In this document: positions 1 through 64,000 of the stretch, piece by piece
How positions within the stretch are numbered: position 1 is the stretch's first letter
Layout of the letters: each line of letters starts with the position of its first letter
Source of the DNA: an uncultured virus (IMG/VR IMGVR_UViG_3300044634_002018)
Taxonomy: Duplodnaviria; Heunggongvirae; Uroviricota; Caudoviricetes
DNA: 64,000 bases
IMG/VR virus record: IMGVR_UViG_3300044634_002018
Direction: 5' to 3' (one strand)
Notes under the pieces: generated by a model
Database searches by the model: none
Told to the model about the DNA's origin: nothing
What the model saw: only the letters and a program-made list of their open reading frames with translations
Position numbers and translations under genes: made by a program

Positions 1-29
1 GCTGCTTCTGCAATTTGTTGCTCGTCCAT
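1..29 (-). CDS. 5' end of a leftward gene (MDEQQIAEA...), truncated by the window edge
   Basis: CAT at 27-29, open frame to position 1, AT-rich upstream sequence. Confidence 0.45.
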
Positions 30-65
30 AATAACTTATAGTTTTAAAATTTAAAGTGAAGTGTG

Positions 66-95
66 AAAAATTGGGCTACTTTAACGTAGTAGCCC
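66..95 (-). terminator. Hairpin with U-tract on the minus strand (putative intrinsic terminator or attenuator)
   Basis: Perfect 8-bp stem GGGCTACT(73-80)/AGTAGCCC(88-95); AAAAA at 66-70 reads as a U-tract on the minus strand. Confidence 0.5.
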
Positions 96-472
96 TTATA
101 TACAAATCCATTAGGATTCTATAACGCCAGTTGATCCACTCAACTAGAAAAATGCTCGTTAATGTAACGATACAGCAATAACCCAATTGCAAGGGAGGAA
201 GAGATCAAAGTAGGTTTTAAATGTGGTTGTCTCCACGTTTCCTATTTCTAGGTTACTACTTTCTACCTTGATTTACCCCAAAACTAATCTCTCGGAATTG
301 AAAGACTAGGGGGTCTCTCCTGAAGTTTAAGAGGGGGGCGGCATTGATAGTACCAACTACCCTAACATTCTACCACTCAATTTTTGAAGACTATTTGAAA
401 TTCACACAAGACTAATTCTTTTTCTCATTTTCTACGCAGGGGAGGGGTTTTCTTATACCCTCTAATCCCACA

Positions 473-480
473 CAAATATA
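473..480 (-). promoter_or_regulatory. Bacteroidota sigma70-type -7 element TATATTTG, leftward
   Basis: CAAATATA on + strand = TAnnTTTG consensus on - strand, in an intergenic region. Confidence 0.5.
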
Positions 481-539
481 AACTTTCAAAAAAACTATAT
501 AAAAAATTTAAACACACACTTTAGATTCAGAATTATCCT

Positions 540-547
540 TATCTTTG
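540..547 (+). promoter_or_regulatory. Bacteroidota sigma70-type -7 element TATCTTTG
   Basis: Exact TAnnTTTG match 16 nt upstream of ATG 564. Confidence 0.6.
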
Positions 548-563
548 CAAAAAATATAAATAT

Positions 564-785
564 ATGACAAATACACCCGGCACACAAGGTACTTCATTTA
601 CCATTAAAGTTTCAAGAGAGCATTTCACCAACTCCTTATGGCTACCCTCAGAAATGCTTGAATCTTACGTACATAAAATTAGTAGTGCAGAATTTTCATT
701 CTCACCCAAAACCAGAATCCCTAAAAAGAAAAGGGCTTTAAAGAAATACCTCAAAAAACACAGAGTAGTATCACTTCTTCTCTGA
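564..785 (+). CDS. Small basic hypothetical protein
   Basis: 73-aa ORF directly behind a promoter element; Lys/Arg-rich C-terminus. Confidence 0.55.
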   Translation: MTNTPGTQGTSFTIKVSREHFTNSLWLPSEMLESYVHKISSAEFSFSPKTRIPKKKRALKKYLKKHRVVSLLL

Positions 786-902
786 GTCTTTCTTTAAAGC
801 CTCTTGTAATGCTTTTTCAAGTGCTTTAGTATCTTCTTCACTTACAGTACCTTGGGTACTAATAATTATTATTTCGTTGTCCTTATTGCTCGTTTGTGCC
901 AT
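771..902 (-). CDS. Small hypothetical protein, 43 aa (MAQTSNKDNEIIIISTQGTVSEEDTKALEKALQEALKKDSEKK), not in the ORF track
   Basis: Translated by hand: ATG at 902-900, TGA at 773-771; fills the gap between the 564 and 973 genes; amphipathic helical C-terminus. Confidence 0.5.
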   Translation of the reverse strand: MAQTSNKDNEIIIISTQGTVSEEDTKALEKALQEALKKDSEKK

Positions 903-960
903 AATACAATTTTCAGTAAAATTACTTATAAAAAAGAAACTACTAAATAACTTTTTTATT

Positions 961-968
961 TACCTTTG
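961..968 (+). promoter_or_regulatory. Bacteroidota -7 element TACCTTTG
   Basis: TAnnTTTG match ending 4 nt before ATG 973. Confidence 0.6.
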
Positions 969-972
969 CTCC

Positions 973-1482
973 ATGAAAAATTTAAAAGAAGAACTTTACT
1001 TAAACACAGTGAACAGTCATATAAGATTTGTTCAGGAAGCAGGTCAGGTTTTAATGGAACTGGACTTACCTTTAGAATACTCCACAATTAAATTCATGTC
1101 CAATTTAGACAAGCATGACAAGTCTAAATACTCTAAGGCAGAATTTAAGGGTTATGCTGATTATTTCTTTGGAGAAGAAGGAGTACCTAGAACCCCAGAA
1201 GTAATTAATGCTTTTGATCTAGCGTGGCATCACCATTACATGAATAATCCTCATCATCCTGAACACTGGTTCATGGTAGATAAATCAGGAATAACAAGCC
1301 CTTTAGAAATGCCCGACATTTACATCATCGAAATGCTGGCTGATTGGATAGGAGCAGGAAAATCATACGGAAATCCTTTTGAAACTTGGGTACAAAGTAA
1401 TATTCACAAATTCGGATTTGCGGAAAGTACAGCAAAAAAAGTGCATGAATGTGTAAAAATTATCCTAAATGCTAAGATTTAA
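973..1482 (+). CDS. HD-superfamily (DUF5662-like) metal-dependent phosphohydrolase
   Basis: Motifs H..., HDKSKY, AWHHHYMNNPHHPEHW, EMLADW; start moved from the track's TTG 877 to ATG 973 behind the promoter element. Confidence 0.75.
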   Translation: MKNLKEELYLNTVNSHIRFVQEAGQVLMELDLPLEYSTIKFMSNLDKHDKSKYSKAEFKGYADYFFGEEGVPRTPEVINAFDLAWHHHYMNNPHHPEHWFMVDKSGITSPLEMPDIYIIEMLADWIGAGKSYGNPFETWVQSNIHKFGFAESTAKKVHECVKIILNAKI

Positions 1483-1819
1483 AGTAGAAATATACAATGC
1501 TGCAATAGTCTTCATCACGGAAGACACTATTGAGAAATGTGCGGAAGTATTTAAAAAAGTCACAAAAAAATCAATAGACTATAAAAATGCTTGTGCAGTC
1601 ACATACTACGATGAGGATAATCATACTGTTTACATGTTGGTTCCTGATTTAAATTTTCTCTCAAACTTAAACCACGAATGTATTCATGCTACTTCTTACA
1701 TTCTTCACGCAGTGGGAGTACCTATTTCTCAAGAGAATGATGAAGCATTTGCTTATTTGAACAACTTTATTTTCAAAAAAATCATAAATAGATATGTCAC
1801 ATATACGGTTAAACACTAG
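1469..1819 (+). CDS. Small phage protein with HExxH zincin-like motif
   Basis: NHECIHA followed by DEAFAYL (candidate third ligand). Confidence 0.6.
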   Translation: MLRFKVEIYNAAIVFITEDTIEKCAEVFKKVTKKSIDYKNACAVTYYDEDNHTVYMLVPDLNFLSNLNHECIHATSYILHAVGVPISQENDEAFAYLNNFIFKKIINRYVTYTVKH

Positions 1820-1908
1820 GGCAAAAATAAGTATAGTTACATACTACAAAGTTATTTACAAATTGTGGTTTCCACTTTTATCAGTTAATTTAAATCAAAA
1901 ATTATTAA

Positions 1909-2322
1909 ATGCAAATAACACCATTAAAAGATAAACTAGGAGTAGAAGTAGTCATAGATCAGGGAGTCTCGGTTAACTTTATGGAAGAAAAACTGTCTAA
2001 GGTTGAATTTTATAAACGTCAACTAGACATTATTCTCCAAGAAAAAGGAACCACAGAGACTAAAAAATACATTTTGGCTTACTTTATAGTCTATGGCAAA
2101 GATTATAAGGAGAAAGTCTTAGAGTCTCGAATCAGTACTTCTCCAGATTCTATGAACAATTATGAAAGTGCGCTCCGCAGGGAAAACCTAATACATGGGC
2201 ATTGGCCTGATGCGATTTTAAACCCTGACATAAACTTAGTACACACTCCTTATGTTTTAATTAGTCAGTACTCATTTGATGAAGAGCAAGACCACGTTAA
2301 CCATAGAAACTTTAAAAACTAA
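1909..2322 (+). CDS. Hypothetical protein
   Basis: 137-aa ORF in operon; no recognised motif. Confidence 0.65.
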   Translation: MQITPLKDKLGVEVVIDQGVSVNFMEEKLSKVEFYKRQLDIILQEKGTTETKKYILAYFIVYGKDYKEKVLESRISTSPDSMNNYESALRRENLIHGHWPDAILNPDINLVHTPYVLISQYSFDEEQDHVNHRNFKN

Positions 2323-2662
2323 ATATCTTGATCTTATTAAGGAGTTACATCCAGAACTAGATCAGGATGAATTGTGGAGTTTTGTCAAAGGATACTTTAA
2401 GCACTTTAAGTCAAGAGTAGAAACCACAGACAAACTTGAATACAGATTCTTAAACTTAGGGACAGTGGCTACCTCTAATAAAAAGTTAAAAGAAGTGGTC
2501 AACTCAAATAGAAGAAAAATAAAAGGATTTAATGATTTGTCTCCCAAGATTAAGGTCTTAAATAAAAACGTGGAAAGGAACCTAGAAGAGCAAGAAAAAT
2601 ACTTAGAATACTCAAACACCCTTCTTACCAGAGGAAGGACATTTAAAACAAGGAAAAAATAA
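2279..2662 (+). CDS. Hypothetical basic protein, possibly divergent HU/IHF-like
   Basis: Two helices followed by EYRFLNLGTV, resembling the HU 'I.GLGTF' strand; weak. Confidence 0.5.
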   Translation: MKSKTTLTIETLKTKYLDLIKELHPELDQDELWSFVKGYFKHFKSRVETTDKLEYRFLNLGTVATSNKKLKEVVNSNRRKIKGFNDLSPKIKVLNKNVERNLEEQEKYLEYSNTLLTRGRTFKTRKK

Positions 2663-2940
2663 TGAAACTAAATCAAATAACACTTAAAAATATTTACGCA
2701 TTTTTTCAAGGGCACTTTAGATACAGATTTAAAGGACTTCCGGGTTACATTCGAGAACAAGTTGTACTCAGAGAAATCCTAGTCAAAGAAATATCCCCAG
2801 AATGCCTCAATGGACACTGCAAAATTTGCAAATGCAAAACACCAGAACTTTTTTACTCAAGCAAAGCATGTGAAGGAAATTGTTATCCTGAAATGTTAAA
2901 TGAGAGTGAATGGAAAAAATTCAAACTTAAAAACAAATAA
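2662..2940 (+). CDS. Cys-rich putative Zn-binding protein
   Basis: CLNGHCKICKC...ACEGNCYP cluster; TAATG coupling to the upstream gene. Confidence 0.7.
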   Translation: MKLNQITLKNIYAFFQGHFRYRFKGLPGYIREQVVLREILVKEISPECLNGHCKICKCKTPELFYSSKACEGNCYPEMLNESEWKKFKLKNK

Positions 2941-2941
2941 T

Positions 2942-3268
2942 ATGTTATTAGATATTCAAAGATTAAAAAACGGGCAATTTGCAAAGAGAAAATCTTGGGA
3001 TCCATTTTTCTTGGGGATAAGAAATTCTACTTTTTTATTGCACGAATTAGAAACAGAAAATACTGCTACAACTTCTACTAGTAGAGTGTGGAACCCATTA
3101 ACAGAAGATTTATTAGCGGATGACTGGGAGTATTTTTTAGACCCTTATGGTTATACAAAAGTAAAAGAAAATCTACCACCAGTTATTTGTGCTACTAGTT
3201 CTCATTATTATAGTGGTAAACAAAACCCGCCTATTCAACCAATGTTTTTTAAACCTTACACAAAATAA
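2942..3268 (+). CDS. DUF2829/Tad2-like protein (putative immune-signal sponge), paralog 1
   Basis: RLKNGQFAKRKSW ... WNPLTEDLLADDW matches the DUF2829 pattern LKxGxxxxRxxW ... WxPxxxDxLAxDW; start set at ATG 2942. Confidence 0.72.
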   Translation: MLLDIQRLKNGQFAKRKSWDPFFLGIRNSTFLLHELETENTATTSTSRVWNPLTEDLLADDWEYFLDPYGYTKVKENLPPVICATSSHYYSGKQNPPIQPMFFKPYTK

Positions 3269-3269
3269 T

Positions 3270-3656
3270 ATGTATCACCAATATCCAGTTCATCAAAACC
3301 CACTTATGAACATACAAGAACCAATAGAAACTACTTTTAATTACCAAAGGCTAAAAAATGGTTATTTTGCTTTTAGAAGAATATGGCGAGATGGGGCAGA
3401 AAAACTAACCATAGGACTTATTAATGGTAAATTGTACGAGTTTTACTTAAATGACGCTGGTGAAAATAAAGTAGAAATCCACAAAAACTTTATTGAATCT
3501 GTTTCCGCAGAAAACCTTTCAGCAAATGATTGGCTTTATGCTACTGATCCTATGGGATTTAATGTTCTAAAAAATTCCCCAAGATTGACATGGGGGGTTT
3601 CTTTGACAGACACTGATTTGTTTACTAACCTATTTAAAGACAACCCACCATGCTAA
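3270..3656 (+). CDS. DUF2829/Tad2-like protein, paralog 2 (more divergent)
   Basis: QRLKNGYFAFRRIW ... SAENLSANDWLYATDPMGF aligns with paralog 1; start set at ATG 3270. Confidence 0.62.
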   Translation: MYHQYPVHQNPLMNIQEPIETTFNYQRLKNGYFAFRRIWRDGAEKLTIGLINGKLYEFYLNDAGENKVEIHKNFIESVSAENLSANDWLYATDPMGFNVLKNSPRLTWGVSLTDTDLFTNLFKDNPPC

Positions 3657-3940
3657 GATTTAACACAAACACACTTCACAATCAGATTATAAGCAGCACA
3701 TCACCGAGTACATTCTTCTTTGCAGGAAGGAACTTCGGAGACATTTTAACCATAGAAGATTCAGGGGTTAGTTGCAGTTGCACCACTGTTTCATTTCCTA
3801 GGATAGTAGAAAAAGATGAGGCTTTTAACGTAATAGTTACCATAGATAAAACAAATCAATTTGGTGTGGTGGATGAATCTGCTTGGATTAAAGTAGGGGG
3901 AATTACACACAATTTTATCATTAAAGGCAAGATTATATAA
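3650..3940 (+). CDS. DUF1573-like Ig-fold protein
   Basis: VSCSCTT resembles the SCGCT signature; all-beta pattern; ends IKGKII. Confidence 0.6.
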   Translation: MLRFNTNTLHNQIISSTSPSTFFFAGRNFGDILTIEDSGVSCSCTTVSFPRIVEKDEAFNVIVTIDKTNQFGVVDESAWIKVGGITHNFIIKGKII

Positions 3941-4701
3941 TGTTATTATTTAACGAAGAAGAACACAGATACTTTTGGAGAGATGCCCCTGAGAAAGAAT
4001 TGACTTCTGTCTCAAGGCTCCTTGCTCAATACCACGAGCACTTTGACGCAGAAAAAATGTCTGTTAAAGTGGCTGAGAAAAGAAAAACCACCCCTGAGTT
4101 AATTCTCAAAGAATGGAAAGAGGAAAATGATAAGTCAATAGTTAGGGGGAAAGCGTATCATGCTTTTCGAGAAGAAGAATACTACAAGGACAAAAAAAGA
4201 AAAGTATTCAAACACGAAGAAAGGAATGGCTTAAAAGAAGCATTCGATATTACCAATCTAAAACCGGGTGTGTATCCAGAACTTATGGTTTACTTGCCTG
4301 AGTTCGATCTAACTGGTACAGCAGATTACGTAGAGATATTTGAGGACAAAACATTTATACTTGAGGATTTCAAGACTAATAAAGAATTGAAGTTTAGCGG
4401 GTTTATGGTTTTTAACCCCGACTCTAAAACTCGAAGTGAGAAAAAAATGTATCCACCTATTTCACATTTAGGTGATTGTAACGGGACTCATTACACTCTC
4501 CAATTAAGCATATACGCTTACATTTTAGAACAAGCAGGGTATAAGTTAAAACCAAACGGACTAACCATTCATCATATTTTATTCTCAGAAAATAAAGCAT
4601 TTGAGTCAGTTCCATATCCAGTTAATTATCTAAAGAAAGAAGTCATAGCATTACTAAATCATTTTAAAAATGCAAAAAGTACTAACAATAAAAGAAAATA
4701 G
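3940..4701 (+). CDS. PD-(D/E)XK (Cas4/RecB-like) exonuclease
   Basis: TSVS, RGKAYH, PE, TGTAD, EDFKTN and HYTLQLSIY motifs. Confidence 0.85.
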   Translation: MLLFNEEEHRYFWRDAPEKELTSVSRLLAQYHEHFDAEKMSVKVAEKRKTTPELILKEWKEENDKSIVRGKAYHAFREEEYYKDKKRKVFKHEERNGLKEAFDITNLKPGVYPELMVYLPEFDLTGTADYVEIFEDKTFILEDFKTNKELKFSGFMVFNPDSKTRSEKKMYPPISHLGDCNGTHYTLQLSIYAYILEQAGYKLKPNGLTIHHILFSENKAFESVPYPVNYLKKEVIALLNHFKNAKSTNNKRK

Positions 4702-5218
4702 AGTCATAGTAAACGAGGTTATATTAGTAGTTCCTGCTTTCAGAAAGGCATACGATTACTATGTAAATAAGGACGAGGTAAACGGTATGAACAATGCCAT
4801 ATCAGCATTTACTTATCTTCATTTTATGTATGACCCGGAAAGCCCCCATCTTTTGCTTCACGAAGATTTTAGGAAGGAAAGAGTTATGAAAGACTGTCCG
4901 GGTGATTACAACCCTTCTTTTGATATTCCTCTCATAGAAGCAGCAGAAAAAATGAAGGAATTGTGTGAAACACCCACGCAAAGATACCTTCAATCCTTAA
5001 AAATAGCAATGGATAATGTGGGTGATTATCTGAGAACTGCTCAAGTAGTGGGAGGAAAAGATGGAAACTTGGCAAATATCCAGCAAATTCAAAACAACGC
5101 CTCTACCACTATCAACAACTTTAATGCAGTAGATGCTGCATTCAGGCAAGAAGTTATTAAACGAAAAGGTGCATCCAAAATAGCAATTGATGAGGATGAT
5201 ACAAACTCTGATTTTTAA
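4670..5218 (+). CDS. Hypothetical protein upstream of TerL (possible terminase small subunit)
   Basis: Position and TAATG coupling to TerL; helical; function inferred only from position. Confidence 0.6.
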   Translation: MQKVLTIKENRVIVNEVILVVPAFRKAYDYYVNKDEVNGMNNAISAFTYLHFMYDPESPHLLLHEDFRKERVMKDCPGDYNPSFDIPLIEAAEKMKELCETPTQRYLQSLKIAMDNVGDYLRTAQVVGGKDGNLANIQQIQNNASTTINNFNAVDAAFRQEVIKRKGASKIAIDEDDTNSDF

Positions 5219-8200
5219 TGTTTACAACAAAGCGAATACCTACTCTTAAAAATGGAGTTTGGTCATACACTATTTACGAAAATGACAAGGAGTTTCTTGC
5301 ATACGTAAAATCTCAGTTCAAAGAACCGGGTAAATATGGTTTGTATGACACTTATCTATGGGTTGAACCTGCCACTAAATTCCAAACGACAGGAAGGTAT
5401 TGTGACTTCTCGGAAGACTCAGAACAATACAAAGAACATTTTGCTTTTGAGAAGAAAAAAATAGGTCAAGGTGTAATCATTAACGAGTTTTATTTACCCG
5501 GAGATTTTTATTGGTATCTTAACTACACTCCTATTGTAGATAAATTAAAAGGTAGGGAGGATTTTGCAGAATTATGGGATGGAGATTACCATTTTTATTT
5601 GTATGACGAAATTGCTAGATTATCTGATCTAAACTCTGCTGTCTGCAAAGCCCGCCAGAAAGGCTTTGAACAACCTAATTCAGAACCTGTACTCACAGAA
5701 CATGGTTTTAGACCTATTGGAGATTTAAAAGTAGGAGACAAAGTTTATTCTAAAGATGGCAAGTTAACCAATGTAATAGGTGTTTATCCACAAGGAGTAA
5801 AAGATGTTTACGAAATAGAATTTTTGGACAAAAGAAAAGTAAGATGTGGTATTAATCATCTCTGGGAGGTGCGAGAAAGGAATACTTTAAAAGTTTTGTC
5901 TTTGAAGCAAATGTTAGAAAAAGGCATAACTTATAAAGCAACAGCAACTTTAAAAAGTGGGGAGAAAAAAGAGTATAAAGGTTATAGGTATGGAGTGGAG
6001 GAAATTGATCCCATTATTTATCCTGAGAATACTGTGCCAATCCCTGCGTATGCTTTGGGTGCTTTACTAGGTGATGGTTCTTTCACCAAATCTCAATGTA
6101 GGCTGACCTCAGCAGACCAAGAAGTATTTGATTTAGTCCTTGAAGACCTTGGAGAAGATTACCATACAGGTGAAAGAGAACAAGCAGAAAATCATTACCG
6201 GGCCACTATTATGTATGCAAAAAGATTTACATCTTTAGATTCTAAATATGTAAACGCTCAATATGGTGTAAATCCTTTGTTAAGAGAACTAAAGGAGTTA
6301 GGTTTAACAGGTACGACTTGCTACAACAAATTCATTCCAGAGGTTTATTTAAAATCTAGTGTAGAAAACCGGATAGCCTTATTACAGGGGCTTATGGATA
6401 CAGACGGGTATATTTCTGAACAAGGTTATGATATTCAACTTACGACTACATCCGAAAGACTTCAAGCAGATGTGGTAGAATTATGCAGGTCTTTGGGGAT
6501 TCCAGTTCATAGTTGTGAATTTCCACCAGCAAAAGAAACTGACCACATATTTTGGAGGGTACGTATTGGAAATAAAATAAGGTTGTTTAGATTAAGGCGT
6601 AAGAAATACAGACAAATACTAGACAGAGAAAGACGTACAAAAAACAGTATTATTAATGTAGTAAAACTTGGAAAAGAAGAGTCCACTTGTATTGAAGTTG
6701 ACCATCCTAGCCATACTTACATTACTAAAGACTATGTACTTACTCATAACACACTGAAACTAATGTCAAAGTTAATGAGAAAACTATGGTTTGTTAAGCA
6801 GAGTGTTTGTAAAGTCATAGGATATGAAGAAGATTTTGTAAACACTAATGGTTCTTGGAAATTTGCTGTTAACTACCGTAACTTTCTAAATGAGCATACT
6901 CCTTGGTACAGATCATTTGAACCAGATGCAGGACTAGAATGGGAACAGAAAAGAAGTGTAATTGAAGGTACAGTTAACACAAAGAAAAAATGGGTAGGAT
7001 TAAAATCTCGTTTAGTGGCAGCCACCACTAAAAAGAACCCTGCAAAAGCAGTAGGTGGTCACATAACTGATCTTTTTCACGAAGAAGCAGGCATTGCTCC
7101 AAACCTAGACAAAGTGTTGGAGTTTGCAGAAGCAGCCACAAAAATGGGAGGTGTTAAAACTGGGCACATTACAGTATCAGGAGCCGTGGGTGAATTAAAA
7201 GATTGTGGGCCATTAGAAAACATTGCTTTCAATCCTTCTGGTTATGGGTTCTTAGGGATCAAAGATATATTCTCAGAGGTAGAATCAGATGAAGAGATTT
7301 GTTTCTTTTTCCCAGACTTTTGGAATTATATAGCAAGTGTTGATGGTAAACAGATTAAGTGTTACGATAAGGATGGAAATTCAGACATAGAATTAGCCAA
7401 GTACTATCTTAACTTAGAAGACGAAAAAAGGAGAGAAAAAGACAATTACATTCTTTGGAAATCTCAGCATCCTTTTAATCTTCAAGATGCTTTTGCTATC
7501 CGGGAGGATAATATTTTCCCCACTCGAATCATAAAAGAACACCAGACTTTACTTCGTCAAACCTATAAACCTCTTACAGTAGAACTGGAAGTTACTGACA
7601 GTAAAATCACCCACAAAATCTCGTACAACAAACCTATCTCAACTCTAAAGGTTGACCCCACTAAGGATAATAGAGGAGTAGTAGAAGTAGATGAACTACC
7701 AATAGATAATCCACCTTGGGGTTTATATTACGCAGGAATTGACCCTATCAGACAAACCAACACCACTACTTCTAAGTCTTTGATGTCAGTGGTTATATTT
7801 AAGGCTGCTCACGTAAATGCTAATGGGCAAATGGTAAGTGATTTTCCAGTGGCCAGATACACAGGTAGGTATCCAACTTGGGAAGAAACTTACGAAACGT
7901 GCATGAACCTTTGCAAATATTACAATGCTCGAATAGCAGTAGAATCAAACGTAACAGGTTTTCACGAATGGGCCATAGGAAAAGACTTAGGGCACATGTT
8001 TATGAAAAGAAAAGAAATATACCTTCTAAACGAATGGATGCCCAATTCTACCATAGTAAACGAAATAGGAATTAGGATGGAGGGAGAATTTAAAAAAAAG
8101 GCTTTAGATTTTGCAGTTGCTTATGTTGATGAAGTTATCCTTAACATAATGAAAGACGGGGAAAAAACTCCCGTGTATGGAGTTACAAGACTAAGAGATG

Positions 8201-8406
8201 TTATGCTCCTAGAGGAGATGCTCAAATACACCCCTAAGTTAAACACAGACCGATTAGTTGCATTTACATTTGCCTTAATTGCAGCCAGATCAAACACCAA
8301 TCGAAATCTAGTAGTAAAAGAGCAAAGACAAGTAAGAGAAAACGGAGTAAAAAGAGAGCAAAAAGTAGTAATGAAAATGGGTTCTCCTTTTAAGAAAAGA
8401 AAATAA
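5218..8406 (+). CDS. terL: Terminase large subunit, intein-containing
   Basis: Walker A restored on splicing (KARQKGF|T), Walker B DLFHEEAG, RNase H-type nuclease motifs YYAGIDP, ESN, NTDR. Confidence 0.93.
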   Translation: MFTTKRIPTLKNGVWSYTIYENDKEFLAYVKSQFKEPGKYGLYDTYLWVEPATKFQTTGRYCDFSEDSEQYKEHFAFEKKKIGQGVIINEFYLPGDFYWYLNYTPIVDKLKGREDFAELWDGDYHFYLYDEIARLSDLNSAVCKARQKGFEQPNSEPVLTEHGFRPIGDLKVGDKVYSKDGKLTNVIGVYPQGVKDVYEIEFLDKRKVRCGINHLWEVRERNTLKVLSLKQMLEKGITYKATATLKSGEKKEYKGYRYGVEEIDPIIYPENTVPIPAYALGALLGDGSFTKSQCRLTSADQEVFDLVLEDLGEDYHTGEREQAENHYRATIMYAKRFTSLDSKYVNAQYGVNPLLRELKELGLTGTTCYNKFIPEVYLKSSVENRIALLQGLMDTDGYISEQGYDIQLTTTSERLQADVVELCRSLGIPVHSCEFPPAKETDHIFWRVRIGNKIRLFRLRRKKYRQILDRERRTKNSIINVVKLGKEESTCIEVDHPSHTYITKDYVLTHNTLKLMSKLMRKLWFVKQSVCKVIGYEEDFVNTNGSWKFAVNYRNFLNEHTPWYRSFEPDAGLEWEQKRSVIEGTVNTKKKWVGLKSRLVAATTKKNPAKAVGGHITDLFHEEAGIAPNLDKVLEFAEAATKMGGVKTGHITVSGAVGELKDCGPLENIAFNPSGYGFLGIKDIFSEVESDEEICFFFPDFWNYIASVDGKQIKCYDKDGNSDIELAKYYLNLEDEKRREKDNYILWKSQHPFNLQDAFAIREDNIFPTRIIKEHQTLLRQTYKPLTVELEVTDSKITHKISYNKPISTLKVDPTKDNRGVVEVDELPIDNPPWGLYYAGIDPIRQTNTTTSKSLMSVVIFKAAHVNANGQMVSDFPVARYTGRYPTWEETYETCMNLCKYYNARIAVESNVTGFHEWAIGKDLGHMFMKRKEIYLLNEWMPNSTIVNEIGIRMEGEFKKKALDFAVAYVDEVILNIMKDGEKTPVYGVTRLRDVMLLEEMLKYTPKLNTDRLVAFTFALIAARSNTNRNLVVKEQRQVRENGVKREQKVVMKMGSPFKKRK
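5668..6750 (+). mobile_element. Intein (361 aa) with LAGLIDADG homing endonuclease, class-3 signature
   Basis: Block A EQPNSEPVLTEHG, block B CGINHLW, LAGLIDADG motifs ALGALLGDGS and LLQGLMDTDG, block F STCIEV, block G THN followed by Thr+1. Confidence 0.92.
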
Positions 8407-8473
8407 TAAGCCCAAGGTTAGTAAATAATAATAAAATTTATTTGCTTTACTACCTTGCTTAATAGAAATATAC

Positions 8474-8481
8474 TAAATTTG
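8474..8481 (+). promoter_or_regulatory. Bacteroidota -7 element TAAATTTG upstream of portal
   Basis: TAnnTTTG match 17 nt before ATG 8499; TTG about 17 nt upstream. Confidence 0.55.
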
Positions 8482-8498
8482 CGCACAAAATATAGATT

Positions 8499-11180
8499 AT
8501 GGACAAATTAGGGTCAAAGACAGGGCCAAAAATAAAAATACCTAACAAAAAAGGTTCTGATTTTTCTCACGTATTACACAGGTTCAACGAAAACAAGTTG
8601 GTTCTGACTGAGAAAGATAAAACAGAAAATGATTTTAGGTTATTAAAACAGAACGTATTAATATACGAGCAGAAAGGAAGAAGAACCATTGCTGCAAATC
8701 GTAACAAAATTATAAAAAATCAACAAAGAGCCAATGGTACTCTTGACCTTAAAGATTATTTAAAGGACACTTCTTTAAAAGAGGAGTTGTCTTTAGTGGA
8801 CAACGTAGAGGATGAATTGGAAGAAATAGAGTTTTTCCCTTTAACCTCTAAAATAGTCAATGTGTTAACTTCTTTTCTCTCTAAGACTAAAGTAGGTTAC
8901 TCAGTACTCGCTGTAAACAGAGAGGCCCAGAATGACATACTTGACCGCAAGAATGGAGACATTAGAAACCTTCTAGTTTCTAGTGCTATGCAGTTTTTTA
9001 ACCAAGACCTAGAAGCCCAAGGGATTACACCTGAAAGTCAACCAGATGTCTATGAGGAACAAATTAAAATATTCCAACAACTCCCAAAAATTCAGAAGTA
9101 TTACAACACAGAATTTAGATTAACTATTGAACAGTGGGCCAATCATGTCATGGAAAACGCCAAAAGAAAGTTTAATATGCCAGACATAGAAAAACAACTC
9201 TTTAGAAACCGGATTATTAATGACAGACCTTTCCTACATCTTAATCTTAAAGAAGATGAAGTAAGACCAGAAGTAATCAGACCAGAAAATGCTGCCTATT
9301 TAAAAAGTCCTCACAACGATGATGTAAGTCATTCTTACATGTTTATGTGGTACGAGTATGAGGCTCCTGAAACTATTATTCAAAGGTTCGGAGATAAATT
9401 AAATGAAGAAACCATTCAGAAATTACACTTGAGATTTGGCAGTACTAACTTCACAGCAACGACTGCTGCTAATTTTGAGTTTGAGACTAAGAAACCAGTA
9501 GAAGCAGACATCCAAAATTATCTCGCGTTTAGAACAGAAGAAGACACTACTCACAGACACAGGGGAGAAGAATACAGAGAAAGGTTGGTTGAGATATTGA
9601 ATATGTACGTGCAAATTCCACGTATTATGAAAAAAGTCACTTTCCGAGTAGGTGAAGAGGAAGTTACTAAGATAGTGGATGAAACATACCTTCCAGTCTT
9701 TAAGCCCACTTATTTAAAGGGTAAACCAAAAACAGCAGAATATCTTCTCGAAGGTGAACATGTGGAAGTATTTTATATTAACGAACTCCACAGAGTCCAG
9801 AAATTAAATTTCTCACGGAATGCAAATCCTGACCTCAGTGATGATGTTTGGTTAAGCATCGAAAAATATAAAGTTCAACTCTCAGATCCAAAAATAGGAA
9901 GGTTTGGATCTTACATTCCTGTACACGGTGGAGCCACTACCAATAAGTATTCAGAGTCTAGTCAGATTGTGGACAAAACAGAAGTATGGGAAATTGCTTT
10001 TAATTTTGTGTGGAATCGCATCATGCAAATTCTAAAGACTGAAATAGGTCCATTCTTTGTGATGAACCAAAATGCTATTCCTTCTGAATCTATGGATGGT
10101 TCTTGGGGCAAAAATAATCTTGTAAAGTTTGCAATGACAGCCCGTGACTTAGGTATTGGTGCTGTGGACACTTCTCCTTCTAACATGCAAGGAGGAAGTC
10201 AACTCACTGGTGGGTTTGGTCAGAAAGTGGATTTGAGTAGAATGGATGAAATTGCCCAAAAAGTACAATTGGCCATGTCTATTAAAGAAGAGTGCTATTC
10301 GGTCTTAGGAATTACTTCTCAATTCCTTTCAGAAATAAGTCCTCAGGAAACAGAAGCAGGAATAGCACAAGGAGTGCAAAGAACTGTAAACGCAGTCAAA
10401 GAGGTGTATGATGACCATTATTCCATGATGGAAAAGGGTTGGCAAACTTTCCTAGAGATTACCAAGTATCTAAAAATCAAAGAAGGAAGTACTGCTGATT
10501 CTTATCTTAACTCTGAGGGGGAAAGACAAATATTTCAGACTACTACTGAGGATTTTCCTCTTTACATGTTAGGAGTTTACACATCCTCAAGTTTTGATGA
10601 TGCACTATTAATTGCAGAGATGAAAGAAATGGTACGTAGGGACAATACTATGGGTGCTGATTTAGAAGACAAGATTAAAATGTTAAGTACTCATTCTCTT
10701 TCAGACATATATTCTGCTCTTAAAGATTTGACTGTAAAAAAACAAGCGGAAGTCCAGAAGCAACAAGAAAACGAACAAAGACAATTACAAGCAAAAATTG
10801 AAGCAGATGAGAGAATTAAGGCTTCTGAATTAGCGTGGGAAAAAGAAAAACTACTTCTCAAGATAGAATCAGATGAATACATTCAAGAAATGCGTGTAGT
10901 AGGCCAGTCTTCATTTGGGCAAGGTACAGGAGTTGAGGAATTACTTAACTTAAAAAAGGCAGATCTTGCAGAAAAAGATTACTATATGTCTGTCTTAAAC
11001 CAAGCAAAAGAGGCTGAGTCTCAAAGAGGTGCTATGAGGGAAAAACTAAAAGCAGACAGACTTACTAATGACACCAATGAATCTCTAAGAAGGGAGGAAT
11101 TACAAGTAAAACGTGAAGAAATTGCTGCAAAACTTAAAATTTCTAAAGATAATTTGAAAGTAGCAGTAGTAAACAAATAG
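8499..11180 (+). CDS. Portal protein
   Basis: 893 aa directly after TerL; helical with long C-terminal coiled coil (barrel); crAss-like synteny. Confidence 0.85.
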   Translation: MDKLGSKTGPKIKIPNKKGSDFSHVLHRFNENKLVLTEKDKTENDFRLLKQNVLIYEQKGRRTIAANRNKIIKNQQRANGTLDLKDYLKDTSLKEELSLVDNVEDELEEIEFFPLTSKIVNVLTSFLSKTKVGYSVLAVNREAQNDILDRKNGDIRNLLVSSAMQFFNQDLEAQGITPESQPDVYEEQIKIFQQLPKIQKYYNTEFRLTIEQWANHVMENAKRKFNMPDIEKQLFRNRIINDRPFLHLNLKEDEVRPEVIRPENAAYLKSPHNDDVSHSYMFMWYEYEAPETIIQRFGDKLNEETIQKLHLRFGSTNFTATTAANFEFETKKPVEADIQNYLAFRTEEDTTHRHRGEEYRERLVEILNMYVQIPRIMKKVTFRVGEEEVTKIVDETYLPVFKPTYLKGKPKTAEYLLEGEHVEVFYINELHRVQKLNFSRNANPDLSDDVWLSIEKYKVQLSDPKIGRFGSYIPVHGGATTNKYSESSQIVDKTEVWEIAFNFVWNRIMQILKTEIGPFFVMNQNAIPSESMDGSWGKNNLVKFAMTARDLGIGAVDTSPSNMQGGSQLTGGFGQKVDLSRMDEIAQKVQLAMSIKEECYSVLGITSQFLSEISPQETEAGIAQGVQRTVNAVKEVYDDHYSMMEKGWQTFLEITKYLKIKEGSTADSYLNSEGERQIFQTTTEDFPLYMLGVYTSSSFDDALLIAEMKEMVRRDNTMGADLEDKIKMLSTHSLSDIYSALKDLTVKKQAEVQKQQENEQRQLQAKIEADERIKASELAWEKEKLLLKIESDEYIQEMRVVGQSSFGQGTGVEELLNLKKADLAEKDYYMSVLNQAKEAESQRGAMREKLKADRLTNDTNESLRREELQVKREEIAAKLKISKDNLKVAVVNK

Positions 11181-11294
11181 TAAACAAGTAATTAATTAAC
11201 CAAATTAATTAGAGTTTGCTTTGCAATCAAATTTAAAATAACTATATTTAATAACTAAAAAATTTAAAATCACTAGATTAAACGACGTACATTT

Positions 11295-12479
11295 ATGTTT
11301 AAATCAACACAATCAATAGATTTGGGGTTCTCAGATCCTTTGGTAAAAGCAACAGAACTAGACTTTTCAGACACTGCACCAATAGATAAAGTGGTTACAG
11401 TAGAAGGAGAAAAAACACCAGAACCAGTAAAACCAGATCCTACTAAAGAGGATTTTTCTTTGACATTAGATAGTACAGTAAATAAAGACGATTTAAGTTT
11501 TGATCTTGGAGAACCTAAAGATGCTGACGCAAACGCAGAAATAGAGAATGAATATGTAACCATAGCCAATTCTCTTGCAGACAATATTTTCGGAGGTAAC
11601 TTAAAACCGTATGAAGGATTTGATGACACAACAGAACCAACCTTGGAAGTAATTAGTAAATTAATTGCGCACAATGTTGACCTTGCAAAAGATGAAGCCA
11701 TTCAAGATTTTTACACGAATGACATTTCACCAGTCACTCAAAGAATTATTGACTTTGATTTGGAATCAAAAGACCCTGCTGAAATTTTAAGTTTTATGCG
11801 GGTTTTAGTCGAAGAGAGTAATATCAAAACTCTTTCTTTAGACAATGAGTTTGACCAAGAAAAAATAGTTCGTACTTGGTTTCAGAATGAAAATTGGACC
11901 AGTGAAGAAGTAGATGAAAAGGTAGCAGACTTAAAAACAGCAGGTTTGCTTTCTAAAGAGGCTACTCGGATTAAACCTAAACTGGACCAAAAGACGGAAG
12001 AAGTTGCAAGAAAAAAAGAAGAAGGAGTAAGAGAGATGAAGGCTATGGAACAACAACGCAGACAAAACTTTTTGAGCAAAGTACAAAACACTTTAAAGAC
12101 TCAAAAAATAGGTGAAGTAGCACTTACAACCGAAGAAACCAAAAGGTTAACAGCAATTATGGATTCTAATCCTATTTCGGTTAGCCTCCCAAACGGTAGT
12201 AAAACAGAAATGCCTTACCTTGAAGCCTTGATTGCTTACAACAGATTCTCGGAAAAAGGAGACGTAGAGACTTTAGCATTAGCAGCCTTACTTCTTTCAG
12301 ACAGGAAGGCTTTTGATGAAAAATACAGAAGAGTGGTAGAAAATAAAGTTACGAATGAATTTGTGAAAGACCACAAGTATGACACAAGTTCAAAAAGTGG
12401 CCAATTAAAAACCACTCCTAAAGAACAACCAACTAAACAGGTTTCAAGGTGGAATTTAAAAGTAAATCAACCACGATAA
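11295..12479 (+). CDS. Putative scaffolding/capsid assembly protein
   Basis: Acidic disordered N-terminus plus coiled coil, between portal and MCP. Confidence 0.65.
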   Translation: MFKSTQSIDLGFSDPLVKATELDFSDTAPIDKVVTVEGEKTPEPVKPDPTKEDFSLTLDSTVNKDDLSFDLGEPKDADANAEIENEYVTIANSLADNIFGGNLKPYEGFDDTTEPTLEVISKLIAHNVDLAKDEAIQDFYTNDISPVTQRIIDFDLESKDPAEILSFMRVLVEESNIKTLSLDNEFDQEKIVRTWFQNENWTSEEVDEKVADLKTAGLLSKEATRIKPKLDQKTEEVARKKEEGVREMKAMEQQRRQNFLSKVQNTLKTQKIGEVALTTEETKRLTAIMDSNPISVSLPNGSKTEMPYLEALIAYNRFSEKGDVETLALAALLLSDRKAFDEKYRRVVENKVTNEFVKDHKYDTSSKSGQLKTTPKEQPTKQVSRWNLKVNQPR

Positions 12480-12521
12480 AGCAAAGTAGAGAATAAAAAG
12501 AATTAAAAACATATATACAAT

Positions 12522-14198
12522 ATGAATTTACCACAGACGGGTTTGTACAATGGCATCTTTTTACAAACCAAAGAATTTAATGCCGAAATGCACAACTTGG
12601 ACACTGGTCACTTGTTGCGCATGAACTCCCAAACTGACCGTTTTTCGGACAGTACAGATTTGGGTATGATTATACCTTGGATTACAACTGGCTTTATGGA
12701 GCGTAACGGTATTTGGGACATGATTAATACCAAACAAGGTGTTAAGCGTACCATGATTGATGGGCATATTGCTCGCTTTCAATACCCTATTGCTTCTCAG
12801 CCTACCAAGTTGTTGAAAGACATTTCCAACACAGAAACTCCGGGTATTGATGGAACCACCTTTAAGATCCTTTCTAACAAGCGTTCTTTTGGTAATGGTG
12901 CAATCATCACCCCAGATAAGCATCTAGCATTGGAACTTGTAGTTACACCTGATGAAATTACGGGCAATCCAGCAACAGGTTTTGTGTACACTGTACGCAT
13001 GAATTCTACTAACGGAAAGTACAAGTACTTCCCCAAGGAGATGTTGCAAGCAGGTACTATTTATTTTAGGACTGGTTCTATTGGTTCGGAGTTTTCCAGC
13101 ACTTATGACAGTCTTGCGCCTATCACCAGTGGATTTAAAGAGTATTACTTGCACGTAGGTGAGGGTCATGCACACAAATCTTTCAGTGTAACACGTGATG
13201 CTGCTTATTCTCAAGTATCAGGCCATATTACTAAGTCTCTTCAAGAGTACCGTCAAGTGTGTGAAATGTATCAATTTGCACCCGGTTCACCAGCAAGTGA
13301 TGCTTACATGCGTGGTACTAGTCCTATTGATGTGTACATGAACCACTTCAAGACTGACAAAGCAGCAGCAATGGGTCTTGTTAAAAAAGACATTGTAAAA
13401 AAAGCATACATTCCTCTCGTAGAAGCAATTGCTATGATGGAAGTAGAGCGTGATGTGGACTATTACGCAATCTGGGGTTCTGGTGGCACAATGAAGGTGG
13501 ATGGTAAAACTGAGGTTAATCTGCCAATCGGTTTGTTCCATCAGTTTAACTTGGGCTCTTACGCAAGTTTCAACATTCCTAAATTCACTCTTGAGCGTCT
13601 TGAAGCACTTTTGTTGTCTCGTTTGAAAGACAAAATAGACCCTTATGGAGTTCAGGAAATGACCATTGGTTGTGGTGCTGGTGCACTCAAGTTAATCCGT
13701 ACCCAAATTCGTAACAGGTTCTTACAAGCAAACATGATTACACAAGCCAAAGATTACATCAAAGGTGCTGACAATCAGAAGTTGTATCTTGACACTCAAA
13801 ACTTTATGTCTTATCGTTGGGAATATGGTATTTTAAACTTTACACACGTACCAGCATTTGACCCAATCGTTTCTAATGAGTACAACAACCCTATGTATGA
13901 TGGACACCGTTTAAGTTCTTATATGATGGTCATTGATGATCTTTCTGGTGAAGGTGGTAACGTAGAAGAATTGGTTTATGGTGCTGACTGGGATTTCAAC
14001 CACTTCTATACCAATGGTAAATTAGCATACGAAGATATGGGTGGAAGGCCACATCACGGTAATAAAGACATTCCGGGTTTTGAAGTTTATGTAGAAAAGA
14101 AATTGAAGGCTTACCGTTTGGTAGATCCTACAAAATCTTTGATTATTAAACCAATCAATCCATTCACAGGTAAAATGATTTTTGAACCTGTTTATTAA
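12522..14198 (+). CDS. Major capsid protein
   Basis: Size and position; IGLFHQF and final LVDPTKS-type motifs; high-expression codon bias (CGT for Arg); followed by a strong hairpin. Confidence 0.85.
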   Translation: MNLPQTGLYNGIFLQTKEFNAEMHNLDTGHLLRMNSQTDRFSDSTDLGMIIPWITTGFMERNGIWDMINTKQGVKRTMIDGHIARFQYPIASQPTKLLKDISNTETPGIDGTTFKILSNKRSFGNGAIITPDKHLALELVVTPDEITGNPATGFVYTVRMNSTNGKYKYFPKEMLQAGTIYFRTGSIGSEFSSTYDSLAPITSGFKEYYLHVGEGHAHKSFSVTRDAAYSQVSGHITKSLQEYRQVCEMYQFAPGSPASDAYMRGTSPIDVYMNHFKTDKAAAMGLVKKDIVKKAYIPLVEAIAMMEVERDVDYYAIWGSGGTMKVDGKTEVNLPIGLFHQFNLGSYASFNIPKFTLERLEALLLSRLKDKIDPYGVQEMTIGCGAGALKLIRTQIRNRFLQANMITQAKDYIKGADNQKLYLDTQNFMSYRWEYGILNFTHVPAFDPIVSNEYNNPMYDGHRLSSYMMVIDDLSGEGGNVEELVYGADWDFNHFYTNGKLAYEDMGGRPHHGNKDIPGFEVYVEKKLKAYRLVDPTKSLIIKPINPFTGKMIFEPVY

Positions 14199-14214
14199 TA
14201 ACTTAAAAAAACTA

Positions 14215-14238
14215 GTGGGAGGTGAAATATCCTCCCAC
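14215..14238 (+). terminator. Hairpin after MCP (terminator or mRNA-stabilising stem)
   Basis: GTGGGAGG/CCTCCCAC perfect 8-bp stem; weak U-tract. Confidence 0.6.
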
Positions 14239-14248
14239 ATATTATATT

Positions 14249-15082
14249 ATGACACTTATAAAACAAAAAGCACAAGATAACCCAAGGGTAGGATTTGAAA
14301 ATCTAGGGTTTACTGTACACCCAGACTGCTCTAGTAGTTTAGCAATCCCTTTTGTGGGTGGAAAATACGTCTTGAATCTGACTCCAGAAAAACAAGAGTA
14401 TTTTGAGAATAGTCTAGGAGTAAAGTTTGACTCACCAGAAGGTATTAAATTTTTGGACAGTTTCAGTATTGAGATTGACCACACAGACTGTATCATAGGA
14501 GATACTCCAATAGACCAGTTCAAAAAACATTTGCTTACATCAAACAATGGTTTTGGTCTGGTAAAAACTGGAGAAATTACAGGTCCAGTAGATACTACTA
14601 TTTTTGAGTTTTTTGACGAAGAGAAAAACACAGAAAAAAGAGTCAACAAAAAACAACTCTTGAATGAAGCGATTGCTGCACTTCAAGAACTTTGGAACAA
14701 CAAACGTACTCAAATTACTTTGTTTGCCCAATATTTATTAGAAATTAACAGTGGTATTACTAACGAGATTATAGCGTATGATAAACTGACTGATTATATT
14801 ACTCAGGAAGCAAACGCAAGTAGGTTTTTACGTGCTTTAAAAGAAGACGTAGAACATATAGACCTAGTGGTGACCATTAAACAAGCAGTAGCAGTAGCAG
14901 TGATTCGTTCCGTAAATGGAAAATATCAAAACCCTGTTACCAATACTGGATACGGTAGAACAATAGAAGAGGTGGTTGCTTTCTTTTCAAACCCTGCTAA
15001 CCAAGACGAACTTGGTACAGGTGCTGCAAATGATGAAGCATACACTATAAAGGCACAGTTACGAAATTCAAACAGGATCTAA
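14249..15082 (+). CDS. Conserved crAss-like protein downstream of MCP
   Basis: Synteny; C-terminal YGRTIEEVVAFFSNPANQ; start moved to ATG 14249 because the track's GTG lies inside the hairpin. Confidence 0.7.
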   Translation: MTLIKQKAQDNPRVGFENLGFTVHPDCSSSLAIPFVGGKYVLNLTPEKQEYFENSLGVKFDSPEGIKFLDSFSIEIDHTDCIIGDTPIDQFKKHLLTSNNGFGLVKTGEITGPVDTTIFEFFDEEKNTEKRVNKKQLLNEAIAALQELWNNKRTQITLFAQYLLEINSGITNEIIAYDKLTDYITQEANASRFLRALKEDVEHIDLVVTIKQAVAVAVIRSVNGKYQNPVTNTGYGRTIEEVVAFFSNPANQDELGTGAANDEAYTIKAQLRNSNRI

Positions 15083-15119
15083 GTTAGGTCCTATTAATTA
15101 ATTATTAAATAAACAAAGA

Positions 15120-17111
15120 ATGGCTAATTTCTCTGACAGAAATGAGTTAAATTGGGTGGTTCAATCAATTGCTCCTGCGGGGGTTAAAACTGTTGATTTG
15201 AAACCCTTTCAGTTTGGTTTGGTGGACAAGGAAACCCACAAAACAATCAATGTGAGTGCACTAACTGGTGATGCTTACTTTGCAGTAGGTTCTCCCAATG
15301 CACCACAAGCAACTGATGGGCAACGAGTTAACAAATTGTACAACTCTCTAAACTCTGATATTTCTTTCAAATCTACGGATTTGGGCAATATCGCAAAGTT
15401 GAAATTTGTAAAACCACAAAAACAAAACCTCGAACAAGTTTACTACCTCGGCTGGAATGGCTTGGATGACTGTGAAAGTTTGAATTTTGAATGTGGTAAA
15501 AACTACAAGTTTCAAATCAATGTACAAGGCCAAAATGTACAGAATGTTTTTGGTGCGTATGAGCGTAATGAAATAGTATCAGTAGATACTCCATGTTGTG
15601 ATGCTTCATGCGGTTGCGTGGATGGTAAAATTGATTGCAGTTATGTAATTGATGACCTTATGGCACGTTTTGACTCGGATCTTTTCTGGGTAAAACGTTT
15701 TTACAAAGTAGAAAAACTTATTTCTTGTTCCCCTGCTTTGAGTGTTCCTGCAAAAACTAACTTCACTACTTACACACTTACTGTGTGTGACAACGGAGAC
15801 GCAGTGGACATGGCAAAGGTTCAAGCACAGTACACTCCCACTATTAAAGTGAGAGAACGTAAAGCACCTTTTACTACGTATGAGTTTACTCAATTGGCTG
15901 CTACTGCTGCACCTGCTGCATACAGCCAGTCTTTGACTACTGTGCGTGACTGTACAAGTTGTCCTGCTGGTTTTACATCAGTGGCTGCTGGGTTTGCTTA
16001 TGTGGTTGAGATTGACAACACCAATGCTGATGTAACTTTGGGAGCACAGTTGACAGCAGTGCAAACTGTTTTTGCAACTGCTACTTATGCTAAGAAAGAA
16101 AATTTCAGTTTTGGAACAAGTACTTACTATGTGGTGAGTTCTGCTAAACTAACTGCTCCTACGGGTGATGCACGTATTGTAAAAGACTTAGACTTGACTA
16201 CTGCAAAATGTACTCAAACTGCTCCTATTACTACTGCGTGGGTTTCTGCTGGTACTAGTTTCAAAATTACTCGTGCTTTGACTTTGACCAAGCAAAATGC
16301 TGACTGTCAATCAAATCCAGAAGAGTTGGCTGAAATTCAGGCTTATTACGCTGGTAACCCTGAAATTGTACCCGGTACTCTTTTGGTTGATGCTGGTAGT
16401 ACCGCTTGTATTATCCGATTCGATGTAACCCAATACTGTGACAATCTTCTTGTAGATGGTTGTGACGTATTTGGACATGATGGGGCTAAATTTAACAGTC
16501 TTCCATCTTGGAAAGGTTTCAAATGGGAAGTAATTCCATGTGAAGGTTGGACTGTAAATGGTTCAGGTTGTCCTGTTCCTCCTGCTCCTGCTGACAAATG
16601 TTGTAAGTGTGGTATTAAGTTTACCACTTTGACCATGCCTGAACCGGGTCTTCCAGAAGGTATTTATGATCTTAATTTCTACCAAGAAAAGGATCCTGTA
16701 AATCTTTCGGTGACTATTTACAAGCCTGATGGTGAACCTTATGTATGTGGCTCAAAAAGCCCTACATTCCGTAAAACTAAGAGTGCTGAGTATCAAATTT
16801 TGAAAGGATATGACGTTATCAAGGAAATTCTTATCACTAGGAATGACCGTCAAGAGCGTTTTATGAACCTTACAGACAAAGATTCTCTTTTGCTTTTGGC
16901 TCGTCAAGGTACAGAATTTGGTGTGAAAGTAAATGACTTTTACTACGCTATCAACATTACCAATCACATTTCTCGTTTTGAAAACCATCCTATGGCTGGT
17001 AAAAAAGAGGTAATTACTCTTTACATTCACGAAAATGACATAGTGTTGTTTGAAAACTTGAAAGGTCAACTTAGCAGTGGTTTCCCACTTGCAAAAGTAG
17101 AACAAGTGTAA
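15120..17111 (+). CDS. Cys-rich structural protein (capsid auxiliary/decoration-like)
   Basis: 663 aa, about 22 Cys, Thr/Ala-rich beta content, high-expression codon usage, followed by a hairpin. Confidence 0.7.
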   Translation: MANFSDRNELNWVVQSIAPAGVKTVDLKPFQFGLVDKETHKTINVSALTGDAYFAVGSPNAPQATDGQRVNKLYNSLNSDISFKSTDLGNIAKLKFVKPQKQNLEQVYYLGWNGLDDCESLNFECGKNYKFQINVQGQNVQNVFGAYERNEIVSVDTPCCDASCGCVDGKIDCSYVIDDLMARFDSDLFWVKRFYKVEKLISCSPALSVPAKTNFTTYTLTVCDNGDAVDMAKVQAQYTPTIKVRERKAPFTTYEFTQLAATAAPAAYSQSLTTVRDCTSCPAGFTSVAAGFAYVVEIDNTNADVTLGAQLTAVQTVFATATYAKKENFSFGTSTYYVVSSAKLTAPTGDARIVKDLDLTTAKCTQTAPITTAWVSAGTSFKITRALTLTKQNADCQSNPEELAEIQAYYAGNPEIVPGTLLVDAGSTACIIRFDVTQYCDNLLVDGCDVFGHDGAKFNSLPSWKGFKWEVIPCEGWTVNGSGCPVPPAPADKCCKCGIKFTTLTMPEPGLPEGIYDLNFYQEKDPVNLSVTIYKPDGEPYVCGSKSPTFRKTKSAEYQILKGYDVIKEILITRNDRQERFMNLTDKDSLLLLARQGTEFGVKVNDFYYAINITNHISRFENHPMAGKKEVITLYIHENDIVLFENLKGQLSSGFPLAKVEQV

Positions 17112-17125
17112 TAATTAAAAATACG

Positions 17126-17156
17126 GCAGGGGTGTAAAAGCCCCTGCTCCTTTATT
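17126..17156 (+). terminator. Putative intrinsic terminator
   Basis: GCAGGGG/CCCCTGC stem followed by TCCTTTATT. Confidence 0.6.
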
Positions 17157-17801
17157 ATGACAATAACAGATTGCTATTTATACATCCAAGACAGGTTAAA
17201 TGCTTTATCTACCAATTACGGTAATAATGTACCAAAACACATTTTTGTAAGGACTTTTAATGCTGCTCAAACTACTTGGGTGGAAGAAAGGTGTAAAATT
17301 TCAAGTTCTAACATAATTAGGACTGATGAAATAGACATCTTATCTACTACGTATGAATTTGAACCAGTCAAAAAGGAAGGCTACTGGGAAGGTCTACTCC
17401 CCGGGGATTACTACCACTTTAGAAGAGCATTAGGATTTACACCTTGTCAGTTGTTTCTTTACCCTAAAAAAGAAGAAGAAATAAACAGACTTCTAAGTGA
17501 TGACAATTGGAAACCTTCCTTAGAATGGGCAGAATCCATTGTAACTATAAGTGGCAAAAAGTTAAAAGTTTATGGCGATTTCAACATAAACAAAATAGAA
17601 CTGCTTTATTACAGAGTACCTACTTTAGTCAATATGGAGGATGGCTACTCAGATGAATTTGGAAACCTTAATGTAAACATAAACCCTGAATTTCAGGAAT
17701 CTTCTCTTATTGAAATTCTAACAATGGCAGTCAATCAATTGGCTTCTGACAATGGAGACTCATTTAGATACCAGACATCTGGACAAAAAGCAACAACTTA
17801 A
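17157..17801 (+). CDS. Tail ring/head-tail connector-like protein
   Basis: FNAAQ...LLPGDYYHF...LLYYRVP...EILTMAV pattern typical of crAss-like ring proteins; synteny. Confidence 0.65.
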   Translation: MTITDCYLYIQDRLNALSTNYGNNVPKHIFVRTFNAAQTTWVEERCKISSSNIIRTDEIDILSTTYEFEPVKKEGYWEGLLPGDYYHFRRALGFTPCQLFLYPKKEEEINRLLSDDNWKPSLEWAESIVTISGKKLKVYGDFNINKIELLYYRVPTLVNMEDGYSDEFGNLNVNINPEFQESSLIEILTMAVNQLASDNGDSFRYQTSGQKATT

Positions 17802-18256
17802 TGAACAAGACAGTATTAAATTTTGAAATTAAAGACACAGAAAAAGAATTTGTGATCTGGGACTGTTCTAGGTATAATCCTGACGTGCCAATTACTAACT
17901 CTTTATTGAGTGTAACGCCACCCAATTTTACCCAACCATTCAACACTTTTTTTGTTCCTGAGCACAGACTAATGCTAGGAACACAAGAATTAGGTTGGGG
18001 GGATACTACTCTAGGAGATGGTGTTTACAAGTTAATATTTTCTGTTTGTCCTAATGAAGAGGTTTTTATAAAAATAAATTATCTTCGTTTTTGGAATCTA
18101 AGGAAAAAGATACTTATCTTTGCCAACAAGTGCGAAGGTTTGGAGGATTTACTTTACTTAGAAGTTGCAAAAAGTCTTGTTAATGGTACTAGTGAAGAAT
18201 GCTCAAAAGGAATTATAATCTTTAATCAAATCAACGCAAAATATGGCATGTACTAG
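17801..18256 (+). CDS. Putative structural protein (Ig-like N-terminus, DGVY motif)
   Basis: DCSRY...VTPP...LGDGVYKLIFSV; coupled in the structural operon. Confidence 0.6.
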   Translation: MNKTVLNFEIKDTEKEFVIWDCSRYNPDVPITNSLLSVTPPNFTQPFNTFFVPEHRLMLGTQELGWGDTTLGDGVYKLIFSVCPNEEVFIKINYLRFWNLRKKILIFANKCEGLEDLLYLEVAKSLVNGTSEECSKGIIIFNQINAKYGMY

Positions 18257-18461
18257 TTGTGCTGCAAAAGCAGCCTTAATGAACAAAGCAAACAAAGAAG
18301 TAGTTGCAATACCTCAAGATTGTGTTTACACTCAAGAAGAGTTGTTGACAAAATTGGAGCAGGCAATAGCAAACGAAAATTTTAGTCAAGTTTCCTTTAT
18401 AAAAAGTGCTTTAAACCTTTACTCTAAAGATTGTAACATGTTTAATAATTACATATTATGA
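18243..18461 (+). CDS. Small Cys-containing protein (MACTSC)
   Basis: 72-aa ORF overlapping its neighbours. Confidence 0.6.
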   Translation: MACTSCAAKAALMNKANKEVVAIPQDCVYTQEELLTKLEQAIANENFSQVSFIKSALNLYSKDCNMFNNYIL

Positions 18462-18565
18462 ACACAAAAGTTTATGCTTTTATTCTTAACAAATATCTAG
18501 GAATAGGTAAACAAAAAAAATTAACTTGTGAAGAGTTAATAACTATATATGAGCAACATTATTAA
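18458..18565 (+). CDS. 35-aa small ORF (MNTKVYAFILNKYLGIGKQKKLTCEELITIYEQHY), not in the track
   Basis: ATGA overlap with the upstream stop; fills the gap to 18549. Confidence 0.45.
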   Translation: MNTKVYAFILNKYLGIGKQKKLTCEELITIYEQHY

Positions 18566-19166
18566 TCCAATTTCAACAAATCAAGTAGCAGAAGTCAGCC
18601 TTATGAAGCCTGACCATGCTAATTTTTGTGGGAATACTCTGAATGACTGGCTTAAATGGCTGGTTGATAAGCAAGGAGAAATCAACTGGAAAGCAGTAGA
18701 TACTGCTTGCCTTACTCTTGGTTGTGATAAAAACCTCAAGTCAATCATAGAAGCACTCATAGCCAAGGTATGCACTTTAGAGCAAGATTCTGGTTGTGGG
18801 TGTGGCTCAGGATGTGGGCCTTCCCCATTGCTAAATTATCCTCTTGTCCTTTTAGAAAGGTGGGCCAATGTGGAATCTAATAACCCCGCAACTGGATACA
18901 TTCAAGACGGTTGGGTAAAACTTTCAGGCACTATTAATGCTGGTTCTACTCTTGTTCCCATATTTAATGTACCTGCGGACTTAATTCCTACCAACACTAA
19001 AAGATTAACATTTTCTCACAGTTACTCTTTGCCCAATGTAGCAAACGAGCAACCATTTCTTCAAATATCCACCTCTGGTGTAGCAACTATGGTTTGGACA
19101 GGTATAACTCCTGTTACAAGTTTAATTGGTTCTATATTTTTGGACGGAATACAATATAAAAAATAA
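18549..19166 (+). CDS. Fibre/spike-like structural protein (Cys-rich helical N-terminus, beta-sandwich C-terminus)
   Basis: GCGCGSGC linker; C-terminal GWVKLSG...IFNVPADLIP...LDGIQY resembles phage receptor-binding head domains. Confidence 0.6.
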   Translation: MSNIINPISTNQVAEVSLMKPDHANFCGNTLNDWLKWLVDKQGEINWKAVDTACLTLGCDKNLKSIIEALIAKVCTLEQDSGCGCGSGCGPSPLLNYPLVLLERWANVESNNPATGYIQDGWVKLSGTINAGSTLVPIFNVPADLIPTNTKRLTFSHSYSLPNVANEQPFLQISTSGVATMVWTGITPVTSLIGSIFLDGIQYKK

Positions 19167-19690
19167 TGTGTAACTGCGCTCAACCTTGTACTACTTGTAC
19201 TCCTATACAACCTTGCTTGGGTTGTGGAACAACAATCAACACTGATTGTGTTATATTTAACAAAGAACCTTTATTGGGAGAAAATGTTGTACCCAATTCT
19301 TCTAGGTCTTTGACCAATATCCTTCAAAGTATAACAGGAAATCCTGCACCATTGGTGTCAGAATTTCACACAATAGGGGATGGTAACTTTACTCTTGGAG
19401 CCAATTCCAGTGTAATCTTTTTACAAGACCTTGAATCTGTAACCAACGTAAATGCTACTGTAACTCTTCCTGTGGGAAATCTTGCATACGCAGATAAAAT
19501 TTATACTTTTATAAACACAACTCCTACTGCGTCGGGTGCTTGGAGTTTTAACATTCCTTTGCCTTATGGTTATAATCCAGTATTGACAAGTCCTTCCTAT
19601 AATATTATCGTAGGAGCACTTCCAAGTCGAGTGTTAAGAGTAGCATACATTAAAACAAATGCGGCTTCCTACGGATGGGTGGTACTTTAA
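19166..19690 (+). CDS. Cys-rich N-terminal, fibre-like structural protein
   Basis: MCNCAQPCTTC...CLGC...TDCV; C-terminal TVTLP...IYTFIN beta domain. Confidence 0.6.
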   Translation: MCNCAQPCTTCTPIQPCLGCGTTINTDCVIFNKEPLLGENVVPNSSRSLTNILQSITGNPAPLVSEFHTIGDGNFTLGANSSVIFLQDLESVTNVNATVTLPVGNLAYADKIYTFINTTPTASGAWSFNIPLPYGYNPVLTSPSYNIIVGALPSRVLRVAYIKTNAASYGWVVL

Positions 19691-19748
19691 GATAAAATAA
19701 AGAACGGCTTTTAAATTTTTTTTTTTTCATATATTAATAGGTTTGGAG

Positions 19749-19773
19749 GGCAAGCAGTAATGTTTGCCTTTTT
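19749..19773 (+). terminator. Intrinsic terminator
   Basis: GGCAAGCA-GTAA-TGTTTGCC stem-loop followed by TTTTT. Confidence 0.7.
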
Positions 19774-19849
19774 ATTTATATGCTACCCTTAATAATTTTA
19801 TTTATTAGTTCCAGAAATATAAAAACCTTTATAACAATGGAAAAGTTTG

Positions 19850-19857
19850 TAACTTTG
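19850..19857 (+). promoter_or_regulatory. Bacteroidota -7 element TAACTTTG
   Basis: TAnnTTTG match ending 5 nt before ATG 19863. Confidence 0.6.
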
Positions 19858-19862
19858 CAACC

Positions 19863-20972
19863 ATGCTAGAAAAAATTAAAGAAATAGTACTTGCATTTAC
19901 TGAAAACCCAATCAGAATTACGTATTCTTTTAACCAATTGAAAGCCACTTATAAAGCCACAGAAGATGAAATCAGAGAAGCAAAAAAGCAATACAAAGAA
20001 GGTTTAGTAGAAAAAAGCCTTCCAGATATGCTTACCAATTTGCCTGAAAATTCAACCATAGAAAGGGCTTGGGTAAACAACAAAGGAAAAGTTTCTTTAC
20101 AAGTCCGGTTCAATGAGGAAGAAATAAAAGAAGTTCAATTTGAGCCTTCTATTCTCCAAGTAAATCCTAAAGAGAACTCAAACGTTCTTTTGGTGTATCT
20201 TTCAGACAAACACATAGGAGCAAAAGTTAGTGAAGACTCTATGTTAGAAAATAACTATTCTGGAAAAATATTTCAGGAACGGCTTCAATTGGTTTTAAAT
20301 GAAATAATTAACTTAGACACTATTTTTCATTTCTCAAAAATAATAGTATGTGATCTAGGGGATGCAATTGACGGGCAAGAAGGTTATACAGGTTCTAGGA
20401 GTCACAGGCTCCCCCAGAACTTGGACACAAAAGAAGTTTACAGAGTGTTTATGCAAAGTCATCTTGACTTTTTTACCACACTTCAAAACCATTATTCTGG
20501 AGCCATAGAGTTTAGGTCAGTAGGAGATTCAAACCACGGAGGGGAATTAGAGTGGGTTCTTAACAATAACCTTGCTTCTCTCTTAGAATTGAAAGGAATT
20601 TATTGCGTAGTAGGAAATAAGTTTATTGAGCATTTTGAGATAGAAGATCACACATTTTTAATATGCCACGGAAAAGATTGGAAAGACATGAAACACGGTT
20701 TACCATTAAATCTTGACCAGAAGACAGAACTTTACATCAAGTCTTACATAGACCAAGTAGGGTTAAGTTCTAAATACATTCATTTTATTAAGGGTGACCT
20801 TCATCAAGCCAACACCCAATACAACAAATTCTTTAGGTACAAAAATGTTCTCTCTTTATTTGGTTCTTCAAAATGGGTCCAAACCAACTTTATGTCCAAC
20901 ACTAGAGGAGTTTGCATGGACATATTAAGCCTCTCTGAAAACAAGATAACAGAGCATTACTTTTTTATCTAA
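19863..20972 (+). CDS. Calcineurin-like metallophosphoesterase
   Basis: SDKHIG, DLGDAID, GDSNHG, CHG and GDLH motifs. Confidence 0.85.
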   Translation: MLEKIKEIVLAFTENPIRITYSFNQLKATYKATEDEIREAKKQYKEGLVEKSLPDMLTNLPENSTIERAWVNNKGKVSLQVRFNEEEIKEVQFEPSILQVNPKENSNVLLVYLSDKHIGAKVSEDSMLENNYSGKIFQERLQLVLNEIINLDTIFHFSKIIVCDLGDAIDGQEGYTGSRSHRLPQNLDTKEVYRVFMQSHLDFFTTLQNHYSGAIEFRSVGDSNHGGELEWVLNNNLASLLELKGIYCVVGNKFIEHFEIEDHTFLICHGKDWKDMKHGLPLNLDQKTELYIKSYIDQVGLSSKYIHFIKGDLHQANTQYNKFFRYKNVLSLFGSSKWVQTNFMSNTRGVCMDILSLSENKITEHYFFI

Positions 20973-21019
20973 AAAAATTAAACAAAATTTGCCCCAATTT
21001 AAAATAAATTCCATATCTT

Positions 21020-21502
21020 ATGGTCAATAACTGCATAGCACCTCACAATGAATACAGGTCCACAAAGAATCAAGGTGATTACAACTTTTACAGTGAGGAC
21101 ACAATTAGTACCTACCTAAAAAATAACGTGATAGGGACTAAAGGAGTATCCGAAAATTGTTTGAGGCAACTTGGTTATTTAATAGCCTCTGAGGTAGTAA
21201 ACAATACAGACGGGGTTTATTTCGAGGGTTTGGGAACATTGAGGGTAAGTGGTAATTTACGCAAAACAATAGACCACAAATCTTCAAAAATAGCCAACAA
21301 AAAAGTGTACCTTAGGAATGTACAAACAGGAGGATTAGTATTTAGAGCACACTTGTTGTTAATTCCTTCAAAATGGAGTGGTGTAAGATATTTTAAAAGT
21401 TCTTACTCTCTCCGAATGTCATTAAAGGAAAGAATCAAGAAAGGTTATATGCACTTTTTGGTGTTTCCGAATCTAAAATCAGTCAATAATCCACACAGGT
21501 AA
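21020..21502 (+). CDS. IHF/HU-like DNA-binding protein
   Basis: DGVYFEGLGTLRV; basic; precedes ring/muzzle genes as in crAss-like phages. Confidence 0.65.
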   Translation: MVNNCIAPHNEYRSTKNQGDYNFYSEDTISTYLKNNVIGTKGVSENCLRQLGYLIASEVVNNTDGVYFEGLGTLRVSGNLRKTIDHKSSKIANKKVYLRNVQTGGLVFRAHLLLIPSKWSGVRYFKSSYSLRMSLKERIKKGYMHFLVFPNLKSVNNPHR

Positions 21503-21506
21503 TTAA

Positions 21507-22178
21507 ATGGACACAATAGGAACAATAGTAGCAAGGTTAAGGTCAGCACTCAAGGAGACTACATCAGACAGCATGTACTCCAACAGAGGTTTGTGGAATG
21601 AGTTCGTTTCAGAGGCCAAGGTTTTTATTAAAAGAGACGCGGACAACGAGAGAAAAATTTATAAAACCACAGAGGCTTGGCAGAAAGTCTGCTTGAAAAT
21701 GGAAAAGAGTTCACCTCTTTTGTGTAATCTGAGCATACCTTTAACTTATTCGATTTATAAGTCACTTTTTAAAATACCTGACTTGTTTGAAACATCAACA
21801 GGTCCTTTGGTTCAGTTTATTTCCACACCTGATAATTCTGTCAATATAACCTTGGTTACGCCTTTAGAGTTTCAGATTAAAACTAATCTGCGATATTCTA
21901 AGGGAAGGTTTGCATTTATTTATGATGGGTATTTGTGGACCAATCTATCTTATTCTAATTTGGTGTTAAGTGGGGTATTTTTTGAGACTAAAGTTGACTG
22001 TGAATGTAACCCCATAATTAAGCCTTGTTCCAGTATGTTAGACAAACCTTGTGGAGTTCCTAGTTATTTGGTGGCTCCTGCTGTAACCAGCACTCTCCAA
22101 AAATTGTTACCTACTTTAAACAGACCAACTGACAACGTGGTTAACATGTCAGAGTCACAAAGAGAGAACTCAATATGA
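21507..22178 (+). CDS. Tail ring/tubular protein
   Basis: Synteny; FAFIYDGYLW motif; Cys pairs. Confidence 0.65.
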   Translation: MDTIGTIVARLRSALKETTSDSMYSNRGLWNEFVSEAKVFIKRDADNERKIYKTTEAWQKVCLKMEKSSPLLCNLSIPLTYSIYKSLFKIPDLFETSTGPLVQFISTPDNSVNITLVTPLEFQIKTNLRYSKGRFAFIYDGYLWTNLSYSNLVLSGVFFETKVDCECNPIIKPCSSMLDKPCGVPSYLVAPAVTSTLQKLLPTLNRPTDNVVNMSESQRENSI

Positions 22179-22975
22179 ATTTTATAAGCAGTGAAGTACT
22201 CGTAAACAACGTAAAAAACAGACTCTCCACTTACTTTGCCCAAGGTACAGTAGATGAGTCTCATTTGTACAAAGCAATTAAATCTTGCCTTGACAGAATA
22301 GGATTTAAGGCTCATCAATTAAAAGTGGTAACTCTCAATATTCAAGACAAACAATGTGATCTGCCTTGTGATTTTTTCAAAGTAGAAAGTATTATGGGCT
22401 ATGAACAAGTCGAGTATTACGATTTGAATGAAAGAGAACAAGGAATTATGAGAATCTCGGAAAGGGAAGTAGTAAGTATTCCAGTATGCAAAACTAAATT
22501 TGATTATTGCCAAGATACTTGCGGAAATCTTATAGAGATTATACAGGAGTTTAATCTTGAAAAAATCAAATACACTTCTTTGTTTCCGGTCCATTTAGAC
22601 AGCAGAGTAGGCGATTCTATTACTATTCAGAACGGTAAGATTTATGCAAATTTTAGCGGGAATATTATTCTTACTTACCTATCTGACAATTGGGATGGAG
22701 AAGAGTTTTTAGTGCCTGACCATACCCAGATTACAGATTGGATAGAAACAGCAATGGAGGTTGAGTGTCTTGAGGTGCTCTATCTTAATCAGGTATCTGA
22801 CGCTATCCAGAGGCTCCAATACCTCCAAAATAAATTGGTGGAAAAACAAGCAATAGCACGTTCGTTTTATAAAATGAATGAAGTTAAAGACTTTTACAAT
22901 TTAAGAGCAGTCTTAAACAAAAGATATTCAGCCTATAAGAATTTCATCAGACCTAGAAACACACATTATTTATGA
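22175..22975 (+). CDS. Tail ring/tubular protein
   Basis: CDLPCDFF...IQNGKIYANF...LTYL...LVPD pattern; ATGA coupling. Confidence 0.65.
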   Translation: MNFISSEVLVNNVKNRLSTYFAQGTVDESHLYKAIKSCLDRIGFKAHQLKVVTLNIQDKQCDLPCDFFKVESIMGYEQVEYYDLNEREQGIMRISEREVVSIPVCKTKFDYCQDTCGNLIEIIQEFNLEKIKYTSLFPVHLDSRVGDSITIQNGKIYANFSGNIILTYLSDNWDGEEFLVPDHTQITDWIETAMEVECLEVLYLNQVSDAIQRLQYLQNKLVEKQAIARSFYKMNEVKDFYNLRAVLNKRYSAYKNFIRPRNTHYL

Positions 22976-25900
22976 AGACTGTAAAAAATCTTGCATTTCC
23001 TAAATTAAACTTGGACTCACATTTCTCAGCCTTAGAGCAGAGAGATTTGGTTTATATGTTGAACGGGACTGTAAAAGGGCACGAAGGTAATTCAGAGGTG
23101 TTTATTCAAAACATGCTCTCCAATGAGTTGTGTGTAAAATTTACAGACACATTTGTAGGAGCCATTTCATTAGATAAGTTTCAATACATAGTAGGTCTTA
23201 AAGGTTCTAGTTCTAAACTAGTTTTAGTAAACTTGGAAAACTGCACTCAAACAGAATTAATAAATGATCCTTGTTTGAACTTTGACCCTTTGTTTCCTAT
23301 TCGTGGTGTGTCTAAGAGACTCAATGAAACAAACGAAAGAATAATTTACTGGATAGACGGAAAGAATCCTAACAGGTATTTAAACATAGATCAAACTTTA
23401 TTAGGAAATTACCCCAAAGTTACTAATGCTAGTGATTGTTTGACGTGTGGGATTATCACAACTGATGCTTTGGATTGTAATAAAATCAGATTGAATAAAA
23501 CTCACAAACCTCCTTGTCTTAAACTCAAGACAAACAAACAAGGAAGTTTTTCCACAGGAACCTATCAAGTTGGAATTGCTTATTCTGAGGATGGAATTAC
23601 TTTTTCTGATTTTTATTTCAGTGACGTGGTTAAAAACCAAAGTTACAAACAAGACATAGGGTTTGATCTCAGTGTAGAATGCGTATATTCGCCTTTTCAA
23701 TATTTTACAGTAATCCTAGTAACCCAGACCAGAAACGGACAAGTAGTTTACAATTTTGGAGAGTATTCTCAGGGAACTACTTCTATTAACCTTTCTAATT
23801 TCTCGAATGCAACCGTCTTAGACATCAACACAGCCCTTTCTAAACGGGTAGTATATGACACTTCTAGTCACATAGTCACCAATGATGAAACGTTGTTATT
23901 GGGGAAACATCAAGCAGTTGAACCTTTAGAATATCAACTTCTGGCCAACAACATTCAAGTAGAATGGCTAGAAAAGAAAGTACCAGCAAAAGAGGCACAT
24001 TTGTTTAAAGGGTTTCTTAGAGACGAAACTTATGACTTTGCAATAGAGTGGCTGGATGAACTTGGAAGAAGAAGAGGTGTGTATCATATTCCCGGAAGAG
24101 CATTAGGTCCTAATTACATGTTGACCACACCCACAGGTGTAGTAACTGAGAATGCAGACATTCCTGAATCCTTGTACACGTATGAAAATTTAGAACCTTG
24201 TGCAGATGTACCTACTAAAGTGTGGGAAGTCAAAAACACTGCTTATATAACGAGTGTGGTAGCAGGTGATTGTATAGCGTGTTTAGAAGTTCCTACTGTA
24301 ACCAAGGTTGGTAAAATGGGCTACTATGAATGCAAGGATTTAAAATATCCTGATGAAAACAGGTGGGGAAACCTCCGTTGTCAACCTATACGTAGGCATA
24401 GATTTCCTTCTAGTGATCTTACGCACATACATAATAATGGAACTTGCTTTACGGAGACTATTACGGAAATATTAGGGTTTGATGAAGATAATCAACCTGT
24501 GTTGTCCTCTTATGATGTAACCAAGTTTGTACCGGATAATTGTGTAAACATACTCGGAGTAAGGTTAAAGAACGTGTCTCCTCCAGTAGTTAATGGGCAG
24601 TCCATGACTGGTTGGAAATATAGACTTTTATACTCTGACAGAACAGGTAACAAGTCTATTCTTCACAAAGGTTTACTTTATAATGTCAACAAAGAAGTTG
24701 ACAAAGGTACTGAAATAATGTATCCCAATTACCCTTATAATGACTTAAAGAAAGATGTTTATCTTTCTAAAACTCAGACAAATGAATCCACTGGTTTTCC
24801 CAACCATCTTCATGCTGACTTATATTATAAAAATCGGTTTACTTATCATTCTCCTGATATTCATTACAGAGAAACTAGGAATGAGTTTGGCACAGAGTTA
24901 AAAATGTACACTGAGGAGATAGGGAAAATTACTTCCAAATTTAACGAGGTTTACAGACACCCCAAAGTAGGCATAGGAGCAACTGTGCCTGATGTAAAAA
25001 CAAGTCACCCTTACGCACAACAGTTTGACTCTTACGCACAGTTTGAGTCATTTCAAGTATTCCAAGAACCTCTTGACGAAAGGAGAAAAATAGAACAATC
25101 TCAATGGTTGTATCCTATTAAACAATTTGTTTCTAACGGAGAAAGGTTTAATAATAAAGAAAGAGAGACTTCTTACTACTTAGAGGTTGAAAAAGACGTA
25201 CCTAACCCTATTAATGAAGACACTTCCAGATTTACTAGGGGAGATATAGATTGCAGAGACAGCACGCAGCCTTGTGACAACATAACCATAGGAGGCGTAG
25301 AGTATCCTATACAAGCAGTTTCTTATTACGTGGGAGTACGTACTCCTCAGAAAAACCAATATGGGAATGTAAATCAACCTACTTATATTCCGGTTGAGTC
25401 TTGTTTTAAGAATTATAACTTACAAGCAGACTTTTTTGGGGGTGACACTTACATAAGTCGTCACTCTGATTTTAGAAAGATGCCTATGTTTGATGAATAT
25501 TTATACGATGTGCCTTACAACACTGAGTATAATTACCGAGACAAACGTAATGTGTGGTATCCTACTTACTGGTATGACAACCTTACTAGCGCAGGAGACA
25601 AGGCTAGGTTGAGTTGTTTTATTAATAACTCGTTAGAATCTGGAGCAGATTTTGGGTATTTTTATCTTTGGGTAACAGGTTGTCCTTATTATTGGTGTGA
25701 GAGTGAATTTATAGGAAACTTTAGGGAGCAAGACATGACACCTAACTCTAGGTTTTTTCCAGAAACTACTTACTTTGAATTGTCAAAGGCTGATAATATT
25801 CGTTTACAACCTACTTATCTTTATGACTTTTCATTACTCAATAAAACAGTCGAAGAAATTAAGTTAAGCGGTTACACTAAAAGTGATGCAAATTTCACTG

Positions 25901-27054
25901 TTACTTACTCACTTAAAAACGATTTACAAAGTGCAGGAGATAACTGGTTAAAATTCTTACCACTTAACTACACAATTCTTCCACAGATTTACGGAGAATT
26001 TACAGGGCTGCATTATATAGATCAATACTCTATATTTTTTCTTTTTGAAAATATGATTTTATATTCCCAAGAAGATTATACTTTTCAAACAAACGAAGGT
26101 AACACTATCTTTTTGGCCCAAGGAGACATTTTTTCCAAAAGGTTGAGAAAAGTAGCCAATGAGTTTACAGGATACTCAGGATCAGTAGATCCTAATTCCT
26201 TTATTAATACTCGATTTGGAACTTTCTACCTAGATAGATACAGAAAAAAACTTTTTCAATGGACTGGTCAACTCAAGGAATTGGTAGGTGTAAGTTCATT
26301 CCTTGAGACTTATCTCTCGAATACTAATCCCGGATATAAAAATTCCTTGGTAACAGTGTATGACAATTTTACAGGAATGCTGTTTTTCACGGACAAACTG
26401 ACTGGTTGGACTATTTCTTATTCTCCTTACACTGACGGGTTTATTTCATTCCACTCATTTGTTCCTGACTGGTATCTTACTATGCCTAATAATTTCTGTT
26501 CAGTCAAAAACAACGGAATATGGAAACACAATAAAAAATACGATTATCAAAGGTATTATGGTTCAGTAGAATTATTTGATGTAGGATTCGTAGAAGTGCA
26601 ACAAGAAGATTCTGAATTGCAAAGTATTTCGGTTATAGTAGATTTTATAAAGGTGGAAGGTTACAAAAAGTTTGCTTATTCTAAGAAATTTTTTGACCAA
26701 GTATTTGTTTATAACAATAACAGTTCTACTGGTATTCTTACCCTCTTACTCAAGGATAGAAATGACAGAACTCAAAGTCTTTCCCAAAATAGAGAAGGTC
26801 AAGCAGAGGTCACTAGAATTAAGGGAAATACTTTTAACATTAACAAGTTAGAAAATAACCACAGTCAAGGAGCCATCTTAGAATACCAATCCAACGGAAT
26901 GTATTATTTTCCTCTCAATATAGTGGACAAACCACCTACGGTTCGTGAAACCATTAAAGGAAAGTGGAATGTAATTCATCTTAGAGCAGCACAGTCCGAC
27001 AAGATTATACTTCAATTAAACGAGCCTCTCACAGATGCTATAAATCAAAAGTAA
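22972..27054 (+). CDS. Tail stabilisation/muzzle protein (P22 gp10-like position)
   Basis: 1360 aa; IYWIDGKNPNRYLNI, FLRDETY, FFGGDTYI and GFISFHSFVPDWY beta-propeller-type motifs. Confidence 0.8.
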   Translation: MKTVKNLAFPKLNLDSHFSALEQRDLVYMLNGTVKGHEGNSEVFIQNMLSNELCVKFTDTFVGAISLDKFQYIVGLKGSSSKLVLVNLENCTQTELINDPCLNFDPLFPIRGVSKRLNETNERIIYWIDGKNPNRYLNIDQTLLGNYPKVTNASDCLTCGIITTDALDCNKIRLNKTHKPPCLKLKTNKQGSFSTGTYQVGIAYSEDGITFSDFYFSDVVKNQSYKQDIGFDLSVECVYSPFQYFTVILVTQTRNGQVVYNFGEYSQGTTSINLSNFSNATVLDINTALSKRVVYDTSSHIVTNDETLLLGKHQAVEPLEYQLLANNIQVEWLEKKVPAKEAHLFKGFLRDETYDFAIEWLDELGRRRGVYHIPGRALGPNYMLTTPTGVVTENADIPESLYTYENLEPCADVPTKVWEVKNTAYITSVVAGDCIACLEVPTVTKVGKMGYYECKDLKYPDENRWGNLRCQPIRRHRFPSSDLTHIHNNGTCFTETITEILGFDEDNQPVLSSYDVTKFVPDNCVNILGVRLKNVSPPVVNGQSMTGWKYRLLYSDRTGNKSILHKGLLYNVNKEVDKGTEIMYPNYPYNDLKKDVYLSKTQTNESTGFPNHLHADLYYKNRFTYHSPDIHYRETRNEFGTELKMYTEEIGKITSKFNEVYRHPKVGIGATVPDVKTSHPYAQQFDSYAQFESFQVFQEPLDERRKIEQSQWLYPIKQFVSNGERFNNKERETSYYLEVEKDVPNPINEDTSRFTRGDIDCRDSTQPCDNITIGGVEYPIQAVSYYVGVRTPQKNQYGNVNQPTYIPVESCFKNYNLQADFFGGDTYISRHSDFRKMPMFDEYLYDVPYNTEYNYRDKRNVWYPTYWYDNLTSAGDKARLSCFINNSLESGADFGYFYLWVTGCPYYWCESEFIGNFREQDMTPNSRFFPETTYFELSKADNIRLQPTYLYDFSLLNKTVEEIKLSGYTKSDANFTVTYSLKNDLQSAGDNWLKFLPLNYTILPQIYGEFTGLHYIDQYSIFFLFENMILYSQEDYTFQTNEGNTIFLAQGDIFSKRLRKVANEFTGYSGSVDPNSFINTRFGTFYLDRYRKKLFQWTGQLKELVGVSSFLETYLSNTNPGYKNSLVTVYDNFTGMLFFTDKLTGWTISYSPYTDGFISFHSFVPDWYLTMPNNFCSVKNNGIWKHNKKYDYQRYYGSVELFDVGFVEVQQEDSELQSISVIVDFIKVEGYKKFAYSKKFFDQVFVYNNNSSTGILTLLLKDRNDRTQSLSQNREGQAEVTRIKGNTFNINKLENNHSQGAILEYQSNGMYYFPLNIVDKPPTVRETIKGKWNVIHLRAAQSDKIILQLNEPLTDAINQK

Positions 27055-28328
27055 TGTTAACAGAAAGAAGTAAAAAGTTTTTAAAAAAATATCAAAGTGG
27101 TGGAGTTATCCAGCAATTACCACAGTTACCTTTGGGTCAAGTACAAAGCATGACTGCTCCTGCAATCCAGCAGGCACAGCAGGCTCAAGCATTACAAAAT
27201 GCTCGAATTCCAAATATGCTTTCTCAAATACCTCAAGGACAAAGTTTTCAAACACCTCCTACTCAATCCCAATCCCAATCTCAATCTCAATCTACGCTTG
27301 ACATAATAGGGCAAACTGCTGGTTCTATTCCTATTCTGGGGATGTTTGCACAAGCAGGTTATGGTGGTTATCAAATAGGTAAATCTTTCAAAGAAAAAAG
27401 AAAGCAAAAAAGATTAGACAATGCTTATAAGGCTGATCTTGAGGAAAGAAAACAGGATATAAGGAATAACGAGTATGTAAATACTCCTTATTCTTTTCAA
27501 GAAGGCGGGTTTAATCTAAATCTTCAAGACACCAATCAAGACATCCAAAGACAGTGGGAAGAATACTATCAAGGGTTGAATCAACAAAACATCAACCGTT
27601 ACAAGCAGACCCAACAACAAGGAATATCATCAGTAGGACAAGCAGCCTCTCAATATGTAGGACTTGCTAAAACTATGGCTTCTGGAATGGCTCAAGAAGG
27701 TGGGGATGCTTCTCAAATTACAAACCAAACAGACATTTACTCCACTGATTTTGATCCTAATGCTTTTCTTGGTACTGAAAACTCAGAACAAGAAATGAAA
27801 GTAAATCAAAACCAAGAACTGTTAAAATGGGTGTTTGAAGACGAAAATGAGTATTCCCCAATTCAAGACGAGTATGAAAATTACTCATCAGATTCGGGCA
27901 TGAGTGCAGACGGAGTAATTGCAGGAATAGGGCAGAGCGAATCAGGAGGTGATTATTCTGTGATTAACCCTACAACTGGAACCACAGGTAAGTACCAATT
28001 CCATCCTAAGTATTGGGCCAAACAAATAGGTGAGTACATGGGCATAGATGGAACCAATGAAGAGATAATGAACGAGTTCAAAAACTCCCCCAAAACACAA
28101 GAAAGTTTTATGAACTACGTAGTGAATGATATTTACAAGCCAGAGATTAAAAAGTTAAAACCATACGCAGATAAGTACGGATTTACAGAAGAAGAAATGA
28201 TAAGATTTTTGCATTACAGGGGATTAGCAGACACTAAAAAAAGGTTAGTAACTGGTAATTTTGAAGTGTCTCAATCTGAGAAAGAGAAGTACGGAAACCC
28301 GAATATATTAGATTACATAAAAAGATAA
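27054..28328 (+). CDS. Virion cargo protein with C-terminal lysozyme-like (lytic transglycosylase) domain
   Basis: Gln-rich N-terminus, hydrophobic segment, QxGG motifs; IGQSESGGDY...GTTGKYQF and QESFM motifs from about 27910. Confidence 0.72.
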   Translation: MLTERSKKFLKKYQSGGVIQQLPQLPLGQVQSMTAPAIQQAQQAQALQNARIPNMLSQIPQGQSFQTPPTQSQSQSQSQSTLDIIGQTAGSIPILGMFAQAGYGGYQIGKSFKEKRKQKRLDNAYKADLEERKQDIRNNEYVNTPYSFQEGGFNLNLQDTNQDIQRQWEEYYQGLNQQNINRYKQTQQQGISSVGQAASQYVGLAKTMASGMAQEGGDASQITNQTDIYSTDFDPNAFLGTENSEQEMKVNQNQELLKWVFEDENEYSPIQDEYENYSSDSGMSADGVIAGIGQSESGGDYSVINPTTGTTGKYQFHPKYWAKQIGEYMGIDGTNEEIMNEFKNSPKTQESFMNYVVNDIYKPEIKKLKPYADKYGFTEEEMIRFLHYRGLADTKKRLVTGNFEVSQSEKEKYGNPNILDYIKR

Positions 28329-28336
28329 AAAATAAT

Positions 28337-28756
28337 ATGTTTAAATTAAAAGTATCAAACGAAGTACCATATAGTCAAGAAGAGAAGGAGTTACAACCTG
28401 TAACCATTTCCTCTTTCCTTTCTAAATTATTTTACTTTCAGACAGCCACCAAATTCCTTCATCTTAAAGTTACAGGAACAGGTTCATTTGCTGCACATCT
28501 TGCCATAGGAGACCTCTATGACACTCTATCAGAGTTGTGTGACAGTCTTACTGAAACTGCTCAGACAGAGGAGATTTTGAATCTTACGCACGAAAAAATA
28601 GTATCCTCAGAAATAAACAAAGATATAATCACAGAAATGTGTACTTTTGTGGATTCTAATCGTTATGTTTTCCCTCACAGTTTTCAACAAAACATGATTG
28701 ATAACTTGACAGAAAAACTAGCATTGACTAAATACAAACTTAAATTCTTGTCATAA
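28337..28756 (+). CDS. Ferritin/Dps-like four-helix protein (DUF5856-like)
   Basis: HLKVTG.GSFAAHLAIGDLYDTL...D.L.E...TKYKLKFL. Confidence 0.75.
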   Translation: MFKLKVSNEVPYSQEEKELQPVTISSFLSKLFYFQTATKFLHLKVTGTGSFAAHLAIGDLYDTLSELCDSLTETAQTEEILNLTHEKIVSSEINKDIITEMCTFVDSNRYVFPHSFQQNMIDNLTEKLALTKYKLKFLS

Positions 28757-31700
28757 TGAAAAAATACCAAGCAGGAGGCTCGAATATTCAAATGCTGGGG
28801 AATATTAAATTTGATTCTAACAAAGCAAGAAAAGGCAATGCAGGACAATTTATTGTAAAAGATGAAATTACTGGTAAAGACTTTGGTGTTGTTAGAAAAA
28901 AAGATGGTACTTACGATTGGTATCAAGATCCTGCTTTGGACAAAAACCCGATAAAAGCAGCATCTAATTTTTTAACCAATTACTACGATTCCCCAAAAGC
29001 AAAAGAAAGACACGAAAAATCTTTTCCTAAAGTTCTAATAGATGAAGTAGATCAAGCATTAACATCTCCTAATTTTAAAAGTGCTAATTACTCAGACTAT
29101 AAAATCAAAGATGTAGCAGAACTTGACTGGAAAGATAAATTAAGAAAAGATTGGATAGAAAATGGGACTTCTTACAATGTAATAGAAGACCAAATTCTTA
29201 TTAACACAAAAGAAGACAGTGCAGGTACAGTAGCGCATGAAATAAGCCATTTATTAAACAAAGGTAAAAGAGAAATGAGCAAGAGGGATCAGGCTATTTT
29301 TCAGAAACTAAAATCTAATCCAAAAGGAATGCACGATGCTAGTCACGATGACACTCCAACTGAGTACAAAGCAGATGTGGATGCAGTAAGATTTTTGTTG
29401 TACAGAAATGGTATTTATGATGCTAATACAGAAGACTTTACAAAAGAACATCTTGAAAAAGCAAAAGAAAAACTAAAAGGAGATTTTCTTTTTGATAGGT
29501 TGCTGCAAAATACAAAAGATGAAAATAGTGTTATAGACGCTCTGAATTTTTTTTCCAGCACTCAAAAAAACTCTATGGGCCAGTACGGGAAAGAAGGAGG
29601 AATTTCAAAACTGGGTTACAAGAAAAACTCTCCTTATAAGGATAGAAAGTTTCTTGATATAAACTTCCCATTAATCACAACCAAAGATATGGCATTTCCA
29701 ATACTTGCAGTAAGTGACCAAGGAGATGCAAAAATATTACAACCAAACACAGGTATGCACAAATTCAAAGGAAATAAAGTAAGAGAATATAAACTACAAT
29801 CTGGTGGTGTAGATCCGGGTGCAAACCTTTTAAACTTTATGGACAAAAGAAGCCAAAGACAAAGAGTTGAAGACGGTAATTTTCCATCTGACACTACTGG
29901 TTATGTAGGGAGTAACCAATATTATTTGGACATGGAAGCAGGTAAAGTGCCTCACGTAGCAGATATGTTATTCTTTGGTGATATACCCCGTAACCCTTCT
30001 GGAAAATCTAAATCAAAAGACAGGTTTAGAGAAAAACAAGAAGGTGGTGAAATGCAAACTTATTTAAGTGGGTTAAGTCCAGAAGAACAAGATGCTTTTT
30101 TAGACCAGTACGAACAAGTATTTCAAGATGGTGGTCAACTGCAAGTGCCTGTTTCAATATCCAATGCAGAATTAGAAAAAGGAGAAACTGTGCTTGGGCT
30201 AGATGGTGCTTTAAAACACGTAGATGGTAAAAGACACAGTTCTGGTGGTACTCCTGTTATCCTTGAAAACGGAGAAAAAGTATTCTCTGATTATCTGGTT
30301 GTCCCAGAAGAACTCCAAAAAATACTGGGTGTAAAAAAGAAAACTACCTTTGCACAGGCTTCTAAAAAGTACGACACTAAAAAGGAGTTCAAAGTATTGG
30401 AAGATTCTAAAGACCCTTATGCTAGGGAGACGGCAAAGTTTTCTTTAAACAATAAACTAGCCATGTTAGAGACTGTATTTCAAGGTCAAGAAAGTTTGAA
30501 AGACCAAAAACAAGTAGGCAGAAAACTTCAAACATCTTATCAAAAAGGTGGTAAATACCAAGAGGGTAAATACTTTAACCATTCAGGAATTTCAGACAGA
30601 TTTGAGACTTTGCCTGATGGTAAATTGTATGACCCTGTTACTAAGAACTTCTACAAAAGAGAAAGTGATGGTAACTATACTAAAGTTTATTCTGCGCCTG
30701 TACAAGAATCTTCTTATAGAGGTCCAGAATTCCCTCTAGTTGGGAATACGCCTGAAACTAAAACTGGTTATCAATTAGGAACCAAGGATAAATTTCCAAG
30801 CATGAGAACTCAGCCTGTTACGGAAAACTGGGACAATGGTTACAGAGGTCCTCAATTTCCTATTGCTGGGCCTACTCAAGTCTCTCAACCAACTCAATCA
30901 GTTGTTGAACCTGTTCAGCCAATTGCTCAACCTACTACGCCTGTTCAAAAAGCAAGGACAGCAAGAAAATTGTCAGGTAATTCAATAAAACCAGTAACTC
31001 AGCCCAATGCTCCAGTTATTACACCAAGAACAGGGTTTAAGCCTACTTATTCTGAACAGATGCCCACACCTGCTGAACTTGCAGAATTAGGCTCTGATAC
31101 ATTTCAGGAAAAAATGCCCTATCTACCTAACCCTAATGGAGTAGATGAAAGGACTGTTACATTCAATGAACCTACTTCTAGTGACCCAAAAATAGAGGCT
31201 AGACAAAGTTGGTTTGCACGAAACAAAGACAAATTTGGAATCAACTCCAAACTTGCAGGAACTATATTAGACATAGGAGTAGTACTTTCTGATAACTTAC
31301 AAATAGACAATCCGATATTGTATGACCACCAAAAGCAGCCTTTGTTTAATCGGTTTTATGATTATGATAACAAGGAAACTCAAAGAGTGGCTCAGACTCA
31401 AATTAATGGGATTATGAACTCCAATTTACCTGAGAGTGTTAAACAGGCTCGCATAGCAGAAGTTACTGCACAGTCTCAAAGTAATCAATCACAGGTTGAT
31501 TTTAACAATGCTCAAAGGTATGACCAGAAACAGAGTGCTGATTTGAACAAATTACAAGGGTATCAAGATTCAAACATAGATGCTCGTATAAATGACATAG
31601 ACAATTACAGACAAAGAAAAGCACGTGTCGAAGACCTTAAAGCACGATTTAAGAATAACCAAAAAGAAGCCATAGTAGGGTCTGTTAAGAACTATTTAGG

Positions 31701-31944
31701 ATACGCTGATGAACTTAGAGTAGCAAATGAATTGAGTCCTTATTTTGAAACAAGTGCTATTACTGGTAGAACTAAATATAAGCCTCAAAGCACCTCTAAT
31801 TTAAAGAGTAATGTTTTAGACCAGTTTGCTCAATCGGACCAAACCACACAAAATCTCCCCAATGGGGCCAGTTTAGTAAAACAGGGCAACATGGTTATTC
31901 TAGTAAGTGCAGATGGTTCTGCAAAACAAATAGACATAAAATAA
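28756..31944 (+). CDS. Large virion cargo protein with repeated QxGG motifs and a zincin domain
   Basis: AHEISH at 29236-29250 plus downstream E; NAELEKGETV...GKRHSSGG...VFSD motif; Pro/Gln-rich linker; C-terminal coiled coil. Confidence 0.7.
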   Translation: MKKYQAGGSNIQMLGNIKFDSNKARKGNAGQFIVKDEITGKDFGVVRKKDGTYDWYQDPALDKNPIKAASNFLTNYYDSPKAKERHEKSFPKVLIDEVDQALTSPNFKSANYSDYKIKDVAELDWKDKLRKDWIENGTSYNVIEDQILINTKEDSAGTVAHEISHLLNKGKREMSKRDQAIFQKLKSNPKGMHDASHDDTPTEYKADVDAVRFLLYRNGIYDANTEDFTKEHLEKAKEKLKGDFLFDRLLQNTKDENSVIDALNFFSSTQKNSMGQYGKEGGISKLGYKKNSPYKDRKFLDINFPLITTKDMAFPILAVSDQGDAKILQPNTGMHKFKGNKVREYKLQSGGVDPGANLLNFMDKRSQRQRVEDGNFPSDTTGYVGSNQYYLDMEAGKVPHVADMLFFGDIPRNPSGKSKSKDRFREKQEGGEMQTYLSGLSPEEQDAFLDQYEQVFQDGGQLQVPVSISNAELEKGETVLGLDGALKHVDGKRHSSGGTPVILENGEKVFSDYLVVPEELQKILGVKKKTTFAQASKKYDTKKEFKVLEDSKDPYARETAKFSLNNKLAMLETVFQGQESLKDQKQVGRKLQTSYQKGGKYQEGKYFNHSGISDRFETLPDGKLYDPVTKNFYKRESDGNYTKVYSAPVQESSYRGPEFPLVGNTPETKTGYQLGTKDKFPSMRTQPVTENWDNGYRGPQFPIAGPTQVSQPTQSVVEPVQPIAQPTTPVQKARTARKLSGNSIKPVTQPNAPVITPRTGFKPTYSEQMPTPAELAELGSDTFQEKMPYLPNPNGVDERTVTFNEPTSSDPKIEARQSWFARNKDKFGINSKLAGTILDIGVVLSDNLQIDNPILYDHQKQPLFNRFYDYDNKETQRVAQTQINGIMNSNLPESVKQARIAEVTAQSQSNQSQVDFNNAQRYDQKQSADLNKLQGYQDSNIDARINDIDNYRQRKARVEDLKARFKNNQKEAIVGSVKNYLGYADELRVANELSPYFETSAITGRTKYKPQSTSNLKSNVLDQFAQSDQTTQNLPNGASLVKQGNMVILVSADGSAKQIDIK

Positions 31945-34532
31945 TGTATATAAACGAATATAGCCAAGGAGTACTGCCTCAATACCAGAAGTCAAATTAT
32001 GACTTGAATCTTGAGATGGCCATACTCTCAAAGAAGAATCAAGAACAAGCCAATGCTTTAAACACGGTTAATCAACTCCAAAACAGGAGTCTTAACATTT
32101 CTATGCTTAATCTTGAGGGAGCAGAAAGACTTGCTGAGTACAATAAGCAATTATCTGCTGATCTTTCAGGGGATTTAGGGGATTTGACCATTATGGAAAA
32201 TCAAAACAAGGTGGCTGAATTGTTCCAAAAGATAAGCACTGACACTGAGTTAATTAAAGCAAGCCAACTCTCTAAACAATACCAGAAAGAATACAATGAT
32301 GTTCAGACCCTTAAAAATTCTGGAAGAAAAGACAATGGGTACAATGACATAAATGAGTTTGTGTGGATGAACTGGGATGGAGGTTATTACGATTTTATGC
32401 AAAAAGGCTTGTCTCAGGTGACTGATCCTAACTTTAGGAAATCTAGTTACACTCCTTACAAAGATTTAAAGGTTCCTCTTGCAAACCTGAGTAAATTATT
32501 ACACGCAGACTACGTAAGCAATGATAGACAGTCTGTGGATGAAAAAAACAGTCCTACTGGATACTTAACTAAACACATCTATGAAGGAGTCTCACCGGAG
32601 AGGGTTAAGGCATTGTATGATGAACAATTTGGTGCTGATGACATCTCACAGTTGGAGGTTTTGAGTAAATACGAGATTCTAAAGGCTGGTGACAAAGGTT
32701 ATCTTTATGACCAATATAAGTCAGTAGCAGATGCTGAAAACCGTGTAGAAACTGCAAGAATTTCAGAAATTTCTCAACGGATTCTGTTCAACAACGAAAA
32801 ATTAAAAACTGTTCTCAAACCAGAGGAAGAGGCACAATTAATTAAAGAGAACGAATTGTACAAAAACAACCTCCAAATCCTAGAGTCAAATGTTGCAGGA
32901 AGAGCAAACGCGGAAAAAACTAAAGAAGATTTCTTGAAACTATCCAACAACGAAATGTTAGGTTATGTGTATCAGGTAAAAAAGGCTGAAAAAGTTAAAG
33001 ATGCTGTGAATGCTTTCTCGTGGAAAAAAGAAGTAAACGAGATAAACCCGGATGCTAATTATCTTGCCCAAAAAAAGATAGATGCTATGATGGCTCAAAC
33101 TAAATTCAGAGAAGACAGCCAGACTAATAGAATGTACATCAAACATAAGTTAGATCAAGAAGTAGCAGCAACTAAAGCATTAAAAGAAAAAGAAGGGAAA
33201 GAAGACCCTTCATTGTGGTCAGATGTAGCAGACATTTCTAAGAATGAACAAGAATTGCTGAGTGGGTTTAATCGCTTGGTAACTTTACAAGAAGAATATG
33301 CAAAGAAATCAGACAATATAATTGCTGCTCCTACTCTTGACAATAACACTATTAAGGCTGAAAATTGGAGGAATTTTTACGAAAAACACAAAGGGAATTA
33401 TTATGCGGATATGTGGGACATATTCCAGACTAACAAGAATTTGGCTTATGATGTAAACGGAAACCCTAATAAAGAAGCATTCAGAGTTTGGGAAATAGAA
33501 CAAAGAAACAACCCTAACTCTCTAACAGAGGCTTTGATTAAAAACAAATCAGACAATGATTACACCTCTGAATACTTAACAGAAGAGTTAGGAAAGATTA
33601 ATGGGGCACTCAGATCTGCAAAGACTGAGACTAAAAACATACTCCCATACGCAAGAACTGAAAATGGTGACCAATTAAGTGAAGCAGATTTTCTCTCAGG
33701 TAGAGAAGTATACATTAACGTACCAACTAGTCCTAAGATTAATGGCCAACCTTACACTGGAAATTACCAGAAGAAAAAACTGAGTGAATTATTGTTTGAT
33801 TTAAAGAAAGAAAGACAAACAGAAAGTATTGAAAGCCCTGCTGCTGGTGCTATGTATGGTGTTACTCCTCGTAGTAAAGTCACTGCAAAAACTTACTTAG
33901 ACAATGATGCTGGCTTAAAACAAGTCCTAAAAACTTATGCTGATTCTCAAGAAGACCCAGTATTAAAGTCTATGCTTGCAGACAAACTCCCACAGTATCA
34001 GCAGTTTGGTTATGTGCAAACAAGTTCTCCTGATGAAATAATCCCTTATCAGGGGCAGATTAGTGCTGCTACTAAGTTAGGATCGGACCAATTTAGGACT
34101 CTGTTTGGAGTTAGTGCCATTGAGTCAATAGCTATTCCTTCTGGTTCTGGTGATAAAGGTGTTGTAAAGTTCAAGAATGAGTACGCAAAACAACTGGATG
34201 ATGCAAACATAATGATGCCAACAAGAGATGGTAATGTGATGGAAAAAGTAGTACCGGGTAAAGCATATTTGTTTGAGACTCAACCCAAGGATGGTAGAAA
34301 TGTTATGATGAATACTGCTGCTAAATACAAACCTTACAAATCTAACTATTTAGGGTATATGTTTGAAATAACCCCATCTGCTAGTGGCACTAAAGTCATC
34401 AGGGTAACTAAACCTGATGGCACTGTAATTCCTGACAAATTTGGTGGAGACAATTCAACGGACATTAATGTGTTAATTAACAGCATTCAATCATTCATAA
34501 AAACAGATTACAATGCCACCAGAAAGCCTTAG
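31944..34532 (+). CDS. Virion cargo/ejection protein (coiled-coil rich)
   Basis: 862 aa, helical, coupled in the cargo operon, no Cys seen. Confidence 0.65.
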   Translation: MYINEYSQGVLPQYQKSNYDLNLEMAILSKKNQEQANALNTVNQLQNRSLNISMLNLEGAERLAEYNKQLSADLSGDLGDLTIMENQNKVAELFQKISTDTELIKASQLSKQYQKEYNDVQTLKNSGRKDNGYNDINEFVWMNWDGGYYDFMQKGLSQVTDPNFRKSSYTPYKDLKVPLANLSKLLHADYVSNDRQSVDEKNSPTGYLTKHIYEGVSPERVKALYDEQFGADDISQLEVLSKYEILKAGDKGYLYDQYKSVADAENRVETARISEISQRILFNNEKLKTVLKPEEEAQLIKENELYKNNLQILESNVAGRANAEKTKEDFLKLSNNEMLGYVYQVKKAEKVKDAVNAFSWKKEVNEINPDANYLAQKKIDAMMAQTKFREDSQTNRMYIKHKLDQEVAATKALKEKEGKEDPSLWSDVADISKNEQELLSGFNRLVTLQEEYAKKSDNIIAAPTLDNNTIKAENWRNFYEKHKGNYYADMWDIFQTNKNLAYDVNGNPNKEAFRVWEIEQRNNPNSLTEALIKNKSDNDYTSEYLTEELGKINGALRSAKTETKNILPYARTENGDQLSEADFLSGREVYINVPTSPKINGQPYTGNYQKKKLSELLFDLKKERQTESIESPAAGAMYGVTPRSKVTAKTYLDNDAGLKQVLKTYADSQEDPVLKSMLADKLPQYQQFGYVQTSSPDEIIPYQGQISAATKLGSDQFRTLFGVSAIESIAIPSGSGDKGVVKFKNEYAKQLDDANIMMPTRDGNVMEKVVPGKAYLFETQPKDGRNVMMNTAAKYKPYKSNYLGYMFEITPSASGTKVIRVTKPDGTVIPDKFGGDNSTDINVLINSIQSFIKTDYNATRKP

Positions 34533-37500
34533 TGAATTTATAGTGCCTCAATCCTCGGAGTTTGTTGAACCTCAAGAGATTCAACCTTCATTCTTGTTGC
34601 CTACTGTACCAGCGAGTGTAGTTAATTACACTCCTACACCTGCGGGGAAAGTAGCACCAGTTGTGGACAGTAGTAACCTCTTAGACACTTTCCTAAAAAA
34701 AGATTTAGGAGAAGCAAAAAAAGGTGCACCACTTTACGACTATAAGACTAAACAAGAAGAAAGGTACAGTAATCCTTTTATGCAGTTTACCCCAAATGTT
34801 CAAGGTTCTTTTAGCACTGAGGATGCTTATGGTAAAAAACAAGGAGCAGGTGAACAACTTTATAACTCGATTGTAAAAACAGGAGCAACAGCAGGAGCCA
34901 GTTTTATCTCAGGATTTACCAGTCTTCCCAAGCAGATTGATGCAATCAGAAACGGTTCAAACGAATTATTTACGGACAGTGCATTCTCCCAAACTCAAGA
35001 ATGGCTCAAGGATCTTGAAGACAAATACCCCAATTATCTTACTCAAGTAGAGACTGACCGATCATGGGTGGTAAATGCTTTTACACCTACTGGTGCTGCA
35101 AATTTTTGGGGAGATACTGTTTTAAAGAACATGGGGTTCACTGTGGGAGCACTTGCAAACGCAGTGGTAGTGGATGCTGGAATTTCCTTGTTAACAGCAG
35201 GAACAGCAACTCCTGTGGCTCTCATAGCAGCAGGAAAACAATTATCCAACGCAGTGAAGGGAATGAAGGCTGCTTACAGAGGATTGGCAAAAGGAGCAGT
35301 TCTAGGTAAGATAGATGATGTAGTAGGGCTTGCTACTTCTCAAGGAATCCTTGGAAGCCTAAACACCACCAATAAAGCATTTGGAATCAAAAAAGCAGCA
35401 CAGTTAACTGCTACTACTTACTTTTCTTCACAGGGAGAATCTATGATAGAAGGGTATCAAACTTATGTAGATACTAAAACTGACTTATTAGAAAAGGCTT
35501 ATCAGGAAGGAAAACCATTCACCAGTGAATTTTTAAAAGGAATAGATGACACTGCTTCTGCTGCTGGTAAAAATACTATGTTTTTAAACCTAGCCATTAC
35601 ATCTGCGAGTAACTTAGTCCAGTTTCCTAAATTATTGGGTTGGGCAAAAGGTGCAGATGTGCTAGAAAAAGCAAGTGCTGATTACGTAAAAATAGCAGGG
35701 TTAAAAGCCACAAATGAATGGTCAAAAAAGGCAGCGTATAAAGCACTGGCAAAAGATGTGTTTTTTAAAGGAATAGTATCTGAGGGACTAGAAGAGGGTT
35801 CTCAGTATTTTGTAGGAAACTCACTTCACGATTATTACTTGGACAAGTTTGACAAAAAGACTACCAAAGGTATGGCTGAATACCTTGCTAATGCAGTACC
35901 TAAGACTCTTCAAGAAGGGGATTTCTGGAAAGAAGTATTGATAGGTGGTTTAACAGGATCTATTAGTGGGGCAGTAATGCCCGGTGGTGAAATCCAAAAC
36001 AGTATTAAAAATAACATATTTGGGTCAGACAGACAGCAAGGAATCACTGACACTATGAACAAAGACCTAGATCTTTTTAGGGCTAGTGTTGGTGAATTGT
36101 CAAGCCTTGAAGACTCTCTTACGAATCAAAGCAGAACAGACCAGTTTCAAAATGCTTACAAGTCTCTTTACAGAACGGTGAGTAATGCTGCAAAATTTGG
36201 TAAGGTAGAAGACTTAAAGAGTTCTCTTGAGGACTTAAATGACCTTTCTCTTGAAGAATACAACAAAGCATTTTATCAAGACCCAACTCAAGGTTTAAAA
36301 TCTGACCTAGATAAATCTAAGGTAATAAATAAATTAATTACCGAAGTAGAACAAATTCAAGACGAGAAAATAGCCGTAGAAAAGTCTTTTAAAAGTAACC
36401 CTTTCTCTAACAGTAAGGTGAAGGATCTTTTAGTTAAGAAATTCAAAGTTGACCAAAGCAAAGTTTCAACAGTTCAACAGAAATTGTTTGAGGATTGGAA
36501 AGAAAATCAGAGTTATCTTCTAGGGAGACTTAGAAATACTCAAAGTGATGTATTTTCCCTCCAAGAAGAGATTAAACTAGGAAACAACAATCCTCAAGAT
36601 TCTGACATTACTTATGCTACTCTTGTGGCCTTGGGTGACAGGGACACCATAGGCAGTTATTTAGGATTTAAGAATCGCCAAATTGAGGCATTAAAGAACC
36701 AAAAAGACTATTACTCGGACTTGGGAGATACGTTAAGAGAAAAAGCAACAAGTAGGCAGTTACTAGATTTAGAGGTTCTTTACGAAAGAATCAGTCAAAA
36801 CCTAGACAACCCTGAAACTCTTCAACAGTTAATCCTAGAACACGAGTATGCAGGAACTGCCAGTGGTAGGTCACTTGAAGAAAAAATGAGACAACTTGAA
36901 GAGGCTAGGTTACAAGAAGAAATGATTAAGGCAACCCAAGAGGAGTTGATAAAAAATGCTGACAATCCAGAGCAATCTGCTACTGACATGGTGGAAACAC
37001 TCGCAGGTTTGGATGAAGCAGAACAAGCCAATAACCCCGACACAGAACCTATTGATTTTGGACCTCACCAGTATTATTTTCTCAGAACTCTTAATTCTGG
37101 GGACATAGTAAATTTTGGGGGTAAACTATACATTCTGGGAGACACTAGGGGGACTTTTATAGGAGGCAGAGAAGTTGGAAATGAGACCAATACTATTGTG
37201 TTTGGTCCAGATAATTACACTAACAATGGAATAACTTCAATTTATCAGTGGGAAATTACAAAAGTTGATGCACCAACACCTGCTGCACCCACACCTCCAA
37301 TTGTACAAGAACCTGTAAATGAGGGAGTAAGAGTAATGACAGATGAAGAGATAGAGGTGGATGCGTATGATGCTATGGTTAGAGACAAAGCACAAAAAGA
37401 GAAGATGAGGAAAGAAAACCAAGCGGAACTTGACGAATTAATCAAAGGTAAAGAACTGGTCAAAGAGCCTAAAAAAGACGGAGGAAGATACATAATCAAA

Positions 37501-38916
37501 GGAACTCTGGCTACTGCTGATGGTATTTCAATATGGACTTTAACAAACGGGAATTTGTTACAAGATAAGATCAAGTTAAACAGACCAGAAAGACACGAGT
37601 ATTATTCATTGGATGGAGAACCAGTTATAGAGAAGGAACCAGTTACAGACTTGTTAATACCAGAAAGTTTACCGGATTCAACCAGAGCGGAATCTGTTAC
37701 AAATTTTCCTATGACTTTTGTAACAGACTCTGCAAAATTGTTCAACGGGCAATTTGATGGTTTATCAAACGGTAATATTATAGTAAAACACAACGGAGTT
37801 ACTGGTGAATTTTATTTTGACCCCAATTCCGAAACAGAAGTATTTAGTTTCATAGACAGCCATCAAAATGTAGCGGAATTAAGGGGAACAGGAAGGCCCA
37901 AGAAAGGACAAGTACAAATTACTAAAGGTACTGTAAAAGTAAAAGATGGTAAAATTTACTTGGATAAGAAAATAGTACTTACTTGGGGAAGTGAACTTGA
38001 AAAGAAAGATGAAAAAAATAAAGAAATTAATTTGAGAGACTTGCCCGATTTTAACGGTCTTACCATAAGTAAAGATGCTTTTGCTGTTTTGGATTCTATT
38101 GACTTTGGAAACAAAGACAGTGTGGATGCAGGGATTTCAAGAATATTAGAAATAGTAAACAGTAAATTTATACCCAGTGAAAAGGTTGAACAAGTACTCA
38201 GTGTTAAAAGAAAACTAATTGGTAACAGTAATTACAAAACAAAAGACTATTTAGAAAAGTATATAATTCTAAGCACCAAAGATTTTACTGGAATAGATAT
38301 TAGTACTATTTTTAATACACAATCTGAACAAGAATCTACTTTGGAAGAAAAAGCAGGTATTGTTAATACAAGAAGGCAGGAATTATTTGAAACAGGAAGA
38401 ACAAGTTTTAATGATGGGTTTATACAAAACAATGGTCCAGCATACTATGCAAACATTGGTACTTTTACTAATACAAGCGTATACACTTTTGACACTTTTG
38501 AAATGGCACACAAGTTTTTATTAGGGTATCAGGATGTTTCTAACATAGCAGAGTTTGCAGACACAATTAGATACGGAAAAGATGGAGTAGAGGCTAGGAA
38601 AAAAGAAAAGCAAGAAAAAGAAATACAAAGGAAAGTAAAGGAACTCGAAGATGACAAAGCAAGATACTTGAGAAATATAGAGTTTGATTCCGAATATAAT
38701 AGTTTTATGACAATAGGAGCACGTAGTGCAAAAACTAAACAAGAACTTATAGATAAAATCAATGCTGAAATTGACTCTAAAATAGCAGAACTTTATGGAA
38801 AGCAAGAGGCCACTTTGGAAGAAAAAATAGATTTCTTTTCAAAAGATGCTAGTAATGAATTAAAACAAGTACTTTTGCAGTCAGTGCAAAATAACCTAAT
38901 AAATTTAGATTGTTAA
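34513..38916 (+). CDS. Giant ejected protein 1 with Gly/Ala-rich membrane-inserting region
   Basis: 1467 aa; hydrophobic segments MGFTVGALANAVVVDAGISLLTAGTATPVALIAAG and EVLIGGLTGSISGAV; SEGLEEGSQY motif; only Cys is the last residue. Confidence 0.75.
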   Translation: MPPESLSEFIVPQSSEFVEPQEIQPSFLLPTVPASVVNYTPTPAGKVAPVVDSSNLLDTFLKKDLGEAKKGAPLYDYKTKQEERYSNPFMQFTPNVQGSFSTEDAYGKKQGAGEQLYNSIVKTGATAGASFISGFTSLPKQIDAIRNGSNELFTDSAFSQTQEWLKDLEDKYPNYLTQVETDRSWVVNAFTPTGAANFWGDTVLKNMGFTVGALANAVVVDAGISLLTAGTATPVALIAAGKQLSNAVKGMKAAYRGLAKGAVLGKIDDVVGLATSQGILGSLNTTNKAFGIKKAAQLTATTYFSSQGESMIEGYQTYVDTKTDLLEKAYQEGKPFTSEFLKGIDDTASAAGKNTMFLNLAITSASNLVQFPKLLGWAKGADVLEKASADYVKIAGLKATNEWSKKAAYKALAKDVFFKGIVSEGLEEGSQYFVGNSLHDYYLDKFDKKTTKGMAEYLANAVPKTLQEGDFWKEVLIGGLTGSISGAVMPGGEIQNSIKNNIFGSDRQQGITDTMNKDLDLFRASVGELSSLEDSLTNQSRTDQFQNAYKSLYRTVSNAAKFGKVEDLKSSLEDLNDLSLEEYNKAFYQDPTQGLKSDLDKSKVINKLITEVEQIQDEKIAVEKSFKSNPFSNSKVKDLLVKKFKVDQSKVSTVQQKLFEDWKENQSYLLGRLRNTQSDVFSLQEEIKLGNNNPQDSDITYATLVALGDRDTIGSYLGFKNRQIEALKNQKDYYSDLGDTLREKATSRQLLDLEVLYERISQNLDNPETLQQLILEHEYAGTASGRSLEEKMRQLEEARLQEEMIKATQEELIKNADNPEQSATDMVETLAGLDEAEQANNPDTEPIDFGPHQYYFLRTLNSGDIVNFGGKLYILGDTRGTFIGGREVGNETNTIVFGPDNYTNNGITSIYQWEITKVDAPTPAAPTPPIVQEPVNEGVRVMTDEEIEVDAYDAMVRDKAQKEKMRKENQAELDELIKGKELVKEPKKDGGRYIIKGTLATADGISIWTLTNGNLLQDKIKLNRPERHEYYSLDGEPVIEKEPVTDLLIPESLPDSTRAESVTNFPMTFVTDSAKLFNGQFDGLSNGNIIVKHNGVTGEFYFDPNSETEVFSFIDSHQNVAELRGTGRPKKGQVQITKGTVKVKDGKIYLDKKIVLTWGSELEKKDEKNKEINLRDLPDFNGLTISKDAFAVLDSIDFGNKDSVDAGISRILEIVNSKFIPSEKVEQVLSVKRKLIGNSNYKTKDYLEKYIILSTKDFTGIDISTIFNTQSEQESTLEEKAGIVNTRRQELFETGRTSFNDGFIQNNGPAYYANIGTFTNTSVYTFDTFEMAHKFLLGYQDVSNIAEFADTIRYGKDGVEARKKEKQEKEIQRKVKELEDDKARYLRNIEFDSEYNSFMTIGARSAKTKQELIDKINAEIDSKIAELYGKQEATLEEKIDFFSKDASNELKQVLLQSVQNNLINLDC

Positions 38917-39353
38917 TGAATAAATTACTGGCTATACCAGATTTTCATTTTGTATTTACTGACAACGGATGGGAGTTACTGTCTAGTATAACTTTAGACA
39001 CTGTATTTCTAACGCTTTCTGAAAATAAGATAGTATGGCAAAAGCAAACTGTTTTTACAAAATTTCATTATTCAGGAGTGTTGGACAAAACCAAGATTAA
39101 AAAAACAGAACTTGCCACTGAGTTATCCTTACTAGAGCAGTGGGAAAATTATGTAGAATTTGACGAAGTAATCCGGTTAGAACCTACATCTACATTTTTT
39201 ACAAAAGGTTGTAAGCACTTTAAAACTCACCTCACAGACCACAAAATAGTTTCACAAGAAAAAATAAATTGGGAAGGAACTTTGTACAGTTTTAACTTTC
39301 CTACTTTAGCGAGTCCTTGTATTTCAAACAAAACAGAATATTTTATTTTATGA
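38916..39353 (+). CDS. Stand-alone degenerate Hint (intein-like) domain protein
   Basis: AIPDFHFVFTDNGWELLSSITLDTVFLTL..KIVWQK...FHYSG resembles intein block A; EKINWEGTLYSFNFP resembles block F; catalytic residues absent; TAATG and ATGA coupling on both sides. Confidence 0.55.
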   Translation: MNKLLAIPDFHFVFTDNGWELLSSITLDTVFLTLSENKIVWQKQTVFTKFHYSGVLDKTKIKKTELATELSLLEQWENYVEFDEVIRLEPTSTFFTKGCKHFKTHLTDHKIVSQEKINWEGTLYSFNFPTLASPCISNKTEYFIL

Positions 39354-42300
39354 ACCTAAGTTTATTGAATTGTAAATTAATTATAAAAGACCCTTTACTC
39401 TCAAAACAACTTGGGAATAAATTCGACAACATAGAGGACTTCAAGAAAGCACTCAAAAAGGCTTTATTGGTGGACAAAAAAGCAATTCCAGTTTCTTTGG
39501 ATTTCCAAGGACAAAAAGGGGTTGCTAAAAAACTCAAGTTTTTACAAGTTATAGACACAGCAAATGGTCTTGAGGTGCAAGTTTCTTTGCCCAACCTCGA
39601 ACTGGGTAAGAACTTAAAAGGTTTAGTTAAGGGGGCTACCGTGAATAAGTACAGCATCACTATCCCTGACATTAATACGGAATTAGGAAAGGCTTCTGAC
39701 TTAGACACTCTAGCCACACTTTTCTTAGGAAACTACTTTTTACCTGATGCTTCTAATGTAAAGAATGTCCTAGAAAACCAAGTCCCTAAAATACTTGAAA
39801 AAACTGACAAACAAAGCAGCAAATTCTTAAACTCAGTAATAGGAGACAACGGGATTATTGACTATTATTTAGAGATAGCCAAGGATTTTGGCGTAGAAAT
39901 AGATGACTCAATATCTAAGTCAATAGCAGAAAAACGTGCCAATCTAGTGATGGGATTTGAGCCTGTTACACTTGATAACTTTAAGGACTACGAGGAGAAA
40001 GAGGTGGTGGCTCCAGAACCTATCACCAAAACAACTGCCTCTAAAGGGTTGATTTTCAAGACTTTCAGCACAAGTACTGATGAATTGGATTTGGCCAGAC
40101 AAGCCCTGATCTTAGGGCTAGAAGGAGAAACTAGAGTTAAAGTGGTGAGAGCCAGTGAAGATTTTGTGCAACCTTTAGCCAATGGAGTTCCTTTAACAAG
40201 GGCTCAAGTTAATTCTGGGAAAGGAGTAGTTGCTATTTTAGAAAGGAAAGAAAACGGTGTATGGAAGCCATTATATTTAACCTCTAAACCTAAACAATTT
40301 GAGGCTGGTGAATTGACTACTGATAAGTCAAAGGCGTATATATTTGATTACAAGATAGAAGAAGAAAGAAAAAGAGGTTCTCAACTTTACCTATCCGTGC
40401 CTTCTCAGAAACGTGCAGAATTTGAGCAGTTGTTGAGTGAAGGAAAAGAAATAACTTACAGGGTAGAAGCAACCTCTGTGGACAGCGAGTATAAAAGTTT
40501 TAAAGAGAGAGGAGTAACTCTTGACCAAATATTCATTCCTGATAAAGAAGCACCATTTGGGGACAGAGGTGTACCTAGATTAAGAGGGCCTAAAGGTGTT
40601 GAATTAATTTCCATTGGAACCCTTACTGATGGAGAGGAATTGCACAAAGAGGTTTTAGGGTTAATGGCAGGCGATTACAAATCTTTTGCAGAAGTTTCTA
40701 AAGTTATTAATTACCTGAACGAAATATTAATGCTAGGTGAATTCACCACTCCCAAAGATGTTCAAACATACGAAGAGGCTTTAACCAAAGGAATTAAAGT
40801 TACAAGCAGAGGAATTGCTTTTTACCCTTACAAGGAAGGTGACAATTTCAAGATAGAATATTCAGTCGAAAGGTATAAAAGTGAGGGAAGTTATGTGACT
40901 GAAACCAATCAAAAACCAGTGCGTGAAATAACACCCAAGGTTAGATTGGCTCTATTAGGTCAGAGAATACGTGTACCCAAAACATTCGAGGGAAACAGTG
41001 TAGGTAGTTACACCAAAAGGTTAACTTATGACAATGGTATTAAAGACACCTTATGGCCCAAACCTGAACAGGAAGAATATTTACTAGGAAAACTAAGCAC
41101 TAGATTAACCCAAGTAAACGGTAGGTTGGGTTATGCAGAAAACTATGTATTTACTTACGATAGGGACAGACTTGAAGTTTCTGATATTCAAGAGGTTCAA
41201 GATTTCCCAGTAGGAACAGTTCCTATCAATTCAATCAAAGGGGAACCACTAAGCGAGCAAGGTGAATTGGTTTATTCTCTTTTGAAAGAGGGTAAGTCAG
41301 TCAATTTCCTGTCTGATGCTGAAATGGACAAATTAGGCACTGACTTAATAGCAGCCTATACTAATGGTCAAATTTATTTAAGGGCTTCCCAAATTACCAA
41401 GGGAAATGTAAAAGGATACGTACTTGAAGAATTGATCCATGCTTACACAGCAGATAATTTAGGCTCCCAAAAAGACACAGTAGAATACCAAGAATTAGAC
41501 AGACTAAGAAACCATCTTAGAAGTATGTATAGTATTGACAGAATGCAGTATTATACAGAAAGCATGGAAGAGTTTGTAACTTCCTTGACTATGCCTTTTA
41601 TGCAGGACTTGATTAAAGAATCAGGTTTTACTTATGAGACAACAAGCAACCAAGGAATTTACGAATACATTCTTGGTCTTTTAAATGAGTTAATGTCTAA
41701 AATAGCCAGTTTATTCTACGAGAATCCAAGCATACAAGAGCAAGTTACTTTTGATCTTCTCAAATTGATATTTAACAGGACTTCAAAAGTTCAACAATTT
41801 GTAGAAAATGTACCCTCGGAGATAGGACCTAAGAAAAGAACTTTAGTAAGCAAGAAAAAAATACTAGGTTCATTTGACCGTGTACCAGAAATACCTGTTG
41901 CTCATTTAGACATGTTACTCTCGAATCTGGCATGGGATATAGGGCAGTTTGCTGATCTTTTAAATGGAGATTTGGATGCTGAATTGGTTAAAGAAGTGCT
42001 ATTAGAAGAGTTAGAATTAGAATCTAAAGACCCTTTAAGGGCTGAGTATCTTAAACCTTTCTTGAAAGACTTTGATGCTACTTTTGAGACTTGGTTAAAA
42101 TCCTCAAAACTAGCGGAACTTGAAGTAAAAGACAAAACTCAGTCTGATACCGAGACTAAATTTCAAGACAGAACAGAAAGTTCTATCAGTTCAGTAGATG
42201 CTGGTACTAAATATGCGAGAGTGTTTATTAAAATGATTCCTAAGATCCTCCTAGAAGATGGGGAACCAGTAATGGATAATGGACAGTATGTTTATGCCAA

Positions 42301-45300
42301 GGATAAAAACGGTAATTTAATTCCTAGTGATTATACTACCTTATGGAACAGTATTGCTGATGCAGTGCATGGCTCACTTGACATCGAGGAAATTAAGGAA
42401 AAATTAAAAGGCTACAAAAAATTGCCTGAAATGAACATAGTGCTAGAACGCCTAGAGCAATTAACTGGCACAGGAGATAGTGCTTATGAAGAAATGTTTA
42501 TTTTGAAAGGAATAGAGCAATCTTTTTCAAAGGTTTTAGTGCCTACTATTATAGTCAAGCAGAAAGAAATAAACTCTAAAGATAATTGGTATGAGCAAGA
42601 GGAGTATGGAGAGCCAGTGTATGAAGAGGAAATGTTTGAGCAAGAATTTGCAGGTCTTAATACCCAATACTCTAAAGAAAGACCTGACCGGAAATTTTCT
42701 TATGATATTTTTGAATCAGGAAGACTAGATGCACAAAATATTAAGTCTGCAATGTTGGACAGTTTTAAGGCTTTTGCAGACAAGGAGTTTGATGAGTTGA
42801 CACCTAACTCTCTCTTAGATTACTTAAACAAGGAGTTAAAAACAATCAGAGGTGGATACACTGAGGACAGCATAAAAAAAGTAATGAAAAACTTCGGGGT
42901 AAATATCACTTCTCAGATGGAATCATATCCTACTGTACGTAACGAGGTTTACTCCGTTAGTGGAAATTTCTTGACAAAATTGGTAAATAAGTTAGAATAC
43001 GTAAAGAACACAGAACTAGAAATTACTTTTGATATATTTGACTTTTTAGAAAATGCTCAAGAAATAGACGGTAAGAAGTTTATAGGATACAAAGGAGTTG
43101 TTCTTGACTTCCAAAACACCATGTCAAAGTATTTGCCATATTCTACGAGTAATATGACTAAAAACCCAGAGGGGAAGAATCAGAGCAATCTGCATAATTT
43201 TTCTTCTTATCTGCTTAATATTAAGTTTATAAACGAAGGTAATTTTGAACGGGTAGAAAGGTTAAGAAATCCTATCGCCAAGTACTCATTGGCATTAAAT
43301 GCGGTTAAAGGTGGTGCTAAAATAACCCCTCTTAATGTATCAGGAACACAATTCTTAGAGAATGGAACCAATACTATCTCCTTGCCTACGATTGAGTATG
43401 TAAGACAAGAATTGGTCACTGTGTTGGAGGGTGGCTTCAAAGAGAACCTTCGAGCAGAAACAGCATCTTCTTCATTTGGGTTTAGAGTGGCTTATGGTAA
43501 ATCAAGCACTGTTGCAGGAACTTACCTTCCATTGGGCACTAAAAATGTAATAGAAAATGCCAAGGTTCAATTCAAACAATACTTAAAAGGAGAACTAGAA
43601 AGAGTTTGGCTAGAGAGAAATGAACCTACTAAATATGGCTCTAAATTCTACGAAAACAAAAAACAAGGTTTAACATTTTTTAGTTTTTTAGATGACACTT
43701 TTTTGACTGATCTTGATCTCGTGTCTTTGGAGCAGGTGTCTCAATTTGTAGAGGACAGAAAAGAGGAATTTTACGAGCAATTCGAGGCATACTTTGAGGC
43801 TCAAAAACAAGACTTTAAAAATTGGATTCTTCAAGAGACTGGTCAACCAGTAGATGAAAGCCATCCTATATTCCTTTCTCAATTACAGAAAGAAGCATCT
43901 GAGGACTTAGAGGGATTATTAGATAAGTTTCTTCTCAATTCCTTGGTAATGTCCATCGAAGAAATTATTTTGTTTCATGGAGAACTGGGGCAATTTGACA
44001 AAATATACAAAAGGTTAAAGTCTAACATTTCAAACGGTACTCCTTTTGTAATGTCACAGGCTGCACAGACCGTATTTAAAGAAAGGCTCCAAGGAGGCAC
44101 TTTCTCAGAGGCTTTTGGGGTTAGACCAGAATATTACAATGACACCACTAAAATGAAATCCATAGTTCTGAAAGAGGCTAAAATGAAGGCTTCTCCAGAA
44201 CAGATTAAGAACTTAACAGAAGGTGCTAAAAACTCATTAAAATTAACTGATGAGTTTTTTGGTAGAACTCCTGAGAACTTGGAAGAAAGAGCATCCGAAG
44301 TTGTGGCTCCTTATGGAAACTCTACTAAAGAAGATGGTCCAAGTTCTGACATAGGAGATGGTGAAGGTTGGGTACATCCTGATGCTTATAGAATTATGTG
44401 TCAAGCAGTAAATTCTTGGGGACCTGAAAAAGAAGAAGGTTTTCAATACTTAGCAACTAAATTTAAGAAAGAAAAAGGATTCATAATCTCAGAACAAGAA
44501 CAAGTGCTGTTTGAGCAAGTCGAATTAAACATCAAAGAAAAAGGTTGGTACTTTCAGTTTCCTAAGTTGAAATTCCAATACAGAGGTTCTGCAAGACCTG
44601 CTAGTAAAACTAATGTAGCAGTAGAGTTATTGGACAAGTTTGCTCTTACTCCTTTGTTTCCTGACTTTATCAAAGGAACATTAGCAGAACAGCATTTTGA
44701 GCAAATGTCAAAACAAGGCATAGCATACGGTAAATTTCAATCAGGAACCAAGTTAGGAACATTTAATGCTGATGATTGGCAAGTGGTTAAAGAGTACGAA
44801 TCTGTGCACGAAATAGACACTGTTTATTTAAAGGAGCAAGTAAAAACTCCTGATTACATCAAGACAGAAAATTTGATGGGTTCTCAGAAAAGAAAGTTGG
44901 TTCTTTCTAACATCTCCTTAAATGGGGAGTTTATGAACTCACTCAAGTCTGCGGTAGGTAACTGGATAGAGGGCCAAAGAGAACTTGCAGAAAATGCTAG
45001 GGAAACTTTGATGAAAGACTTAGGAGCAGAGGATGGACAAGTAGATGTTTATAAAGTTGTAGAATTAATCAAGGAAGAGTTAGAAAGCAGAGATTTACCT
45101 TTGGCTTATACTGAATTATTCGACAATTACTCAGGTCAAAACCTCGAAGAATCTTTAAGTCCTCAAAGTGTTGAAACCTTAATATATTCGCTTTTAAAAA
45201 ATCGTATTGTGAAAGCCAAGTTTCCGGGTGGGCAATTGGTTCAAGTGGCTCCTGCATTATTTGGTGCAGAAGAATTAGAGTTTTATCGTTATGAAAATGG

Positions 45301-48300
45301 AGAAGTGTTACCTGCTGATTGTATGGTCACACTTTCAGGGGATTTTTTGAATCTTTTGAACCTCCCAGAAGTAACTAATAACACTCTCGAAGAACTCAAC
45401 GAGTTATTAAAAGACAAGGCTTTCCGCAAAAAATATAAAAAAGAATTAACTCTTTCTGCTTATCGTATTCCAACACAAGGTCTGAACTCTATGGACATAT
45501 TTATGGTCAAGAGATTCTTGCCTCAATGGATGGGTAATACTATTGTACCACCCCCACAAATTGTTACCAAATCAGGTACGGATTATGACTATGATAAGGA
45601 AAGTGTAATTTTACCTTCTATTGGTAAGAACGGTAGGTACATAACTGCTCCCAATGAAAACTATTTGTCAGAAAAATATGAGCAATTGTACGAGGAGTTA
45701 ATGAGTCAAATAGACATTATTAAGTCTTCCCCTCTTTCTCAGATTTTAGGGATTATTTCTGACAAGTCTGGATTTAATGTAAATGAAGATATAATTGATA
45801 TAGTAAAATCTCGTCTTGTTAAAAAAGGTGAGGTTATAACAAAAGAAGCATTTATTCAGGCTGCCAAAGATAGCGTGTTCAAACAAGTAAAACACAACAA
45901 AGTCTTAGAAGCAAGCAAAGACATAGTTTTGAATCCTGTCAATTTCCACAGGTTAATCACCCCCAATACTGATGCTCTTATCAAGGGTGCAGTAGAAGAA
46001 GTGACTGCTAAATTGTATCCGGGTGTAGGTAAGGTAAATGCAGAGCCTCAATTGAGTAGAGTGTTCAGTTACACTACTCACTTAAAGAAATGGAAAGCAG
46101 TTAAGATTAAAGACCTCTTAGGGATAGGTGCTGTTGCAAACACTTTCTACACGTTAATGCAAACAGTAGATTTTAAACTCAATAGTTTTTTGACTATCAA
46201 TGAAGTAGGCTTTGAGTTTAATGTACCTTTGTTGACCGAGGAAGAACAAAAATTGGTAAAAATTTCAGACCCTTTTATCATTGACAAAGAGAGAACTACG
46301 TTAGATAAGTTAGAGATCATTAACCAGTTCATCAATATCACAGTGGATGCTGCTTCTAATGACATTGCAGGTTACACGAATCTTATCTCAGACAATACAG
46401 GATTTGTGATGTTTCAGACTATGCTTGGAACTCCTTTACCAAAAGTTCTTAAACTTCTTCACCAGCCTGAGATTTACACGTACCACCAAAAAATAAACGT
46501 ATTGGTAGGAAAGGGTTATTCAAGAGGAGAGGCTAAAAAAGAAGCCATGCTTGAACTGTTAGAAATAGACCCTGTAATAGTCACTCAAGACGGAACATTT
46601 CCCAAGTCCAACAAAAAAATATGGGAAGACATTAAACGCATAGGTTACTCTAATCCTTTGAACTTGAGGGAAATACAACCTCTTGGTTCTAGGTCAACTT
46701 TCAACAAAGAAGTCCTAGTGTATTATCTTGTGGGCTTAGCACAAGCAGATGCACTGCGTAAAGTCCAAAGCAAAAATAACTTTGACACCAGTACTAACCC
46801 TTCTTACAAAATGAGTAACATCCAAGAAGAAAATCCTGATGTAGAAGTTGATGGACTTTTCAGCCTTGAATCCTCTGATAAAATTCACAATGATTCTGTA
46901 ATTTCCCACTTGAATGTCCACGAAGAGTTTAAGTTAATATCCGAGGCTGCTTTTGGAATCAAAAACGATAAAGTATTTGTAGATTTTGTGACCCAAAAAG
47001 GGCTAGGAGTTAAAAGTGATAAAGAGAAATTCGTAAGGGTTATTGACAATGACTTCTTAATGGCCATTATTCAGAATTTAGGAAATGAAGATCTGGTAGA
47101 GGTTCAGAATCTAATGACTGGCCCACTAATGGATACTTGGGCGAATTTAAAAGAAAAGTACCCGGAATTAAAAGACACAGTATTAGGTTCTAAGTTAATT
47201 GCAGACAGGTACGAAGATTTTGTAAATCCTATGTATTTTGTAGGCTTAGACAATGACACGGATACTTATGACACACTCGCTCAAGACATCCAAAATTTAC
47301 TAAACGGAACACCAGATCAAGCACAATTTGCTAAAGATCTGGTTAGGGTTGCCTTCTTTCAGAGTGGTTTCAACCAGAGTAAGTTGTATATGTTAAAGGG
47401 TATTCCTCCAAGTATGATTACTGCAATCACTTCCGAGGCTTACACAAAGTTCACTAGACTAGGTGAGAAACAGAAACAAGAGTTCATCAATAAATTCTGG
47501 CAGAAGTTTTTACAAAACCGAGTATTAGAATTTGGTAGTTCTTTTGTCAAAGAGTATAATCCTGCTGGTGTTAATGCGGTTAAAGCAATGTTTGACAAAA
47601 GGAATTTCAGATTTATGAAATACCAGTTTGATTTTAACGAGCAAGTCCAAAGCATACCTGTTACCATTGAAATTACACCTAAATCAACTAATTACACCGA
47701 GCATACTTTATACTCAGGTGATGCAATCGGTGCTGATAAACTGTGGGCTGCACAAAGTAAAGAATTTGGAGTAGGTAAAACAGTCAATTATAAAGTTGAA
47801 ACTTTAAACTCATTAACTAAGCCTCAACAAGAAGAAGTGGAGTCTGCTTATTTGAAAGCAAAAGATGATTTGGGTAGAAAAACTCTGTCTTACAACTGGG
47901 TTAGTCCTCAAAGAGAAGATTATGTGGGTGGTTTAGTAAGAAGGGATTATTTACAGGCAAAAGCAGCAGATGCTATTTTTGCAATAAGTGATATAATTGG
48001 AGTTGGAGAAAAAGGTAAAGCATCCAAAGGTACCAGATACACCAGCAAATCTAGTAAAGAAATAGTTGATGGTGGTACAGGTTATGCAGTACAAATGGCT
48101 ATTAATTTAGGAAAACCTGTTTATGTGTTTCACCAAGGTACTAATTCTGACAACAAAGCAAGTGTTGGTTGGTACAAGTGGGATTACAGCACTGAAAAAT
48201 TTGTTTCAGTACCTACACCAGTATTGACTAAAAAATTTGCAGGTATTGGTACTCGTGAAATTAATGAAGCAGGTAAGCAAGCAATCAAAGAAATATTTAA

Positions 48301-48847
48301 TAATTCTGTAAACACTCCTAGTGTTGAACCAGTATCTGTGACAAATCAAAATGTGTTTTCTTGGAATGCAGTAAAGCAAACCTTGGGGATTAAACCTTCT
48401 TTTGAAAATTCCCCTTTAACAGAAAAAGAAATATCTAAAATTTCATTTGAACAAATAGAAGAAAGACAAAGGTTTCCTCAAAGTAAAACTGATATTCTTG
48501 CTTCTGATTTTGGAGGGAAAAAAGGAGTAAGGTTAACAGCAGAAACTTTTAAACGTAACTTTGATAAAAACTGGTTACAAGAAAGAGGAATTAATTACGT
48601 ATCCAACAAAGGTCAATCACTTGATCTCTATCTTGAGGACTTGAATGACACTTATAAGTTAGGATTTACAGTAGATGACGTAATAGATTTTATTTCTGAG
48701 AATAAGTCTCCAAGTGCATATTGGATTTCAGAACAGAAAAGAATAGAGACTGCTTTAAGGTCTGAAATTAGTTCTCCTTTATTAGATGATAAAGTCGTAG
48801 ATTTGTGCGCAATTAAAGGCAAACCTAACAATAACATACCATTTTAA
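39350..48847 (+). CDS. Giant virion-packaged double-psi-beta-barrel RNA polymerase (crAss-like), with zincin-like and SLOG-like accessory domains
   Basis: YRIPTQGLNSM followed by KSGTDYDYDK (DxDxD at 45581-45595); GDGEGW, KLG and ITVDAA motifs; EELIH at 41426; start at ATG 39350, 3165 aa. Confidence 0.9.
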   Translation: MNLSLLNCKLIIKDPLLSKQLGNKFDNIEDFKKALKKALLVDKKAIPVSLDFQGQKGVAKKLKFLQVIDTANGLEVQVSLPNLELGKNLKGLVKGATVNKYSITIPDINTELGKASDLDTLATLFLGNYFLPDASNVKNVLENQVPKILEKTDKQSSKFLNSVIGDNGIIDYYLEIAKDFGVEIDDSISKSIAEKRANLVMGFEPVTLDNFKDYEEKEVVAPEPITKTTASKGLIFKTFSTSTDELDLARQALILGLEGETRVKVVRASEDFVQPLANGVPLTRAQVNSGKGVVAILERKENGVWKPLYLTSKPKQFEAGELTTDKSKAYIFDYKIEEERKRGSQLYLSVPSQKRAEFEQLLSEGKEITYRVEATSVDSEYKSFKERGVTLDQIFIPDKEAPFGDRGVPRLRGPKGVELISIGTLTDGEELHKEVLGLMAGDYKSFAEVSKVINYLNEILMLGEFTTPKDVQTYEEALTKGIKVTSRGIAFYPYKEGDNFKIEYSVERYKSEGSYVTETNQKPVREITPKVRLALLGQRIRVPKTFEGNSVGSYTKRLTYDNGIKDTLWPKPEQEEYLLGKLSTRLTQVNGRLGYAENYVFTYDRDRLEVSDIQEVQDFPVGTVPINSIKGEPLSEQGELVYSLLKEGKSVNFLSDAEMDKLGTDLIAAYTNGQIYLRASQITKGNVKGYVLEELIHAYTADNLGSQKDTVEYQELDRLRNHLRSMYSIDRMQYYTESMEEFVTSLTMPFMQDLIKESGFTYETTSNQGIYEYILGLLNELMSKIASLFYENPSIQEQVTFDLLKLIFNRTSKVQQFVENVPSEIGPKKRTLVSKKKILGSFDRVPEIPVAHLDMLLSNLAWDIGQFADLLNGDLDAELVKEVLLEELELESKDPLRAEYLKPFLKDFDATFETWLKSSKLAELEVKDKTQSDTETKFQDRTESSISSVDAGTKYARVFIKMIPKILLEDGEPVMDNGQYVYAKDKNGNLIPSDYTTLWNSIADAVHGSLDIEEIKEKLKGYKKLPEMNIVLERLEQLTGTGDSAYEEMFILKGIEQSFSKVLVPTIIVKQKEINSKDNWYEQEEYGEPVYEEEMFEQEFAGLNTQYSKERPDRKFSYDIFESGRLDAQNIKSAMLDSFKAFADKEFDELTPNSLLDYLNKELKTIRGGYTEDSIKKVMKNFGVNITSQMESYPTVRNEVYSVSGNFLTKLVNKLEYVKNTELEITFDIFDFLENAQEIDGKKFIGYKGVVLDFQNTMSKYLPYSTSNMTKNPEGKNQSNLHNFSSYLLNIKFINEGNFERVERLRNPIAKYSLALNAVKGGAKITPLNVSGTQFLENGTNTISLPTIEYVRQELVTVLEGGFKENLRAETASSSFGFRVAYGKSSTVAGTYLPLGTKNVIENAKVQFKQYLKGELERVWLERNEPTKYGSKFYENKKQGLTFFSFLDDTFLTDLDLVSLEQVSQFVEDRKEEFYEQFEAYFEAQKQDFKNWILQETGQPVDESHPIFLSQLQKEASEDLEGLLDKFLLNSLVMSIEEIILFHGELGQFDKIYKRLKSNISNGTPFVMSQAAQTVFKERLQGGTFSEAFGVRPEYYNDTTKMKSIVLKEAKMKASPEQIKNLTEGAKNSLKLTDEFFGRTPENLEERASEVVAPYGNSTKEDGPSSDIGDGEGWVHPDAYRIMCQAVNSWGPEKEEGFQYLATKFKKEKGFIISEQEQVLFEQVELNIKEKGWYFQFPKLKFQYRGSARPASKTNVAVELLDKFALTPLFPDFIKGTLAEQHFEQMSKQGIAYGKFQSGTKLGTFNADDWQVVKEYESVHEIDTVYLKEQVKTPDYIKTENLMGSQKRKLVLSNISLNGEFMNSLKSAVGNWIEGQRELAENARETLMKDLGAEDGQVDVYKVVELIKEELESRDLPLAYTELFDNYSGQNLEESLSPQSVETLIYSLLKNRIVKAKFPGGQLVQVAPALFGAEELEFYRYENGEVLPADCMVTLSGDFLNLLNLPEVTNNTLEELNELLKDKAFRKKYKKELTLSAYRIPTQGLNSMDIFMVKRFLPQWMGNTIVPPPQIVTKSGTDYDYDKESVILPSIGKNGRYITAPNENYLSEKYEQLYEELMSQIDIIKSSPLSQILGIISDKSGFNVNEDIIDIVKSRLVKKGEVITKEAFIQAAKDSVFKQVKHNKVLEASKDIVLNPVNFHRLITPNTDALIKGAVEEVTAKLYPGVGKVNAEPQLSRVFSYTTHLKKWKAVKIKDLLGIGAVANTFYTLMQTVDFKLNSFLTINEVGFEFNVPLLTEEEQKLVKISDPFIIDKERTTLDKLEIINQFINITVDAASNDIAGYTNLISDNTGFVMFQTMLGTPLPKVLKLLHQPEIYTYHQKINVLVGKGYSRGEAKKEAMLELLEIDPVIVTQDGTFPKSNKKIWEDIKRIGYSNPLNLREIQPLGSRSTFNKEVLVYYLVGLAQADALRKVQSKNNFDTSTNPSYKMSNIQEENPDVEVDGLFSLESSDKIHNDSVISHLNVHEEFKLISEAAFGIKNDKVFVDFVTQKGLGVKSDKEKFVRVIDNDFLMAIIQNLGNEDLVEVQNLMTGPLMDTWANLKEKYPELKDTVLGSKLIADRYEDFVNPMYFVGLDNDTDTYDTLAQDIQNLLNGTPDQAQFAKDLVRVAFFQSGFNQSKLYMLKGIPPSMITAITSEAYTKFTRLGEKQKQEFINKFWQKFLQNRVLEFGSSFVKEYNPAGVNAVKAMFDKRNFRFMKYQFDFNEQVQSIPVTIEITPKSTNYTEHTLYSGDAIGADKLWAAQSKEFGVGKTVNYKVETLNSLTKPQQEEVESAYLKAKDDLGRKTLSYNWVSPQREDYVGGLVRRDYLQAKAADAIFAISDIIGVGEKGKASKGTRYTSKSSKEIVDGGTGYAVQMAINLGKPVYVFHQGTNSDNKASVGWYKWDYSTEKFVSVPTPVLTKKFAGIGTREINEAGKQAIKEIFNNSVNTPSVEPVSVTNQNVFSWNAVKQTLGIKPSFENSPLTEKEISKISFEQIEERQRFPQSKTDILASDFGGKKGVRLTAETFKRNFDKNWLQERGINYVSNKGQSLDLYLEDLNDTYKLGFTVDDVIDFISENKSPSAYWISEQKRIETALRSEISSPLLDDKVVDLCAIKGKPNNNIPF

Positions 48848-48849
48848 AT

Positions 48850-51800
48850 ATGTGTAACGTAACAACAACAAGAGCAAAAACTAAAGCACACCTAGTTACA
48901 AATGGTGTTATAGATAAATGGAACAACATTCTGAACCTAAATGAGTTCAGAAAAGTGAACAGGTTATACTCCGAAAATGCTACCAGCAGGTTTGGCACTC
49001 CTAAACTTATGTTTGAGGAAAACGGTAAAGTTATTTTTAATGAAAGTGCATTCAGATTAATAGATGCTCACAAGGGAATAAATTACCCTGATAACTTGGA
49101 GGAGCAGAAAATAGTTAATTCCTCGAACTACCAGTTAAACCCGGAACCATTTAGTACTGTACCAGAACCTATACTTGACACGTTAAGAAATTTTTTACTG
49201 CGAGTGAACCCAGATTTCAGGTTAGAAACTTTGGATGAATTGAATGACAACCAAGGTATTAGTGTAGGTGCTGTCACTAAGTTGAATGAATTTCTGATTC
49301 AGATTAAACGAGGCAATGAGTCTGCAATTCCAGAAGAGGTTGCTCACGTGTTTGTAGAAATGTTAGACAAAGGGAGCAAATTGTACAAAGAAATGGAATC
49401 CAGCATTACCATGACCAAGATGTACCAACATGTCCTCAAGGAATATGGGAGTCATCCTGAGTACAAGGGAAACTACGAAAAATTAAAAAGAGAGGCTATG
49501 GCCAAGTTAGTCTCGCTTTACACCCACAATAAAGCCTTGGCTGCGTATTATTCTGGTTCCCCTGATCTGTGGAATAAAATGAGGTCTATAATTCAAAACA
49601 TCATACTACGGGTTAAGGGTTTAAAGAATCCTTTTAATCAAGCAGCAATGAGAATTTTAAGTCTTGAAACAACCGAGTTACTCTACTCGAATGCTATGTT
49701 ATCGGATACTATGTATCAAATTCACGACTTGAGTGATTTCAGACAATTCCAAACTTTAAACAAAGATTTGGGAGATTACGATACTGTCTTAATCAATGTG
49801 AATGATTCACTCCTTGACTTAAAGAACTATACTATTCCAGACAGACCGTCTCGAAGAGACCCTGAAAAGATTATCCCCGGAAAAGCAATCAAGGGTAGAA
49901 TGTGGTCAATACCTAACAGTGAAGACCTCAAAAAATATTACACTAATTCCCGTTTAACAAAACTAGGCAGGGAACTCAAGGACAAAATCAAAATAGTAGG
50001 ATCCAGTAAATTTGTATTCTTTACGAGTGGTGAAATCACCCAAGAATTAAGGGACAGATTAGAAAATGAATTTGGACCTGTCAAGTTAGTTTCTACTCGT
50101 CAAGAAGACATGCTAGAGTCAGAAGATGGTACTTTCATAATGGACCCTGTTTCCAAACTTGACATAGTAGAACAAGAAAAGAAAGGAAATACTTTAGTAG
50201 TGGATAACACCAAGGACTTCTCAGGCACTGACACTGACTTTGTTTACTATAACAATGGAAAAGTAAAGTACACTGATTACGGGGAGATGATGAAAAGAAG
50301 AGCAATCGAGGCAGAAGCAAAAGAGTTCAGTGAGGTTGTCCTAGAAGAGTTTAAAAAATTATCCCCTGACAATATAGTGAACTTGGCTAAACCTGCTTTA
50401 AAGTTAATTTCTCGGATAGTAAATCGAATAGAGAACGAAGATGCAAATGAGGAAGGAGCAGATGGACTCTCAGACTTATTTAAAGACAAATTTGGAAACC
50501 TCACCATTCCTATTGACAGAGCCAGACAAATCATACGCCAACTTGAGGAAAATTCAGTAGAGTTTTCACAAGGGCTTTTAAACTTTGTAAATTCAATAGG
50601 CTCTACTACTCTTTTTTGGGAGAATGCAAACAAGGCCGACTTTCAATATTTGAGAACTCTCTTAGAAGGGAGTAAAGAAGACGTGAATAAAGGAATCAAA
50701 GATGCTGCTGTTTTAATGAGAATGATTCTTCAATGGGAAGACTGGTTAAAAAGCATTCAACCTATCCTTTCTCATCCTGACTTTCAAGAAACCAAGGTTC
50801 TCAAGGAAAGGTTTGCTGCTTTAGGAACTGCTCTTAGAATCTCCAAGGAAAGAATTAACAAACTTTCCGTGGATTTACTCACCACTCAATTGGCAGATGT
50901 GGGCAAAGATTACAACGTGGGTAAAATGGCTGCTTTAAGGGCAGGACAAATTACTCAAGAAGAATATGATGAGGCAATTATAACACCTCAAAAATTAGCC
51001 AATATTATCTTTGGTTTAGAGGGTGATGTGGCAATGAGTGCTTACTTTGAAAACTCTTTATTTATCGGGGATGATTTAATTCAGACTGTTTCCACAGTAG
51101 TAGAAAGGTCTATTATAGGAGCCAACCAAGTTTCCCTAGCCAACAGTGTTGAGTTAATCAATGACTTAGGAACTAAGGAAAACAATGAAGCAGTAGGAGC
51201 CAGAATCACAGGCATAGACAAAGAAAATTACATTAAAGAGGATGGCACTATGGACCAAAGAGATGTCTTGATGTTTCATAGTCCACATAAAAACGTATGG
51301 GTAAGAAGAGCCAAAGAATTTGAGGTAGAACAGTTAAGAAAGAAATTCTATGAGGCCAAGGCTTTGGGGGAGGACACTCCTGAAACACTAGAGGCTCATA
51401 GAGTTTACGAAGAAGCATTTAAGGAATTTAAGGCTTGGGAAAAAGCAAACTGGAATCGTGAGTTCCAAACAGAAACTTGGGAAATATACGAGAAATTCGG
51501 GCTGGTAGGTGAAGATTTTGACAGAGCATTAGAAGCACAAGAAAGATTATGGGATGAAAAGAAATCTTTAGTTGCCGAGTTGAAACAACCCCACATAGAA
51601 AAAGAAGAACAAATTATATTACAGGCTAAGATCACAAATATAGAAAACAGGATCAAGAATCTAAGAAATCCTTTTGATGTAGAGACAAACCGGAATAAAG
51701 AAGTCAATAATGACCCAGAAAAAGACAAAAGAATTTCTGATGTCTTAAAAAGAAAACATATTATAGACCGCCAATTGTATGATTATAAAATAGACAATAA

Positions 51801-54702
51801 ACGGTTTTTAAAGGATCTCAATGAAAGGATTAGTCAATTGGCAGACTTAGACCTTCAAAGGGACTTGTCTGATCTTTTAGACACTAACAACCCGTTATGG
51901 TTGAATGAGTTAAAAGCATTAGCAGAAGCCCGTGCTCCACAAACTTTTATAGACTGGGTAGAATTGAACACGAAATTTACTTACTCGGAATCATTTTATG
52001 AGAATAGGAAAAAGATTATAGACGACTTAAAAGGAGCAATCAGTCAACTAGGAGCCTTACTCTCTAAGGATCAACAAGAAGCACTAGAAGAATCCAACAA
52101 GGCTTTGCAAAGTTCTTGGGAGGAACTATTCAACATTTCATCTTCCCTTCGAGACGAGAATGGAGTATTTGATGCTTCTGACTCCTCACTCGAACATCAA
52201 GAGTTAATAAAGCAAGCAGAAACCGAAATTAATATCCTAAAGGCTCTAATAAAGGAGCAGAGTTCAAGTTTAGACAGTGATGTTGCTAAAGCCTTGAGAA
52301 AAAAAATTATAAAGGTTATTGAAGAGTTGAGTGATCTTCAAAGCAAGCAGCCCACTGACTATTATAATGAAGTAATGTTTGCTAAATTAGAAAAGATCTA
52401 CCCAAAAGAATTAGGAAGAGTATTTGAAAATGAAGACTTTCTAGCCTTGGTAAGAAGTTCTAAATTTCAGACCTTTTTGCAAACTGCTCCTCAAGATTTC
52501 TTAGACTGGTTTAACACGAACCATTTTATGAAGGAATACGAGGAGGATGGTGAAGTCGTAGTGGATTATAAACCTACTTATATTTGGATGAAAATAACCC
52601 CAAACAACACCGAGGATATTCTTTTGATCCCTAACCAGAAATACTCCAACCGAAAGATAAAAGATAACGTAGTAGTAGAGTTTGAGGACAGGGTAGAATT
52701 TTTTCAGATCAAGACAGAGAAGAATGAAAATACTTGGGATGATGTAACCGAGCAATGGTTGCCAAAATCTGACGAGTTTAGGAACGAAGCATATTATAGC
52801 ATGAATGCTTCGGACAGAGCATACCACAAAAAGTTGGTAGATTTTTACCGTAAGGTTCAAAAAGATGCCCCTAAAAACACACGTATGGGTTATAAAGCCC
52901 CGTTTATGCACAAGACATTTACTGATGGTGGTGGGCTAGCCTCTTTATGGAAGTCATTTACTGAAAACATAAACCCGGTAGAAAGTGGTGAAGAAAATGC
53001 CACGCCTTTAAGGAGTAAGTTTGCAGACAGATTAAGAGCATTTGTGGGATTAGAGACTAAGGCTCAAAGAGAAGTCCAGACTGATCTTTTAGGGAACAAG
53101 ATTTCTAGTATTCACACTCCTTATAAAAATTACATAGAAGAGAAGGATGTGACCAGAGATGTGTTAACATCGGTGCTTAACTATTCAGAAGGACTAGAAA
53201 GAACCAAAGCATTAATAGGTAATGTTCCAGAACTTAATCTTTTAGAACAACTATTAGAGCAGTTTAATCCTTTTGAAAAAGACCTTTTAGGTACTGGTGG
53301 TAGAAGGGTCAAAACAGGCAAGAATCGGAGATTAGAAGTAATCCAAAACATCAAGAAAACCAAATTGTATGGAGATGTCAAGGATTACGAACTAGGAAGA
53401 GGTTTGGACAAGGCTACCTTAATGATGAGAAACTGGACTTCACTGTTTTCTCAATCTATTATTAACCCGGCCAACTCCCTAAAGAACTACATTCAAGGCA
53501 TGCTCACCAACATTATTTCTGTGGATGCAGATTGGGCAGACTCTAGGAGTATAATGAAAGCCATGAAATCTGCAAAGACTTCTTTCATTCCGTTTATAAG
53601 TGAATTAGGAAACCAAAAGAAAAGCCTTGACTTTCAAATTGTTACACTATTCAACTTGTCTATGTCACAAAATGTAACTGACTTGTTTAGTAAGACTGCC
53701 TTAAAAAGACAACTTGATCCATTTGGAAAATTCAAGTACATAAGTTCTGAGGCTGCTGAATTTTCAGTCACTACCACTTTACTTTACGCTCATTTGTTCC
53801 ACAAAAAAGTAATGATAGATGGAGTAGAAAAACCATTATATGATGTTTTTTATTTAGACAATGGAGTGTTAAAAATTAAGGAGGCTAAAGACGGGGACAA
53901 AGTAGTAAATCAAGACTACATCAATGAGTTGGTCTTGAAAACCAAAGTAATCACAGAGCATGTGCAAGGAAAACAATTCAACTCCACTGTGGCTCAAAGA
54001 TTCACTATATGGAGAAATTTTGAGTTTTTTAAAAAATATTTCATTCCCAAACTGCGGGAAAGATTCGTGGGAAAACGGAAAAACCTAGTAATGGGGAATG
54101 ATATAGAAGGGTTTTATGTTACTACTTTCAAACGGTTTCTCTTAGAAGTCTTGAGTTATCTTGATAATGGTAGATTTTCAGGTGTAGCAATGTCTCCACT
54201 TGAGATAGTGGCAAGAAGAAAAATGACACGCGAGTTAATTACTATGTTAAGCACTTATCTTTTAATCACTTTCTTATTTGGGTATGATGATGACGATGAA
54301 GAAAAAAATGACAAGTTAAAAGAAAACAGTTGGGCAACTAATTTTTCTCTTATGACCATGCTTGCTGCAAAGAAAGAAACAGATGCTGCTTCTATCATAC
54401 CTTTACTTAACACTCAGGAATCCATGATTCCCCCTCTTTTTAACGAGACTTATAATTTCGTAAAAGAGCCTTTTATGGGATTTGGATTATTTGAACAAGG
54501 AAAGAAATTAATAGATGCCTCATTTACACACGTCTTTAACAATGAAGATGCTTATTATGACGCAGACATGAAGGCTTATTTTATAGAAGAGGGAGACTCC
54601 AAATTAGGACACAGACTAAAAAAACTCATGCACTATGATGCCATTTTATATTTAGGAAGTCCAGAATATAAAATACAAAGCACACAATCTTTTGCTAAGT
54701 AA
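48850..54702 (+). CDS. Giant ejected protein 3 (zincin-like N-terminus, helical, C-terminal hydrophobic segment)
   Basis: 1950 aa; PEEVAH at 49333 and REAMAK; FFKKYFIP...EGFY motif; ELITMLSTYLLITFLFG hydrophobic segment; only Cys is residue 2. Confidence 0.75.
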   Translation: MCNVTTTRAKTKAHLVTNGVIDKWNNILNLNEFRKVNRLYSENATSRFGTPKLMFEENGKVIFNESAFRLIDAHKGINYPDNLEEQKIVNSSNYQLNPEPFSTVPEPILDTLRNFLLRVNPDFRLETLDELNDNQGISVGAVTKLNEFLIQIKRGNESAIPEEVAHVFVEMLDKGSKLYKEMESSITMTKMYQHVLKEYGSHPEYKGNYEKLKREAMAKLVSLYTHNKALAAYYSGSPDLWNKMRSIIQNIILRVKGLKNPFNQAAMRILSLETTELLYSNAMLSDTMYQIHDLSDFRQFQTLNKDLGDYDTVLINVNDSLLDLKNYTIPDRPSRRDPEKIIPGKAIKGRMWSIPNSEDLKKYYTNSRLTKLGRELKDKIKIVGSSKFVFFTSGEITQELRDRLENEFGPVKLVSTRQEDMLESEDGTFIMDPVSKLDIVEQEKKGNTLVVDNTKDFSGTDTDFVYYNNGKVKYTDYGEMMKRRAIEAEAKEFSEVVLEEFKKLSPDNIVNLAKPALKLISRIVNRIENEDANEEGADGLSDLFKDKFGNLTIPIDRARQIIRQLEENSVEFSQGLLNFVNSIGSTTLFWENANKADFQYLRTLLEGSKEDVNKGIKDAAVLMRMILQWEDWLKSIQPILSHPDFQETKVLKERFAALGTALRISKERINKLSVDLLTTQLADVGKDYNVGKMAALRAGQITQEEYDEAIITPQKLANIIFGLEGDVAMSAYFENSLFIGDDLIQTVSTVVERSIIGANQVSLANSVELINDLGTKENNEAVGARITGIDKENYIKEDGTMDQRDVLMFHSPHKNVWVRRAKEFEVEQLRKKFYEAKALGEDTPETLEAHRVYEEAFKEFKAWEKANWNREFQTETWEIYEKFGLVGEDFDRALEAQERLWDEKKSLVAELKQPHIEKEEQIILQAKITNIENRIKNLRNPFDVETNRNKEVNNDPEKDKRISDVLKRKHIIDRQLYDYKIDNKRFLKDLNERISQLADLDLQRDLSDLLDTNNPLWLNELKALAEARAPQTFIDWVELNTKFTYSESFYENRKKIIDDLKGAISQLGALLSKDQQEALEESNKALQSSWEELFNISSSLRDENGVFDASDSSLEHQELIKQAETEINILKALIKEQSSSLDSDVAKALRKKIIKVIEELSDLQSKQPTDYYNEVMFAKLEKIYPKELGRVFENEDFLALVRSSKFQTFLQTAPQDFLDWFNTNHFMKEYEEDGEVVVDYKPTYIWMKITPNNTEDILLIPNQKYSNRKIKDNVVVEFEDRVEFFQIKTEKNENTWDDVTEQWLPKSDEFRNEAYYSMNASDRAYHKKLVDFYRKVQKDAPKNTRMGYKAPFMHKTFTDGGGLASLWKSFTENINPVESGEENATPLRSKFADRLRAFVGLETKAQREVQTDLLGNKISSIHTPYKNYIEEKDVTRDVLTSVLNYSEGLERTKALIGNVPELNLLEQLLEQFNPFEKDLLGTGGRRVKTGKNRRLEVIQNIKKTKLYGDVKDYELGRGLDKATLMMRNWTSLFSQSIINPANSLKNYIQGMLTNIISVDADWADSRSIMKAMKSAKTSFIPFISELGNQKKSLDFQIVTLFNLSMSQNVTDLFSKTALKRQLDPFGKFKYISSEAAEFSVTTTLLYAHLFHKKVMIDGVEKPLYDVFYLDNGVLKIKEAKDGDKVVNQDYINELVLKTKVITEHVQGKQFNSTVAQRFTIWRNFEFFKKYFIPKLRERFVGKRKNLVMGNDIEGFYVTTFKRFLLEVLSYLDNGRFSGVAMSPLEIVARRKMTRELITMLSTYLLITFLFGYDDDDEEKNDKLKENSWATNFSLMTMLAAKKETDAASIIPLLNTQESMIPPLFNETYNFVKEPFMGFGLFEQGKKLIDASFTHVFNNEDAYYDADMKAYFIEEGDSKLGHRLKKLMHYDAILYLGSPEYKIQSTQSFAK

Positions 54703-54778
54703 TAGTAATTAACAATAAAAAATAAATAATAACTAATTTTATTAGTTAAACCAAACTTCTTCTACGTAAGTATCTTAG

Positions 54779-54786
54779 TATATTTG
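54779..54786 (+). promoter_or_regulatory. Bacteroidota -7 element TATATTTG upstream of the fibre operon
   Basis: TAnnTTTG match in an AT-rich intergenic region. Confidence 0.55.
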
Positions 54787-54819
54787 CGTAGAAGTTGTAC
54801 AAACAAACAACACACAGTT

Positions 54820-55191
54820 ATGGCAAATGCAGGCTATAAAGTCGTAATTAAGCAAGGTAATTACGCATTCAAACAACCCGGATTAAATCTTCCGGGCTTA
54901 GACTTAGAAAGAGCATTAGTAGATTTTGTTCTTGCTAAAGGTTTGGCAACAAACCCAAGTAAAGATTGTTGTACTTTACTTTCAGCAAATCGTAAATTCA
55001 GAGTGACCCAGAATTTAACAGGTTCAGTGTTAATCACACATAACCTGAATCTTCCAAGTCCTTTTATTACGAATGTGGAAGTAAGGACATCAGCAGGTCT
55101 TCAAGTATTAACCACTGTTACTCTTGAAACTGCCAACACCGTAACTATTAATGCTGGTACTCTTACGGGTGCTATAATCACAATCAGTTAA
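54820..55191 (+). CDS. Short fibre/decoration protein
   Basis: N-terminal module shared with the next gene; C-terminal ITHNLN...TANTVTI domain; start moved to ATG 54820. Confidence 0.7.
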   Translation: MANAGYKVVIKQGNYAFKQPGLNLPGLDLERALVDFVLAKGLATNPSKDCCTLLSANRKFRVTQNLTGSVLITHNLNLPSPFITNVEVRTSAGLQVLTTVTLETANTVTINAGTLTGAIITIS

Positions 55192-55200
55192 GAATAAACT

Positions 55201-56886
55201 ATGAACAAGTATAAAGTAGTGTTTGCACCAAGTTCACATCAGGTTGCAACATCAAAAAGAAAACCCGGTCTTTACTTAGAAGAAGCACTCTTTGACTTTG
55301 TAATAGAGAAAAACTTGGCAACAAATCCTAGTGGGGACTGCATGACACTTATACCCGTGGGTGGGGGTGGTGCAGTTCTCACTAACTTGGGAGTAACCAG
55401 AACTGGAACTACCAATGTGATTAGTAATTCAAATGGATCTGGGTTTACTCTTCAACTCGCAAGTGGAACAGAAGCAGGTTTAGAATCTCCTGCTAGTTTC
55501 ATCAAGACAGGTTATCTCACGGTAACTGCTGCTACTGACCTTGACTTTATAAGGGTGAATGTTCCCCTCAAACAAGACAAGATTCAATTTCAATCCCAAG
55601 GTGCTAACTTAGGTGGAACTGATGTAACAACTATTAACCTGACTGGTGCTGGTGTTACAGGAAGTAGGTCAGGAAATGTAGTCACTTATAACATCTCAGG
55701 AGTTTCTGGAGGGTCAGGTTTAACAGATGGGGATAAAGGAGACATAGTAGTGAGTGCAAGTGGAACTACATGGACCATAGACACGGCTTCCATTAGTAAT
55801 GCCAAGATGGAAAATATGCCAGCAAACACAGTCAAAGTTAGAAACTTAGCAACTGCTGGGGTGCCTATTGACTTAGTGCTCAATCTGAACCAATTATTAG
55901 GAAGAGGTTCAAGCGGAAATGTTACTCCTATTAATCTGGGTACTAACCTTTCTATGTCAGGAAACACTTTAAATGCTACACCTGCGGCTGCTGGAAATGC
56001 AGAAAATGGGATAAGTGGGAATGGATCTGTTTTGACTCCTTTTAAACTGGGAGGAACTTTAAATGCTCCCACTGGTATTAATGCTTCCGGGAATGACTTC
56101 GTAATAGTTGATGCTGGTATAGTACAGTTTGAAAGTGACACTGCTGGTAGTCCAGTAAGATCAGAAATAGTAGTAAATGCAGATGGTGGTACTAGTGCTT
56201 ATTTAAAATCCACCAGTAAGTTAGACTCAAATAAGTTTGCCCAACTTTCTCTGGCACACACATTACCTATGGGTTTGACTTATCAAGTTAACACTGGTCA
56301 AGAAGTAGGTTTTGTAATAGATGCAAATCCTTCTACTGTCAATTCTAAGTTAAGGCTAAGAACACCAAATGTTGCCCTTGGTACAGCAATTACAGGACAA
56401 GTACCTACTCTTCAATCAGACGGTACAATAGAATATCAAACCAATGCAGGTAGTGTTACAAGAGTATCAGTAATTCCGATTTCTGGTACTGGTAAATGTA
56501 CTTTCACTTACACAGGAGCCACAGCACCCACTTTTACTAGAAACACAGCCTCAGTATGGACTATTAATGTTCCTGCTGGTACTGAATTATTGGCTGCTGA
56601 TATATACTCACCTGCTGCGGCTAATCCCGGAAGCAATGTGACTTTAAATATTAACACTGCTTCTACTGTATACAATCAGGACATTTCAACAGTCTTAATT
56701 CCAATTTTTAGTGGGGTGGCTTTATCAGGCGGTACAGGTTCTTATGCTTTGACCACAGGTACACCCAATCTTCAACCTAGTATATCTGTACCTCCTGCAA
56801 ACGGAGACATACAGTTTTTAATCAACAATTATAATACGGCTGCTGGTTTAGGATCAGGTGACAGCATTTTAAAACTTACTTTTTAA
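55201..56886 (+). CDS. Fibre protein
   Basis: Gly/Thr/Ser-rich; LTDGDKGDIVVS.SG.TWTID and GNGS..TPFKLGG.L fibre-type motifs. Confidence 0.75.
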   Translation: MNKYKVVFAPSSHQVATSKRKPGLYLEEALFDFVIEKNLATNPSGDCMTLIPVGGGGAVLTNLGVTRTGTTNVISNSNGSGFTLQLASGTEAGLESPASFIKTGYLTVTAATDLDFIRVNVPLKQDKIQFQSQGANLGGTDVTTINLTGAGVTGSRSGNVVTYNISGVSGGSGLTDGDKGDIVVSASGTTWTIDTASISNAKMENMPANTVKVRNLATAGVPIDLVLNLNQLLGRGSSGNVTPINLGTNLSMSGNTLNATPAAAGNAENGISGNGSVLTPFKLGGTLNAPTGINASGNDFVIVDAGIVQFESDTAGSPVRSEIVVNADGGTSAYLKSTSKLDSNKFAQLSLAHTLPMGLTYQVNTGQEVGFVIDANPSTVNSKLRLRTPNVALGTAITGQVPTLQSDGTIEYQTNAGSVTRVSVIPISGTGKCTFTYTGATAPTFTRNTASVWTINVPAGTELLAADIYSPAAANPGSNVTLNINTASTVYNQDISTVLIPIFSGVALSGGTGSYALTTGTPNLQPSISVPPANGDIQFLINNYNTAAGLGSGDSILKLTF

Positions 56887-59800
56887 ATGAAAAATTTAAT
56901 TATAGTCTTGTTTGTGTTTTTGGGACTTTCTTTAAAAGCACAAACAGTTTATTCAAGTTTTGCAGGGTATGGCACAGTAACTAACATAACAGGGACTGGG
57001 CCTAGTTTTGATTTGACTATAAGTTCATTTGTAGGCAATCCTAGGTTTGAGCCTAATGGACAATATTTTGCATCAGATGTAACTACTGGTGATGTTTTGT
57101 GGGTTAACTGCACAAGACTACCTATTACTTTTGTAGGAGTAACTTCCGCTTCCAGCATGGTTATTACTGTAAATGCACCCGGAGTAGATTGGGCATTAGG
57201 AATTTCTGGACCATCTATAAATCAAAGAGTAGCAATAGTATCCGAGGAATCCGGTTTACCTTTTCTTCCTCAAACTGGTGATGGTAACAGTGGTACTATA
57301 TCAGGGATTTCTTCTGATTTGTACACTTGTATGCTTAACCACTACCAAAAAGCGTTACTTACTACTTATAACCCTGTAAATGAAATTGTAGATTACGTAG
57401 GTATTACTAATGTGGCTCCTGCAACTGATCCTACTTTATACACAGGCCAATTGTGGAAAAACTCAGTAGGACAGTTATATAGGTCTAATGGGGTATCTTG
57501 GATCAATGATGGTTACACACTCAACACAAGCACGGAATTTGCAGGAAACGGAACATTAGCAACCCCTTTAAAATTGGCTCAACAATCCGCTACTACTGGA
57601 CAAACCCTTAAATGGGATGGTACTAAGTGGACCCCAGCCAATGACAATGTAGGCTCAGTAGTGACTGCTAATTTAACAGGAACTTCCAAAGTTACTGTAA
57701 CTAATGGAGTAGGTGCAGTTTTGGGTGCGTCTAATGTAGTATTAGATGTAAACGAAGCCAACCTTAACTCTGGATTGATTCCTATTATAGACATAGGTAA
57801 TTATTTTCCCAATGACAATGTGAACGCTGCTTTACAAGTTTTAGGTGCTGCTTCTCAACCGGGTGTGACTAAATTAGGCCCTACAATTGCCCCTTCTGGT
57901 CCTAATGGTGGATTGATTAGTAACGATACTTTATACTTAGCACCTGCTGATGACATATACAAAGGGGTTATTAGACTTGCTGGTGACTTAGATTTACCAG
58001 CAAATGCTCCTGTTGTCACAGGTTTTTACGGAAGAGATTTAGTAAGTACAGCACCTACTGATGGACAAGTTTACGCTTGGAACAGTACTCTAAGTAGATG
58101 GGTTCCAACTACTCCAAGTGCAGGAGGACTTACTGACCTTTCAATAGCAAACAGAACAGCAAATAACTTAGATGTAGTATCTTCTACGGGAACAGATGCT
58201 ACTTTGCCATTTGCTACCAATTTACTTGCAGGTTTACTCACTGGAGGAGATAAGGCAAAACTTGATACTCTTAATAATCAGTCAATAAGTGCTGGAACAG
58301 GAATTAGTGTGTTAAGGACTGGACAAAATTACCAAGTAACAAACACAGGAGATCTTTCCAATACTAATGAATTGCAAACAATTTCTTACAGTGCACCTAC
58401 TATTACTTTAAGTAATGGTGGTGGGTCTTTTAATATTCCTCAAGGCACAGTTACAAATGTTTCTGCAACTCCTTCCAATGGGATAACTACAACAATTAAC
58501 AATCCGGGGACTACTCCTGAATTAGTCATAGGCTTAGGGGCTATTACTCCTACTTCTGTAAATGCTTCTGGGACAATAGCAGGTTCTAATTTAAGCGGAA
58601 CTAACACAGGAGATAATTCTCCCAACTCTTTATACAGTGGTTTAGTGACTAATCAACCTGCCAATCTTAGTGTAACAGGCACTGCTTCTCCACTCACTCT
58701 AAATAGTAGTGATGGCACAGATGTGACTATATCAGGAGGAGCAGGTGTAGGATTGGTTGGGACTAGTTCATCCATTCAAATAGTAAATACTCTTCCAGAA
58801 AATACCACTATTTTAGACGGAACTACTATTGATCTTACCCAGACAGGAGGACAAATAACAGCCGAGATTAAACAACAGGGAGCCACAAGTGGACAAGTAT
58901 TAAGTTGGGATGGTTCAAATTGGTCTCCCAGTACTCCCAGTTCTGGAGTGACTGATTTATCTGTAAGTAACAGGACTACCACTACACTTGATGTACTTTC
59001 AAACACTGGTGCTGATGCTACACTTCCTTTTGCCACTAATTTACTAGCGGGATTGTTGGTAGCAGATGATAAAACTAAACTAGACAATATCACAGTAACA
59101 AGCCCAGTTAACTTAAACACGCTGGCTACAAATAGTCACGTTCCAGTCACAATCACAGGGGAAACTTACATAACTCTAGCAGGTCAAGTTCTAACTGCTA
59201 ACCAGATCAACTCAACTAATATAGCAAACGGAACTATTCTTTATGCTGATATAAACCAGAACGGAGCAACAAATAATCAATCATTTAGATGGAATGGATC
59301 TGCATGGGTTAATTACACCACTGTAACAAGTTTAACTGCAACCCCAAGTACAGTAAATGTTGGTTTAGATTTTAATGCTGGTGCAGCAAGTGGCCCTGTA
59401 ATTCTAGCAGCAAATGCAAGCAGAGCAGGTGTATTAACTGCTGCTTTGTGGAGTAAACTTGACACCCTTAATAATCAAAGAGTACTAGCAGGAACAGGAA
59501 TTGGAGTGGTTAAAGTAGGACAAGACTACACAGTAACTAATAATGCCCCTGACCAAACTGTGACTATTACAGGTGCAACAGGTACTTATCCTAACTTTAC
59601 TTTACCAACTGTTGACGGCTCTGAAACGAAAGTAAATTCTGGAACCAATATCTCAGTAACAGGTGCTGGTACAATAGCAAGTCCTTACGTGGTAAATAAC
59701 TCTGCACCAGAATCTACTACTGTAACAGATGGAACCACCATTAATCTAACGAAGACTGGTAATGATATTACGGCTGAGTTACAACAACAATCAGCAACTA

Positions 59801-62800
59801 CTGGTCAAGTTCTTAAATGGAATGGAACTGCATGGATTCCTCAAAACGATAATGTAGGTTCTGTTACTACTAATAATTTATTAGGGACAGATCGAATAGA
59901 TGTAGTAAATGGTACAGGAGCAATTCTAGGTGCTTCCCCTGTTACTATTGATGTTATAGAATCAGGATTAAATTCTTCAAGTATTCTCATTACAGATACA
60001 GGAGGTTATTTTACCATAGATAATATCAATGCTGCTCTCCAGCAGTTAGGTGCTAACAACCATGCACCTTTGACTGTCACAGACGGAACTATAATTGATT
60101 TTACTCTCACGGGACAAAACTTAACCGCCACGATTTTATCAGGTTCTATAACTAACACAGATTTAGCAGCATCAGGAGCCACTACTAATCAGGTTCTGGC
60201 TTTTAACGGAACTAACTGGGTTCCAACAACACCTAGTTCTGGTATTACTGACCTTTCAGTTGCCAATAGAACTACAACCACTTTAGATGTTTTATCCAAC
60301 ACAGGCACAGACGCTACAATTCCTGCCGCTACTAATCTCTTAGCAGGTTTGATGATAAGTGCAGATAAAGCAAAATCAGATTTTATTACTGTTACACAAG
60401 CAGTAGATTTAGATGCTATTGAATTAAGTAGTCACTCACCAGTAACAAAAACAGGAGCAAGTTATCTTAGTCTTTCTGGTCAAGCACTTACTGCTAATCT
60501 TATTGGTGCTGGTGATCTATCTAGTATGGGAGCAGCATCAGATCAGGTTATGAAATGGAATGGTGCCACTTGGATTCCAACTTCCTTGCCAACAGATTCT
60601 TTATATAAAGTTAGCACTGTTTCAAGTTTTTCTAATTCAGCAATTTACAGTAAATGGGAAACAGGTCGAGTCGTTTCAACAGACGGATTCTATACTTCTG
60701 GAGATAATGGCGGAGCAAATTACATTATAGAAGCAAGTGGAACAGTTGATAATATCGTTATATTTGCTGTTGGCTCACGGAGGGCAAGGTTGCTACCAAA
60801 TACCGATGGGGGCGTTAATTTCTTCCAATTGGGTTGCATCAAAAACGACGCAATTGCAGACGACGAAAGATTGCAAAAAGGGATAGATGTGTTTAACAAT
60901 ATATATTGCTTTGACAACACTGCAAAGTTTATCTTTTCTAAACCGCTTGAATTAAAAAGTAATACAAAAATACAACTAGGTAGATCCACAACAATTGAAA
61001 AGAATAACGATTGGGCTGCCTTGATGTTGTGGAATGACGGAGAGAATAACAGTCGAGCCCCAGACTCAAATATTGTAATATTGGGTGGAATATGGGATAA
61101 ACAATCACCTCCGGGAGAAACTTACACTTTTGGTACATTTAATCCATCTTCTTATAGTGGAGCACTTGTCGATTATGGCTTTTGTTTTACAAACTGCAAG
61201 AACTTGCGGGTAGAGAACTTGTCTGTTTTAAATTGTTCAAAATACGCTATGAGTCTCAATGAACAAGTAAAACCGTATATTCATAACATTTACTTGGATA
61301 GTTACTCTGACGGTATTGATTTTATCGGCAAAAGCGAAGACATTGTAATTGATGGAGTTACAGGGAGAACACACGACGATTTTGTTGGGATTTTCGCTAC
61401 GGCATGGACAACAAATATTATTGGTACGATGGGGAATATTAATAATGTTTCCATAAGCAATATTTATCCAGACGATAACACTACTTCAAATACAATTGTA
61501 ATAGGTGCTGGTAACAACGGGGGAGTGCCTTATACCATTAGCAATGTCAATATAACGAATGTATCTAGTAGCAGAACTAATAACCCTACAATAAAAGTTG
61601 CTCAGTATGGGGTAGTTGGTGACCCTCTTACTGAAACATTAACAGGAGGCGTAGTAAATGGGATGAATATATCTAATATTACTGCTGGTGTCGGCGCAGC
61701 GGCTATAATCGAAATGGGTATAGACACGATAAAGAATGTAAACATTTCTAATGTTTTGTTTAAAAATAGCCGTCCTTCCGCAGGTATAATCATAAATGAC
61801 GGGTATCTGGATAATATAAACATATCTAATTACGTAGCAGAGACAACAACAAACGGTTTGTATATTGCCGATTCCGTAAATATAAAGAACATCTCATTTT
61901 CTGATTGTAACATAACAGTTAATGCTACAAATAAATCAGCATTTACAATAGAGAATGACACCTGTTCTTTCCTTATTGACAATTGCGTTTTTAGGACTAA
62001 TGGTACTTCCGACAATGCGGCGTTGTTACTAAAGGGAAAAGATAATCGTTACGGGATTTCAAATACAAGATTTTTCAACGCTAATCAGGCAATAAATGAC
62101 TTTGGTGCAAGAGACACTTTTTTAGTATCAAATGTAGTATTTAACACGCCCATTGGCATCTATTCTGGTAGTGCCAGTTCTTCTACAATAATAAAAGCAA
62201 GTACTTATTCGCACAACAGTACAGATGTCCCTAAAAAAACCTTTTTGCGCGGTAGTGTAAATTTCCCTGTATTGCAAACAGGGAATGACGAAAATTTATT
62301 TGAAGTTACAACATCTATTAGCATTTACGATATTCCTATTGAAATGCCAATCGGAACGACTTATCGTATTACAAATAGCAACACTGTTCCGATTGTAATA
62401 GCACTGAGTGGTTCAGAAGTCTTCGCGTCAGGATCGAATAATTTTTTTTTGCCTTCAAATGCAACAGTTACGGCAAAAAGGTTTTCTAATACTCTATGGC
62501 GAATAGTAGGCTCTGGGACAAGCGAGAACTTTTTACCAACTGGGGTCTCAGGCCAAACTCTTAGTTATGATGCAAGTAATCGAATTATTGCTAACAATCA
62601 ATTGGAAAATACTTCTGGCAGCCTTAAAACAAATGTGCGCCTGACCACGCAATCTGGCATTACAGCTAATAATATGGGTGAAAATATTATTATAACCTCA
62701 GACGGAACCACTGGGAATAATGGTGTTTTATACGGAACCGTTGGCGGTGCTTTCTCTTTATCTAATCAGGCCAAAACGAGAGAGCTTTTAAATACGTCCA

Positions 62801-64000
62801 CAGGTTGGAATTTTATAGGGAATGTAGGTCATGGTATATTGGCCCCCTTAGCCCCTATTCATATAAAATCTTCATCCAACCCAAATGCTATAATAGAGTT
62901 CGATGGTTTTGGTACCATTGCCTCTCCGGGATTACCCGCTCTTAAATTCAAGGCAGGTACATTCGATGGAGCAAGGATTGAGACAGACTTTAGATTCAAT
63001 TCTGGAGTCAACTACACCTCTTTGCGGTTTTGGGTCAACAACTCGTCTGGAACCCTACAAAATAAATTCACGATGAATGGGCAAAATGGATGGTTTGGTA
63101 TTGGAGTAATTGACCCTACGGCAGCATTAGATGTCATTGGTGATGTTAAGTCTGATTCATGGGTATCAGCAGGTAACAGGCTTTTATTCGCAAACTCAAC
63201 GGGTGTTGCAAACGAAACCTCAATAGATCCAGCCCACGTATTAGTTATTGGCTCTGCTTACGGAGGTGATGTGTTTGGCACTTATGATAATTTGCAATTA
63301 GATACTGCTGTTGTTGAAACTATTAATATTGCAGATGATGCTATTACACAGGATAAGATAGCAAATGACGCTGTTGGCTCTGCTCAAATTGCTAACTCAG
63401 CAGTAGGTAGTTCTGAGATTATAAACGGTAGTGTTGGAGCATTAGACCTTGCTGCGCAGTCTGCAACAGTTGGACAAGTTTTAACTTATGCAGGAGCAGG
63501 TATAGGTTGGACACCAGCAACACCTTCTGGTGGCGGGGGTGGCGGTTCATTACCAACTGGTACAAGCACTCAGACTTTAAGATATGACGCAACTAATACC
63601 ATAGTTGCTACAAGTCAAATTCAAGCAGATACTACTGTTGGTATAGGTGGAGCAGCAGCATCTGATGAACTTACGATTTACGGAACAACTAAATCAATAG
63701 GATCGCTCAAAATAGAAGGCACTGGATTAAACTCTGGAGTTTGGGTTACTAATACTACTCCAATCACGGGAATCACTTGGTATATGTTACAAGATAATAG
63801 TGGATTTTTATACTTTCAAGAATCAGCGGGGAATACTGTACCATTGATTTTAAGAGGTAATCTAGTTGAAACTACAAACACTTTGGTAAAAGACGCTATC
63901 TATAAAGACATAACAACCGTAACGGGCATTACAACATATCAAGTTACTGGATTAGAAAGTTTAATTAAACTTACAACAGGTATAGACCTTACAACAATAA
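56887..64000 (+). CDS. Giant fibre/adhesin (>2370 aa, 3'-truncated) with N-terminal signal peptide and internal beta-helix depolymerase-like domain; absent from the ORF track
   Basis: Translated by hand: ATG 56887, no in-frame stop to 64000; begins MKNLIIVLFVFLGLSLKA-QTVY; repeated GQVLxWxGxxWxP units; parallel beta-helix at about 60640-62250. Confidence 0.88.
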   Translation, partial: MKNLIIVLFVFLGLSLKAQTVYSSFAGYGTVTNITGTGPSFDLTISSFVGNPRFEPNGQYFASDVTTGDVLWVNCTRLPITFVGVTSASSMVITVNAPGVDWALGISGPSINQRVAIVSEESGLPFLPQTGDGNSGTISGISSDLYTCMLNHYQKALLTTYNPVNEIVDYVGITNVAPATDPTLYTGQLWKNSVGQLYRSNGVSWINDGYTLNTSTEFAGNGTLATPLKLAQQSATTGQTLKWDGTKWTPANDNVGSVVTANLTGTSKVTVTNGVGAVLGASNVVLDVNEANLNSGLIPIIDIGNYFPNDNVNAALQVLGAASQPGVTKLGPTIAPSGPNGGLISNDTLYLAPADDIYKGVIRLAGDLDLPANAPVVTGFYGRDLVSTAPTDGQVYAWNSTLSRWVPTTPSAGGLTDLSIANRTANNLDVVSSTGTDATLPFATNLLAGLLTGGDKAKLDTLNNQSISAGTGISVLRTGQNYQVTNTGDLSNTNELQTISYSAPTITLSNGGGSFNIPQGTVTNVSATPSNGITTTINNPGTTPELVIGLGAITPTSVNASGTIAGSNLSGTNTGDNSPNSLYSGLVTNQPANLSVTGTASPLTLNSSDGTDVTISGGAGVGLVGTSSSIQIVNTLPENTTILDGTTIDLTQTGGQITAEIKQQGATSGQVLSWDGSNWSPSTPSSGVTDLSVSNRTTTTLDVLSNTGADATLPFATNLLAGLLVADDKTKLDNITVTSPVNLNTLATNSHVPVTITGETYITLAGQVLTANQINSTNIANGTILYADINQNGATNNQSFRWNGSAWVNYTTVTSLTATPSTVNVGLDFNAGAASGPVILAANASRAGVLTAALWSKLDTLNNQRVLAGTGIGVVKVGQDYTVTNNAPDQTVTITGATGTYPNFTLPTVDGSETKVNSGTNISVTGAGTIASPYVVNNSAPESTTVTDGTTINLTKTGNDITAELQQQSATTGQVLKWNGTAWIPQNDNVGSVTTNNLLGTDRIDVVNGTGAILGASPVTIDVIESGLNSSSILITDTGGYFTIDNINAALQQLGANNHAPLTVTDGTIIDFTLTGQNLTATILSGSITNTDLAASGATTNQVLAFNGTNWVPTTPSSGITDLSVANRTTTTLDVLSNTGTDATIPAATNLLAGLMISADKAKSDFITVTQAVDLDAIELSSHSPVTKTGASYLSLSGQALTANLIGAGDLSSMGAASDQVMKWNGATWIPTSLPTDSLYKVSTVSSFSNSAIYSKWETGRVVSTDGFYTSGDNGGANYIIEASGTVDNIVIFAVGSRRARLLPNTDGGVNFFQLGCIKNDAIADDERLQKGIDVFNNIYCFDNTAKFIFSKPLELKSNTKIQLGRSTTIEKNNDWAALMLWNDGENNSRAPDSNIVILGGIWDKQSPPGETYTFGTFNPSSYSGALVDYGFCFTNCKNLRVENLSVLNCSKYAMSLNEQVKPYIHNIYLDSYSDGIDFIGKSEDIVIDGVTGRTHDDFVGIFATAWTTNIIGTMGNINNVSISNIYPDDNTTSNTIVIGAGNNGGVPYTISNVNITNVSSSRTNNPTIKVAQYGVVGDPLTETLTGGVVNGMNISNITAGVGAAAIIEMGIDTIKNVNISNVLFKNSRPSAGIIINDGYLDNINISNYVAETTTNGLYIADSVNIKNISFSDCNITVNATNKSAFTIENDTCSFLIDNCVFRTNGTSDNAALLLKGKDNRYGISNTRFFNANQAINDFGARDTFLVSNVVFNTPIGIYSGSASSSTIIKASTYSHNSTDVPKKTFLRGSVNFPVLQTGNDENLFEVTTSISIYDIPIEMPIGTTYRITNSNTVPIVIALSGSEVFASGSNNFFLPSNATVTAKRFSNTLWRIVGSGTSENFLPTGVSGQTLSYDASNRIIANNQLENTSGSLKTNVRLTTQSGITANNMGENIIITSDGTTGNNGVLYGTVGGAFSLSNQAKTRELLNTSTGWNFIGNVGHGILAPLAPIHIKSSSNPNAIIEFDGFGTIASPGLPALKFKAGTFDGARIETDFRFNSGVNYTSLRFWVNNSSGTLQNKFTMNGQNGWFGIGVIDPTAALDVIGDVKSDSWVSAGNRLLFANSTGVANETSIDPAHVLVIGSAYGGDVFGTYDNLQLDTAVVETINIADDAITQDKIANDAVGSAQIANSAVGSSEIINGSVGALDLAAQSATVGQVLTYAGAGIGWTPATPSGGGGGGSLPTGTSTQTLRYDATNTIVATSQIQADTTVGIGGAAASDELTIYGTTKSIGSLKIEGTGLNSGVWVTNTTPITGITWYMLQDNSGFLYFQESAGNTVPLILRGNLVETTNTLVKDAIYKDITTVTGITTYQVTGLESLIKLTTGIDLTTI
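57586..63520 (+). repeat. Protein-level repeats in the giant fibre: 8 copies of (S/G)ATxGQVLxWxGxxWxP-like and 3 copies of TDLSxxNRTxxxLDVxSxTGxDATxPxATNLLAGL
   Basis: Short unit near 57586, 58050, 58879, 59263, 59791, 60175, 60529 and 63460; long unit near 58132, 58951 and 60247. Confidence 0.85.

Follow-up and report, generated by a model that had tools for sequence, protein, structure and literature searches.

As judged from comparative sequence analysis, the placement of cysteines at the ends by which the virion RNA polymerase of crAss-like phages meets its giant partner proteins is a deep rule across the whole phage order, beyond what chance would produce. The best explanation is probably that disulfides join the proteins head to tail into a 'virtual polyprotein' that would comprise about 6,600 residues in the window, i.e. 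the entire 64,000-nucleotide stretch of viral DNA that was analysed. crAss-like phages are the most abundant human gut viruses, and the available text of PMC10172136 treats as an open question how they pack a cargo of about 5 MDa and push a polymerase of about 3,000 residues through a narrow tail. A covalent chain, if true, would account for protein order and stoichiometry, for the way in which each protein draws its successor through the tail, and also for the purge of cysteines from these proteins.

The polymerase and its partners in the window

The three giant proteins lie in the virion module of what is a crAss-like phage, with Crass_capsid, CrAss_Ring_2, CrAss_Ring_1 and crAss_MUZ encoded upstream of them (Table 1). 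The 3165-residue protein was called an RNA polymerase in the initial annotation, an identity supported by its DYDYDK motif and by a tblastn match of residues 1819-2233 to the annotated RNA polymerases of DAC17, Kolpuevirus ('putative RNA polymerase') and crAssphage (gp44); a published abstract names DFDxD as a motif of crAss RNA polymerases. An HMM built from the polymerase alignment A3 recovers g066 of phi14:2 and Gp50 of crAss001, and searches of the polymerase against Pfam, PHROGs and PDB sequences returned no match that names it. Based on BLASTP, g1 is the orthologue of crAss001 Gp47 (E 2e-15) and phi14:2 g067 (E 2e-8), and g3, by the same measure, that of crAss001 Gp49 (E 3e-7) and phi14:2 g065 (E 1e-3), while PDB sequence searches with all three proteins yielded nothing relevant. 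The window thus contains the components of the Crassvirales virion RNA-polymerase module: a DxDxD polymerase, two giant flanking partners and a location in the virion gene block. The phi14:2 and crAss001 orthologues have been found in virions by mass spectrometry, according to record notes and the available part of PMC10172136, and the trio appears to be the polymerase-associated cargo of a crAss-like phage, with packaging and ejection predicted from these relatives.

Table 1. Location of the features discussed, numbered from the first nucleotide of the window
Feature	Position	Strand	Remarks
Crassvirus muzzle protein (crAss_MUZ)	22972..27054	+	PF25731, E 2e-21
Two Cys-free proteins, 1062 aa (28756-31944) and 862 aa (31944-34532)	28756..34532	+	Upstream of the proposed chain
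Candidate chain member 1 (g1, 1467 aa)	34513..38916	+	Single Cys, the C-terminal residue (codon 38911-38913)
Inserted ORF, 145 aa	38916..39353	+	Cys99 and Cys135, both non-terminal; outside the proposed chain
Candidate chain member 2, predicted virion RNA polymerase (3165 aa from ATG)	39350..48847	+	Homology and DxDxD motif
DYDYDK (polymerase residues 2078-2083), predicted catalytic DxDxD motif	45581..45598	+	D2078, D2080 and D2082 invariant in alignment A3
Candidate chain member 3 (g3, 1950 aa)	48850..54702	+	Sole Cys is residue 2, 48853-48855

Recounting on the ORFs reproduced the cysteine positions originally claimed for all three proteins, as well as the absence of cysteine from the outer ends of the trio, namely the N-terminal end of g1 and the C-terminal end of g3. 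The polymerase contains Cys8 (39371-39373), Cys1684 (44399), Cys1991 (45320) and Cys3153 (48806-48808), the latter 12 residues before the last. The probability of finding at least 4 of 6 randomly placed cysteines in the four 13-residue junction-facing ends, among 6582 residues, is P = 5.8e-8, which is a post hoc figure. Both terminal cysteines of the window polymerase lie farther from the ends than is usual (residues 3-5, and 0-2 from the end); an alternative start, TTG at 39365, would give M-N-C and hence the usual N-terminal spacing.

The 145-residue ORF was overlooked in the initial annotation, and the first two genes of the trio are consequently not adjacent. Its ATG overlaps the TAA of g1 and its TGA overlaps the ATG of the polymerase, and g3 starts 2 nt past the polymerase stop. 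Pfam and PHROG searches with this ORF gave no match; a weak tblastn match was found in the equivalent gap of two related loci (L083/L084; 22% identity, E 4e-4). The two large proteins further upstream are devoid of cysteine throughout their 1924 residues, the boundaries around them lack cysteine on both sides, and a weak crAss_CARG1 match scored 25.6 bits, under the cut-off of 27. They are probably other cargo proteins that fall outside the chain.

Terminal cysteines in related phages

Conservation and polarity of the terminal cysteines in orthologues, on which the original proposal had been staked, proved near perfect. Every database homologue of g1 (15/15) has exactly one cysteine, last or penultimate, and none (0/15) has an N-terminal one, with C1467 being invariant in the g1 alignment A2. 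The homologues of g3 mirror this arrangement, with a cysteine at residue 2-4 in 28 of 29, a C-terminal cysteine in 0 of 29 and no other cysteine in 25 of 29; C2 is invariant in 23 aligned rows. Polymerase homologues have cysteines at both ends, within the first 8 residues in 46/57 and within the last 16 in 53/57, and 38/57 have no other. C8 is invariant in 26/26 rows of A3, although these rows were mostly picked among matches that have C8, while, of the internal cysteines, C1991 is shared by the closest 7 of the 26 and C1684 by only 2.

About 160 related loci were collected with A3 (A2 gave only 3 loci), setting families by HMM rather than by cysteine and keeping ends that are non-redundant at <60% identity. 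In the resulting counts, which lack phylogenetic independence, an N-terminal cysteine is present in 0/18 ends of the g1 family, 41/51 of the polymerase family and 80/81 of the g3 family, and a C-terminal cysteine in 40/40, 88/90 and 0/66, respectively. The 13 exceptions comprise 8 N-extended fusions, 2 C-terminal fusions (L066 and L140) and 3 frameshifted contigs (L061, L095 and L156), and the polymerase's own 12 are gene fusions or frameshifts throughout. L095 and L061 were rejected as counter-examples on account of their frameshifts, and L156 as a broken copy of L160. Conservation of the terminal cysteines stays near 100% down to 20-25% identity, and internal cysteines number 42 in 711,668 residues (0.0059%) as opposed to 1.08% in 456 neighbouring ORFs that served as controls. 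On a FastTree phylogeny of the polymerase core with 100 representatives, the state of the g1-polymerase boundary changes at least 3 times and that of the polymerase C-terminal end at least 2 times.

The cultured crassviruses display the same layout. In phi14:2, cysteine occurs only as the last residue of g067, as Cys3 and Cys2179 (of 2180 residues) of g066 and as Cys3 of g065, and crAss001 Gp47/Gp50/Gp49 and DAC17 56/58/57 repeat the order C-only, N plus C, and N-only; crAssphage also follows the rule. The three phi14:2 proteins, of 1797, 2180 and 1421 residues, add up to about 5,400. The phi14:2 gp67-gp66-gp65 and crAss001 proteins are orthologues with the cysteine pattern of the window, whose proteins are larger than, and 20-27% identical to, these counterparts. 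The C-only protein is encoded on the opposite strand in crAss001, DAC17 and IAS virus. The initial annotation had described the cysteines as facing each other in gene order; the junction-facing polarity stands, while the wording is too narrow in view of these opposite-strand genes and the inserted ORF. The IAS virus proteins contain many internal cysteines.

The available portions of PMC10172136 and bioRxiv 10.1101/2020.03.07.982082 make no mention of these cysteines. Likewise, literature searches on cysteines and disulfides in crAss-like phages, on ejection-protein disulfides and on polyvalent-protein cysteines, covering main texts and few subscription journals, retrieved no description of the crAss cysteine rule. 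In practice, the rule can serve annotation by marking true protein ends, wrong starts (cr110_1 gp40) and frameshifted assemblies such as the three contigs above.

Gene boundaries and the nature of the link

Among 182 non-redundant boundaries of consecutive ORFs of at least 400 aa, cysteine is found on both sides in 138, on neither in 40 and on one side in 4, using an 8-residue end cut-off that missed the C-terminal cysteine of the window polymerase. Two of the four one-sided cases prove both-sided on inspection, leaving at most 2 truly discordant boundaries of 182. Extra splits of the polymerase occur near HMM positions 2330 in L091, 595 in L122 and about 900 in L005; these sites differ in place, and always come with a new cysteine pair. 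Extra middle proteins of 417-950 aa have exactly one cysteine per end (L083, L003, L013, the L041 group, L113 and L085). Conversely, the fused proteins of L066 (4100 aa) and L056 (3542 aa) have 0 cysteines, the terminal cysteines are absent from L140, where all three proteins appear to be fused into 5002 aa, and the crAssphage gp44 fusion has Cys3 as its sole end cysteine. Loss of both cysteines on fusion is also expected from a general purge of internal cysteines, and the fusions alone are therefore no proof of pairing, for which the new splits speak more strongly.

The total length of the putative chain remains about 5,000-7,500 aa whether it consists of 1, 2, 3 or 4 proteins. Two g1 HMMs, one narrow and the other (g1b) widened by building it from 17 ORFs picked by position, located the g1 part in 2 of the 8 N-extended polymerase ORFs (L082 and L091). 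In L085, L104, L138, L140, L142 and L148, the N-terminal extension of 420-1190 residues was not matched by either HMM, and that of L140 has a weak BLASTP match to g1 (E 8e-4).

In a disulfide chain, g1 Cys1467 would pair with polymerase Cys8, and polymerase Cys3153 with g3 Cys2, most likely as disulfides inside the particle, joining the separately made proteins into one linear N-to-C chain of fixed order and 1:1:1 ratio. This pairing, already put forward in the initial annotation, fits how the cysteines follow gene fission and fusion, and its signature is shared by the disulfide of cyanophage A4 (see below). With other cysteines purged, wrong cross-links could not block passage through the tail. 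The chain may then be ejected as one thread, N-terminal end first, and thioredoxin-type reduction in the cytoplasm may release the subunits; for the crAss particles themselves, we infer that the disulfides form. A more general reading, possible but which we hold with some doubt, is that the polymerase cargo of Crassvirales is a virtual polyprotein of roughly constant length that can be cut almost anywhere provided that the cut ends gain cysteines. The disulfide would here replace the peptide bond and permit exit as a single thread, and would act as a redox switch: the tethered subunits would stay inactive until reductases of the host cytoplasm open the links, which would confine the onset of transcription to a living cell.

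Complex prediction for the C-terminal 120 residues of g1 with the N-terminal 130 residues of the polymerase, using window sequences only, gave a score of 0.02, which weighs neither for nor against the pairing, and charge complementarity of the paired ends gave no clear signal. Virion assembly takes place in a reducing cytoplasm, often that of an anaerobic host, a point against the chain given the oxidation it requires. Further points that were counted against it are the phylogenetic dependence of the counts, the unusually large distance of the window polymerase's cysteines from its ends, the ORF between g1 and the polymerase, the C-only proteins encoded on the opposite strand, the unpaired terminal cysteines of crAssphage gp47 and of a 1125-aa protein in L081, and the internal cysteines of IAS virus.

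Could the paired ends associate without a disulfide, docking to share a metal ion, or non-covalently with the thiols assisting? We deem this unlikely. A metal bridge would be compatible with the reducing cytoplasm of particle assembly, acidic or amide residues, frequent shortly ahead of the C-terminal cysteine (N/D at -3/-4 for the first junction, E/D at -4 to -6 for the second), could supply extra ligands, and co-variation with splits and fusions suits any pairwise link. However, each end offers one cysteine, with no conserved His or second Cys within 6 residues, and the cysteine-bearing ends amount to 2 per boundary in chains of 2, 3 and 4 proteins, partly by construction. Moreover, the near-total purge of internal cysteines is a prediction of thiol-disulfide chemistry, and the A4 pair, which shares the signature, forms a disulfide. 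A node of four cysteines around a metal was ruled out on cysteine counts. Quite improbable, in our estimate, is a pairing that takes place only after ejection, in the host periplasm, and locks an envelope-spanning ejection complex, with no chain inside the particle. Such timing would remove the problem of oxidation in the cytoplasm, and the lack of cysteine in ejected proteins has been linked to transit of the oxidising periplasm in the accessible text of PMC11445570. Nonetheless, transcription requires that the polymerase arrive in the cytoplasm, the A4 bond is present in the intact virion, and crAss001 virions already contain disulfides, in the tail and in gp57, as described in the part of PMC10172136 available.

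It is very improbable that each terminal cysteine acts alone, as a portal or capsid anchor or as a modification site, without mutual pairing. The partnerless cysteines of crAssphage gp47 and the L081 protein suit such a role, but upstream C-terminal and downstream N-terminal cysteines otherwise co-occur or are both absent (138 and 40 of the 182 boundaries), outer ends never carry one (0/18 and 0/66), and new splits gain both simultaneously. We give practically no credence to neutral leftovers, i.e. cysteines tolerated only in floppy ends, or to boundaries created by gene calling. Ejected proteins of other phages are indeed poor in cysteine without a chain (PMC11445570, text available in part), and three apparent exceptions did turn out to be assembly frameshifts. 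Yet chance is countered by the P value of the window, by near-complete conservation at 20-25% identity and by the strict polarity, and an artefact by boundaries that consist of genuine stops, frequently accompanied by inserted genes or by a change of strand.

Comparison with known systems

In split inteins, pieces of one protein that are encoded separately become joined head to tail once translated, with a cysteine at the junction. In the window a peptide bond is not expected, and a split intein was rejected as the trio has no Pfam Hint or intein match and at most 12 residues extend beyond the cysteine. In two-chain AB toxins, an interchain disulfide tethers the cargo chain, which passes through a narrow channel in unfolded form and is set free by reduction in the cytosol. 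The single disulfide tether and the cytosolic reduction resemble the mechanism proposed for crAss-like phages; the toxins differ in being one nicked gene product of non-phage origin, with no head-to-tail chain of separate products and no homology.

The giant ejected proteins of N4-like phages (Schitoviridae), including a virion RNA polymerase, are almost free of cysteine, with 0.00075% in gp71 homologues (PMC11445570, available text). Suppression of internal cysteines is thus common to the ejection proteins of Schitoviridae and crAss-like phages. The N4-like proteins, however, lack cysteine at the ends as well, whereas the crAss-like ones retain exactly the terminal cysteines that face the junctions, and the complete absence typical of Schitoviridae is not seen in the window, where the trio has 6 cysteines, 4 of them at junction-facing ends.

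A further likeness is to the pre-ejectosome of cyanopodophage A4 (Anabaena phage A-4L), in which a Cys1715-Cys5 disulfide between gp27 and gp26 has been described by cryo-EM (PNAS 2025, PMC12002296), in the available text as a structural detail rather than a rule. Congruently, in the A-4L sequence the sole cysteine of gp27 (1717 aa) is residue 1715 and that of the product of the next gene, gp26 (1114 aa), is residue 5. The ejected internal proteins of A4 thus resemble those of the window in having a C-terminal cysteine upstream, an N-terminal cysteine downstream and otherwise (nearly) none, and the window indeed has a C-terminal cysteine in the upstream protein followed by one within the first 8 residues downstream. 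BLASTP of A-4L gp25-gp29 against five window proteins gave noise only (best E 0.10). The window would work like the A4 pair while standing outside the A4 protein family. In A4 a single link joins two proteins, with no polymerase involved, whereas the putative crAss chain comprises 2-4 proteins and follows gene splits and fusions throughout an order.

The giant ORFs and their setting

The window is a virion module of a crAss-like phage, with the crassvirus major capsid protein, ring proteins 2 and 1 and the muzzle protein (Pfam) encoded upstream of three giant ORFs, here called gene 1, polymerase and gene 3. The initial annotation had placed cysteines at the facing termini of these ORFs and proposed a disulfide-linked chain, i.e. 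a head-to-tail series of separately encoded cargo proteins; its Cys positions were reproduced exactly, and its gene trio stands except for an overlooked 145-aa ORF between chain genes 1 and 2. It had also overlooked two proteins with zero Cys upstream of gene 1 (1062 and 862 aa). The post hoc probability that at least four of six randomly placed Cys would land in the four 13-residue ends facing a junction is 5.8e-8. The 145-aa ORF has no family match and a weak relative in the equivalent gap of the related loci L083/L084 (22% identity, E 4e-4); inserted genes separate chain members elsewhere too (L083, L095, L104, L111, L114, L144).

Judged by its sequence, the central giant ORF encodes a virion RNA polymerase of the crAss type, with a DxDxD motif at residues 2078-2083 (DYDYDK) and a match of residues 1819-2233 to annotated crAss RNAPs, an identity not given by Pfam, PHROGs or PDB sequence searches. 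Its DprA-like domain shares 40% identity with an annotated segment of the virion RNA polymerase from Pylas, an N4-like Klebsiella phage, and is present in jumbo-phage records as well; it looks like a domain common to unrelated virion polymerases. Most polymerase lineages other than that of the window end 0-2 residues past the C-terminal Cys. Elsewhere in the window, the protein at 5218-8406 is probably intein-bearing, since it combines LAGLIDADG domains with a weak Hint match.

Features of the window and of related loci (L handles; P handles are database homologues)
Feature	Position	Strand	Remarks
Tad2-like protein	2900-3268	+	122 aa; Thoeris anti-defence 2 domain, PF11195, E 1.6e-6, above cut-off
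Probable intein-bearing protein	5218-8406	+	1062 aa; 14 Cys; LAGLIDADG homing-endonuclease domains
Gene 1	34513-38916	+	1467 aa; single Cys = last residue
145-aa ORF	38916-39353	+	start and stop codons overlap neighbours'
Polymerase	39350-48847	+	3165 aa; Cys8, Cys1684, Cys1991, Cys3153
Alternative polymerase starts	39350-39373	+	candidate TTG at 39365 gives the usual M-x-C (M-N-C); ATG at 39350 gives Cys8
Cys1684	44399-44401		kept in 2 of 26 aligned relatives
Cys1991	45320-45322		retained by the 7 nearest among 26 aligned relatives; otherwise Val
DprA-like domain (PHROG 768)	47672-48298	+	polymerase residues 2775-2983, C-terminal part
Polymerase tail	48806-48847	+	4-15 residues beyond Cys in window lineage, with conserved [IVYT]-P-F at the very end (P0045-P0053, P0062, P0069, P0070, L120, L158)
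Gene 3	48850-54702	+	1950 aa; single Cys = residue 2
crAssphage gp47	L001 694-3267		single penultimate Cys; next protein, gp46, without Cys
1125-aa protein	L081 3418-6795		two Cys at end, last penultimate; then Cys-free protein
cr110_1 gp40 start	L168 12310-12360		M15-S-C probably canonical
cr10_1 unannotated ORF	L166, after 19755		follows gp32

Terminal cysteines across relatives

The terminal Cys and their polarity, which the initial annotation had proposed to check in orthologous giant proteins, are kept in nearly all database matches and in 160 loci from viral contigs. Exactly one Cys, last or penultimate, is found in 15/15 matches of the gene-1 family. Gene-3 matches carry Cys at residue 2-4 in 28/29 cases, no further Cys in 25/29 and a C-terminal Cys in 0/29. 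Among 57 polymerase matches, reaching down to ~20% identity, Cys lies within the first 8 residues in 46 and the last 16 in 53, with none elsewhere in 38.

The loci were fetched with family alignments, ORFs were called and families assigned by HMM independently of Cys, and ends were counted non-redundantly at <60% identity. N- and C-terminal Cys were thereby found at 0/18 and 40/40 gene 1 ends, 41/51 and 88/90 polymerase ends, and 80/81 and 0/66 gene 3 ends, respectively. All 13 exceptions are accounted for: eight polymerase ORFs have an N-terminal extension of 420-1190 residues (identified as gene 1 in L082 and L091), L066 and L140 lack the C-terminal Cys where further protein sequence follows, and three contigs are frameshifted. 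The normal polymerase start of L095, with Cys at residue 4, directly follows the gene-1 stop in another frame; the two frames overlap in L061, and L156 corresponds to a disrupted copy of L160.

Where large ORFs follow one another, 182 non-redundant boundaries were scored: Cys flank both sides of 138, neither side of 40 and one side of four, two of which are actually two-sided; the Fisher P of 2e-35 overstates the case, as relatives are not independent. Boundaries span at most 20 nt in 42/44 cases at the first junction and 73/85 at the second. Across 711,668 residues, the 317 unique chain ORFs hold 423 Cys, 381 of them terminal, and because chain membership was defined by Cys pairs, the only independent result of this count is the internal depletion (0.0059% versus 1.08% in 456 control ORFs from these loci, where Cys falls among the first 8 residues of 40 ORFs and among the last 16 of 55).

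Split, fused and prototype chains

Additional polymerase splits occur near HMM positions 595 (L122), about 900 (L005) and 2330 (L091), and extra middle proteins of 417-950 aa lie between polymerase and gene 3 (L083, L003, L013, L041 group, L113, L085). All of the new boundaries are flanked by Cys on either side, with exactly one Cys per end in each middle protein. Conversely, junction Cys are missing from the fused ORFs of L066 (4100 aa) and L056 (3542 aa), both with 0 Cys, terminal Cys are absent from the single 5002-aa ORF uniting the three parts in L140, and crAssphage gp44, polymerase plus gene-3 part, has Cys3 and no C-terminal Cys. The splits are the stronger evidence, since a general purge of internal Cys also predicts Cys loss on fusion. 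A FastTree phylogeny of the polymerase core gives three or more changes of state for the first junction and two or more for the polymerase C-end. Chains total ~5,000-7,500 residues for one to four proteins, in a tally whose chains are themselves defined by the Cys rule and in which the L061 and L095 entries stem from frameshift artefacts.

Genes 1 and 3 of the window are orthologues of chain genes in cultured and prototype phages. Phage phi14:2 is a perfect case, with the only Cys of g067 (1797 aa) as last residue, Cys3 and Cys2179 alone in the polymerase g066 (2180 aa), and Cys3 alone in g065 (1421 aa). C-only, N+C and N-only proteins are found in crAss001 (Gp47, Gp50, Gp49) and DAC17 (56, 58, 57), with the C-only gene on the opposite strand in both. 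In Intestiviridae (crAssphage, Rudgehvirus, cr110_1) a C-only zincin protein precedes an N-only fused polymerase. The fused 4460-aa protein of cr10_1, with Cys 10 residues from its end, is followed by an unannotated ORF with Cys at residue 5, and IAS virus keeps terminal Cys alongside many internal ones. The rule suggests annotation fixes, namely the missing cr10_1 ORF and the cr110_1 gp40 start, annotated probably 14 codons too early. Terminal Cys without evident partner occur in crAssphage gp47 and the L081 protein. Phage thioredoxin genes are annotated near the module in Intestiviridae records (crAssphage gp39/gp37, L001; Rudgehvirus, L167); no thioredoxin-like domain was detected in the 22 window ORFs scanned.

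A putative link and its precedents

The terminal-Cys rule of crAss-like phages is real and general, with a disulfide as its candidate chemistry. As each joined end carries a single Cys, each boundary a pair and the outer ends none, the simplest reading is a pairwise head-to-tail link between chain proteins. The sequence context around Cys differs between the first and second junction, which could confer pairing specificity. The chemistry is most likely a disulfide, since no further ligand residue is conserved beside the terminal Cys, the internal purge suits thiol-disulfide chemistry, crAss001 virions contain disulfides according to PMC10172136, and the same signature coincides with a disulfide in cyanophage A4. 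The chain might then be ejected as a single thread, and its members would be freed by reduction in the cytoplasm.

Our literature search found no published description of the crAss rule, and these cysteines are unmentioned in the accessible main text of two key crAss papers (PMC10172136; bioRxiv 10.1101/2020.03.07.982082). Cys suppression in ejected proteins is already known for N4-like phages (PMC11445570). In A4, the only Cys of gp27 is residue 1715 of 1717 and that of the next protein, gp26, residue 5; PMC12002296 has already described this single Cys1715-Cys5 disulfide, seen by cryo-EM in the pre-ejectosome. The Cys signatures of A4 and the crAss chain are alike, and the phages are unrelated.
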